Shown here in pieces: positions 1-64,000 of a stretch of DNA of 64,000 nucleotides; the stretch's first letter is position 1; each line of letters opens with the position of its first letter. Made by a program: the position numbers and the translations under genes. The stretch covers positions 87,687,921 through 87,751,920 of the forward strand of contig NC_092383.1 of assembly GCF_030028105.1 (NCBI RefSeq), read 5' to 3'. The stretch comes from Mobula birostris (taxonomy: Eukaryota). Under the pieces are notes generated by a model. It saw nothing but the letters and a program-made list of their open reading frames with translations, searched no databases and was not told the DNA's origin.

Positions 1-35
1 GATACTACTTTGTGTTTATCTATTTTATACCATAG

Positions 36-356
36 CGTGGGCACATGGCCAAGTGGTTAAGGCATTGGACTAGCGACCTGAAGGTCGTGAGTTCGAGTCC
101 CAGCCGAGGCAACGTGTTGTGTCCTTGAGCAAGCCACTTTATCACATGTTGCTCTGCAATGACACTGGTGTCAAGCTGTATGGGTCCTAATGCCCTTCCC
201 TTGGACAACATTGGTGTTGTGGAGAGGGGAGACTAGCAGCATGGGCAACTGCTGGTCTTCCATACAACTTTGCCCACGCCTGCGCCCTGGAGAGTGAAGA
301 CTTTCCAGGCGCAGATCCATGGTCTCGCAAGACTAACGGATGCCTTTACTTTACTT
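36..356 (+). mobile_element. Full-length tRNA-derived SINE with TSD
   Basis: Pol III A box TGGCCAAGTGG (46-56), B box GTTCGAGTC (91-99), (CTTTA)n tail, 8-bp TSD TACCATAG at 28-35 and 357-364. Confidence 0.85.
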
Positions 357-829
357 TACCATAGAGAAGATGTCAAAATGGTTGTTATGACATGTCTAGT
401 GTGGTAGTGTAGTGGGTAGTGTTTGTCGCTCTCACTTCCAGCTTCCATTGTTGGTTAGCAGTCTTGCGAAAAGGACAGCTGAATGTGTAAGTCTCTCCCT
501 GCCAGTACATAGCCTCTCCAACAGCAAACCTCACGCATTGCCTCCTCACTGGCGACACATGGAAACTGAACTCCTTTTGGATTCAGACTGAACTACAGAG
601 GACGGGGAGGAGGTCTGGCCCCTGCACACATAGCACGCAGGCCCACTGGCATGTGGACGTGTCCTGGTGCTCATGAACCAGATCCTCAGCTATGGGTAAA
701 TAACCCCAATACCTTGTGAGCAGCTTCGGAAGAGACAAAGGCTACGGGAGTAAACCCAGACAGCAAATCCGGAGTGGAGCCCCTCATGTGGCTGAACTTC
801 ATTGAACATCTTTCCAGTCGTCTCTGCAG

Positions 830-1530
830 CCAGGCTGGTTCCTAACATATTGCTTCATAAGTTTTCCTTTGGACTATACTGGTGAGGCTGACAGGGGGGA
901 TCTTGCTGACTGGGCATCTCAGGATCTCCATACCTTCTGCCCAGGTTTGTGATGATCATCATCGTCACCCATTGTCCTTCGAGACAGATGGATGCCAACC
1001 AACCATAGAAGTAAGGAAAAATTTCATTCAAGTTCAAGTTCAAGTTTAATGGTCATTCAACATACGTAAATACCCATGAATACAGCCAAACAAAACCATA
1101 TTACTCCAGGGCCAAGGTACAAAACACAATACTAACAGTCACACACAGTACAAGGCTCATATAAGATAGAAAGTACATATAAGATATCAGTAAAATGCAG
1201 TCACACAAAAAATATTTAGTCCAGGAGGCTGAGTCCTTGAATATTGTAGGCATCTGCTTTCAAACACATGAGCTCTGCCAAGGGAACACTGGGGAGCAAC
1301 ACTGACTCCAGCTTAGATGCCACACCACACTGCCTCTGAAGGAGTGCATTGACTCTAACGCCTCTCTCCTGGGCTGCTGTAAACCAGTGACACTGCGGCT
1401 TGTGGCCTAGTTCTGACTAGGATCAGACCACACAGCTCTCCTTCCATCTGCCCCTGCTGTTTGCCAATAAATCAGTGAATTAAACTTGCAGCATTCCATA
1501 TCAACAATGTACAGTAGGATCTTGCAAACA
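830..1530 (-). mobile_element. Non-autonomous LINE-tail-type repeat ending in (TTGAAC)n (probably Rex1-associated)
   Basis: ttcaagttcaagttcaagtttaat...gtcattcaac at about 1027-1060; the same motif recurs at 15597 and 56022. Confidence 0.4.
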
Positions 1531-4117
1531 CAAGAAAAGTGACTAAGATGATCTCATACTGTTAGATTGCAGACTGTCTTTGCACACCGACTCCTCCAGC
1601 ACCTGTCTGACATAGGTAGCAGCATAATCCACAACAAGTCCAGCTTCTTCACTTTCTCCATTAATGAGCAACTCGTTGATGGGGCAGACCTGCAGTATTT
1701 TAAATTCTTAATCTTCAACACAGTCTTATGGTCATGTGATCTTAAAAATATGATTAAATTTGTGGATAAGAGTCAACCAATCAGGAATCACCTGTTCAAT
1801 ATTGCAGTATCAAGTTAATCAATGAGAAAGCAATTACTCAAATAATGCAGAACAGAGGCTTCCAGAGCTTTCCAGAATTATACTTTGTACAGCCACCAGA
1901 GGCATATTAAACTGTTATGTGCATATAAGAACAAAAATAAGTAAATACTTAATTGTTAGACTGCAAAGAAAATAACAATTAAACAGTCTAATCTAAGAAT
2001 TAAACTCTAAGAAATAAAAAGATGGCACCAGCGGTTTTTGCAGACCAAGGCGACTTCTCCCAGTTCATCCACAAAGCAGCTTATTCTTTGTCTCTTATGT
2101 CTTTCTTTTCTTTTCAAGGTGGTTGGTGTTCTGTCAGAGTCCATGATCTTCAGCTCAAACTATAGCTCTTCAGACTGGCTGCATAGCTTGCTGCTTTGCT
2201 ATCTTCAGAAACGGCCTGGAAGACATGCGCTTTTGGGGAGTGATGCTGTAGGCCACCCAGATCCTCGCTGATTTCACTGACTGAAGCATCACGTAAGACT
2301 GAAACATTAGGACATCAAGCAGTGTGTGCTGCTGTTAGAAGAAGACCTCTGCACTCGAGCAATCCCTCTCTCTTTTTGATGGAGTTGAGAGCCTGTCAAT
2401 CCTCGTCAGGTTGCGGGTAGGGGAGGAGGAGTGACACATCAGGTAGTAACATTGAAACAGCAAGTTGCTGGTCTCCACTCTCGCTGCAGGAGCGACCTCT
2501 CTCTCCCATGATGAAGAGATAGAGAGCTTTACTGAGATACTGAAGTGCTGGGTTATGGACTGTAGTTTTTGATGGATTCTAGATCAAGATTTCTTTGGGG
2601 GGCTTTTACTATTGCTTGCATGATGGTGAGGTGGGCTCGGTGCTACAGCTGAAGAAGGGGGGGAAGAAGGGTCAATGTTTTTCTTGTTGCTTGTGCTTGG
2701 AAGGGGGGGGCTTTCTGATTTGCTATTATTCATTCTTTGGGGCTTCTTGTTTCATGACTGTGTGTGAAGAGTAAGAATTTCAGGGTGTATACTGTACACA
2801 TTCTCTGATATATTCTATTGAACCATTTGAAGCATTTGAGCAAAACATTCATTTCCCATCCTCCACATGGAATGGCTATTTCAAAGAGCAGTCAAGACAG
2901 TCATGTTCTGCTGAATATTGTGAGCCTCCAATGCTGGCACCAAAACATGTACTGACAATATTTAATCCTTTCTGCCTTGGAGAAGCCAGTTCATCTCTGC
3001 AGATGTTTAGAGGCAAATGACTTGGATCAGTGTGGAGCCACACTTCATCGAGATAGAGTGAGTATATAAAACTCCCTTCTAATATAGCATTAGTCAACCA
3101 AAAGGATTCTACGACAATTCAGTAGTTGCATGGTCACTATCACTAATTCCTCACCGACTTGAATTTAAATTCACCAGCTGCCTAGAAGTACCTAGAATTC
3201 AATTCCTTGGTCAACATTCCAGGATTATGAATCACTATTGTACTAATTTTACAGAACTGCCATGTTCTGTAGTTTAAAATTCATTATTTTATCAGATCAT
3301 AGGGTTATCCAGCACAGAAATAGTCGACTAAGCCTTTGCAATTCAAATGCTCATTCATATGCTTAAGGTCACAAGACTTCGGACCAACCAGTCTATGCTG
3401 ATCAAATTGTCCACCCAGATAGTCCCCACTTCCAGTTTTGGACAATATCCCTTCAAGCCCTGGCCCCCCATGTACCTCTCAAAGTGCTTTTTTAAATGAT
3501 ACAACCACCTTCTGCATGAAAATGTTGCTCCTCAGGTCCCTTATAAACCCTTCATCTTTCACTCACACTTCTTAGATTTCATGAGAGTTTCTACCTCCGA
3601 TACCCCCTTGGGTATCCCAGACTCATCCCAGTCTACTCACACACACAGTGCGAAAAAAGACTCTTCCTAAAATGCCTTCCTAAACCTACCTTATCTGGCT
3701 CTAAACACTGAGAATGTTTAAATGAAAGTGTTCAAAACCTTCCAAAGCACAAAGGCATAGACAAATACTCCCAAGAAAGAAAACGGACAATTTTTTCAGC
3801 AAATATTAAAGCAATTCACATCTTTAAAATGCATTTTGCAGGATTGGAACTATTTAATAGAGATTGCAAAAGCTGTAATTTTTAAACTCACAGCAGCCAT
3901 TTTGGCACGAACAATTAAACAGTTGATACAATTCTTCCAACAAGGCTCAGTAAGAAAACAATTAGGCTTTCACATTGGCCTGGGTATTGTACAATGAATG
4001 CCTTGGTACTCATTTATTCACACAAAACATGCTGCAAACTCTGGGGCTGTCAAAAGCAAAACCTGAACTTTCTATTCTCAGTTTCATTTGGAGGTCATGA
4101 TCTTGCAAGTGTGGAGG

Positions 4118-4127
4118 GGAAGTGAAA
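4118..4127 (+). promoter_or_regulatory. Candidate PU.1/IRF composite element (EICE) GGAAGTGAAA
   Basis: Exact match to GGAAnnGAAA inside GGGGAAGTGAAAG, about 82 nt upstream of the gene 1 ATG. Motif match only. Confidence 0.5.
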
Positions 4128-4208
4128 GTTTGGACACAGCAGAGCCGAAGTAGGACTGGGCAAACAAAAAGGCTGTTCGCAATCTGGAATTAACAACAGT
4201 AATTAAAA

Positions 4209-4248
4209 ATGGGTATGACTCTTCTACTATTGGTCACTTTCCTCTCAG
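4209..4248 (+). CDS. Gene 1 exon 1: leader MGMTLLLLVTFLS(V)
   Basis: ATG at 4209 in context AAAATGG, 13 hydrophobic codons + G, donor GTAAG at 4249. Phase 1 joins the Ig exon to give ...FLSVTYA|DITGP, a plausible cleavage site. Confidence 0.8.
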
Positions 4249-6503
4249 GTAAGAAAACATTGATCTTATTTAGATTTTTCAAAATATTGTAACTGTAGTA
4301 TTGTATTGTGAAATATTGAGTTAAAGAAGTAATGTAGGTTTGCATCTGTCTGACCAGAACTGAGATCTGTGAGGAATTCTGGCAACAGTATTTTTGATGC
4401 CTCTCAAAACAGAATTCTCTCTTAACTCTCAGAGAAATGTTAATCTGTGCCACTTTCCAGCAGTGACAATAGAGGAACAAAACACTTGGTATAATTGCCA
4501 GGCGACCAGAATTTAAACATGGCCAAGTTGAATTCTTTCATCAGATAAAGCACTGCATACAGAATCTTGGACTAAAAGGGCATTGTGCTTCATTTGGTAA
4601 AATTTACAGCAATGTACCTCATTTAAGTCGCTGATATGTTAAACCAGATAAAATGATAACAATACTCCTGTCAAGAGCACAATTGAGAATGCAAAATGAT
4701 CTTTTAAAATCAATTTATGTGCAATGTTGTGGAGAGTCATAAGTGATAAAAAAAAATCTAAACACCATTCTAAAGCTTTCAGTTCCTATAACGTCCTCAA
4801 ATAACAAAACTGAATTATAAAGATTTTTGTTACCATTTGTTACTCTTTTCTGGGAAGTGAGATTTTAACTGCTAGTTAACACAGTATAACATTGCTTAAT
4901 TCTGTATAACACAGAGGCAATGTCTGCCATTCAGCTTTGCTGATTTGTAATAATGAGCCGTTAAGCTGTGGCTTATATGAAGCAACTTTATATGCTCTTG
5001 AGCTGACAAGGGAATTTCAGTTCCTGGCATCTGTAAAACTAGTTGGCAGCCAATTAGTTAAAAGACTCAGCCTCTTTATAAATAATTCTGCTCAGCTGAT
5101 TCAAATGAAGAGAAATCACTTCTTTATTCGTAATAGGCCAAGTTTGTCTAAAGTTTACGTCTTTGGACAATGCTCAGTATTATTAGCAGCAGAGCCTGGT
5201 TCCACTCAAGTTTCAGTTATGCCAGGGTTACCAAACTTTTTGTGCCATTAACTGAGGGGTCTGTAGACACCTAGCTGGGAACCCTTGGGTTACACCTATT
5301 TTACTTGGGTGGTTCTTAAGCAATAGATAGACAGATACTTTTTTGGTCCTGGTGGAAATTACAGTGTCACTGTAGCATTACAAGTGCACAGATATAGCAC
5401 TTTGAAATCCATGGTAGTGCTCTTATACTGAGGTTCCTTCCTGAATACAGATTGCTTTTATTCATTGTTTTGTGAAAGAATTTCAGTTTCTGTAAAATAT
5501 CAAGTTATTGCAAGCACCTTTTGGCAGTATCAGTGCTTTCCTCCAAGGAGTGTAGTGCAGCCAGAGACAGCATCACTCAGAAGAAATGTTAAACCAAAGA
5601 CCTATGATACTATTTCTATAGAAGTCATTCCTTCCACAACCCATTTTATTCCTTAGAGAACAGCATAGAAAATAACCTGGTTACAAGCACATAACAATTT
5701 CTGAGATCTTGTTGTGCACACATAGCTGCTAGGGTTCTTACATTAAAATGGCATTTGCTCATCAAAAAAAAACACTTTGAGACAATGTCAGACCATGGAA
5801 AGTATTACATATACAGTCTTCCGTTAATATTATCATCTGCCAATAAATTATTCTGCATGTTATTTATTTAGAAGATAGACTGAATCATTATGTTTGGTGA
5901 TTTTTAAAAATGTGCTAAGAGCCTTTAAGTAGTTGGTGGTAGGACTGGGTGGTGGACTGAAATTAACTTGTTAGAATCTAAGAATCTCCAATCTCCTGAA
6001 TTGATCGGTTTTAACTCAAAGTGTCGTTATCAGACTTTGCTAAATGCTCTTAATAGGCTGGCCTGGTTGAATGGAATTCAGCATAAATAACAAATACAAA
6101 AGATTCTGCAGATTTCGTAAATCCAGAGTAACACACAAAAGCTGCAGTAACTCAGCAGGTCAGGAAGTATCTACGGACTGGAATAAGCAGTCAATGTTTC
6201 AAGCAGGGACCCTTCATCAGATCCTGTCAATCTGTCAAAATTGAGGTGGTTTTCCACCATTGACCAGTGCACAGATATTTCTGTGTAAACCTTCAGTGTG
6301 GACTGGAAGAAATCTTCAACACATCATTTGACACTAGCTTCAAAACAGACTCCAGAATTCAAAGCACAAGTGGTACTGCAGATGCTTGAAATCTAGAGCA
6401 ACATACACAAAGTATTGGGGAATAAGCAATGTTTTGGGCCGAGATACTTCCGGTCCATAGATTCTCCCTGACCTGTTGAGTTCCTCCAGCACTGTGTGTG
6501 CGT

Positions 6504-6544
<41 letters not shown>

Positions 6545-9500
6545 GATTACTGATGTAGAATTTTATACAGCCTATTGAAAACATTGCAGATAAGATAATG
6601 TTTCTGTTCTCTTTATATTCAACATTAATCCCATTGGCTAAAAGGGGAGGGATTTTCCAAAGAGTCTAGAAATGCCAGCCTTCTGAAAATGGATGCCAAT
6701 TTTTTCTGGTCACCTATTACGAAACTAAGGGGAAGCTCCACCTCTTGAAGATATGTGATGCATTAAGTCCATAGGATGCAGGAGCAGAATTAGACTATTC
6801 GGTTCATCAATTTTTGTCCACCATTTGATCATGGCTAGTAAATTCCCCATTCTCCTGCCATCGAGGCATTAAAAAAACACAGCCTCCCAAAGCAGTAGTG
6901 ATCACACATACATTTTATGGTCACCTGCTTCCTGGAGCACTTTGAGTTACTTAACTGTGAGTGGGATCAAATTCTTTTGTATTGAAGATCTGACCAAGGC
7001 ACTTGTCATGGCAAGACCTTCCACTGAAATGGCACATTCAAAAAAGCAATGTACCACAAGCCGCTTCACAGGATTTTTAACAACTAATTTTGGATGCCAA
7101 GCACATAAGCAGATATTTGGACAGTGATCAAAAAATTAGTTAGAGGCAGTTTGAAGAGAAACATATGGAAAAAAAGAGGAAGAGAAGAAGGAGTGGCTTA
7201 GGGTCGGAACTCAGGGACCAAGGGCCTAGGCAGCTGAAGTCATGACTTCTGATGGGAGAAATGATTGATCGATTTGTAATCAATTTAAGGCCAGAAATGA
7301 ATGCGTGCAGCGATATCGAAGAAACTGAATGGAGAAAGTGAGGATGGAGGAGAGGGAGAGCTGATGGTGTTACTGTGAGACCATGATTTGTAAACAAGGA
7401 ATCAAAATCAGAATCCGGTTTATTATCACTAATATGTTGTAAAATTTGCTGTTTTGTGGCAGCAGTACAGTGCAATACATAAAAATACTATAATTTACAA
7501 TAAAAAATAATGTTAACAAATAAATAGGTAAATAAATAGATAAATACATACATAGATATATATAGATAGAAAGATAGTTATGAATAGATAGATAGTGCAA
7601 AAGAGGAATAGTGTGGTTGGGTCCGTGGACCATTCAGAAATCTGATGGCAGAGTGGAAGAAGCTCTGTGTCTTCAGGTTCTCGGACTTTTTAGTAATTAA
7701 AAGAAGGCAAGTTCTGAATGGTAAGGATCGTTAATGATGGATGCCACCTTCTTGAGGAACTACCTTCTGAAGACGCCCTTAATGGTGGGGAGGTTTGTGC
7801 TCATGGTGAAGCTGGCTGAGACAAGAACACTGCAGCCTCTTTCAGTCCTATGCATTGGAGCCTCCATACCAGTTTATGACACAACCAGTCAGTATGCTCT
7901 TCAGGTAAAATTGAGACCTTGTTAATGGGGCCTTGAGTAATGGTTGGGTGAATGGAACTTCCAATGACTTTGAACACAGGCAGCAGATCTGCAGATGTCC
8001 TTGGACTCGGGAGCCTGATGGAAAGTGTGTTGGTGGAGTCAGATAACAAATGACCAGAAAAGGATTTCACAGTAGACAGGCCGTGGCACAACAGAGCTTA
8101 AATAAAGAATAGGTCAATATTACCACGTCTAAAAGCTGAATGACCTTTTTACCATCAATAAACATTTTAATGGTTATGATTGCGGAGTGACTGGAGAGAC
8201 TTGGAGAACAAGGCAGATCATCAAAACAAAATTAAACCAAAATCACCCCACAGACTTCCATGATGTGCATAATAATGTAAATGTAGTGGGTTTCAGTCTG
8301 ACTCATATCTTTTACATCCAAGTTCTTGTAACCTTCAGACCTGGGTATCCTGTAGTTTACTCTGGCCTGTGTTGATCAGTCACAGCAGCCACCTATTGTC
8401 TGTTGCTTCAACGTCTACAAGGGTAGCAGCCAGCTGATGTTTACCTGGGTATGAGTAGGCGGTTTATTTCTCTGGATAGTTCAAAACTCACAGTGGATAA
8501 TAATATAAACTTGATTATTTTTGATAAAGTGGCATCAGTGTCCATGAAGTTGCAGAATATTAATAAAAATCAACACTTTTTACTAATTGTCCTCTGATAA
8601 GGAAACCTACCACATTTATCACGTTTGGCTTATTTGTGACTCCAGACCCATAAAAACATGGTTAAATCTTAACTATTATTGGAAATGGCCCAGCAAAGCT
8701 AGACAGTAGTTAATCTCTGGCGACACTTGCCTGTGGCAATCCCCAGCACATCCTTAAGACTAAATTGATTGTTAAAGCAAACATCACATTTCATTGTACA
8801 TGTGACAAATAAATCTAAACCTGAATCAGCTCTTTACCCGAGTATCATATCATAATGGCCCTCATTCTTCAACTCCAAGTCCAAGGGCAGGATTTTAGAC
8901 ACAGATTGGAATTTTCCCCACATACACCCTCCGGGCCCTGATCACTGTGAATTCCCCAGCTGATCGCTCATCCAACATTCCAGGCCCAGACTATGGTCTT
9001 CAAACTAATGTGGTTTTGTAATTCTTTGTCTGTTAGACGTCACTGGTGCCAAGCTGTATGGGTCCTAATGCCCTTCCCTTGAACAACATTGGTGTCATGA
9101 AGAGGGGAGACTTGCAGCATGGGCAACTGCTGGTCTTCCATACAACCTTGCCCAGGCCTGTGCCCTGGAGAGTGAAGACTTTCCAGGCGCAGATCCATGG
9201 TCTCGCAAGACTAACGGATGTCTGTTAGATTTCAGATGAACAAACTCAGCAACTTGTAGATCTGTGCATGGAGAGATGTAATCAACTAAAAGTAAAATAG
9301 TTAGACCAGATGATGGCCTGGCACAGAGAGGGTAAGTGTGAAAGGCAAGGAAAATGAAAGAGAGGAGCAGAGGAAGAAAATGAGTAGAGCAGTCAATGAC
9401 ATGGCACAGAGAGGGATAATAAATCAGCCATGATGGAATGGAGGAGCAGACTCAATAGACTAATTGGCCCAATTCTGCTGCATATCATCATGTCTAAAAG

Positions 9501-12500
9501 CTGAATGAGTCCACACTGACCTCTTGTTTCCATCCAGGGGGTCAGTGTGGACGTGGTGGAGGATTACAAGTACCTGGGGATACGAATTGACAATAAACTG
9601 GACTGGTCAAAGAACACTGAGGCTGTCTACAAGAAGGGTCAGAGCCATCTCTATTTCCTGAGGAGACTGAGGTCCTTTAACATCTGTCGGATGATGCTGA
9701 GGATGTTCTACGAGTCTGTGGTGGCCAGTGCTATCATGTTTGCTGTTGTGTGCTGGTGCAGCAGGCTGAGGGTAGCAGACACCAACAGAATCAACAAACT
9801 CATTCGTAAGGCCAGTGATGTTGTGGGGATGGAACTGGACTCTCTGACGGTGGTGTCTGAAAAGAGGATGCTGTCCAAGTTGCATGCCATCTTGGACAAT
9901 GTCTCCCATCCACTACATAATGTACTGGTTGGGCACAGGAGTACATTCAGCCAGAGACTCATTCCACCGAGATACAACACTGAGCGTCATAGGAAGTCAT
10001 TCTTGTCTGTGGCCATCAAATTTTACAGCTCCTCATTTGGAGGGTCAGACACCCTGAGCCAATAGGCTGGTCCTGGACTTATTTCCTGGCATAATTTACA
10101 TATTATTATTTAATTATTTATGGTCTTATATTGCTATTTTTATACTCTATTCTTGGTTGGTGTAACTGTAATGAAACTTAATTTCCCTCGGGATGAATAA
10201 AGTATGTCTGTCTGTCTGACTGTATATCTTATGGCCTTATTGACATACACTCAGTAATCACTTTATAAGGTACAGAGGTACCTAATAAAGTGGCCACTGA
10301 GTGTATATGGCAATTACATGAGGGTTTCAATTAAATGGAGTCAAAGACTCATAAAGCTCATAAATAGGCCCTTCAGCCACCATCTCCATGCTATCCCTTA
10401 CTTCTTTACATAAGCTATTTTGTGCACAGCAGTATAAGCATTTATCTCTTGTACTTTACAACATGTTATATTTTCACACTTACAGTGACATACGCTGACA
10501 TAACTGGACCAAGTGCGAAAACTGGAACGGTGGGAAATGAAGTTGAAATCGACTGCAAGTTTAACCCATTTTTCAGAAGCTATCAGAAGTACTGGTGCAA
10601 AGGATACTACCGCAGGACCTGTACTGTTTTAGTACAAACACAAGGCCCTGAGATGAAAAGTGGAGACGGCAGAATAACAATTGCAGCTAACAACAAAAAA
10701 GGAGAACTTACAATACGAATAGAAAGATTAAGAAAAAGTGATGAGGGTTGGTATTGGTGTGGAATAGATAAACCTCATCTTCTGGATCCTTTAAGTGCTG
10801 TAGAACTGAAAATTCGTGAAGGTAAGATATTACTCTGACCTGCAAGTCCCAGACTTGTATGTCCTTTGCATAAATTTAAGATATTCTGCAGATGATAGAA
10901 ATCCAAAGGAACAAACACAAAATACTGAAGAAACTCAGCAGGTCAGGCAGCATCTATGTAGAGGAACGTACAGCCGATGTTTTGGTCTGAGCCCAAAACA
11001 TCATTCTTCTCCATAGATGCTGCCTGACCTGCTGAATTATTTTGTGTTTGTTCTTTTATATGGTCCTTTCTCTGTTTTCTCTCTCTAACTGCCTTTATTA
11101 ATCTGTCAGAATGATTTAAAACACAAGAGGTTCCGCAGATGCAGGAAATCCAGAGTAACACGTACAATATTCTGGGAGAACTCAGCGGGTCAGTTAGCAT
11201 CTATGGAAATGAATGAACAGTCAATGTTTTGTACCAGACTCTTTATCAGGTCTTGGCCTGAAGCATTGAAAGTTTATTCCTTTCCATAGATGCTGCCTGA
11301 CATGCTGAGTTCCTCCAGCATTTTGTGTGTAACAGAATGATTTGTTTGGTCAAATTTATGTTTGTTAACATGTCTGACATTCACCTTTACATTTCTGTAC
11401 GTGAGAAACTGAGCCGAATTAGTTATGTTAGTAGGCGACATGTTGGCATAGCAGTTGGCATAACTCTATTGTAGTGCCAGGGATCCAGGTTCCATTCCAT
11501 CACTGCCTGTAATGAGCTTGTAGGTTCTTCCCTGATCGTGTGAGTTTCCTCCAGGTGCTCTAATTTTTCCACACATTCCAAAGATATAGGGGTTAGTAGG
11601 TTAATTAGTCACATGGGTATTATTGGGCAGCGTAGCCTCATTGGGCATGTAGTGTGCTGTATCTCGACATAAATGAAATAAGCATTAACACTTTGGACCC
11701 AAGATCAGGACAGAGGTTGTGTATCTCACCCGCTGTCTCTCCAATGCCATTTCACCATTGACAAGGTGGGAGTATGCTGGAGTCGCCTCCATTTGCCTGA
11801 AAGAATGTAGATCTAATCGTACAGAAGAAAACTGATATCACAGAGGCATTTTAATGGACAATGAAAATATTTTAAAAACTGCAGATGCTGGAAATCCTAA
11901 ATAAAATCAGAAAATGCTGAGAACACTCAGCAGGTCAGGTAGCATCTGCAGAAACATTATTTATTTCAGTTTGAAGGTCATTCATCAAACTGGAAAACTG
12001 AATAAAAAGATTAGTTTTAAGTTGCAAAAGGATGGGGTTGGGATATCTCTGAGAGAGTGAGAGCAGAATTGCCATGGTGATACGTTGTTTATTAAACCAC
12101 CTGGTTGACAGATTATGAAGGCAGTTGGAGAGTAAGAAATAAAGTTGTGTATGATTATGAAAGGAAGATCAAATTTTATATATCGCTTTGTTCTCTCCTT
12201 CTCTATCTGCTCTTTTCCTTGTAATGGATCAAGCAGAAATCAATTGAAAATGGTGGTCAGTAGGGTAGGGAGCATATTTGGAAAGAGATGCAGAGTTATC
12301 ATTCACGTTCGTTTATCACATCAGAAAGAGTGAGAAAACCGTTAGCTTTTATTTTTTATGTTTCAGGGAGGGTGCCAACAATAGATAGGACTAAGGGAAA
12401 TCGCTGAGAGGGTGACGACAGTGTTGCTAGAGTGATGTTCTTCCTATGGAGCTGTGCAGTTGGTGAATTAGTAAAAGGGTGTTGGAGAAAGAACAAACAG

Positions 12501-15500
12501 AGAAAAACCTGAAATACACAAATTATACATCTTTTTCTCTGTTTTCTTGTGATAATTTCCCTTGTTAATCTACCACAATGAGCTTTTTATTTGTCTGTGT
12601 TGCATCACAACAGTTGAGAATGAATCAAGAAATGCATGAATAACAAAATAATGCTTTTATATGTTTTAACAGTTCAAAAGTTACTTCCTTCAGACAAACA
12701 AAGACTCAGGTGAGTGTCCATTTTCCTGCTGTGGACCAACCCAAATACAAAGTAATAAAATGGGATATTACTGAGACATTAATGAATCTATGTAAAAGAC
12801 TTGGACACATACAGGTATATATAGCTAGGCTGCCGAAGACTTTAGCACAGCTCTGTATTTGTCAACGTGAAGCAGGGATCGAGTTTGTAAACCTGGTGGG
12901 AGCAGAGGATGTTGGGAATGGTGAGGGTGGAGTGCTGTGGAAGGGGTGTGGAACAGGTGGCAGAGAAGGAGAGAGAAGGAGTGCCGGGGCGGTGGGGTTT
13001 GGCGGGGGGGGAGTTGAAGGTAGAGACACACCCAGGCCCCCGGAGAAGGTCTTTTCACTCCAAACAATTAGTTTATTGATCATTACAGAATGTTTCTCCA
13101 GTTCTTCCCACTCCCTCCCCTCTCCCATCCCCTTTTCCCAACCACGATTCCTCTCTCCCTGCCCCCTTCCCACTATCAGTCCACAATAGAGACCCATATC
13201 AGAATTAGATTTACCATCACTCACGTATGTCATGAATTTGTTTTGTGCAGCAGCTGTACAGTGCAATAAATAAAATTACCACAGTACTGAGTAAAAATCT
13301 TCGGCACCCTAACGATATATACGTGCCTAAGACTTTAACACTGTGCTGTAGACTCATAGAATCGGTGAAATGTACAGCAAAGAACAGGCCATTTGGTCCT
13401 CCAGTTCTATACTGGCCATCTTGTTTATCTGTACTAATTCCATTCAATAATTTCATATCCCTTTATGTCATGCTCAGTCAATTACCTGTCTAGATACTTC
13501 ATAAAAGTTGTTATTTTTACTGCTCCATTATCCCCTTTAAACCTCTGCCCTCTCACCTTTGCCCTTTGATTTTAGACACCCTTATCATGGGAGACAGATT
13601 ATTTTCTATCTACCTACCTGTGCCTCTCAGAATTTTATACGCCTCACCTCTCAGCCTTCTTTGTTCCTGGGAAAACGCACCCCACCCCGCCTAACCAATC
13701 TGCTAAAACTCTCATCCTCCTACATATCCAACTTTATAGATTAATACCTGGAAGTCCTTTAAGGGAAGTTTGGGCAGATAGTTTGTATCCACTGGAATGG
13801 AGAAGTTTGAGAGGAAACTAGATGAAAGCATGCAAGAAGGTGGATGTTGAGAGTCTGGACATAAAGATACTACTCCCTCTTGTGAGAGAAACTGGAATTA
13901 GGAACCACTGTTTAAAATTAAGGGATCGTCCATTCAAGGCAGAGTTAACATGAAGCTATTTGTCTCAGAAGTTTACGACTCTTTGGAACTTCCTTCCTCA
14001 ATGGGTAGCTCAATTGAAACCCCTGAATTTTGGAAAGAAGTATTTGATAGGTAAGGGAGTGAAAGATTATAGGGTTCAGCTGGGAATGTTGATGCTACAA
14101 CCATGCTGTTATAACTGAGATTTATTATCACCGACGTATGACGTGAGTTCTGTTGCTTTGTGACAGCTGTGCAGTGCAAGGACATACAGATCTATAAATG
14201 TACAAAAACAAAGCAAATAAATAATTTGGAGAAAATACAGAATAATGAGTTGTGTTCATGGGTTCAAGGACAGTTCAGAAATCTGATGGCAGAGAGGAAG
14301 AAACTCTCTTCAAAAATGTTAACTATGGGTCTCCAGGCTCCTATATCTTCTCCCTGTTGGTCGTACTGACGACAGGGCCTGTCCCAGATGGTGGAAGTAC
14401 ATAATGATCGAAGATGTCCTTGATAGTGGGGAGGCTGGTGCTCCAGTTTTATGTGGGCTCAATTTTTTTTTTCTGTTTTCTTTACCATCAAGGAGATGGC
14501 TTCCTTGGTGCAGACTGTACACATAGTGGGAAAGGGCATTATAACACCAGCACCTGCTCAGCAGGGCTGCATTGTTCCGAGCCCAGCTCCCATCTCTTGT
14601 GAGATGCCGGCAGCCTGGTTACTCTTATGTAGCCACAAGCTTCCCAGCATCCCACCCATTCCCTTCACTCCTGCTGCCCGCCTTCCCGAAAGAGCCTTCT
14701 GCGAGCGCTGACCCAGCCATGGAAACGAGTGCAGGCCAACGAAACAACCCTTTATCCCTCAGACAGTTCGCCCTGCCACAGTCCCTTGCACTGATTCCAG
14801 GTTGCTTTGAAAACCATTTGAAAAAATTATGCCGAGTTTAAGTAATAAATTGATCAGGGGCGGCGCAGTAGTGTACCAATTAGCGCAATTGTTCTATAGC
14901 ACCAATCAGGAGTCAATTCCCATTGGAGTTTGTATGTTATCCTCATGACTGTGTGTTTCCTCCGGGTGCTCCAGTTTCCTCCTGTATTCTAAAGACGGAT
15001 GGATTAGGGTTGGAGTTAGTGAGTTATGGTAATGCTATTTTGGCGTTGGAAGCATGATGACACTTTCAGGCGCCCAGCTCAAACCCCGGACTGTATTGTT
15101 CTTGGATGCAAAATGACGCATTTCACTGTATGTGTTAACACTTCGATGTACATGTAACAAATAAACTAATTTATAACATTAATAAAATGCTAAAAATTGG
15201 CAATGTGTAAATGGATTAAAATTTCAGGCGGGAAACACAGGTAATTCCAGGGACCTTTCCTGTGAAACTCAATGACTCCCCATGAAGCAGAATAGAATCT
15301 TGCCAGATGCACCAGTTTTGAGAGGGGTAAAGCAGAGGGGAAGAGTTTGTGCCCGCCCCCCCGGCTCCACAAGTTATGGAACTACTGCTAGCCCTAGTGC
15401 TGAGCTAGTGGTGGTCCTCAGGGCCAGATGTCTTGCTATTCACCTGCTAGTGCACGCCATTGCACAGACATAGTGAACCATCAGTTCAGTGCAGCACAGT

Positions 15501-18500
15501 TAACTATTATAGAGATTCACAGAAATTTCCCAATTTCCATCAAGATTTCTGCTGAACCATCAGCTGAGGAGTGGAAATTGACCCTCCCCCCCATCAAGTT
15601 CAAGTTTATTGTCATTCAACCATATACTGTATATACATACGCCAAATGAAACAACATTCCTCCAGACCCAGGTACATAACACAGTATATATATATATATA
15701 TATATAACTCACACAACACATAAAATAATATTACTATACATAAATTAACAACTAATAAAATATATTCCAGAAGACTGACATTAAGCATAATCTAGTGACA
15801 ATCTCCAACTGCATCATTTTCATTAATCACCAGCAAACTTGGAGATCAACCTACCAAGAAACTATCAAACTGCCAAATTTGGGGTGTCTTTCCATCTTTC
15901 ACCAGTGCCCAGATGGGTCTGCACGAATCTTTAGCATAGACTGGAAGAAATTTTCAACACCTCATTTAATATTAGTTTCCAGAATTCAAAGCATAAGAGA
16001 TTCTTCAGATGTCGGAAATCTGGAGCAACACACATAAAATGTTGGGGAATAAACTGTTGACATTTCAGACCGGGACCCTTCATCATGACCTGATGAAGAC
16101 TCTTGGCCCAAAACATCAACTGTTTATTCTTCCCAATAGATGGAGCCTGACCAATTGAGTTCCTCCAGCATGAACATGTTACTGCAGAGTTGCATTTTCT
16201 ACAACAAAACCACATTCACGCTTCTGCTTTTACTTTAGTTTGCATCCTAATATAATATGTCATAAATCTACAAAAGGGAATAAAACTAGGAAGTGCAATT
16301 CGTTAATTTGTAAATTAGCAATTGGTTTAGTAAATTGTCTTATCATTATCAGGTGTACACGGGTACAATGCAAAATATTGTTTTGCATGCCGTTCACACA
16401 GATCATTTCATTACAATGGTGTATTGTATAGTCCAAGGTAAAACAATATTAAAATGAAGACAAGAAGTGTTTCAATTACAGCGAAAGTGCATTGCAGTCA
16501 GACAATAAGGTGCAAGGTCCTAACAAGATAGATTATGAAGTTAAGAGTTCATCTTTTTGTTTAAGGGGACCATTCAATCGTCATTTCACCAGATAGCATG
16601 ATAGTTGTTGTCCTTGAGCCTGCTTTCAGGTTTTTATATATTTTACTCAACGGGAAGGGAGAGAAGAGAGAATGTCTGAAGTGGATTTTATGATATCACT
16701 GTTAGATTTAATAATGGTATTACCACTGATAGGATCCATCTGTCATTATAAAGTTAATTTTCATGGCATTTGTACTCTGTGTATTTATGCCCATGATAGC
16801 AATAAACATGAGCATGTTTCATCAAAAGCGTATGCCGGCTGAGGCTGTAAAAATTGTACAGAGGATCAATCAATTGTGAAATAACAATTGCTGTTTGTCA
16901 TTGTAATTTTTCATTGATTCTATGGTATTTCTTTACTCTGCTTTGAGTTCCTGCTTGAAAATGAATCTCAGGGTACTACTTGGTGACATTGATAATAAAT
17001 TTACTTTGGAACTTTTTACAAAAGCTGCAGTGGAGTCATTTATGAGGTTGTGGAAAGAGGAAGGGAGTTCATTTTTTTCTTTTTATATTCAGTCGTGGAA
17101 GTCATAGGTCCTTCTGTGGCTGAGCAGAGTAACGTTGGTAACTGGTAAGAGTGGGATCGAGTGTCAAAGGGGTTCTAGGGAATGCCACTGTTACCAGTGA
17201 ACCAATGTTAGTTTATGATAGATAAAGAGAAATTGATTATGTCCCTGGGGCTTCAGCAAGTGAGCGGGAATGCAATCAATGTCTCTTTATCAGAACTCCA
17301 TCTATTATTAAACCATTGTAGATGGATCACTGACTCAATGCCACATTGCTTTTGGCATGTGGGAGGGTGTAATTCCACATTGGTTGCTAGGGTTAAACAC
17401 ATGCAAAATTATTGGCTGCCAGTTGAGCACAATCCCAACATTCAGCTGCACTGAAGTTAACTTCAGTGTCCTAGATTGTAATCTGATGTTAGAAAATGAC
17501 AGCCATTATATCAGGTAAATTATATTGCATATATGATTACCATCATCTTTCATGGTGCATATTCGGCTGATACATTCTGACCTTATCTTACTGTTCTTTT
17601 TTACTCTCTTTTTCATAAAAACCAAGGCTTTTCATAATACTTGGACTAGTCTTTGGAATACTAACTATGGTGTTTCTCGGACTCCTGGTACTAGTTATGA
17701 AAAAAGTGAGAAAGCAGAAAAATAAAGGTAAGTTCAGAAAATAAAGCAAAGTTTTTGCATTAAGGTAAATCCTTGCTACAAAGAAACACTAATAACATGA
17801 TATAAAACAAACTTAAATTATTATATCTTGATTTGCTATGATGCACATGCATTTACACTCAAGAACTATATGTGAGTTGTCAGGCACAAGTCTCCTCAGA
17901 TTTTAATTTCAATAACCTCACTTTTTTTATTTTATTCTGGCATAGATCTCAATAAAAGAGTCAGCCAAAAGTGATGGAACCTCCTTCATCTCTCTGGAAG
18001 AATAGGAGTTCTGTTGCACTGTCTATTCAGCACAATATAATGGTGACAGGATTGCCAGTGACATGGCGACAATTTGTGTGTGACACAATGCAACGTGCAT
18101 TGTTTCTTGCTGATGCTTTACAAAATGTTTGGGAGTCACGTTAGCAACACAAAGGTGATTTTTATTTGTTAATTAAAAGGACTGCTTGTCAGCAATCTAT
18201 CAGACTCAAGGCCATCCTCCTGTTTGGGACTGCAGAAAGAAACAAAACAATTATACTTACTTGAACAATTATCAACACACTGAATGAATGAGCTAGAACA
18301 CATTAAATTCTTCTTTTGTTAAAACAGGCACCATTTGATTACCTGCTAAATAATCTTATTGATTGCCCGTAATGCATATATTGCATTTTTGGTCTGTTAG
18401 GAGAATTTTCCCTTTCTCCTATTACCCACTCTCCTCACCTATCAGATTCCTTTTTCTCCAGCCCTTGACCTCCCCCACCCTACCTTTACCTATCGTCTTC

Positions 18501-21500
18501 TAGCAAGCGTCCTTCTCTTCCTCCCACCTTTTTATTCTGGCATCACCTGCCTTCCTTCTCAGTCCTGATGGCAGGTCTCGGCCCGAAACATCGACTGTTT
18601 ATTCATTTCCGTAGATGCTGCCTGGCCTGCTGAGTTCTTCCAGCTTTGTGTGTGTGTGTGTTCTATATTTTTGTTTGGTTTGAGCGGAGAAGGGTAGTTA
18701 GATGAGGCACAAATTACATTAGTCCAAAGTTCCAACATATCCAATATCCCACAATATAAAGAGGGTCTTAAATTCAGTGGTTTCTGTGTGAAATTTGATT
18801 TTAAGGAAATGGAGTCATCTCCTTCAAGTGAAGCAAAAGCTGAATAGCAACTGAATCCTACCCAATCAATACAATTGATCTAAAGTAGTTCACAACTGGT
18901 TCACTTTTCACTGGAATGATAATTATTGACTGGGCTCAATCTTTGAGGGTCTGCCTTTGCATTTAATTATTCACAGCTCTGAATGAACATATGGATGGCT
19001 GCAAAGTGGAATTTAAAGGGAAGCAGGCAATTGAAGGGCAAGAGACAGGTGAGTGGGATCAATTCTAACAAGAATTCGAAAGTCTCAGGAAAGGGCTTTT
19101 TAACATATATATCAGTAGCATTTTCCAGTATGATAGGGAAATAGAATGCTGATATAACCATCAGACAGGAAATGATAAATCTGCAGTGTAACAGTTCATA
19201 AAAGTTTTGCCTTGCATTTGCCTCCCTGCTTTATGAAAATGTTCTTGCGTGAGTTGGGTTTAAGTGGAACCAACCAGAGAGACTGCAAACCAATACTAAA
19301 AAATCCAGTGGAAACTTACAAATCATGATGGAAACTCAGAAAGGAAGGCAGACATGTAAGCAGAATTACAAGATTAGAGAATAAATGAGCAGCCTGCAAC
19401 ATCAAAATAAGACCAGTATTGCAGTTCAGATGCCCTTGAAAGGAATTTTTCCATGGAGAAATATATTTATACTTGGAAATAACTCGGAAAATGTGTAGCT
19501 CAGGTGGTTGATGGTTGGGTCTGGTCTTGGCATCCATTTTCAAACGTTTCGTCACCATACAAGGATGATGTCTCCTTGTATGGTGATGGAACGTTTGCAA
19601 GTAAATTGCCAAGATCAGAGAACAACTCAACCAGTCAGACTTATACATATATTGCACAATTTTCAACCACAAATTGTCCTGACTACTTTATAAAGAACCT
19701 TATAAATAATGGTTGAAATGCTGACACAATGATATTGAAAGAAAATATGGCAGTCAAGGCAAAAGTACATCAAATAGCAAAAAGATAACGATTAGATCAT
19801 CAGTTTGGTGACGTTGGTTAAGGGACATCAGGATTAGCTTCTGCTCTTCTAAATGGTGCCTTGGTAATCATTTTCGTCCAGCTGAAGGGCATTCCCTTGA
19901 TGTCATAAGACCATAGGATATAAGAGGAGAATTAGACCATCTGGCCTATCAAGTCGGCTCAGCAATTTCATCATGGCTGATTATTTTCCTTCTCAGACCA
20001 AATCTCCTGCCTTCTTCCCACATCCCTTCATGCCCTGACTAATCAAGAATCTATCAATCTCTGCCTTAAATATACATCCATATTGAAACATTTCCTCTGG
20101 TTAACCATGCAGCATCAGCCCAGATCATGGAATCAGAGAATGTTTACAATACAGGAGGAAGCAATTTGGCCCATCATGTCTTTGCCAGCTTTCAACCAAT
20201 GTAACTCACTAGTTCCATACCAGCCCATTCTCCAAAGCTTTCTTCACCACACATTTATCCAATTCAGTTTTGAAGGCCACAAGGAAGCCTACCTTCTCCA
20301 CATCCGCAGGCAGTGTAGTCCAGATTCTAACCACATGTTTCATAAAAAAGCAATTCCTAACATGAGTTTTACTTTTCTTCTCCTTTATTTTATATTGATA
20401 CCTTTAGTCCCTGACTATTCTGCCAACCGGAACAGCCTCCCACCATCCAAACACACAAAATGCTTGAGGAACTCAGCAGGCCGGGCAACATCCATGGAAA
20501 GAAATAAACAGTTGACATTTCAGGTCGAGAACCTTCATTGAGACTGAAAAGGAAGAAGCCATTCTGGCTTTCTGCCCTTCCTTTCCAATCCCAATGAAAT
20601 GTCTCAGACCAAAATGACAACTGTTTATTCCCCTCCATAGACACTGTCTGACCTGCTAAGTTCCCCCAATATTTTGTGGGCATTACTCAAGAAAGCCAGC
20701 ATCTGCAAATCTCCTGTGTCTCCCATTATCCACTTTGTTCACCAAACTCAGCACTTTATATGCTTCTATCAAATTATCCTCTCAGCCTTCCCTAAAAAGA
20801 AACATTCCCACTTTCCCCAGCCTTTGTTTGCAACCAAAGTCCTTCAACCCAGTAACCATTCTCATATGGACCTTCCTTGGAACAACAAGGAATGATACAA
20901 TTGCCTTTTATATACCCAAAAGAAATATGAATAGACACCTAAGACAATATGCATAGAAAAAGGCAATCACCAACAATACTCAGATGTGAAAATTATTATA
21001 CAATCTAGTTCACAGTGAATGAATGGAAATTAAACAGTGCAACTGTTTCAGAATATATAAAGAGATTTAAGTTCACACACATGACTGACGTAGCTTGCTT
21101 AACAATAGCCAAAACAAAGTCCCTGTTTAACACTCATGACATCCCTGTAAAGATTTATTGTGAGTAGTGGTTTAAACCATTACACAAAGGCTGAAGTGTT
21201 GTCAACTGAGGAAGAATAGATCAGATTCTTCTTGAAAATTGACGCACCATGTATCTCAGTTCTCCTTTTTCTATCTGAAGGTCCAGTGAATGTTAAAATT
21301 TGCATTTAACTGAGTATGTTTTCAGATAGTCTTATTTATTCTGGCTATGTTTGTATTTTTAGATAAGGAGAAGGAGTCAGCTGCCGAGAATTCTATTCCG
21401 AAGTCAAACTCTGCGGTAAGGCTGCACACTCTTGACAATAGGATGTTTTGGAGTCGGCCATATCATTTGAAGAGTATGTTACCCATTTCACGATTCAAAG

Positions 21501-24500
21501 TACACTTATTATCAAAATACATACGCAGTATACAAAACCAAAATTCATCTTCCCCACAGGCAATTATGAAACTAAGAAAATCATGGAACCCGTTCAAAGA
21601 AAAACATTAAATTCCTTCCCACATACGCAAATAAAATCCAATCACGCAAACGGCAGCAAAAAAAAGTGAGCGAGAAACAGAATATAAAACGCAAAATCGA
21701 AAGAGTCCTGGCAAATTCAGTTCTGCTCAGTTCGTTATCTGCAGGCTGCCCTGATCAAAATTGCCCAAAGTAGCAGCAAAAGAAAGAGTGATCAGAAACC
21801 AGAAACACATCATAACATGAACTACGGAGTCCAATCCATAAGCCACATCAATTAAACCTTGCCCAAGCTCAGAAATCCAATTACATTGGATTACGTTACA
21901 TTAAAGAGATTACATATCCCATTTAAAGAATACGTTGCTACTGTGGATATGTAGGTTTTATATATACAGTACGCATCAGACCTATCTATTTTATGTTTTA
22001 TCTGGAGATACTGCACAGTAACAGGCTCTTCTAGCCCGACGAGCCCATAATGCCCAATTACACCCACGTGACCAAGTAACCTACTAACCTGTAGGTCTTT
22101 GGAATGTGGGAGGAAACTGGAGCACCCAGAAGAAACGCACACAGTCACTGGAGAATGTACAAACTCCTTACAGGCAGAGAATGAATCCAGTTTGCTGGCC
22201 CTGTGATAACATTACGCTAGCCTCCATGCTACTGTGCTGCCCCAAACCAACAACTGCTTTGCAATTACTGCCATCAAAGTAGTAAAGCATCTCACATCAC
22301 TTCACGAGTGTAATGAAATGTTTACACTAAACTGCAGGAGATTTTGATACATTTGTGTGCCTGATTTCTTGCTCTGAGAGTGTGCCCCATTGTTCCGTAA
22401 CCTTCAGCTCAAGAGAACAGCTTCCCATCTCCTTCTCCTGAACCGTGTACTCCATACACTTAAGATCATAGCACCATAAGATATAGGAAGAGAATGAGGC
22501 TATTTGGCACATCGAGTGTGATCCACCATTCCATGATGGATTTGTTCTATTAAGAGATACAGTACAAAACAGGCCCTTTTTGCCCAATGAGCCGCACCAC
22601 CCAGCAACCCACCGACTTAACTTAGTCTAATCACCGGACAATTTACAATAACCAATTGACCTACTAACCGGTACATCTTTGGAAGGTGGGAGGAAACTGG
22701 AGCACCTGGAGGAAACCCACACAGTCACGAGGAGAATGTACAGACTCCATACAGATAGTGATGAATTTGAACTCTGCACTCTGATGCCTTGAGCTCTAAT
22801 AGTGTCACGCTACCCATACGCTACTTATGCCTCTCAAACCCACTCTCCTGTAACGATTTATTGTCATAATGTTTTAACCTTGTAGTATATCAATGCACAG
22901 TCAAAATAAATTGATCTGTATGGGCAGTAGGTAAAGCAAGATTTTCACTGTACTTCAGTACATGTGACACTGATAAACCAATTACCAATTTGTGCTGATG
23001 CGAGACAACATAGAGCCTCTAACTCACACATTCAGCTACCGGGTTCAAATGGTATCTGTGTTGAGTTTACATGTTCTCCCGTTTACGAAACTAGTTTCTT
23101 CAAGTGCTTCAGCTTCCCCCAAATCCAAAAGACGTACAGAACATGTTAGTAGAGTCAAATAATATGACAATAAGACCTTAAGATATAGGATCAGAATTAG
23201 GCCATTTGGCCCATTGTGTCTGCCCTGTCATTTCATCATGACTGATCCAACTTTCCTCTGAGCCCTAATCTCCTGTCTCCCCCATATCTCTTCATGCTGT
23301 GACGAATCAAAAATCTGCACTAAGTGTACATAGGCTTGACCTCCACAGTTACCTGTGGCAAAGAATTCCATGGATTCACCACTCTCTGGCTGAATAAGTG
23401 TCTCATCTCTGTTCTAAAAGGACACACCTCCATTCTGAGGCTGTCCTCTGCTCTAAGACTTTCCCCCCATAGGAAACATTCAATAGGTTTCGATGAGGTC
23501 ACCCCTCATTCTTCTGAATTCCAGCAAATACAGGCCCAGAGCCATTAAACACTCTTCACAGGTCAAGCTATTCAGTCCTGGAATCATTTTCGTGAACCTC
23601 CTTTGAACCCTCTCCAGTTTCAGCACATGTTTATAAAATAAGAGGCAGAAAACTGCTCATAATACTCCAAGTGAAACCACGCCAGTGCTTTATAAAGTCT
23701 TAATATTACATCCTTGCTTTTATATTCTAGTCCTCTTGAAATGAATGCTAACATTACATTTGCCTTCTTCACCACAGACTCAACCTGCAAATTAATCTTT
23801 AGGGAATCCTGCACAAGGTCTACCAAGTCCCTTTGCACCTTAGTTTTTTGTACTTTCTCCCCACTTAGAAAATAGTCAAGCCTTTCATTTTTTCTACCAA
23901 AGTGCATGACCATACACTTCCAGACACTGTATACCATCTGCTATTTCTTTGCCCATGCTCCTAATCTGTCTAAGTCCTTCTGTATCATCTCTACTTCCTC
24001 AAAACTACCTGTCCCTCCACCTGTCTTTATATCATCATCAAACTTTGCAACAAAGCCATCAATTCCATCATCCAAATCATTGACATGTCACGTAAGAGAA
24101 ATCGGTCCCAATACAGACCCCTATGGAACACCAATAGTCACCAGCAGCCAGCCAGAAAGGGCTCTCTTTATTTCCACTCTTTGCCTCCTGCCAATCAGCT
24201 ACAGTTTTATTTATGCCAGAATCTTTCCAGTAATACCATGGGCTCATAACATGTTAAGCAGCCTTACGCGTGGCACCTTATCAAAGGCCTTCTGAAAATC
24301 CAAATACACAACATCCAGAGATTTCCCTTTGTCTATCCTGCTTGTTATTTCTTCTTAGAATTCCAACAGATTTGTCAGGCAAGAGTTTTCCCTTAAGGAA
24401 ACCAGAATGACTATGGCCTATCTTATCAGGTACCTCCAAGTACCCCAAGATCTCATCTTTAATAATTGACTCCAAATTCTTCCCAGTCACCGAGATCAAA

Positions 24501-25753
24501 CTAACTGGCCGATAGTTTCCTTTCTCCTGTCTTTCTCCCTCCTTGAAGAGTGGAGTGGAGTGGACAGAATCTTCAGTGAGTTGACAGGAGTGGACAGAAT
24601 CTTCAGTAAGTTGAAGATGAAATGAATTAGGCTGGATTAATGTAAAGATGGCTGCTTAATGGTTGCATACACTCAGTGGTGTGAAGGAATGTTTTTGTGC
24701 TGTTTCTATGATTCTACAGGATTCCTTCTTGGTCTTCTAAAACTCCCGTGTGTTGGTTAACCCTCTCCAAGGAACTTATCCCAGATATGAATATCCTTAA
24801 CATTTTGTTCCCCGGCTAATTGAACATAGAACAGTACAGCACAGGAACAGGCCCTTCGGCCCACAGTGTTGTGCTGAACCAATTAAATTAGTGATGAAAT
24901 GTCTAACTAAGGTAATCCCTTCTGCCCACACGATGGCCATATCCATCCATGTCCCTCACACTCATGTGCCTCTCTAAATGTCTCTTTAAATTCCCTGATG
25001 TATCTGCCTCTACCACCACCCTAGGCACCGTATTTCAGACACCCACCACTCTTCGCGAAAAAAAGAACTTGCCCCTCGCATCTCCTTCAAACTTACCTGC
25101 TCTCACCTGAAATGCATGCACTCTGATATTAGGCATTTCAACCCTGGGAAAAAGATACTGTCTACTCTGTCTTTGCCTCTCATAAACTTATAAACCTCTA
25201 TCAGATCACGCCTCAGCCTTTGCCGCTCCAGAAAAGGCAACCCAAGTTTGTCCAACCTCTCAGTGTAGCACATTCCTTTTAATCCAGGCAGCATCCTGGT
25301 GAATCTCTTCTGCACCCTCCCCACAGCCTCAACATCCTTCCTATAATGGGCGACCAGAACTGTATACAATACTCCAGGTTATATATCTGCCCTCTTGATA
25401 TGGAGACCACAGCAGTACCTGCTACACCAGAGTACCAGACTGTATAAATAGCAATTACATAGTTTTATACCATAGCCCTTTTTTTTTTTTACTATGGGAG
25501 CAATTAAAGCCAATATAATTTCACTGAAGAGTTAACACTTTGTCTCATTCTCTGTCTGCAGCTCTCCAAAGAGAAGGAAGCGGGAGTTACCTACGCCACT
25601 GTAGCGATTCGGCCTACTGGCCACCCTCAGGAAGACTCCGCCACGTACGATAATGTGAACCCTTCCAGCAGCCCGGAGGAGAACAAGCCATCAGTTATCG
25701 AGCCTCCAGCTTCAGAGCCGATAGAGTATTCTACAATTGCATTCAAAAAGTAA
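4209..25753 (+). CDS. Gene 1 (spliced): CD300/pIgR-like (MDIR-like) inhibitory receptor, 252 aa; join(4209..4248,10486..10821,12673..12709,17627..17727,21363..21415,25562..25753)
   Basis: Six exons with GT-AG boundaries and compatible phases (1,1,2,1,0) sum to 759 nt = 252 aa + stop. They give signal peptide, V-set Ig with 4 Cys (IDC, KYWC, RTC, YWCG), stalk, hydrophobic TM, and a tail with VTYATV, ATYDNV and IEYSTI. Confidence 0.88.
6104..6500. mobile_element. Two Penelope-derived terminal-repeat fragments with hammerhead-like motif (6188..6220, - strand)
   Basis: acacaaaa-gctg..gaactcagcaggtcagg arm. Minus strand reads CTGATGAAGGGTCCCTGCTTGAAACATTGACTG. Confidence 0.65.
6493..6541. repeat. 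(GT)n microsatellite
   Basis: About 24 GT units, directly extending the ttttgtgtgt end of a Penelope arm. Confidence 0.95.
7405..8060 (-). mobile_element. Degenerate Rex1-like LINE 3' fragment
   Basis: Starts with the (aatcag) tail and gcagcagtacagtgcaatacataaa motif, then cattcagaaatctgatggcagag. The same block recurs at 14110-14410, 34315-34680 and 63860-64000. Confidence 0.5.
7495..7592. repeat. (ATAA/ATAG)n low-complexity repeat
   Basis: aaataaataggtaaataaatagataaatacatacatagatatatatagataga. Confidence 0.8.
9038..9218 (+). mobile_element. 5'-truncated copy of the same SINE with TSD
   Basis: Near-identical to the 3' half of 36..356; 11-bp TSD TGTCTGTTAGA at 9027-9037 and 9219-9229. Confidence 0.85.
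9530..10218 (+). mobile_element. Rex1/Babar-like LINE 3' fragment (RT C-terminal region)
   Basis: ORF 9547..10065 YKYLGIRIDNKLDWSKNTEAVYKKGQSHLYFLRRLRSF...FYESVVAS is typical of the Rex1-clade RT C-terminus. 3' end is AATAAAGTATGTCTGTCTGTCTG. Confidence 0.8.
10486..10821 (+). CDS. Gene 1 exon 2: V-set Ig domain of CD300/pIgR/TREM type
   Basis: Acceptor ttttcacacttacag ends at 10485; donor GTAAG at 10822; 336 nt, phase 1-1. Translation TYADITGPSAKTGTVGNEVEIDCKFNPFFRSYQKYWCKGYYRRTCTVLV...SDEGWYWCGIDKPHLLDPLSAVELKIRE has the canonical Cys/Trp plus the extra C-C' Cys pair of this family. Confidence 0.95.
10880..11332. mobile_element. Two palindromic Penelope-derived units; the second (11118..11332) has an 11-bp TSD
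   Basis: Inverted arms gaactcagcaggtcaggcagcatctat / atagatgctgcctgacctgctga; TSD CAGAATGATTT at 11107-11117 and 11333-11343. Confidence 0.75.
11437..11685 (+). mobile_element. V-SINE-like tRNA-derived SINE (other copies about 14857-15170 +, 22020-22240 -, 22570-22830 -, 23000-23150 +, 46130-46310 +, 55080-55335 -, 62840-63105 -, 63320-63615 +)
   Basis: Conserved core gtttcctccaggtgctc..tttcc..cacattccaaagac typical of the V-SINE central domain. Confidence 0.65.
12673..12709 (+). CDS. Gene 1 exon 3: short stalk (V)QKLLPSDKQRL(R)
   Basis: Acceptor tatatgttttaacag, donor GTGAGT at 12710. 37 nt, phase 1-2, exactly bridges the Ig exon and the TM exon. Confidence 0.75.
12820..13350. mobile_element. 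Composite repeat ending in a ~67-bp Tc1-like palindrome (13282..13348); second copy 33530..33875
   Basis: CAGTACTG(T)GCAAAA.TCTTAGGCAC / GTGCCTAAGACT..GCACAG.ACTG inverted arms at 13282..13348 and 33805..33872. About 300 bp upstream is homologous in both copies. Confidence 0.55.
15684..15705. repeat. (TA)n microsatellite
   Basis: About 11 TA units. Confidence 0.9.
15985..16175. mobile_element. Palindromic Penelope-derived unit with two divergent degenerate hammerhead motifs
   Basis: Minus strand ATGATGAAGGGTCCCGGTCTGAAATGTC; plus strand CTGATGAAGACTCTTGGCCCAAAACATC (16090-16117). Confidence 0.7.
17627..17727 (+). CDS. Gene 1 exon 4: transmembrane LFIILGLVFGILTMVFLGLLVLVM + basic stop-transfer KKVRKQKNK
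   Basis: Long pyrimidine tract ending ...accaag (17626), donor GTAAG at 17728; 101 nt, phase 2-1. Encodes 24 uncharged residues followed by a basic cluster. Confidence 0.88.
18390..18665 (+). mobile_element. Penelope 3' terminal-repeat fragment
   Basis: ctcccacctttttattctggcatc...ttctcagtcctgatg...gaaacatcgactg...gatgctgcctggcctgctgagtt; same 3' block as 50480-50665. Confidence 0.7.
18560..18597 (+). ncRNA. Minimal type I hammerhead ribozyme motif (A9>G variant)
   Basis: CAGTC-CTGATGG-CAGGTCTCGGCCC-GAAAC-ATC-GACTG: perfect 5-bp stem I (CAGUC/GACUG) and GAAA intact, but the core reads CUGAUGG. Confidence 0.65.
19505..19632. mobile_element. Palindromic remnant of a second Penelope-type family with a degenerate hammerhead
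   Basis: Arms caaacgtttcgtcaccatacaagga / tccttgtatggtgatggaacgtttg around a 7-nt spacer (19566-19572). Confidence 0.55.
20440..20720. mobile_element. Palindromic Penelope-derived unit (further copies about 27000-27180, 27755-27920, 28085-28215, 31600-31790, 35515-35650)
   Basis: Same inverted arms (acacaaaatgctggaggaactcagcagg / cctgctgagttcctccagcattttgtgt) with degenerate CTGATGA..GAAAC cores. Confidence 0.7.
21363..21415 (+). CDS. Gene 1 exon 5: cytoplasmic (D)KEKESAAENSIPKSNSA
   Basis: Acceptor gtttgtatttttag, donor GTAAG at 21416; 53 nt, phase 1-0. Confidence 0.8.
23170..25380 (-). pseudogene. Two decayed CR1-type LINE RT/3' fragments (23170..24556 and 24822..25380)
   Basis: Minus-strand ORF pieces VMHFGRKN..., YKALAWFHLEY, GKLLPDKS and [23 protein letters not shown] match the RT C-terminus at 53407..54105. 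Confidence 0.8.
25562..25753 (+). CDS. Gene 1 exon 6: terminal cytoplasmic exon with ITIMs (LSKEKEAGVTYATV...SATYDNV...PIEYSTIAFKK*)
   Basis: Acceptor tctcattctctgtctgcag, phase 0, 63 codons to TAA at 25751-25753. VTYATV and IEYSTI match the ITIM consensus (I/V/L/S)xYxx(I/V/L). Confidence 0.9.
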   Translation, partial: LSKEKEAGVTYATVAIRPTGHPQEDSATYDNVNPSSSPEENKPSVIEPPASEPIEYSTIAFKK

Positions 25754-27230
25754 AAATTCTTCTCCACCTAACGTTTGACCCGTTTTCTGCAGAACAGCGT
25801 CCCTATAAATCATAACTTGCTCCATTTGGATACGTTTATCACTTTGTGCGTTCTATCCAGCCACTGCATATCAGATAAGTCACAGAACATAATGCCAGAT
25901 TTTCCCAATGTGTATCCATGCCACGAATCCTAGGCACGCATTTGCCCTTTGAACTTACGTTGGGTGGACAGAGAGAATCTACTTCATTTCATGAAGGGCT
26001 CAGGATTAAGGGGAAGTAAGTCAGAACTCAGTTTTTCAGGGGAAATATTAGACATCATTTCTTCACCGAACATGGAGTGGAAATATGGAATTCTCTCTCC
26101 CAAAAACCTGCTGAGGTATGCATGCTTATGGGGTGGGGGGGGGTGTCAACTGAAAAACTCAGAACAGAGATTGTTAGTTATTTATAAGGCTGGGTGATCT
26201 GGATCCAAGAAACAAATCAGCCATGATCCAACTGAATCACGAATCACGGAATGGGCTGTAAGGCTGAATGACCTTTCGTAACTGAATGAGCAGATGGGCC
26301 GAAAGGCCGTTTCCGTGCTGTAGCGTTCTATGACTCTATAACCTACTTTTTCACCTACCTACATAACCTAATAGTCAACACTGACTTCTTAAGTAACTAG
26401 AAAGTTAGTCTCAGACAAACAGTCAAAGCCTTTTCTCTGAATCAGGGACAGACAGAAAGATAAAGCTCCATTAGGTGAGAAGTGGGGGAGTGAAGGGATG
26501 AAACACAATAGCTAACAGTCAGTCCCTAAGTTTTTCCTCTGGTGTCTCATGTACTATGGCTGTGCCATTCTGATACATAGTACCCCAGAATAGCATGCAA
26601 AAAGGTGCACAACTATAATTTCTTCCTGATTCTTCACTACTTAAGATTTAGTTTATCTTACACCTAACAGTGCTTCATTGGCTGAAGGTAGTGCGTATGC
26701 TTGCACTTCATGTGAGTTAGATACTACGACTGGCGTTCTTCACTTCAGGTTTTGTTCTGTGTTAAAAGTGCTCAGATACAGTAGTCGCACTTGATTTACT
26801 GTGGTGCAGCATCATGAAACACTTCCTCACACTCTGTTGGCCAACCGGACTGTCCAGCCTTTTGCTTCACTGCCAGCCTCCAGGCTGAGCTGCTGATAAA
26901 CAAGAGGGGTTCTGAACAACTGTCCCATGAGACTTGTCAATATTGCCTCTTGGTAAAAGCCTCTTTCAAAACTACACTTAATTACTGCAATTGTGAATGA
27001 CACACATACACAAAATGCCGGAGGAACTCAGTAGGTCAGGCAGCATCTATGGAGAGGGGGATCAGCCATTCTTTCTTTATTCTTCTCCTTAGATGCTGCC
27101 TGACCAGCTGAGTTCCTCAGCATTTTGTGTGTCTCTGTTGTTCTGGATCTCCAACCTCTGCAGAATCTCTTCTGCTTTCGAGTTGGAAATGAGATATGAG
27201 CGCAAATGGTCACGGCAATTACCATGAGTC

Positions 27231-27236
27231 AATAAA
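27231..27236 (+). terminator. Possible polyadenylation signal AATAAA for gene 1
   Basis: First AATAAA I noticed after the stop codon (about 1.5 kb 3' UTR). It sits in an A run, so support is weak. Confidence 0.3.
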
Positions 27237-28459
27237 AAAAATTGGCTAGTGTAACTGGAGACAAGTTAGTAACCACAGTTCAAAATGGGTGATATTGACA
27301 TGTAATTCTTGGTGCAGATGGGAGGGCATGTTGCTATTAGCACTGGGCAATGCAACTGAAAGGCATTAACATAATTTGCAAATAGAGTTGTCAAAGAATG
27401 GTGATGATACCATTGGCTACTGCAGTTGGAATGAATGGCATTCTCACTATTGGTTGTCACAGCTGGCAATAAGGGATGCTTACATAATTGTTTGCAGCAA
27501 TTGGGGATGCAAAGTGTCGAGACTAATTATGACTGAACTGAGTAATTGTCCGTGATAGTATTAATGTTTTCAATAGTTGATGAAGAGTAACATTGGTTAC
27601 CATTCAGTTGGGAATTAGTAGTGGTTGCAGCAACTGGAGCTGAGTGGTGTTAAACCAGCTGGTTACTGTGGTTGGTGGTTACATTGTTGTTAAAATATGT
27701 CAGAAATCAGGGGTGTGAACACTATTAGTAAGTACAGTACTGATAATGCCATAAACACAAGCGATTCTGCAGATGCTGGAAATCCGGAGCAACAGACACA
27801 AAATGCTGGAGGAACCCAACAGCTCAGGCAGCATCTATGGAAAGGAACAAAGAGCCGACATTTTGGTCTGAAACCTTTCATCCTCTCCATAGATGCTGCC
27901 TGACCTCCAGCATTTCGTGAAAGATAATGCTATTGTCAGTTACTGCAGTTGACAATTAGTTGCCATTTACACTATTGTTTTCCTATTTCAAGTTGTTAAT
28001 GGGAAATGTTTGGAGCATTAGTTACTGTAGTGAGGTATAAGGGGTGTTAGCAATAATGGTTTTCAAAACTGGGAATGAGTGTTGATAAAAGGGTCTCGGC
28101 CTGAAAAGTCAACTGTTCATTCATTTCCATAGATGCTGCCTGACCTGCTGAGTTCCTCCAGAATTTTGTGTGTGTTGATTTGGATTTCCAGCACCTGCAG
28201 ACGTTCTCAAGTTTATTATTTACTGCAGTTGGGAATGAATTGTGTTACCATCAGTAAATATTGCAGCTGGGTATAAATGGTATTATAGCTATTGTTTACA
28301 GAGTTTGGTAGTAGGAGGTAATATACCATTAATTACTAAATTTGGTAATCAGTGGAGTTAACACAAGTTGTTACTACATTGGAAAGAACTGGTATTAACA
28401 CAATGATCGCGTGACTTCGTGGAGTATATTACACACAAACTCTTTTCAGGCTTCTACTT

Positions 28460-28560
28460 GGGTCAGGTGTTGATTTTAAGTGACACTTCAATGACAAACT
28501 CCGTCATCTTCATCAGGGAGTCTGTCATCGAAATATCGGTTAAAATTGACACCTGGACCC
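28460..28560. mobile_element. Palindromic remnant of a third hammerhead-bearing family
   Basis: Minus strand reads CTGATGA-A-GATGAC-GGAGTTT-GTCATT-GAAG-TGTC with a 6-bp stem II. Imperfect inverted arms ggtcaggtgttgattttaa / ttaaaattgacacctggacc. Confidence 0.55.
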
Positions 28561-30898
28561 TGCTGGAAACCTAAGAAATGTTAATGCAGCATTGACACAA
28601 CTTGCTATTCCAGCCCTGAATGAGTGCTGCTCATATTCTTCATTAGCACATTTAGAGAGGAGTAGAAATTAGACTCTTGGTTCCTACAACTGGATGCCAT
28701 CCCCATCTTGCTGTAACCAATAACTAAGCAGCAATTAACTCCACACATTGCCAACTGCAGGAACCAAGAGTTAAGAATTTACAACTGAATATTGTTAAAG
28801 ATCATTTGTACTACAGTCAACAATGATAATGTGCTTGGGAATGTATTGTGTTAGCACCACTCTATCACAGCATTTGACGATGAGTGGTGGCAGCCTGAAA
28901 TGATTCTCAGTAGCTCAACTGATGATCACAAACACAGATTCTGCCGATGCTGGAAATCCAGATTAACACAGAAAAAATGTTGGAGGAGCTCAGAAGGTCA
29001 CCAATTTCCTTGGTGTTTCTCATTTTTCTGACACTTCCTTTATGTGGAGTGCTGACTTAGCAAAGATAATGTTCCTTAATTTAAAATTAAAGCAACACTC
29101 TCAAAATAACGGATTTAAATGGCCCTCCCACACCAGGATGAGTTCCATCCTGGAAATTTTGAATTCAAATAATTAAATATTTATTTCCCAGTAAATCTTT
29201 GATCGGCTTTGTTCCAGTACTGCTCCATTTGCAGAAAAGACAGATAAATGGGAGTTTTGAGCAGGGAAGACATCTGTGAAAGAATATTTTTCATCAATCA
29301 TTTTAGATTAAGCAGGCCAATGAGGGGGCAGAATGTAGAATGCATCGCAAAATGGTGTGGTTAAGGTAGATAACCAGTTTCCTTAAGAACATAAGAGATA
29401 AGGGACAGAATATGTAGTAATAAAGAAAAGCTGTGCTTGGGCTGGGGTGAGACTCATATGAAACATAAACATTTGAAAGGCCAGTTATTCTTTCATAATT
29501 TCTATATTGAATGGTATAGTCAGAAATTGAATCCTCACATGGTCTTTATATTGAACGCAGTCTGATTATTATCCTCAAGGAACAAACTCCAACTAATTTC
29601 ACCAAAAATCAAACTTGAAGTATTAATTTGTCCGCAGTTCAACATCATGCATTGCCCACACACATCTGTGGAGATTTACATCTGCAATGTGTAAAATGGA
29701 TTATTTAAGAATTAACATTAATAAACCGTTAACGTATAACTCAGATTGGAATTGATGAGGACGCCCGTGTAATACAACATAATGATCACCAATTAGCACC
29801 GTTGCAAGATGCCTTCAAGTGGAGAGCCAATTGGCATCCAGACAATTGGATACTTTAATCACCGATAATTTAAGTATTATAATCTTAGACTATGTAGTCA
29901 AAACCCTTTGCCTGGCTGAGCAGCATGGCTTATCTGTAGGACATTGTGTCTTACACTTGAGTGTAAGAGCGTAAAGAAGAAACATACAGCGTATAGTGTA
30001 AAACACACAATCAATCAGAGGCAGAGAATGAACTGAATCTTCATAATTTATCACGTAGGGGATCTGAGGCTTCATTGAATCTATTAGTTGTGTTAGAATG
30101 GGTAACTGGGAAGAAGACAGCATTGCATTTTATGCCAAGTTAATAATAAGTTGTATTCTAAACTCTTTTTGAGCAACAAAAAGTGTTCCCTGATGCATAA
30201 GCAGCACTGAAGTCTGCATTTCTGCAAATGACTTTGAAATCCGATTTGTTTTTGTGCATTTTCATCTAGAACTTGACAATAACCCATAGAATTATGTTTT
30301 AAAATGTCAAATGTAATAGCTACTGAATTTAAAACATGAAATCTACATTCAGTTGTTTAGAAATCAGAATATAATTTACCTAATGTATTTTCTATAGTAC
30401 TAATGACAGGCTAGTTTACATTTTTTAATCTAATTTCACAGCTGAAAGAGGATTTACTAGTCTCCAGATTTTTTTATTATTTGTGTGATCACTTTTCATG
30501 TTTAAATGATTGTGCTATTCTTTACTTCCATGATGATATTAAAATTTTACAAACACTTGTTTATTGTATGTGGCTTTCCTTTCCATCTTTCATCACTCAG
30601 ATATTGAAGCCTGCATTCAAAGAACAAAGTAAATTTATTATCAACGTACGTATGTGTCACCATGTACAATCCTGAGATTCCCTTTTTTGTGCAGGCAATC
30701 GCAGTAAATACAAGATACACAATAGAATCAATGAAAGACCACATCCAACAGGACAAACAAACAACCACTGTACAAAAGACAACAAACTATGCAAATACAA
30801 AAAAATAAAGAAAAAGAAAGCATAATAAAGCAATAAATATGAAGACAATGAGCTGAAGAGTCCTCGAAATTGAGCCCTTAGTTTGTGGGAGCAGTTCA

Positions 30899-31560
30899 TA
30901 GTCATAGAGTCATAGAACACTACAGCACAGGAACAGGCCCTTCAGCCCATCTGGTTCATGCCAAGCCATTAATCTGCCTGGTCCTATTAGCCTGCACCCA
31001 GTCCATAACCACTTCCACTGGCAGCTCGTACCACACTCTCACCACCCTCTGTGTGAAGAATTTCCCTCTCATGTTCCCCTTAAATATTTTACCTTTCACT
31101 GTTAACACATGACCTCTAGATAGAGTCTCAACCAACCTCAGTGGAAAAAGCCTGCTTACCTTAACCCTCTCTATACCCCTCATAATTTTGTATAGCTCTA
31201 TCAAATTTCCCCTCAGTTTTCTAAGCTCTAAGGAATAATGTCCTAACCTTTACAAATTTGCGTGGAAACTCAGGTCCTCAAGTCCTAGCAGCATTTTCAT
31301 AAGTTTTCTCTGCACTCTTTCAGTCTTATTTACATCTTTCCTGGAAGTAGGTGACCAAAACTGTGCACATTACTCCAAATTAAACCTCAACAATGGTATA
31401 TAATCTCAACAATTTATACAATCCTCTCTACCCAATGTATTGATTTATGAAGGGTAATGTGCCAAAAACTTTCTTTAATATGCTATATAGCTGTGATGTC
31501 ATTTCCAAGGAATTATGCATCTGTCTACCCCTATCACTTTGTTCTATTGCACTCCTCAGC
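30899..31560 (-). pseudogene. CR1-type LINE 3' fragment (others: 25940-26340 +, 32770-33060 -, 36200-36640 +, 49420-49695 +, 60250-60520 -, 61880-62060 +)
   Basis: MIELYKIMRGIERV...SRGHVL..KFFTQRVVRVW; 3' tail (CATAGA) type. Confidence 0.75.
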
Positions 31561-31890
31561 AGCCAACAATCCACATTATGGATCTTGCAAATCTTCCAAC
31601 GTTTCATTTTTGTAGAGTAAGCAGTCAATACTTCAGGCCAAGATCCTTCATCAGGAGTCCTGAAGAAGGGTCTCAGCCCAAAACGTCAACTGTTTATTCT
31701 TTTCCATAGATGTTGCCTGGCCTGCTGAGTTCCGCCAGCATTTTGTGTGTATTACTTTGAATTCCAACATCTGCGGGTTTTCTCTTGTATGATATTATAT
31801 AGGTGAATTTCTAGGCACAACCCCCTCATTCATTGGCTCTGATTCCCGACTTCTAGTAGTGGTGATCGACCTTTGAGACTCCAGGAAGGA

Positions 31891-32074
31891 CAGCAAATAA
31901 GCAAGCCCTGAAATATCAGCTGATGGAGTACAATCTCGCTCCAGCGAAAAAGTTCAGTGATGTTTACAGTATCACCTTTGCCATCAAATAACCTTGCAGG
32001 GGCTTTGCGCAATTGAGAACAAACATGTCATTTCGTGATATCCAGATAAGAAGCAAATAACATTTTCTGGATAA
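31891..32074 (+). promoter_or_regulatory. Motif cluster upstream of the gene 2 ATG: FOX (AGCAAATAA x2, TGTTTAC), C/EBP (TTGCGCAAT), GATA (AGATAAG, GATAA)
   Basis: AGCAAATAA at 31892 and 32052, TGTTTAC at 31961, TTGCGCAAT at 32005-32013, AGATAAG at 32044, GATAA at 32070. Motif matches only. Confidence 0.4.
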
Positions 32075-32129
32075 AGTCGGACTGTGCAAAGTGGCAATCA
32101 TGTCCTGTATTAGTAGATTATTATTAAAC

Positions 32130-32178
32130 ATGAAACTCATTCAACTTATCTTCATCTTCATCAGCATTTCATTGGCAG
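32130..32178 (+). CDS. Gene 2 exon 1: leader [16 protein letters not shown](A)
   Basis: ATG at 32130, 16 codons + G, donor GTAAG at 32179. Classic signal peptide, phase 1. Confidence 0.85.
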
Positions 32179-35100
32179 GTAAGCAAAACAATTACAATGG
32201 TGTTCCATCTGGAATGTTAAGAGGAATTAATTTATTAACTCTGTCCCATACTTATAAAATGACTTTTAAAGCTTATGTTTCATATTTGACAAGTCTTGCA
32301 TTACCTTATTAGTCAGTGATATGAGTGGGTGTACTCATTAAAGTTGATGCTGTCAAAATCAGTTTGATTTTAACAATCTAGGATGACCAATCAACCTACC
32401 AACATACTAGTTGGTAGATAACTTGGTTATTGTAAATTGTCTAGTGATTAGGCTAGGACTAAGTCAGGGGATTGCTGGGTGGTGCAGCTGGGGCGGGGGG
32501 GGAGGCATGAGGACCTTCTCTGCCCTGTATCTCAATAAATAAAATAAAATTAAATATGTGTTTTAATTCTCATTAAAGTTTAAAAATTGAAGGAATACTT
32601 ACTTTCATGTAGCAATTTTTTTATGATCCCTAATGTCTTTATGCTTACAGAAACATATAAAACCTACAGCACAATATGGGCCCTTCGGTCCACAAAGCTG
32701 TGCAGAACATATCCTTACCTTAGAAATTACCTAGGGTTACCCATAGCCCTGTGGTATATAGAGTAATTGTTATAATGTAAGACATAGAACATAGAGCATA
32801 GAATAGCACAGCTCAGGAACAGACCTGTGCCGACAATGTTGTGCCAAACCGATTAAATTAGTAATCAAATGGCCAGCTAAATTAATCTCCTCTGCCTACA
32901 CAATGTCCACATCCTTCCATTTCCCTCACATTCTTGTGCCTATCTAAATGTCTCTTAAAGAATCCCTAATGTATTTGCCTCTACCACCACCCCAGGCAGC
33001 ACCCAACCCACTCTCTGTGTAAAGAACTTGCCCCTCACATCTCCAAAGATATTATCCCCTCTGCAAATCTTCAAGCTTTCACAGACAGCAATATAATAAT
33101 GACCAGATATTCCTTCATACTCTACTGATTATTACCGAGGAATAACTATCACTCTTTCCTATAAGTAGCATGTCCTGCAGTAGGTGAGCGGTGGATGAGA
33201 TACCTATTACTAGGAGCTCTAAGCAAACAAAGAGATTTACCTTTGAAGGCACTCTGTCAGGCAAGTCATGGCTTTTCACTGTGATCCTGATTGGTGCCTT
33301 GTAGATGCAGCTATGATTTTGTGAAAATTAATAAGGTAACCCATCCATTTGTTTGTAACCAGTGTTGATGTGGCTGAAGTGGATTACTTCTTGTCACCAA
33401 TTCCCCCTGATTTTGATAATAAATAGGGGGACTTTGCTTTATCAAGGAGTGTTTTGGCTTTCTCCTGTTGGAGATGTTCTTCAGGTATTACAATGAAATT
33501 TTGGATATTAAGGGAATCAGGGGGTACAATAGGTGCAGACACACCCAACCCTGAGACAGGGTGCAAGGTTATTTGATTCCAAACAATTGGTTTATTGATC
33601 ATTGCAGAATGTCTCTCTGGTGCTTCCCACTCCCTGCCCTCTTCCTTTCCCTTTTCCCTACCGTAATTCTCTTCTCCCTGACCCCTTCCCACTCTCAATC
33701 TACAATAAAGACCCATATCAGAATCAGGTTTATCAACACTCACGTATGTCATGAAGTTTGTTTTTTTTTGCTGCAGCAGTACAGTGCAATACATAAAATT
33801 AGCACAGTACTTGTGCAAAACTCTTAGGCACCTTAGCTATATAAATGTGCCTAAGACTCCTGCACAGAACTGCATTGGCGCACATTTTATTCCATATTTG
33901 TACTTTAACCTCTAACTTTACTTTTTATAAAGTTCTTTATTCGTTATTGTTGGATGGTGTTGTTTTTCTGCTGCATGTCGCACCAACACACCATAGCGAA
34001 TTCCTAATATATGTAAATGTATTGGCGAATAAATTTGATCCTTGAGACAGGATGGAATCAAGCCTTTTGACCCAACGCCTCCTGGTTAGGATTTATCACT
34101 CTCATCACCATGAGCCAGATTCAGTTCTCGGTCAGGGAATCAAGTTGTTGGGTTTATTGAGTCATAAATCTTGTAGTTACAGCCATTTCATTAGGTGTTC
34201 ATTACATCTATGCTGGTCCCACTTGCCCAGGTGTAATACTTTCTAACTGTGGTATAGAGTTTTTCAGCAGTGATCACAATGAGCATCCAGAAGAAAGAGA
34301 AGAAGAGGTGGTGGGAGGCAGAATCGGAATCAGCTTTATTATCACTGAAATATGGCATGGAATTTGTTGTTTTCCAGCAATAGAGCACTGAAGTACAGAC
34401 AGAAATCACGAGCTACATAAGAAGTATAAAAATAATCAATGAGTAGTGCAAAAAGAGAGCAAGATACTGAAGCAGTCCTCACGGGCTCATGGGCCGTTCA
34501 GAAATCTGATGACACAGGGGAAGGGGCTATTCATAAAATGTCAGGTATCTTTCTTCAGGCTCTTGTACTTCCTCTGTGACGGTGGTAATGGGAAGAGGGC
34601 ACGTCCTGGGTGGTGAGGCTTCTTCAGGACAGATATAAATTTTCTCAGGCTTCACCTTTTGAAGATGCCCTTGATGCTGGGGCATTTGTTAAATGCATCA
34701 GGCCCCACAACTTAAAAAAGAAGTTACAGGCTCCAGCTGTGATTGAGAAACTAGCCACTGGCAAACTTCCCAGCAATGCTGGTTAAAGTCTATGTCAGTG
34801 ATCATTTGTTTCCCAACTGGGGAGGGCGCAGTGGTTCAATGTTTAGAAACATGCTGATGTCCTGCAAATTACACATTTCCCACAAACATGCCAATGGATA
34901 GAAGGAACATTGAAGTGTGTTCAGCTCACTCTTTGTTCACAACCTAGAGTAGGACAAGATTCAAACAATTTGGAAATGACTGAGGAGTGGGAAATCAGTC
35001 TCTTAAGTGCAGATGGCTGCTTGCCTGAATCAGATTGAAACAAGTGACATGTCAATGTCAAGGCAAATTGTTTGACGTCCTGATTCAGCTAATGTGCCTG

Positions 35101-38100
35101 AATTCAACCTTGGACGGTGAACACCCTCTAGGTCATCTGTTAAATCACCTAGCTTGATTAGATGGCTTGCAATGAAACAATGCAGGAAGCCATCTTCCAG
35201 CTCTGTGATGACTCGTTGCAAATTAATTGGCCCAAAATTGCCATGATTCATTCTTCTTCAACTGCTTTTTTTGAGGACAGCAGTTAAATCCAAGCCTTAT
35301 TCTATTCAGAACATAATTAAAAGGCAAAGGTTTTACTTATCTTACATGTTCGGCACCCTACCAGAAAGCACCAGGAGCTTCCTTTAATCTTCTGATTAAT
35401 TTGCTCATGTAATCTTCAACTGTATTTACTTCAATGCTTTATCTGAATCTCTGATATGCACAGAGTTCTCATGGTTCAGAACCCCAGGATCCCAAAACAA
35501 TGTCTGCTCTTCTCTTCATTTCCAGTCCTGGTGAAGGATCTTGGCCCAAAATGTCAATTGTTTATTCCTTTCCATAGATGCTGCCTGACCTGCTGAGTTC
35601 CTCTGTGTGTTCCTCTGGATTTTCAGCACCTGAGGAATTTCTTGTATTTATTCTGTACTATCTGTCTTCTCTCATTAAAAGAAGATGTCCCAACCTCTCT
35701 CTCTGCTAATCCATACAAAACAACTTTCATTACAGACCTCATCAACTCTGGAGATCTCCCATTCAGTGCCACCAAATTCATAGTTCCTTTACCCTTCACT
35801 GCTTGCTTCTACCTCCTACGTAAGATCCACAAACCTGACTGTCCTGGTAGGTCTATTGTTTCTGCCTGCTCCTGCCCCCCTGTCCTCATGCCTCAACTCC
35901 ATTCTATCCCCCTTGGTTCAGTTCCTTCCCACCTATATCCACGGCACTTCACATGCTCTTGATCAGTTTCACCTATCACCTTGTGTTTCTCTCTCCCCTC
36001 CCTCACATTTTTAAATCTAATCCTCATCTTTTTTTTCTCCAGTCCTGCCAAAGGGTCTTGGCCCAAAACTTCGACTGTACTCTCTTCCACAGATGCTGCC
36101 ATTTTGTGTGTGTTGCTCTGGATTTCTAGCATCTGCAGATTTTCTCTTGTTTGTAATAAACTCCCACTGATAACTGCATGCACATTCTTGTAAGATTTCT
36201 GGTCCAATATTTTTGGGTGCAGACCCTAAGCCAGTTTGTCAGAGAGACCATGATAAAAAAGAAAGGTTGGAAATAGGGATTTTCTCTTTGGAACAAAGGA
36301 GGATGAAAGGTGACTTCATAAAGGTGTATAAGATGACAAAGGGTATAAACAGAGTGGGCAGCCAGCTCCTTTATCCCATGGCAAAAATGGCTAACATGAG
36401 TGGGCATAATTTTAAGATGATTATAGGAAAGTGTAGGGAGGATGTCACAGGTAAGGTTTTTTTTGCATAAAGAGTGGTGGATATGTGGAACACAGGGCCA
36501 AGGGTAATAGAAGAGGTAGATATATTCAGGACATTCAAGGAAATCTTAGATAGGCACATGGGTGAAAGAATAAAGAAGGGTTATTTGGGAGAGAAGCATT
36601 AGAATGACCTTGGAGTGGGCGAAAAGATCAGCACAACATTGCTCTCATTGTTCTCTGAAAATAGAGTCACAGGTAGACATGGAACCATGTACCTGAATTC
36701 CAAGATCCCTCTGTTCTATAGCACTACCATTTACTGTGAAAGTACTATTTTGATTTGACTTTCCCAAATGCAATGGCTGACACTCAGCTAAATCAAACTC
36801 CATAAACTATTTAGTTCATGAGGTTCACGCGAGCAAAGCACTTCGTGGCAGCAGGTTATCTATCACAATAAACTAATCTGAGTCTGGAACTAAACCAGAG
36901 TGAAGTGCTTGGCTGAAAACAAATGAATTCTCTTGCCATCCTCTCCCTTTGCCTGGCAAAGCAGGAAATAGCTGAACTTTGAAGATGAAGAATAATTTAT
37001 GAACATGCTTGGGTGGCAATATCCCTTTCCAGGAACAGCATGGATACAATGGGCTGAATGGCCTTTGATGTGGTAAAATACTGTGATGTAAGTAGTGCTG
37101 TTACCTGATTGCCAGCACAAGCTCTCCGTGATTTAAAATTGTACAGGAGCTAGAAAGCCCGTATCACCACGATCAAGTGCAGCTTCCATCTCACTGTTAT
37201 AAGACCATAAAACTTCAAGACATAGGAGCAGGACTAGGCCGTCCAGTCCAGTGAGTCTGCTCCACCATTCCATCGTAGCTGGTTTATTATCCCTCTCAAT
37301 CCCATTTTCATGCCCGCGCCCTGTAATTTTTGACACCCTGACTAATCAGGAACCTATCAACCGTGCTTTAAATATACTCAACGACTTGGCCTCCACAACC
37401 GTCTGTGGAAAAGAATTTAACAGATACAATAACATGTGGCTAAGATAATTCCTCCTGATATCTGTTCTAAATGGATGTCCCTCTATTCTGAGGCTGTGCC
37501 CTCTGGTTCTAGACTCCCCACTATTGGAAATGTCCTCGCCACATTTACCCTCTCTGGGCCTTTTAGCATTCAATAGGTTTCTATGAGATCACCCCATTCT
37601 TCTGAATTCCAGTACATACAGGCCCAGAGACATCAAACATTCCTCATATGTTAACCTTTCATTTCTGGAATCATTCTCATGAACCTCCTCTGGACCTCTC
37701 CAATGCCAGCATATCTGTTCTTCAATAAGACTAGAACTACACACAAAACTCCAAGTGCAGTCTGACCAATGCCTTATAAAGTCTCAGCATGACATCTTTG
37801 CCCTTTTATTCCAGTTCTCTCAGAATGAATGCAAACATTGCATTTGCCTTCCTCACCACCGACTCAACCTGCAAGTTAGCCTTTAGGGAATCCTGTTTGA
37901 GGACTACCAAGACTCGTTGCACCTCTGAATTTGAATTTTCTCCCTGTTTAGAAAATAGTCTATGCCTTTAATCCTTTTACCAAAGTGCATGGGCATATAC
38001 TTCCCTACACTGTTTCCATCTGCCACTTCTTTGTCCATTCTCCCTATCCGCCTGTCCATCAGCAGGCTCTCTCCTTCCTCAACACAACCTGCCCCTCCAC

Positions 38101-41100
38101 CTATCTTCATATTGTCTGCAAATTTCACCACAAAGTAATCAGTCCTGTCATGTTCCCGATGTTGGGGAAGTCCAGAACGAGGGGTCACAGTTTGAGGATA
38201 AAGGGGAAGCCTTTTAGGACCGAGATTAGGAAAAACTTCTTCACACAGAGAGTGGTGAATCTGTGGAATTCTCTGCCACAGGAAACAGTTGAGGCCAGTT
38301 CATTGGCTATATTTAAGAGGGAGTTAGACATGGGCCTTGTGGCTAAAGGGATCGGGGGTATGGAGGGAAGGCTGGTACAGGGTTCTGAGTTGGATGATCA
38401 GCCGTGATCATACTGAATGGCGGTGCAGGCTCGAAGGGCCGAATGGCCTACTCCTACACCTATTTTCTATGTTTCTATGTCATCCAAATCAGTGACATAT
38501 AACAGAACAGAACACCATTATTTACCATCAGCCATCCAGAAAAAGCTTCCTATTTCTTACTCCTTGCCTCCCACCAATCAGCCAACTTTCTATCCATGCT
38601 AGTATCCTTCCTATACTACTATGGGCTCTTAGCTTCTTTATCAGCCTCATGGGTGACTCCTTGTCAAAGGCCTTCCAAAAATCCAAGTAAATGACATCCA
38701 CTAACTCTCCCTTGTCCATCCTTCTTGCTACTTCCTCAAGAATTCAAACAGATTTGTCAGGCAAGATTCCCTTAAAGAAAACCATGCTGACTTTGGCCTA
38801 TTTTATCATGTGCCTCCAAGTATCCTGAAACCTCATTCTTAAAAGTGGATTCCAACATCTGGAGTCCTGGCCTCCAATTTCCTTTCTTCCACCTCCATCC
38901 CTTCTTAAAGAGTAGAGAGACATTTGTAATTTTCCAGTCTTCCAGAGCCATTCCAGAAAGACCATTTCCGATCAAAGTTCGAAGTAAATTTATTTCCCAT
39001 GTACATACTCTATATGTCACCATATACAACACTGAGATTTTTTTCTTACTGGCATACTCAGTAAACTGAAGAAACATAATAGAATCAATGAGACTGCACC
39101 CAACAGGATGAACAAAGAGCCAATGTGCAAAAGGCAACAATCTCTGGATCTGCTCGTTAGCCTCTGGCTATATGCAGGTAGGAGAAGAACAGCCAGGCGA
39201 TCAGATTTCCCAAAATGTGGTCTGGGCATGGAACAGTAGGTGTTCTTTACCATAGTATAGCAGTGTTGGGACCCCTGGTGCTGTAGTAGGCTGTATGCTG
39301 ATGATAATCGGGCAGCGATTTTCTCAAACAATCCTGATTGAACTTCCTGACCATGATTTGAAATTTGTCTGGGCGGACTGTTTCTTGTTTGGCGATGGCA
39401 GTATTCAATATTTTGAGCCCCTGATTAGTGTCCTCTTTTGGTGGTATGTAAACTGCTGTCAAGATCACAGCGAAGAACTCTCCTGGTAAGTTGAACAGTT
39501 GGCACTTAATCATTAGATTTTTCAAGTCAGGGGGAATGAGAGTGCAACAAAATTGCCACATCTGAGCACCACAAAGCGTTTATCATGAAACACAGACAGC
39601 ACCCCTCCCAACCCCTCCCACCTTTAGCCTTCTCTGAAACAGCAGTTCAGTCTATCTGTAATGTTGAATCAGATTTGTGGGTTCGGCTAATGATATAGAA
39701 AGCACAAATGATATAGAAAGGAAATTATTGTCCAGTTAGCCTAATCTCAGTGGTTGGGAAAGCGTTGGAGTCTATTATTAAGGGTGAGATTTCAGGGTAC
39801 TTGGAGACTAATGTTAAAATAAGTCAAAGTCAGCATGGTTTTTGTAAAGGGAAATCTTGCCTGACAAATCTGTTAGAATTCTTCAAGGAAGTAACAAGCA
39901 GGGTGGCCAAAGGAGAAGCAGTGGGTGTCATTAACTTGCATTTTCAGAAGGCATTTGATAAGGTGCCACATGAGGCTGCTTAACTAGATAAAATCTTATG
40001 GCATTACCAGAACGATACTGACGTGGATAGCGGATAGCAGAGAGGCTGACAGGCAGAAAGCAGCGAGATGGAATAAAAGGGGCCTTTTCTGGTTGGTTGT
40101 CTGTGACTAGTGGTGTTCCCCAGGGGCCAGTATTGGGACTGCTACTTTTCATATTGTTTGTCCATGATTTAAATAATGGAATTGATGACTTTGTGCCAAA
40201 GATTGTGAATGATACGAAGATTGCTGGAAGGGTAGGTAGTATTGAGGAAGCAATGCAATTGCAGCGGGACTTAGACAAATTGGAAGAACGGGCAAAAAAA
40301 GTGGCAGATAAAATACGGTGTTCGGAAATATATGATGATACATTTTGGTAAAAGGAACAATAGTGTGGACTATTATCTAAATGGGGAGAAGGTTCAAACA
40401 TCACAGGTACAGAGGGACTAGGAGTCCTTGTGCAAGACTCCCAGAAGGTTAATTTACAGGTTGAGTCTGTGGTAAAGAAGGCAAATGCAATGTTGGCATT
40501 TATTTCAAGGGGAATAGAATATAAAAACAAGGAGATAATGCTAAGCCTTTATAAGACACACTAATCAGGTCACACTTGGAGTATTGTCAACAATTTTGGG
40601 CCCATATCTCAGAAAGGATGTGTTGTCATTGGAGGAGTCCAGAGGAGGTTCACAGGGATGGTTCCAGGAACTAAGGGGTTAACATAAGAGGAACATTTGG
40701 CAGTTTTGGGCCAAATTCTCTAGAATTTAGAAGAATGCAGGACATCTCATTGAAACCTACTGAATGTTGAAAGGACTAGAAAGGGTGGATGTGGAGAGGA
40801 TGTTTCCAATGGTGGGGCTATCCAGAACTAGAGGGCACAGCCTCAAAGTTGAGGGGTGATCTTTTATAATGGAAGTAAGGAGGAATTTTTTTTTTAGCCA
40901 GGGATTAGTGAATCTGTGGACTGTTCTGCCACAGGCTGTGGTGGAGGTCAAGTCCATAGGTATATTTAAGGTGGAGGTTGATCATTTCCTGATCGATCAG
41001 GACATCAAAGGATATGGCAAGAGGGCAGGTGTATGGGGTTGAGTGAGATCTGGGATCAGCCATGATGGGACAGCAGAGTGGACTCGATGGGCTGAATGGC

Positions 41101-44100
41101 CTAATTCTGCTCCTAGGTCTTATGGTCTTCTGGTCTCCATGAATAGGTATATTAGACATTAATTTACAAAGAGTAAAACATTCGATGAAACATTTACAGT
41201 ATGTTCTCCAGGTTACAGACACTAAAAAGCTGAATATTCAACAAACATTACTTAGCTAAAAGAGTGCACAGAGCATACCTTCCCAACGGCCATGTGCACC
41301 TTTGAGTTAAACAAAAGAGGAGAGAGCAAGCCCCTTCCACGTGCTATTTTATATAGTCAGGATATATGAAACTGGACACCAAGGCAGCTAACCAATGAGA
41401 AAAGCAGCTGCAGTTTCTAAACTAGACAATCACAACAGAACCAACTTTTGACCATCAGAAGAAGGCATGCCCCCACAGGACACCATCCTGTATATCAAGA
41501 AGTCAGTAGGTATTACTGATGTACCCAGCGTGAGCAGAGTGCCATATCTCCATGAAACACAGACCACAGCAATTCCTCATTTCTCTCCAGTACAGCAACG
41601 TTGCCCCTAGGTGCTCAATCTTGTTCTCCAGCAACTGTACAATTGATGACATGATAGAGAGAGTTTCATTCAGACTGTTTCAGCCTGACTTGGAGTCCTC
41701 CCCTCCTCTCTCCCTTCCAACCAGGGCAATATACCTTCATCTGCTTAAAGGTGCCAAACCTACATGCTTGAAGGTTAAGTCTGCCGATTCCTTCAGAAGA
41801 TTGTGAAATTACTAGTTCATTAAGATCATTTAAAAGTATGTGGCTTAAAGGGAAATTTAATGATCTATTATCATCACTGCCTATCAAGGGTTCATTTATC
41901 TTAAGCTCCCTAATCAAATCTGGTTTATTACACAATACCCAATCCAGAATTGCCTTTTCCTAAGTGGGCTCAACCACAAGATGTTCTCAAAAACCAAGTG
42001 GTAGGCATTCTATAAATACCCTCTCTTGGGCTCCAGCAACAACCTATTATTCCCAATCTACCTGCATACTGAAACCCCCATGATTATCGTAATATTCCCC
42101 TTTTTACACGCCTTTTCTATCTCCCATTGTAATTTCTATCCCACATCCTGGCTACTGTTTGGAGGCCTGTATATAACTCCCTTCAGGGTCCTTTTACCCT
42201 TGCATTTTCTTAACTTTACCGACAAGAATTCTACATCCGTGATCCTATGTACCTCTTTCTAGATTTTTTTTTAACCAACCCAGCCACCCAACCCCCCAAC
42301 CCCTCTGCCTAATTGTCCTTTCTATACAATATGAATCCTTAGATGTTAAGCTCCCAGCTAGGATCTTCTTTTAGCCACGACTCAGTGATGCCCACAATGT
42401 TGTACCTGGCAATCTTTAGCAGCACTACAAGATCATCTGTCTTATTCCATAAATTGCATGCAATGAAATATAACACCTTCAGTCCTGTGTTCATCACCCT
42501 GTTAGATTTTGCTCCCATGTTACACTTCAACTTTGCCCTATCATCTGCCTGCACTTCTTTACAGTAACACCACACACTGCATCCGCTTATATACCAACTG
42601 CCCCATCCTCTGGTTCCCATCTCTCTGTCAAATTAGTTCAAGCCCTCCCAACAGCAGTAGCAAACCTGCCTGCAAGGATATTGGTCCCCCTTGGGTTCAG
42701 GTGTAAACTGTCCTTTTTCTGCAGGTCACACTTGCCCCAGAAGAGAACTCAGAGATGCTGCCCCTGAACAAATTGCTCAGCCACGCATTCATCTGCCAAG
42801 TCACCCTATTCTTATCTCCATTGTCATGTGGCATAGGCAGCAATCCAGAGATTATGCCTGGAGGTCCTGCTTTTCAGCTTTCTTCCAAGCTCCCTATATC
42901 CTCTCTTCAGAATCTCCTCCCTTTTCCAATTGTGTTGTTGGTACCAATATGTACCACGACTTCTAGCTGCTCACCCTCCCCTTTTAGAATGGTGTGGACC
43001 CAATCCAAGACACTCTGACCCTGGCATCTGATAGGCAACCTACCGTTCAGGTATCTGAAGCATGTCCATAGAATCTTGTGCCTACCCCTCTAACTATGGA
43101 AACCCCTATCACTATTGCACTTTTCTTTTCCACTCTTCCCTTCTGAGCCACAGAGCCAGCTGACTGGCTTTTTAAGGGTTACTAGGTTGCGCAAGAGACT
43201 GTATGTCATAGCACCCATTAAGCTAAGAAGCCTGCGGCTATCTTTTGCTCATCCACGTCATTTGCCTTACAATACAGTTCAACTCTCTCGATATATGACC
43301 TCCAGCCTTCAGTAGCACTATTAAACTTTGACTAAAGCTATTGCTATGTTTCACTGTGTTCTACGCAGTTACTCACGCGACCCTTTGTTAGTGTCTGTGG
43401 CGGCCTTCTCTGTACTGTTTAACTCTCTCCTCTCACTGTCTCATCCTGTAACTGTCAGTGCAGTTCATGATATTTTCTGACATTCAGGTTCATGCACATT
43501 GCCAACTCGTTGTGCCTTTGCAACTACACATCAATAAAATAAAAGCACGTATATGGGAGATGGCTTTAACTGGTGTATTCGCATTGCAGTGAGAGAGATG
43601 GAACAATACGCATGCATAGCCAACAGGTCAATGTGCATGTGTAGACAACGGGTCAGTATACATGCATAGACACAGATCAATATACATGCATAGACACAGA
43701 TCAATATGCATGCAGAGACAGTCCATACCTAGTGCTAAAGGGAGTCATTGCTCTAAAAGGAATAGGTCCATACATTACATTTATTATTGAGGGGAACGGC
43801 CATGGGGACACTCTGTACTGACTCGTCTTCCATTTTCCTCTCCTGGCCGTCACCCAGGTATCTCCCTTCTGCAACTTAGGGTCACTACCTTCCTGTAGCT
43901 CCTACCCATCACTTTTTCATTCTTCCATATGAACCGGAAGTCATCACACTCCAGCTCCAGTTTCTTAGCACAGTGTCTAAGGAACTGCACTCAAATTATT
44001 TTCAGATTCTTGAGCAGATCTCTTGTAAAGTACAATGGACCCTTGGCCTCGCAGCTACCTTGTTACGATCTTGCACTTTATCATTCACTTGCACAGCAAT

Positions 44101-47100
44101 TTTCAGTGGTTTTTCCAATTTATTCTGCATTGTTATTGCTTTACCTCGTTCTACCTCAATGCACTGTGTACTGATTAGACTTGTATTATGCAAGACAAGT
44201 TTTTAACTGTTTCTTGGTATATGTGGCAATTAAAACCAAGCAAAAAAATATTAAAATGTGCTCTTTTACTTGCAGCTGGAATAACCGGGCCAGAGCAAGT
44301 ATTTGGAACGGTAGGAGAAACGGTCACCATAAGATGCCAGTATCATGCCTATTACAAAAACTATGCAAAGTACTTGTGCAAGGGGTCCAGCTGGAGATCG
44401 TGCAGTGTTATTGCCTGTTCAAGCAACCAGCAGGATGGCACAGACAAAAGAATCACAATTATGGACAACCAAACCACTGCAGAACTTTTCATTACCATGA
44501 CCCAACTAACAATCAGGGACACAGGGCATTACTGGTGTGGTATTACAAGCTTCGGTTTTGACAAAATGGCTGAGTTACACTTGAATATTACAGAAGGTAA
44601 GATGAGCGTTGTGACTGTGAATGAAGTCACCGGAGTCACACTGAAGCTCGTGGACATAGAAGTTTTTATTGAGCAAAACAAGCAGGCATTATACAGGAGA
44701 CATTCTTGGCAGAGGCCTCTTGAACCAACATTAGATCATATTTTACATGTTAAAGAACAAAGGTAACAACAGCAGAATTTCTCTGGTGACAATGCATTCA
44801 TAATGCTTCCTTTGAGTTGCACACAGTTTCAGATACCTAGATCTTCACAACAACACACCCAAAATGAGTGTCATTCTGCGCTGTATTTGGGCATATGCAT
44901 TCATCTCAGTTGAATGGGTGTTTCCTGGTTTGCAATTAACCTCAGTCTGTATCTCCAGGAAGACCATTGTTCTCAACTGCATTTTAAATTCAATCTACAG
45001 TCCACATTCAGATCTGAAGTCTGGGTGCTAATGAAATTAATATTTGCTATATTGCATCACTCCAGAGTACACCCTAACAATAGGGCAGCACTCTAATTTA
45101 GAGAAGGGATTGATTAAATGGTTATAAATAAGCAATACTTGGCTGGCTTACTGCCATTTTTCTAAACAATTGCAAATTTAGATACGCAAACATGAGGAAA
45201 TCTGTAGATGCTGGAATTTCAAGCAACATACATAAAAGTTGCTGGTGAACGCTGAAGGGCAGGCAGCATCTATAGGAAGAGGTACGGTCGACATTTTGGA
45301 CCGACACCCTTCATCAGGACTAACCGAAAGAAGAGCTAGTAAGAGATTTGAAAGTGGGAGGGAGAGGAGGAGATCTTCTTTCAGTTAGTCCTGACGAAGG
45401 GTCTCGGGCTGAAACGTCACTGTACTTCTTCCTATAGATGCTGCCTGGCCTGCTGCATTCACCAGCAACTTTTATGTGTGTTGCTGCAAATTTAGATACC
45501 TATTTTGAGTTAAAATTCAATGTTTTTGGAAGAAACTTCAAGGATTTTTTTTAGCCAGCATGTAAAAGGAAGGGAGGAACTCTGAGAAGTAGAGCTGGAT
45601 ATATGCCTTCTGCACAAGAGCTTTTTTAAAATAAGTAATAACAGCTCTTGGGTGGAGACATGGAGAAAAGTCTCTACCAAAAGCGGTAGAAAGCACTCCT
45701 TCCCTCTGCCAGCCTACAGATCACCCTTGCGCAAGGTGTAGTATCTGCTTAGCCCCCAAATGAGGATCACATGAAGCCATGGTAGCAGGTGGTGGATGGT
45801 CATGCAGGCAGCAGGTACCTATCACAAGTCCTGGTAATGCAACCATTGATGCCCAGGCAGTCAAACTCTAAAGACTATTGATATTGGCTGGGATCACCCA
45901 TCTTGTAAGGACGCTGCCCAGACAAAGGCAAAGGCAAACAACTTATGTACAAAAAATTTGCCAAGAATAATCATACGATACGGCACATAATGAATGAACA
46001 AATTATAGCTCATTTAAATGTACTACTGTCATGTTAAAGGACAAATGTAGAAAGATTGCATTGTTCTCAATTTTACTAATCTGATGTGTGAATTCACGTA
46101 TAATGGTTGGGACTATCTCACTATATTAATTGTAAGAGCACATTGGAACAGTTAGCAAAGCTGCTGCCTTGTTGCTCCAATGACCTGACTTTCATCTTGT
46201 CTCCATGGAGTTTGCACATTTTTCCTACAACTATGTGTGTTTCCTTAGTCTTCTAATATCCCAAAGGTGTACAGGTTTTGTAGATTAATTGGCCACTGTA
46301 TTTATTTGGCAGGTGAGTAACACAATATGGGAGGCAATGGGGTGAGGGAGGACACAGCTGATCAGCAGATGGGAAGGAATAGTGCAATTAGGTGTTTGAT
46401 AGTTGCCGTGGACTCTGTGGTCCTAAAAGACTTGATTCCACAAAGTAACTTTCTAAAACACGATGACTCTGTGAATAGCAGGGAACATTCAGACAGGAGA
46501 TCAAAAGGACAAGCAGGTAGGGCAAGGGGGTGGGGAGGCTCTGTTGGTAAAAAATCAAATCAAATCATTAAAAAAAGGTGACATAGGATCAGAAGGTGTA
46601 GAATCGTTGTGGGTAGAGCTAAGAAAATGCAAGGGTAAAAAGACCCTGATAGGAGTTATAAACAGACCTCTGAACAGTAGTAGTCTACAAATTACAACAA
46701 GAGATAGAAAATGCATGTCAAAAGGGCAATGTTACCATAGTCATGCAAACACGAGGAAACCTGCAGATGCTGGAATTTCAAGCAACACACATAAAAGTTG
46801 CTGGTGAACGCAGCAGGCCAGGCAGCATCTCTAGGAAGAGGAACAGTCGACGTTTTAGGCCGAGACCCTTCGTCAGGAACCTTTGGAAGGATCTCGGCCC
46901 GAACATCAACTGTACCTCTTCCTAGAGATGCTGCCTGGCCTGCTGCGTTCACCAGCAACTTTTATGTGTGTTGTTACCATAGTCATAATGGATTTCAATA
47001 TACAGGTGGATTGGAAAGATCAGGTTGGTGCTGGATCCCAAGGGGGAAATTCGCAGAATAATTATATGATGGCTTCATAGAGCAGCTTGTAATTGAGCCT

Positions 47101-50100
47101 ACTAGTGGATCAGCTATTCTGGATTGGGTGCTGTGCAATGAACTGGAATAGATTAGAGAGCTTAAGGTAAAGGAACCCTTAGGGGCTACTGATCGTAATA
47201 TAATAGAATTCACCCTACAATTAGAGAAGGAGAAGCTGAAGTCAGATCTATCAATATTACAGTGGAGCAAAAGGAATTACAGAAGCATGGGAGAGGAGCT
47301 GGTCAAAATTGATTGGAAGGGAACACTAGCAGGGATGACAGCAGAGCTGCAGAGGACTGGAAAATTGTGAACGTTACTCTACACTTCAAGAAGGGAGAGA
47401 GGCACAAGAAAGAAAATTATAGGCCAGTTACTCTGATCTTGGTGGTTGGGAAGATGTTGGAATTAATTGTTAAGAATGTGGTTTCTGAGTACTTGGGGGC
47501 ACATGATAAAATAGGCGATAGTCAGTATGGTTTCAGTAAGGAAAAATCTTGCCTGACAAATCTGTTGAAATTCTTTGAAGAAATAACAAGCGGGATAGAC
47601 AAAGGAAAATCAGTGGATGTCGTGTGCTTGGATTTTCAGAAGGCCTTTGACAAGGTGTCACGCATGAGGCTGCTTAACAAGTTAAGAGCCCATAGTATTG
47701 CAAGCAAATATCAGCATGGATAGAGCATTAGCTGATTTGCAGGAGGCAAAGTGTGGGAATAAAGAGAGCCTTTTCTGGTTGGTTACCAGTGACTAGTGCT
47801 GTTCCAGAGGGTCTGTGTTGAGTTCGCTTATTTTCATGTTATATGTCAATGATTTGGAAGATGGAATTAATGGTTTTGTGGCCAGATTTGCAGCTGTCAT
47901 GAAGGTAGGTGGAGTGGCAAGTAGTTTTGAAGAAGCATTAGGCTACAGAAGGACTTAGACAGATTAGGAGAGTGGGCAAAGAAGTGGCAGATGGAATACT
48001 GTGTTGGGAAGTGTAAGGTCATGCACTTCGATAGAGGAAATAAAAGGGTAATTTTCTAAATGGCAAGAAAATACAAAAAGAAATTGAGATGCAAAGGGAC
48101 TTAGGAAAGCTCATGCAAGATTCCTTAAATGTTAATTTGCAGGTTGAGTCTGTGGTGAGGGAGGCAAAAGCGATGGTTGCATTCATTTCAAGAGGACCAG
48201 AATGTAAGAGGAAGGATGTAATATTAAGATTTTATAAAGCACTGGTGAGGCCTCACTGGGAGTACTGTCAGCAGTTTTGGGCCAGTTATCTAAGAAAGTG
48301 CTGACATTGGAGAGGGTTCAAAGGAGGTTCACGAAAATGATTCAGAGATTAAAAGACTTATATGAGATGTGTTTGATGGTTCTGAGTCTATACTCACCGG
48401 AGTTCAGAAGAATGAGGGAGGATCTCATTGAAACCTGTCAAATGCTGAAAGGCCTCGATGGATTGAATGTGGAGAGGATGTTTCCTGTGCTGGGAATGTC
48501 TAAAACCAGAGGACGCAGCATTAGAATAGAGGGATGGCCATTTAGAATAGAGATATGGAGGAATTTATTTAGGCATAGAGTGTAGAATCTGTGGAATAAA
48601 TTGCCACAGGCAGCTGTGGAGGTTGAGTCTCTTAAGCCGAAGGGTGGTGAATTTGTGGAATTGGTTGCCACATGCAGCTGTGGAGGCCAGGTCTTTGGGC
48701 ATATTTAAGGCAGGAATTAATAAGTTCTTGACTGGACATGGCATCAAAGGTTACAGGGAGAAGGCCAGGAACTCGGGCTGAGGAGGAGATAGGAAAAAAG
48801 GATCAGCCAGGATTGAATGGCGGAGCAGACTCGATGGGCCAGATGGCCTAATTCTGCTCCTATGTCTTATGGTCTATATTTAAGGCAGGGGTTGATAGAG
48901 TTTTGATTGGTCAGGGCACAAAGTGGTATAGGAGATTGGGGCTGAGAGAAATAGATTAGCCTTGCAGTCTTATGGAGGTAGCATTGTGAGATGGTATGGA
49001 CAGAAAGGCAGGATGAACAATAGGCCACCTCTCTACAACAAAATATTATAATCCTAAACAGAGGGAAGCAGTAAAATATATCCTCAGATTTATGTCCTGT
49101 CTGAGATGAAAGGTGACCTAATTCCACATTAGTTAATGCGTTTTGAGACGGCTAATGTAGGACCCACAGATTCTGCCTAGGTGGGGCAGGAGATGCTTGA
49201 TTGGTCTGGCTAGTATGTAGTTTGGGAGATGTTTATACTCCTATTTATTGTGTACAACAGTCTTCTCCCAAGCAAAGGGACGCAAGGCTCACAGTGCAAT
49301 TTTGAAAGCTCCTCCTCCTTGCTGAACAATCATGAGGCAGAGATTGCACCAGATACAAAACTTTCACAGGTGGATCCGGACAGAATTGTTTCTGTGGTAA
49401 GTGAGTCCAGAACAGAAAGCTCTGCCTCAGAATAGAGGAACGTCCAATTGATCCAATTAGAACAGAGATGAGGAGGAATTTCCAGAGCCAGCGGGTGATG
49501 AATCTGAGGAATTCAATGCCACGGATGGCTGTGGAAGCCACTGTATATATTTAAAACAGAGCTTGATAGGTTCTTGATTAGTCAGGGTGTCAAAGGTTAT
49601 GGGGAGAAGGCAAGAGAATGGGGTTGAGAGGAATAATAAATCAGTCATGATGGAATAGCAGAGCAGACTTGATGGGCCAAATGGCCTAATTTATTAAGAC
49701 AGTCAGAATGTAATTCCTTTCCCACTGTCCGCATGTAGTCTCTTGCTGTGTTGGAGTGTGGAGTAGAATGCCCATTTCAGCAGTTGGTACTGATATATGT
49801 ATCATCTTCCCTGCAATCCCGCAGGAAGTTTGTACACTTGCCAGCAATTTCAGAAAGCAAATAAGAGACAATAATATTGCTATGAGCCTGGGGACACATT
49901 TAAAGGGGAATAGAATTCCTTCCAAAAAAAAGAGTGCCATTGAATTAGATACATTTTTATATATTGGTTTCATGTTAGCATTTTAGCCAGATTTATTAAA
50001 TTCCTATTGTGTTACTGGTATTGGTGCCTGCGGTTCATTAACCAAACTAATAATAGCTTGAATGAATTAATAGTTGAATAAGGACTGGATGAATAGTTGA

Positions 50101-53100
50101 GTAAAATGCTCACCATGTCACTACACTCCAACAGTTTGTCCAATCTCTACCGATTGGACCTGACACTATGGTAGGTCTCACTTTGTCAAAGGAGGAATAT
50201 AAACCCAATCAACCCAAACACAATAAACTTTGTGTGGGTTTCGTCTAGAAGAATATAAAATCAAATTTATAAAGACAAAATGTTATCATTAAATGCGTTA
50301 TGTATCAGTCTGCACATCCAGCACATTATCCTCCACAATATCCAGCATCTGCAGAGGGATCCTACCATTAAACATATCTCTACCTCCCCGTCACTCTGCT
50401 TTTTGTAGGGATTGCTCCCTCCACAATTCACCTGTCTATTCATCCCTCCCCACTAATCTCCCTGCCAGCACTTATCCCTGCAAACTAGCCTCCTTCCCCT
50501 CCCCACACCTTTTTATTCTGGCATCTTTTCCTTCCTTCTCAGTCCTGAATAAGCGTCTTGGCCTGAAATGTCTACTAATAGATGCTGCCTGACCTGCTGA
50601 GTTCCTCCAGCATTTTGTGTGCGTTGCTTTGGATTTCCAGCATCTGCAGACTTTCTAGTGTTTATGCATTACGCTTCTACTGAATATAAAGTTATATAGT
50701 CTGTGAAATACTTACATTGTTATTGTTTTTCCAGCTCTGACAACACTTTCACCTACACTGCCCTATGAAGTTCAGGGAACAGTTCATCCGCCAAGTCAAA
50801 GGTAATGGTAGAATGGAGAACAGCCAGTTAACTGTCACTATCACGGTTTGTGGGTGCAGACAGTGTTGGGTAAACAGTTGGATTCTGGTTTCTGCACCCT
50901 GTAAACATCAGTAGTTTTAGCAGTAGAACTGTGAGGATAAAACTGAGAAAGTTAAAGTCAAAGTCAAGCTTGACATGTATGTACAGGTGCAATGAAAAAC
51001 TTACTTGTGACAACACCACGGACACATCGCATCATATGAGCATACAAAACACCCATAAACTGTACACTATTTTCCAAGACCACAATTAGAAGAAAAATCT
51101 TCATTTTAGTGCACAGTTTTATCAAAGTGTTCATACTGCTGCTGAACTGTAGTGCTTAAGATTGTTCGGGTTAGTTCAAGAACCAAACAGTTGAAGGAAA
51201 GTAGCTGTTCTTAAACCTGCTGGTGTGGAAAGTCTGTATGTGCTGCCTGATAGTAGCTGTGAAAGGATAGCATGGGTCAGATGGTGAAAATGAATCTCAT
51301 TGTACTATGTGTGACATATATGTAGGATACTTTGATAACAAATTTACTTTGAATTTGATGGTGGGAATCTTTCATAGAGGATGTTATATTATTGAAGAAA
51401 AGTAAGAAGCAAGACAATATTGTCACGGATATTCGCTTTCCAGGACCTGAGATGCTTTAGTGTTAAATTCAGCTTTTTAGCACAGCTGCATGACCTTTCC
51501 AAAAGATCAGAGTTGTTGGCGATAACTCATTGGTATGTTCTTCTAGTTTGTAATAACTGCACTTATAACCAAATAACCGTGCACTTGTTTTAGGAAATCC
51601 TTTGTAGTTTGTAATTTGGAAATCTTTTATAAATTGGAAATTTTCTATGAGTGTTAAATTTCTATGAAAACTATTTGTCTGAATTTAAACTGGGGGTATT
51701 CTATAGGCCCCCTGGTAGCAGCAGAGGTACATAGGAGCAGATTGGGAGGCAGATTTTGGAAAGGTACAAAAATAACAGGGTTGTTATCATGGGTGACTAA
51801 CTTCCCTAATATTGATTGGCACCTGATTAGTTCCAAGGGTTTAGATGGGGCAGAGTTTGTTAAGTGTGTCCAGGACGGATTCCTGTCACAGTATGTGGAC
51901 AGGCCGACCAGGGGGAATGCCATACTAGATCTAGTACTAGGTAATGAACCGGGTCAGGTCACAGATCTCTCAGTGGATGAGCATCTGGGGGACAATGACC
52001 ACCGCTCCCTGGCCTTCAGCATTATCATGGAAAAGGATAGAATCAAAGAGGACAGGAAAATTTTTAATTGGGGAAAGGCAAATTATGAGGCTATAAGGCT
52101 AGAACTTGTGGGTGTGAATTGGGATGATGTTTATGCAGGGAATTGTACTATGGACATGTGGTCGATGTTTAGAGATCTCTTGCAGGATATTAGGGATAAA
52201 TTTGTCCCGGTGAGGAAGATAAAGAATGGTAGGGTGAAGGAACCATGGGTGACAAGTGAGGTGGAAAATCTAGTCAGGAGGAAGAAGGCAGCATACATGA
52301 GATTTAGGAAGCAAGGATCAGCTGGGTCTATTGAGCAATATAGGGAAGCAAGAAAGGAGCTTCAGAAGGGGCTGAGAAGAGCAAGAAGGGGGCATGAGAA
52401 GGCCTTGGCGAGTAGGGTAAAGGAAAACCCCAAGGCATTCTTCAATTATGTGAAGAAAAAAAGGATGACAGGAGTAAAGGTAGGACCGATTAGAGATAAA
52501 GGTGGGAAGATGTGCCTGGAGGCTGTGGAAGTGAGCGAGGTCCTCAATGAGTACTTCTCTTCAGTATTCACCAATGAGAGGGAACTTGATGATGATGAGG
52601 ACAATATGAGTGAGGTTGATGTTCTGGAGCATGCTGATATTAAGGGAGAGGAGGTGTTGGAGTTGTTAAAATACATTAGGACAGATAAGTCCCCGGGGCC
52701 TGACGGAATATTCCCCAGGCTGCTCCACGAGGCGAGAGAAGAGATTGCTGAGCCTCTGGCTAGGATCTTTATGTCCTCGTTGTCCACGGGAATGGTACCG
52801 GAGGATTGGAGGGAGGCGAATGTTGTTCCCTTCTTCAAAAAATGTAGTAGGGATAGTCCGGGTAGTTATAGACCAGTGAGCCTTACGTCTGTGGCGGGAA
52901 AGCTGTTGGAAAATATTCTTAGAGATAGGATCTATAGGCATTTAGAGAATCATGGTCTGATCAGGGACAGTCAGCATGGCTTTGTGAAGGGCAGATCGTG
53001 TCTAACAAGCCTGATAGAGTTCTTTGAGGAGGTGACCAGGCATATAGATGAGGGTAGTGCAGTGGATCTATATGCCTTACTAAAATCTATATGGATTTTA

Positions 53101-54676
53101 GTAAGGCATTTGACAAGGTTCCACACGGTAGGCTTATTCAGAAAGTTAGAAGGCATGGGATCCAGGGAAGTTTGGCAGGTGGATTCAGAATTGACTTGCC
53201 TGCAGAAGGCAGAGGGTGGTGGTGGAGGGAGTACATTCAGATTGGAGGATTGTGACTAGTGGTGTCCCACAAGGATCTGTTCTGGGACCTCTACTTTTCA
53301 TGATTTTTATTAACGACCTGGATGTGGGGGTAGAAGGGTTGGTTGGCAAGTTTGCAGACGACACAAAGGTTGGTGGTGTTGTAGATGTGTAGAGGATTGT
53401 CAAAGATTGCAGAGAGACATTGATAGGATGCAGAAGTGGGCTGAGAAGTGGCAGATGGAGTTCAGCCCGGAGAAGTGTGAGGTGGTACACTTTGGAAGGA
53501 CAAACTCCAAGGCAGAGTACAAAGTAAATGGCAGGATACTTGGTAGTGTGGAGGAGCAGAGGGATCTCGGGGTACATGTCCACAGATCCCTGGAAGTTGC
53601 CTCACAGGTGGATAGGGTAATTAAGAAAGCTTATGGGGTGGTAGCTTTCATAAGTCGAGGGATAGAGTTTAAGAGTCACGATGTAATGATGCATCTCTAT
53701 AAAACTCTGGTTAGGCCACACTTGGAGTATTGTGTCCAGTTCTGGTCACCTCACTATAGGAAGGATGTGGAAGCATTGGAAAGGGTACAGAGGAGATTTA
53801 CCAGGATGCTGCCTGGTTTAGAGAATATGCATTATGATCAGAGATTAAGGGAGCTAGGGCTTTACTCTTTGGAGAGAAGGAGGATGAGAGGAGACATGCT
53901 AGAGGTGTACAAGATAATAAGAGGAATTGATAGAGTGGACAGCCAGCGCCCCTTCCCCAGGGCACCACTGCTCAATACAAGAGGACATGGCTTTAAGGTA
54001 GGGGTGGGAAGTTCAAGGGGGATATTAGAGGAAGGTATTTTACTCAGGGAGTGGTTGGTGCGTGGAATGCACTGCCTGAGTCAGTGGTGGAGACAGATAC
54101 ACTAGTGAAGTTTAAGAGACTACTAGACAGGTATATGGAGGAATTTAAGGTGGGGGCTTATATGGGAGGCAGGGTTTGAGGGTCGGCACAACATTGTGGG
54201 CCGAAGGGCCTGTACTGTGCTGTACTATTCTATGAATCTATAAACATATATTGTTAAAAATAAAATATCTGTGTTTATTTGTTAGCTAGAAGTATCTTTT
54301 GCTTGATAGAAAGCAGGACAAACCGCTCAAGCAGTGTGTGTTGGCAGCTGGACCTTTCCATGGAGACTGGATAGAGAAGCAAGTTAGTCACTGTAGAGTA
54401 AGTGAATACAGTATACCCTCCCTATAGTGAGGGTACCAGTAGATATCTATATCAGATAGGGCTTAAAATACTCTTTTGAGTTTAAAGCTTTGCAGACAGG
54501 GAACCCAATACCATCACAATATTATTTAGAGTACAAAAATAAGCTTTGGAGAAACAAACTCTGCAATTTTCTCTCCTATAGTACCACAAATTTATCAGTC
54601 TGTCTGGGAATCATGTTTGGAATTGTGATTATCGCTGCTGTTTTCATCATAAGATATAGAAAATATTCAGCAGTGG
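32130..54676 (+). CDS. Gene 2 (spliced, 3' end unresolved): CD300/pIgR-like receptor; join(32130..32178,44276..44596,50735..50801,54582..>54676)
   Basis: Four exons with GT-AG boundaries and phases 1,1,2,1 give an open frame: leader, Ig-V, stalk, TM. Exon organisation is the same as gene 1. Confidence 0.85.
35660..36155 (+). pseudogene. Penelope-like element RT fragment fused to its terminal repeat
   Basis: ORF 35642 contains [27 protein letters not shown], matching the PLE RT motif (Y.LPKIHK..PGRPIVS). It is followed by a degenerate hammerhead terminal repeat at about 36040. Confidence 0.8.
37200..38960 (-). pseudogene. Decayed CR1-type LINE (-) with a nested CR1 3' fragment (+) at 38152..38477
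   Basis: Minus pieces [18 protein letters not shown] and [10 protein letters not shown]. The nested insert ends in TTCTATGTTTCTATG and is flanked by TGTCAT at 38146-38151 and 38478-38483. Confidence 0.8.
39190..39580 (-). pseudogene. Rex1-like LINE endonuclease fragment
   Basis: [18 protein letters not shown]...[23 protein letters not shown]...STRGPN is homologous to 56980..57387. Confidence 0.7.
39720..41125 (+). pseudogene. CR1-type LINE RT to 3' end, decayed
   Basis: [29 protein letters not shown] and [14 protein letters not shown] motifs with frameshifts. Confidence 0.85.
41735..43130 (-). pseudogene. CR1-type LINE 5' / APE endonuclease region
   Basis: Minus ORFs [18 protein letters not shown]...IVGITESWL and [18 protein letters not shown] match the APE endonuclease of CR1. 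Confidence 0.7.
43595..43720. repeat. Minisatellite, about 24-25 bp unit, about 5 copies
   Basis: caacaggtcaatgtgcatgtgtaga / caacgggtcagtatacatgcataga / cacagatcaatatacatgcataga / cacagatcaatatgcatgcagaga. Confidence 0.75.
44276..44596 (+). CDS. Gene 2 exon 2: V-set Ig domain
   Basis: Acceptor ctcttttacttgcag, donor GTAAG at 44597; 321 nt. Translation [48 protein letters not shown]...[27 protein letters not shown]; N-glycosylation sequons NQT and NIT. Confidence 0.95.
45186..45484. mobile_element. Palindromic Penelope-derived element with two divergent hammerheads and a 15-bp TSD
   Basis: TSD TGCAAATTTAGATAC at 45171-45185 and 45485-45499; hammerhead motifs at 45285..45322 (-) and 45386..45422 (+). 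Confidence 0.85.
45386..45422 (+). ncRNA. Minimal type I hammerhead ribozyme motif with intact core nucleotides
   Basis: TAGTC-CTGACGA-AGGGTCTCGGGCT-GAAAC-GTC-ACTG. CUGANGA, GAAA and the GUC triplet are present; stem I lacks one G and stem II has a G.G mismatch. Confidence 0.65.
46515..48870 (+). pseudogene. CR1-type LINE (APE + RT, internal deletion near 47340), interrupted by a Penelope palindrome
   Basis: [24 protein letters not shown] (APE), then [22 protein letters not shown] and FQKAFDKVS (RT), ending in a 3' tail cctatgtcttatgg. Confidence 0.85.
46745..46971. mobile_element. Young palindromic Penelope-derived element with a 15-bp TSD
   Basis: TSD TGTTACCATAGTCAT at 46730-46744 and 46972-46986; 59-bp perfect inverted repeat at 46783-46841 and 46915-46973. 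Confidence 0.9.
50340..50665 (+). pseudogene. Penelope-like element 3' fragment (post-RT region + terminal repeat)
   Basis: [35 protein letters not shown] resembles the PLE region upstream of the GIY-YIG domain, followed by the shared terminal repeat. Confidence 0.65.
50735..50801 (+). CDS. Gene 2 exon 3: Thr/Pro-rich stalk (A)[21 protein letters not shown](S)
   Basis: Acceptor tattgtttttccag, donor GTAATG at 50802; 67 nt, phase 1-2. Confidence 0.8.
51690..54235 (+). mobile_element. Best-preserved CR1-type LINE, 5'-truncated (APE C-terminus + RT), frameshifted
   Basis: ORF 51664..53259 has [34 protein letters not shown] and [25 protein letters not shown] and FADD (53351-53362) lie in a shifted frame, ORF 53407..54105 gives the C-terminus, and the 3' tail is ttctatgaatctat. 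Confidence 0.92.
54582..54676 (+). CDS. Gene 2 exon 4: transmembrane [31 protein letters not shown]
   Basis: Acceptor ttttctctcctatag, donor GTAAG at 54677; 95 nt, phase 2-1. Shares LG(L/I)(V/M)FGI with the gene 1 TM exon. Confidence 0.88.
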
Positions 54677-54775
54677 GTAAGTTGAACAACTTCAACATTT
54701 CAATTACAAATTAAAGAACAAACTTCCTGTTTTCAATGGGTGAGCTCAAGAGGAAAGCCTGGAATTCTCCCAGAG

Positions 54776-54777
<2 letters not shown>

Positions 54778-54817
<40 letters not shown>

Positions 54818-54850
54818 CCCCCCTCCCCCCCCCCTCTCTCCCCCCCCCCC
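54778..54850. repeat. (CT)n microsatellite followed by C-rich runs
   Basis: About 17 CT units, then poly-C tracts. Confidence 0.9.
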
Positions 54851-56639
54851 GATGATATAATAATACTTGAATCATACAAAAGAGCAACACGAAGGAAACT
54901 CCTGGCTTAAAGCTCCAGACTCAAGATTCAAGATGGCGTACTCTCATTCTTCAGTACACAAGTGCAAAGGAGAACAAAATCATTGTTATTCCGGAAGTGA
55001 TGGAGCATCTAAAAAAAAACAATCAGTATAAAGAACAAAAACACAATAAGTAGAAATATTTATGTATTTTTATTTACTTAGAGATACAGCATGGAATAGG
55101 CTGTTCTGGCCCTTCAAGCCTTGATTTAATCCTAACCTAATCCTGGGACTATTTACAATAACCAATTAACCTACCCGGTATGTCTTTGGACTGTGGGACA
55201 AAACCAGACGACTTGGAGAAAACCCACGCATCCCACGGAGAGGACGCACAGACTCCTTACAGATGACGTTGGAGTTGAACTCTGAACTATAACGCCCAGA
55301 GCTGTAATAGCGTCGCGCTGACCACTACACTACTGCGCACCTAAATCTAAAAGGAATCCTATAAAGCACAATGTGCGAGTAACTGTTAACTACATAGACT
55401 GATTGTACGTACATAAAGTGATGCAAGGTGATGTGTAGGTAGTGGTGGTGGGATGTATTAATAGCTGGGAGGTGTTGATCAGCCTGACAGGTTGAAGGAA
55501 GTAATTGTCTTGAGTCTGGTGGTCCTGGTGTGGATGCTGCATAGTCTCCTCCCTGATGGGAGTGGGACAAACAGTCTATACGCAGGGTGGGTGGGATCCA
55601 ATTTGATTAAAGGGACACTAGATATATATTTCCATCAAACATATCCAAAAAAACTGTAAGTCTGATCCATGTTGTAGAATTATTGTAGAACACTCATCAT
55701 GCACATTCTGTAAATTCCTGTGTACCTGTCTGCTTATAATCTTGGATTTTGGTCTTATGGGACCAACTTGTCTGGTTGTGCTATGCATTACCAAGCAATG
55801 GTGGAGCAGCTAAATGGATCTCCTGCACCCTGCAGTCCCTTCCATTGCTCTCCACACTGAGCAGAGCCTAACTACACTTACACTTACAACTGAAAATTCA
55901 TAGAACTGAAGATGTTAGCAACTTATAATAAAAATCCAAAATGACGGAAAAACTCATCGGGTCAGGGAACATTTATGGGAAAAGAAACAGTTAATGTTTC
56001 ACATCACTGTGAATTCTTTAAAGTTCAAAGTTCAAAATCAGTTTATTATGAAAGTGTGTCTATTTCCCCATGAACTACCTTGAGATTCATTTTCTTGAAG
56101 GCATTTACAGGAAAATAAAGAAATACAATAGAATTTACAAAAAACTATACATAAAAGCCTGACAAATGGACAATGTGCAAAAGACAAATGGTGCAAATTA
56201 TAAAAATGTAAGTAAAAATACTGAGAACTCAAGTTGTAAAGCCTCTAGAAGTGAGTTTATAGGTTGAGGAGTTAGCTCAACGTTGATGTGAGTGAAGTTA
56301 TCAACGTTGGTTTAAGAGCCTGATGATTGAAGGGTAGTAACTGTTCCTGAACCTTTTGGGTCTGGGACCTAAGGCTCCTGTACCTCCTGCCCGATGGTAG
56401 TAGTGAGAAGAGTGCTGCATAGTCTGGATTGTGAGGGCCCTTGATGATGGATGTTGTTTTCTTGTGGCAGTGCTCCTGCTCCTAGTAGATGTACTCAATG
56501 ATGGGTGAAGCTTGATTATATTTTTCTTTCCACTGAGTGATTCCAGGATTTTCTGTTGTCATTTGGATGCACAAATCATAGAGTCATTCCTCTTAACAAT
56601 GGACTTTTAAATCACATCAATGATCTTCAGATCTCACAA

Positions 56640-59600
56640 TTGACCGAAGAATGAGGAGCAGTCACACGCGGCGTGTTTATGGATCATCACCATGGCTGAA
56701 AGCATGATGGATGAGGGAGTCCACGCCAGGCTGACGCCCACAGGGATAAGGCCTTCTCTGCCCAGCATCTTGTTGACGAATGCGCATTCGCTGAAGAAAG
56801 AAATTGAGGATCTGAGAGCGAGACTGCTGTTTCAGAGGCGGGTGAGAAACAGCTCAATTATTTGCTGTAACAAAACTTGGTCATCTACGGATACGCCAGA
56901 TGCAGCAGTCAGAACTGAAGGATTTATGATTAACAGAATGGACTAAACTGCAGACTCTGGTAGGGAAAAGAGAGGAGACATGTGTTTTATGGTCAGTTCT
57001 TGTTGGTGCTCCAAAGTGGCGGTTCTGTCAAACAGGTGTACTCTTGTCTTGGAACATCTAACGATCAACTGCAGACCAATCTACTTGCCCCATGAGTTCT
57101 CATGCATGATCCTGACGGCAGCTGATATACCACCAGCGACAGACTATAAGCAAGCACTCACAACACTGCACGATGTCATCTGCAGACAAGAAACAGACCA
57201 TTCCGATGCATTTCAAATTATAGCTGAATACTTCAACCAGGCCTGCTTGAAGAAAACCCTGCTCAGTTATCATCACCATATAACCTGTAGCACCAGAGGT
57301 CCCAACATACCAGACCACTGCTACACTATGCTTAGTATGCCTACCATTCCTTGCCCTGGCTGTATTTTGGTAAGTTGGATCACTTGACTGTCCCCCTCCT
57401 ACCTGCATACAGGGACAGCCTAAAAAGCAAGGCTCCAGAGATGAGGACAACTGAGAGGCAGTCGTGGGAGGCTGAGGAATGATTACAGAATTATTTGAGT
57501 CAGTGGACTGGGCCGTGTTCAAGCACTCATTTAGGGATCTGAGTGTATACACATGGTTTTAATGGACTTAACAGAAACAGCTGTAGATGAGCGTGCCCCA
57601 CTAAATCATTCAGAGTCTTCCCCAGTCAGAAGCCCTGGATTATCCATGAGATTTGAAATTTGCTGAGGGCTTTACCAGGGGCATTCACGTCTTGAGATCA
57701 AGAAAGCTACAAGAGGTGCAGGTATGATCCCCGGAAAGCCATCTCGCGGGCAAAGTGGAGATTCCAGACCCAACTTGAATTAATGACGGATGCTCAACTG
57801 CTGTGGCAAGGCTTGAATGTTATCACCTCCTACAAAGCTAAATCAAGTGACATGGAAGACAGCAGGTCTTCACTTCCAGATGAGATCAATGCCTTCAATG
57901 CACGCTTTGGCCATCAGAACATGGAGGAACCATCATGAAAACCCCACATCTCCCAATGACCCTTTGATCTCAGTATCTGAAGCTGAAGTGCAAACTGCCT
58001 TCAGGAGGGTGAATCCAAGGAAAGCATCCAGACCGAACAGGGTACCTGGTCACGTACTAAAGACCTGTGCTGATCAACTGACTGGTGTGTTCACTGAGAT
58101 CTTTAATCTCTTACTTCTGCAGTGTGTGATACCCACATGCTTCAAGCGGGCTTGAATTATACCAGTGCCCAAGAAGAGTATGATGATTTGCTTCAATGAC
58201 TACTATCCAGTTGCACTTACATCCACAGTGATGAATTGTTTTGAGAGACTGATGATAAAATATATCAGCTCCTGCCAGAGAGGCGATTTGGATCTCAATC
58301 CAATTTGCATACTGGAGCAACAGGTCCACGCCTCATTGCCTCCTCACTCAATCCTGGAACATCTGGACAGCATAGATGCATACGTCAGGATGCTCTTTAT
58401 CAACTACAGCTCAGCATTTAACACCATCATCCCCTCAAAATTAGTCAATAAGTTCCAATACCTTGGCCTGGATGCCTTCTTTTGCTATCGGATGCTGGAT
58501 TTCCTCATTTGCAGCCCCCAGTCAGTTTGGATTGGCAACAACATCTCCAAGATCTCTGTCACGACAGGTGCCCATAGCCCTGAAGCCCTCTGCTCTATTT
58601 GTTTTACACCTCTGACTGTGTGGCTAAGCACATCTCCAATACCATATCCAAGTTTGTTGATAATGCCACTGTTGTCGGTTGAATCAAAGGCGGTGATGAA
58701 TCAGCATGCAGGAGAGAGATTGAATACTTGGCTGAGAGGTGTCATAACAACAACCTCTCGCTCAGTGTCAGCAAGACCAAGGAAATAATCGATTGTGAAT
58801 TTCATGAGAGGGAAACCGGAGGTCCATGACCAGTCCTTATCAGAAGAACAGAGGTGGAAAGCGTGAGCAATCCTAAATTCCTGGTTGTTACTATTTCAAA
58901 GGATCTGTGCTAGACAAGTGCAATTGTGAGTTAAAGGGGAAGTACAACGAGATCTAGGAGTCTTTGTTCATTAGTCACTGAAAGTAAGCATGCAGGTACA
59001 GCAGGCAGTGAAGAAAACTAATGGTATGTTGACCTTCATAAAAAGGGGAGTTGAATATAGGAGCAAAGAGGTCCTTCTGCAGTTGTACAGGGCCCTGGTG
59101 AGACCACACGTGGAGTATTGTGTACAGTTTTGGTCTCCAAATTTGAGGAAGGACATTCTAGCTATTGAGGGAGTACAGCGTAGGTTCACGAGGTTAATTC
59201 CCGGGATGGCGGGACTGTCATATGTTGAATGATTGGAGCGACTGGGCTTGTATACACTGGAATTTAGAAGGATGAGAGGGGATCTGATTGAAACATACAA
59301 GATTATTAAGGGATTGGACACGCAGAGGCAGGAAACGTTCCCAATGTTGGGGGAGTCCAGAACCAGAGGCCACAGTTTAAGAATAAGGGGTAGACCATTT
59401 AGAACAGAGTTGAGGAAAAACTTTTTCACACAGAGGGTTGTGGTTCTGTGGAATGTTCTGCCTCAGAAGGCAGTGGAGGCCAATTCTCTGGATTCTTTCA
59501 AGAAAGAGTTAGATAGAGCTCTTAAAGATAGCAGAGTGAAGGGATATTGGGAGAAGGCAGGAAAAGGGTACTGATTGTGGATGATCAGCCATGATCACAG

Positions 59601-60200
59601 TGAATGGCGGTGCTGGCTCGAAGGGCTGAATGGCCTACTCCTGCACCTATTGTCTATTGAAAGTATGGCAGCGCCTCTTCTTCCTTACGAGTCTGCAGAG
59701 ATTCAGCATGATATATAAAACTTGGATTAACTTCTACGGATGCATAGTGGAGAGTGTTGATTGGCTTCATCATGGCCTGGTATGCAAACACCAATGCCCT
59801 TGAATAGAAAATCCTGCAAAATATAGGGGGTTTAGCCCGGTACGTCATGGATAAAGCCCTTCCGACCATTGAGCACATCTACATGAAAAGCTGTCGTAGG
59901 AAAACAGCATCCATCATCAGAGACACTGCCACCCAGGCCATGCTCTTTTCTTGCTGCTTCTATCAGGTAGAAGGTACAGGAGCCTCAGGACTTGCACCAC
60001 CAGGTTCAGGAACAAGCTACTACTCCACAACCATCAGGCTCTTGAACAAAAGGAGATAACTACACTCACTTGCCCATCCATTGAGGTGTTCCCACAACCA
60101 ATGATCTCACTTTAAGGACTCTTTATCTTGTTACTTCATGTTCTCATTATTTATTGCTATTTCTTTAGATTTGCATTTGCACAATTTGTTGTCTTCTGCA
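56640..60200 (+). pseudogene. Decayed near-full-length Rex1/Babar-like LINE (APE + RT), split by a nested CR1 3' fragment (about 58930..59655)
   Basis: LPSILLTNAHSLKKEIEDL (APE), NDYYPVALTSTVMNCFERL and LFINYSSAFNTIIP (RT). The Rex1 frame resumes after the CR1 insert with QRLFFLR... and DKALPTIEHIY. Confidence 0.8.
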
Positions 60201-61049
60201 CTCCGGTTGATCTTTCATTTAACTTACTCCAAGAACCCTCGTACGTAGCCCTGTATTTTTCTTTCATCCATGTGCCTATCTAAAAACTTCTTAAACATCC
60301 CTACTGTACATTATCTGCCTCTACTACCACCCCTAACAACACCTTCTGTGCACCCACCACTCCTTCTGCAAAAAAAAACTTACCTCCAACATGCCCACTC
60401 TATATTTTCCTCCAATCACCTTAAAAGCATGTCCTCTCATACTAGTGGTTACTGCCATGGGAAACTGGCTGTCCACTCTGTCTATGCCTCTTATCATCTT
60501 ATACATCTCTATCAAGTCAGCATTCTTCCCATTTACCAGAAAATACCAAATAATCCCATTTACCTTTGCCATTCAAGACTCATCTAGGGATTTCTGAAAA
60601 TGTTGTGAGTCCTCTGTTTTCAGCATCTTCTCTCAGGCAGTGTGTTCCAGATTCCAACTGGGTGAAAAAATTCCTTCTTTGCTCCCTTCTGAATTTGCTA
60701 TGCCAAGCCACACTGTTTTAAATTCCTTATCATTCCAGGCTACTTTCTATGACACAACTCACAACTCGTAGGGCGGATAAACAGGACAAGTTGTAGGGAA
60801 AGACCCAAATTTAAGTGCCGGGCTGAATTGGAAAGATTAGGTATGGGCCAAACTGAGTCGGCAGGGACGGGCCCGAGAGCGTATTGAAGTGGCGGGGCTT
60901 GGGTCTGAGACTGAGAAACAACCCAAAGGTTTGGACGATTTAAACACAAGACCAGATTGAAAGGGTCAGTATGTTGGGGCCAGAGGTGAGGGACGGACCA
61001 GTTCGGCGCACTGCTCCACGAGGTTTACCCGTCTCTGGGCTGAACTGTA

Positions 61050-61609
61050 CCTCTGTTCCAGGATACTGACAGACTTTTACCACTGTACCATTGAGAGCAT
61101 AGTCACCAACTGCATCTCAGTGTGGTATGGCAATTGTCCCGTATCGGACCACAAAGCACTCCAGTGTGTGGTGAAAACTGCTCAGCGGATTATCGGCACC
61201 CAATTGCCCACCATTGAGAACATCTACCCTAAACGCTACCTGGGCAGGGCGAAAAGCATTATCAAGGAGGCATCTCACCCTAACCATAGACTTTTTACTC
61301 TCCTCCCATCCAATAGGCGCTACAGGAGCCTCCTTTCCCGCACCAGCAGGCACAGGAAGAGCTTCTTCCCTGAGGCTGTGACACTGCTGAACCTCACATC
61401 ACAGCGCTAAGCAGTATTGCACCCATATTGTACTGTCTCAGTACTTTTATATTTGTGTGCTGTAGCACTTACTTTTTATTCGCAGTTATTTTGTAAATAA
61501 CACTATTCTTTGCATTTCTGGTTAGATGCTAACTGCATTTCATTGGCTTTGTATCTGTACTCGGCACAATGAAAATGAAGTTGAATCTAATCTAATCTAA
61601 TCTAATCTA
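61050..61609 (+). mobile_element. Rex1-like LINE 3' fragment with (AATCT)n tail
   Basis: ORF 61120 WYGNC...ALQCVVKTAQRIIGTQLPTIENIY...SFFPEAV; tail gaatctaatctaatctaatctaatcta at 61584-61609. Confidence 0.8.
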
Positions 61610-62226
61610 TGGCCTGCAACTAATGGGTTCCTGAATCAGCTGCTGGCTTCACAGTCTGTGAAATCACTTTCACGAACTTCTGCTCTGAATGCTATTTGCT
61701 TACTTTTATTGTTTGCACGATTTGCTTTTATTTAATGCACATTAGGTGCTCAGCAGGCTTTAATTTTTTTTAATGGGTTCTGTTGGGTTTCTTTGTTTTG
61801 TAGCTGTCTGTAAAAAGATGAATCTCAAGGTTGTACAGATTACAAATACTTTGATAATAAATATACTTTGAACTTTGAATGAGGGGAGATTTGATAAAGG
61901 TGTGCAAAATTATGAAGGGTATAGATAGGGTAAATGCAAGGAGGCTCTTTCCAATGAGGTTGTGAGAGACTAGAACTAGAGAACACAGATTAGAGGCAAA
62001 AGGTGAAGTGTTTAAGTGGGAACTTCTTCAGTCAGAGGGTGGTGAAAGTGTGGAACAGCTTCCAGGACTCTATGACTCCAAGCTACCATTAGCATACACC
62101 CAGGCTGTGTAGCAACTCACTGACCATAGACTGAGGCTCGTTGTTCAAAGAATCACAAGTGGCACGTTACATGGTAGCTGTGTGGGTCAATGAGATGTTA
62201 AAAAGCCTGAGTACTACAGTGAAATA

Positions 62227-62745
62227 CAGGTTCCCCCCGCCCCATTTACAAAAGTAGAGCATTCCTATGAAACCCTTCTTAAGCTGAAATGGCGTAAAGC
62301 GATGAAGCAATTACCATTAATTTACATGGGAAAATTTTTTGAGCATTCCCAGACCCGAAAAATAACCTACCAAATCATACCAAATAACACATAAAACCTA
62401 AGCTAACACTAACATACTGTATAGTAAAAGCAGGAATGACATGATAAATACACAGCCTATATAAAGTAGAAATAATGTATGTACAGTGTAGTTTCATTTG
62501 TCAGAATTGGGAAAATTTAGCAAAAAAACGATTTGTAGAAAAAAAAAGGCATGTACACGCATGCGCATACACCTGACCGCGCAAGGCTTCACAGTCATGG
62601 TAGTCTTTCTCTATAATGGCTCGCTGCAAAACAAACGCTGAACGCTATTTTATCCTCATTCAGTTAGTGAAAACAGGTACGAATATAGGTTTTTCATAAA
62701 AGCAAAGTGATGTAAAGTGACCATTCGTAAAGCGGGAGACATCAG
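62227..62745. mobile_element. Putative pogo/Tigger-like MITE
   Basis: TA-flanked degenerate TIRs CAGGTTCCCCCCGC...TTTAC and CGTAAAGCGGGAGACATCAG; AT-rich non-coding interior. Confidence 0.45.
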
Positions 62746-64000
62746 TAACCTTCAATTTCCTTTAATGAGCAGGGTTTTGAGACTGGGAAAATTCATTTAC
62801 TATTTTCTTATTATTTTTTATTTATTGCAAGACAGTGCAGAACAGGCCCTTTTGGGCCAATGAACCACAGCACCCATCAACCCACTTATGTAACACGAGC
62901 ATAATCACAGGACAATTCACAATGACCTATTAACCAGCATGTCTTTGGACTATGGGAGGAAACTGGAGCACCTGGAAGAAACCTACATAGTCACGAGGAG
63001 AGCGTACAAACTCCTTACAGAAGGTGCAGGTACTGAACTCCAAACTCTGGAATGTTCCAAGCTGTAACAGCATCGCGCTAAATGCTGTGTTACTGTAGCA
63101 CCTCAATTTAATCTTAATTTGAAAACATTCTTAGCTTAGATCTGGGTTTCACATCATGCATTTCTGTATTTCACATAAATGAATTTATCATGTTTGAGAA
63201 ATACTGGTATTGTCAAAACCTTGAATTGTAAAATAGTTTATATCAGCAAAACACATGATGCCAATAATTAAAACAGGTATTAAAATTTGGAAATATTGAA
63301 AATCTATCACACTACCAAAAAGTAGTGACACAGTAGAGCAGCATTTAGCACGCCAGTCAGGTTTTGATTCCTGCTGCTGTCTGCAAGGAGACTTTCTAAG
63401 GTTTGTTCGTTCACCTCATGTCCACATGGGTTTCTTCCAGGTGCTCCAGTTTCCTCCTACATTCCAGTGACAAACAGTTAGGTTTAGTAAGTTGTGGCTA
63501 TGCTATGTGGTGACAATTGTGAGATGCCTCCAGCACAATCCTAGCTGACTTGAGTTGTTGCAAGCCATGCATTTCACTGAATACCCTGATGTTTCAATGT
63601 CTGTGTGACAAATAAATCTTTTTTTTCTCTCCTTTGGTGCTTGGAGAAATATCGGTATTGTCAAGAATGATGATTGGCAAAACAGTTTATATCAGCACAA
63701 TCCCAATAAATAAAGCAAGTACTAAACTTTGGAAAAATGCTGAAAGTGTATCACACAACAAAAACATATTTTGATGTGTGTTGGATGTGGACAATGTGAA
63801 AACAGACAGGATGTGTAAATGATCCAACTATCTGCACCTTCCATAAAGTTAGTGGAATGATTCATGTCAGAATCAGAATCAGGTTTAATATCACTGTCAT
63901 ATGTTGTGAAATGTGTTAGCTTAGTGGCAGCAGAACATTGCATAGATGATAATATAGTAAAGAAACTGAATTACAGTGAGTATATATGTATATTAAATAA

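Follow-up and report, generated by a model that had tools for sequence, protein, structure and literature searches.

The question raised by this locus is whether an isolated immunoglobulin (Ig) exon of the manta ray Mobula birostris belongs to a complete receptor gene and, if so, to which receptor family that gene should be assigned. In the window (the whole stretch of DNA analyzed, 64,000 nucleotides of contig NC_092383.1), the only long open reading frame listed at this locus is the Ig exon (10422..10838). A preliminary description, made from the nucleotide sequence, had noted the same and had proposed a six-exon inhibitory receptor of a chondrichthyan, resembling CD300A and CD300LF, hidden in repeat-filled introns.

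Exon chain and isoforms

Six exons of 40, 336, 37, 101, 53, and 189+3 nt were assembled, with AG acceptor and GT donor borders throughout as judged by sequence inspection, and with exon phases (1, 1, 2, 1, 0) that are compatible across the chain. The splice product of 252 aa was identical in every residue to RefSeq entry XP_072134935.1 (P0151; Mobula birostris "uncharacterized protein isoform X2"). The exon chain predicted in the preliminary description, including four exons of only 37–101 nt, was thereby reproduced exactly, and the chondrichthyan origin was correct. Blind listing of open AG..GT segments of 37, 53, and 101 nt yielded hundreds of candidates and was uninformative alone; a hydrophobicity scan combined with crude splice scoring picked the correct exons. 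As a gene call this is correct but ordinary and adds nothing new; it shows that exon chaining from the nucleotide sequence was exact.

All exons lie on the forward strand. The coding part of exon 1 (4209..4248, 40 nt) comprises the ATG and the start of the signal peptide, MGMTLLLLVTFLS, and ends in phase 1 at the donor CAG/gtaaga. A skate cDNA contig (L021) aligned with its nt 10-73 to 4185-4248, stopping exactly at the last nucleotide of this exon. The 5′UTR reaches upstream at least to approximately 4185 and probably to approximately 4126-4152, with 57–83 nt left by the offsets of RNA-type contigs. An Ets-IRF composite-like motif, GGAAGTGAAA, is located at 4118-4127; the window shows no enrichment of such motifs (6 observed versus 3.8 expected), and it is given as a lead only.

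Exon 2 (10486..10821, 336 nt, phase 1/1) supplies the last part of the leader together with the entire V-set Ig domain, and was covered by L021 nt 71-409 on 10483-10821. Exon 3 (12673..12709, 37 nt) encodes a 13-aa stalk, VQKLLPSDKQRLR; it was the top-scoring 37-nt phase-1 candidate, was matched by L021 nt 408-448 on 12671-12711, and contains residues DK.RLR that are kept in an alignment of 14 orthologs. Exon 4 (17627..17727, 101 nt), found by the hydrophobicity scan, encodes the transmembrane helix LFIILGLVFGILTMVFLGLLVLVM and a basic stop-transfer segment, KKVRKQKNK; RNA-type contigs covered it with 0 mismatches (X1 record 1, X4 record 24). Exon 5 (21363..21415, 53 nt) was the top-scoring 53-nt phase-1 candidate; its product, DKEKESAAENSIPKSNSA, includes the conserved motif ENS[IV]PKSNS, and the skate protein was placed on 21365-21412 by tblastn. 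The coding part of exon 6 (25562..25753, 189 nt plus TAA) encodes a 63-aa tail with tyrosine motifs. Here, L021 aligned to 25566-25864 and 26055-26156, and the 3′UTR reaches at least to approximately 26156. The repeat load of the introns was as described earlier: intron 1 contains a retroelement with a reverse-transcriptase-like open reading frame on the forward strand (9547..10065, ORF list), and segments at approximately 18.5, 19.5, 20.0, and 20.4 kb (within 18.5-20.6 kb) were matched by thousands of unrelated contigs.

The preliminary description had regarded the six-exon gene as complete. Its six exons are exact, and it overlooked a 72-nt cassette exon (18977..19048, forward strand, phase 1/1) that is present in isoform X1 only and encodes a cytoplasmic insert, ALNEHMDGCKVEFKGKQAIEGQET. 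The gene thus spans 21.5 kb with six or seven exons. RefSeq isoform X1 (276 aa, P0162), named "CMRF35-like molecule 1", equals the X2 product plus this cassette, which is conserved in Pristis, Narcine, and skates. An RNA-type contig of 1150 nt (X1 record 1) matched 17625-17725 and then directly 18975-19046 with 0 mismatches, demonstrating that exon 4 is joined to the cassette; the 2-nt shift of the contig ends relative to the exon borders reflects AG/AG ambiguity where the two exons meet. Before the transmembrane exon, this contig has 470 nt, a length accounted for by exons 1-3 (413 nt) and a UTR of 57 nt. The single full RNA contig seen carries the cassette. A cassette-skipping junction (17727>21363) was absent among the joints listed for contigs on 17000-22000, where many matches were to intronic repeats; the joint of exon 4 to the cassette was absent from that list as well and is evident from the aligned pieces of the contig. 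Short cassette-only unitigs hint at direct splicing of the transmembrane exon to exon 5, which would give the 252-aa form, and the RefSeq X2 models do likewise.

Four very short exons, together with the many alternative open AG..GT segments in the introns, could suggest that the chain came together by chance or belongs to a decaying pseudogene, with no such protein being made. This explanation is already effectively refuted by the identity of the product to an independent RefSeq model, by the spliced RNA-type contigs matching without mismatch, and by the skate cDNA. The latter (1276 nt, uninterrupted open reading frame of 277 aa) is collinear with all seven exons, the 53-nt exon by protein alignment and the other six by DNA alignment, and its alignment ends fall at 4248, 10821, and 19048. 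Furthermore, orthologs from 13 other species aligned over their full length with 59–98% identity and no disruption of the frame. The gene is real, transcribed, alternatively spliced, and conserved in sharks, rays, and skates, and its orthologs form a lineage distinct from the many surrounding paralogs. The suggestion that it might be poorly annotated has to be withdrawn: both isoforms are in RefSeq, and named orthologs exist there for at least 12 other elasmobranchs, those of skates including P0156 and P0157.

Receptor architecture and family assignment

The product is a type I membrane receptor composed of a leader, one V domain of the CD300/pIgR type, a 13-aa stalk, an uncharged transmembrane helix, and a disordered tail, in line with the architecture proposed earlier. 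Exactly one V-set domain was detected (Pfam E value 4e-15). It contains four cysteines, invariant in the alignment of 14 orthologs, that comprise the Cys37-Cys105 pair and a Cx7C pair (Cys51/Cys59). The predicted structure shows a V-type β sandwich at residues 24-124 and a helix at residues 133-169. The stalk comprises residues 126-138, and the transmembrane segment (residues 139-162) has zero charged residues.

A Cx7C-type cysteine motif is common to CD300, pIgR, TREM, and NKp44 (bioRxiv 10.1101/2022.04.21.489081), and the pair in the manta protein therefore marks this wider group rather than CD300 alone. Among solved structures (PDB), the V domain matched mouse CLM-1/CD300LF with 73.9 bits, human CD300LF with 66.5 bits, and CD300A with 58.3 bits; matches to the best single pIgR domain (48 bits) and to NKp44 (38 bits) were weaker. 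In a fold comparison with the Swiss-Prot AlphaFold models, ranks 1-8 were all CMRF35-like molecules, with CD300LF first. Pairwise scores and fold ranks thus support the predicted placement of the V domain in the CD300/pIgR group, nearest to CD300LF and CD300A, as had been claimed.

In common with CD300LF (CLM-1/IREM-1) and CD300A (CMRF35-H/IRp60), the manta protein has type I topology, a single V domain at the N-terminus that includes the additional Cx7C disulfide, a transmembrane segment lacking charged residues, and a tail bearing immunoreceptor tyrosine-based inhibitory motifs (ITIMs); the RefSeq name of the manta gene derives from CD300LF. It differs in sequence, with approximately 20–30% identity over the Foldseek-aligned regions, and in its stalk of only 13 aa, which is much shorter than those of CD300A and CD300LF in mammals. 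Differences also apply to the tail, which in the manta protein combines two ITIMs with a YxN motif and lacks YxxM, and to the gene neighborhood, which is not of the 17q25.1 type. As a further comparison, PMC3031540, citing Cannon et al. 2006, describes the skate MDIRs (modular domain immune-type receptors) as batoid Ig-domain receptors, activating as well as inhibitory, that form a multigene family and resemble CD300, TREM, and pIgR. By this description, the likeness to the manta gene is that of batoid Ig-domain receptors, and skates carry orthologs of the manta gene.

Cytoplasmic tail and predicted signaling

Three tyrosines are present in the tail, and a motif scan assigned two of them to the ITIM consensus (S/I/V/L)xYxx(I/V/L). 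ITIM 1 (VTYATV, residues 198-203, 25586..25603, forward strand) has V198, T199, Y200, A201, and V203 invariant in the 14 orthologs. ITIM 2 (IEYSTI, residues 243-248, 25721..25738, forward strand) lies five residues before the C-terminus and has E244, Y245, S246, and T247 invariant; in some sharks it occurs as TEYSTV, a variant that also matches the ITSM pattern. Both ITIM tyrosines are invariant in the 14 shark and ray orthologs. The third tyrosine lies in YDNV (residues 218-221, 25646..25657, forward strand), a YxN motif of the type bound by the Grb2 SH2 domain, which rays, skates, and a subset of the sharks retain but Rhincodon, Heptranchias, and Chiloscyllium have lost. The motif scan found no YxxM site in the tail. 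Compared with sharks, the tail exon was at least as well conserved as the V domain (62–71% versus 52–63% identity). A match of the tail to Pfam DUF4692/RHEX (E value 0.013) was dismissed as noise.

These features fit the CD300A/CD300LF-like inhibitory architecture that had been predicted from the V domain, the uncharged transmembrane segment, and the tyrosine-motif tail. The gene most probably represents a conserved CD300-like inhibitory receptor. For cartilaginous fish, it provides a clear and conserved case of an ITIM receptor belonging to the CD300/pIgR group. For ligand, cell type, and phosphatase recruitment alike, we infer the following scheme. The V domain would bind a ligand; by analogy to the CD300 family, which binds membrane lipids such as phosphatidylserine, phosphatidylethanolamine, or ceramide, this might be a lipid of the same kind. 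Both ITIM tyrosines would be phosphorylated by Src-family kinases, SHP-1, SHP-2, or SHIP would dock on the phosphorylated ITIMs, and activating signals would be damped in the leukocyte bearing the receptor. Binding of Grb2 at the YxN site could contribute as well.

Mammalian CD300LF can also signal positively, and YDNV would permit the same in the manta protein, an observation that speaks against a purely inhibitory reading. A receptor of dual function would use YDNV, via Grb2, and the membrane-distal tyrosine for activating or endocytic signaling in some cells, as reported for mammalian CD300LF, and "inhibitory" would then describe only half of its role. Consistent with this are the conservation of the YxN motif (residues 218-220) in rays, skates, and some sharks, the fit of the shark TEYSTV variant to the ITSM switch motif, and the fact that CD300LF itself is the best overall match. 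The transmembrane segment plus tail of three orthologs also resembled Pfam SIT weakly and below threshold (E values 9e-4 to 3e-4, 20–22 bits at a cut-off of 27.6); SIT is a SHP2-interacting adaptor that combines ITIM with Grb2 sites, and this weak resemblance speaks for the inhibitory type as well. Yet YxN is the motif that was lost in three shark genera, whereas both ITIMs are invariant; moreover, the tail has no YxxM site and the transmembrane segment lacks a charged residue with which an ITAM adaptor could pair. We therefore consider dual function rather improbable and retain the inhibitory reading.

Chromosomal position

The human CD300 cluster is located at 17q25.1, beside RAB37 and SLC9A3R1, and the preliminary description had proposed corresponding synteny with SLC9A3R1. 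In the manta genome, 17q25.1-type markers were found on chromosome C28, with HID1 at 1.58-1.78 Mb, otopetrin at 1.81 Mb, and EBP50_C (NHERF) at 3.27 Mb, the last also being present on C11. No V exons were detected beside the C28 NHERF gene in 200 kb sampled as alternate 10-kb blocks. The gene is on C18, and the proposed synteny was not borne out; positional orthology with CD300 is therefore unsupported. With the gene away from the CD300-syntenic locus, transfer of the ligand from CD300 by analogy also becomes weak.

On C18, the gene belongs to a 2-Mb cluster (85.9-87.9 Mb) in which related V exons number at least 88, and all 88 V-exon matches fall on this chromosome. The markers on C18 were TMCC (81.6 Mb), an SLC41A-type gene (89.1 Mb), IL10 (93.8 Mb), SARG/C1orf116 (94.63 Mb), and PFKFB (94.71 Mb). 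By these five markers the block is collinear with human 1q32.1, whose order we take to be TMCC2, SLC41A1, IL10, C1orf116, and PFKFB2, with PIGR in the IL10-C1orf116 interval. The manta cluster lies between TMCC and SLC41A.

By its position, the gene might belong to the PIGR/FCMR/FCAMR lineage and encode a polymeric immunoglobulin receptor, for IgM Fc or J chain, instead of a lipid sensor of the CD300 type. FCMR, PIGR, and FCAMR adjoin on human 1q32 (PMC6509151), and the gene and its cluster lie within the manta block collinear with 1q32.1. In the same direction point the V-domain subtype, matches of the V domain to all five human pIgR domains (155 bits in total), and the annotation of neighboring elasmobranch genes in the cluster as pIgR-like, with as many as five V domains. 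Taken singly, however, the domains favor CD300LF, with 74 bits versus at most 48 for any pIgR domain, and FCAMR ranked only 22nd by fold. The manta protein also departs from pIgR, with 2-5 tandem V domains, and from FcμR, with a long non-ITIM tail, in having a single V domain together with an ITIM tail; ITIM tails are, to our knowledge, not a feature of pIgR, FcμR, or Fcα/μR. Finally, the cluster occupies the TMCC-SLC41A gap, 6 Mb from the IL10-C1orf116 interval in which human PIGR resides. A polymeric immunoglobulin receptor of the PIGR/FCMR/FCAMR lineage is accordingly judged improbable, and a CD300-like inhibitory receptor remains the preferred assignment.

The more useful by-product of the analysis is this position, which places the family in a 1q32-type and not a 17q25-type block and bears on the origins of pIgR, IgM Fc receptors, and CD300. 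One possible, as yet tentative interpretation, toward which we do not lean, is that the CMRF35-like and pIgR-like genes of elasmobranchs make up one 2-Mb cluster within the 1q32.1-type block, with none in the block corresponding to the mammalian CD300 locus, and that CD300-type inhibitory receptors with a single V domain and the pIgR/FCMR/FCAMR genes go back to a single ancestral locus predating the split of cartilaginous and bony fish. If so, this would contradict the published view that places the first PIGR homologs in bony fish (PMC4016189), and the manta gene, kept as a distinct ortholog lineage in sharks and rays, would rank as the oldest stable representative of that ancestral locus.

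Exon structure and annotation of the receptor gene

Between window positions 4209 and 25753, the ORF list contained the Ig exon as the sole long ORF (10422..10838). By reading the sequence, the coding part of exon 1 was placed on the + strand from the ATG at 4209 (40 nt, donor CAG/gtaaga), followed by the V exon (exon 2, starting at 10486 downstream of an acceptor, 336 nt, 3′ end GAAG/gtaaga) and the last exon, which encodes the tail and runs from 25562 to the TAA ending at 25753. A + strand hydrophobicity scan from the Ig to the tail exon gave one convincing TM segment, from 17622 onward, and exon 4 was assigned to 17627-17727 (101 nt) by its AG and AAG/gtaagt borders. For the 37- and 53-nt exons, all open AG..GT segments with the required length and phase were considered, and crude splice scoring ranked first the segments at 12673-12709 (exon 3, stalk) and 21363-21415 (exon 5), both on the + strand. 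The six joined exons comprise 756 coding nt, translating to 252 aa.

A search with the V exon retrieved a 252-aa protein with 100% identity across the domain, XP_072134935.1 ("uncharacterized protein isoform X2 [Mobula birostris]"), which identifies the window as giant manta ray DNA, and the full product of the six-exon model in the preliminary description matched it at every residue. All six exons were correct; missing from the model was one alternative exon at 18977-19048 (+, 72 nt, phase 1/1), a cassette encoding the 24 extra residues of a second RefSeq isoform from the same locus (P0162, 276 aa, "CMRF35-like molecule 1 isoform X1"). Named orthologs of 252-279 aa were found in many elasmobranch species, comprising rays and sawfish (Mobula hypostoma, 98%; Hypanus sabinus; Hemitrygon akajei; Pristis pectinata, 78%; Narcine), skates (Leucoraja, Amblyraja, Rhinoraja), and sharks (Heptranchias, Pristiophorus, Rhincodon, Carcharodon, Chiloscyllium; 59-66%). 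Since RefSeq holds the exact product, the second isoform, and named orthologs, the guess that the gene might be poorly annotated was wrong; it is an ordinary, already annotated gene. The observation itself is confirmed, and its interpretation was largely right.

Transcription and splicing

About half of the sampled words from 10300-11000, 48% of which is V exon, were present in three sequencing runs from one organism. Contigs were placed on window positions 17000-22000 only. In a 1150-nt contig from run X1 (run names are distinct from those of the protein isoforms), letters 471-571 aligned to 17625-17725 and were followed at once by letters 572-643 on 18975-19046, with 0 mismatches; the 2-nt shift corresponds to the AG/AG ambiguity at these junctions. 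The contig is the TM exon joined by splicing to the cassette exon, and the 470 letters preceding the TM exon are accounted for by exons 1-3 (413 nt) and 57 nt of UTR. In run X4, a 599-nt contig stopped at 17727, and runs X2 and X4 contained short unitigs with the cassette exon alone plus flanks of ~30 nt, which look like the graph bubble expected if the cassette is both included and skipped. The skip junction 17727>21363, which defines the 252-aa isoform, was not found among the matches listed for contigs placed on 17000-22000. Short intronic repeats at 18.5, 19.5, 20.0, and 20.4 kb occurred in thousands of RNA-type contigs.

Independent support is provided by skate sequence: Logan contig L021, assembled from a skate run (1276 nt, with an uninterrupted ORF of 277 aa), matched the window solely in pieces coinciding with exons, namely exon 1 at 4185-4248, the V exon at 10483-10821, the stalk exon at 12671-12711, the TM exon at 17617-17729, the cassette at 18981-19048, exon 5 at 21365-21412 (at the protein level only), and the tail exon and 3′UTR at 25566-25864 and 26055-26156.

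At 4118-4127 (+), 82-91 nt 5′ of the ATG, GGAAGTGAAA fits an Ets-IRF composite element pattern; the site coincides with the inferred starts of the RNA contigs or lies slightly 5′ of them. The window showed no enrichment of this pattern, with 6 occurrences against 3.8 expected.

Protein architecture and family placement

The 252-aa protein consists of a putative leader (residues 1-17), a V-set domain (residues 19-125, Pfam E 4e-15) with the canonical Cys pair 37/105 and a Cx7C pair 51/59, a stalk (residues 126-138), and a TM segment without a charged residue (139-162). The structure model predicts a single helix for residues 133-169 and disorder for 169-252. A motif scan found no N-glycosylation sequon in the protein and three tyrosines in the cytoplasmic tail, two of them in matches to the ITIM consensus (VTYATV, 198-203; IEYSTI, 243-248) and one in a YxN site (YDNV, 218-221). 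When 14 orthologs were aligned, the invariant or nearly invariant positions included the four cysteines, GWYWCGI, the stalk motif DK.RLR, ENS[IV]PKSNS of exon 5, the tyrosines of both ITIMs, and FKK at the C-terminus. Identity between manta and sharks was 62-71% in the tail exon and 52-63% in the V domain; the signalling tail is therefore at least as constrained as the ectodomain. The TM and tail (residues 143-246, exons 4-6) reproducibly matched Pfam SIT, an SHP2-interacting adaptor, but with sub-threshold scores of 20-22 bits, short of the curated cut-off in all three species (E 9e-4 in manta, 3.5e-4 in Heptranchias, 2.7e-4 in Carcharodon). The cytoplasmic cassette segment (24 aa, conserved ..DGCKVEFK..) was present in batoid orthologs (Pristis, Narcine, skates, manta), whereas the annotated shark orthologs, of 252-253 aa, all lacked it; the exon either arose in batoids or has gone unannotated in sharks.

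The data establish the structure and transcription of the gene, its domain architecture, and the motifs with their conservation. Beyond this, a mechanism may be proposed in which the V domain would bind a ligand, Y200 and Y245 would be phosphorylated, SHP-1, SHP-2, or SHIP would dock there, and activating receptors would be inhibited; Y218 could optionally bind Grb2.

The highest-scoring solved structure was mouse CLM-1/CD300LF (73.9 bits, single-domain score), followed by human CD300LF (66.5), CLM-6 (59.4), CD300A (58.3), human pIgR D5 (48) and D1 (35-40), and NKp44 (38). Antibody V domains scored <32 bits, bar one two-domain nanobody construct (43), and no TREM structure was among the best 60 matches. 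A Swiss-Prot fold search with the AlphaFold model (V-domain pLDDT about 80-90) ranked human, rat, and mouse CD300LF first, then CD300A and the remaining CMRF35-like molecules; TLT-1, FCAMR, and pIgR ranked lower. Both rankings are led by CD300 proteins, and by these matches the V domain does not fall outside the CD300/pIgR/TREM group initially proposed.

Genomic cluster and synteny

The window occupies 87,687,921-87,751,920 of contig C18 (NC_092383.1). A six-frame search of the whole 4.0-Gb assembly for the V domain gave at least 88 matches, all on C18 at 85.9-87.9 Mb and none on other contigs. The closest paralog (44-47% identity) was less similar than the shark orthologs, and the gene is therefore an old, distinct lineage in the cluster. 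The cluster is large and in part very young: hits recur every ~105 kb at 86.20-86.64 Mb (at least five copies) and every ~20 kb at 87.588-87.628 Mb (three copies), and one pair is separated by 45.9 kb, which indicates that segments were recently duplicated in tandem. Four V exons at 87,281,509-87,286,302, spaced by ~1.5 kb, look like one multi-domain pIgR-like gene.

Downstream in the window lies another receptor gene of this family (32100-54760, +), with leader-like (32100-32288), V (44275-44586, within ORF 44188-44766), and TM-like (54553-54681) segments on the + strand; the two V exons share 38% identity. The same neighbour follows the zebra shark ortholog, where RefSeq merges both into a 638-aa "pIgR-like" model (P0003), and gene order is therefore conserved. 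Long LINE-type reverse-transcriptase-like ORFs lie in the introns of the downstream manta gene (47313-47723, 51664-54105, and 58165-58788, +).

The human CD300 neighbourhood is 17q25.1. Synteny markers were located by Pfam domains, and those of 17q25.1 mapped to contig C28: HID1 (1.58-1.78 Mb), otopetrin (1.81 Mb), and an EBP50_C domain of NHERF type (3.27 Mb). No V exon was found beyond the NHERF gene when 172 family proteins were searched against 200 kb in alternate 10-kb blocks; the same queries hit the window's two V exons 449 and 471 times. The CD300 synteny anticipated earlier is absent: the receptor resembles CD300LF, but by these markers it does not correspond in position to the mammalian CD300 genes.

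On C18, the cluster is preceded by TMCC (81.6 Mb) and followed by an SLC41A-type MgtE domain (89.1 Mb), an IL10-family exon (93.83 Mb), SARG/C1orf116 (94.63 Mb), and PFKFB (94.71-94.74 Mb). Human 1q32.1 presumably has the same order, with TMCC2, SLC41A1, IL10, then FCMR/PIGR/FCAMR, C1orf116, and PFKFB2. The gene sits in a pIgR-type block, but 6 Mb off the IL10-C1orf116 interval. FCMR, PIGR, and FCAMR are adjacent on human 1q32 (PMC6509151). A 2014 survey did not find PIGR homologs in sharks (PMC4016189); RefSeq now contains multi-V "pIgR-like" genes for several elasmobranchs.
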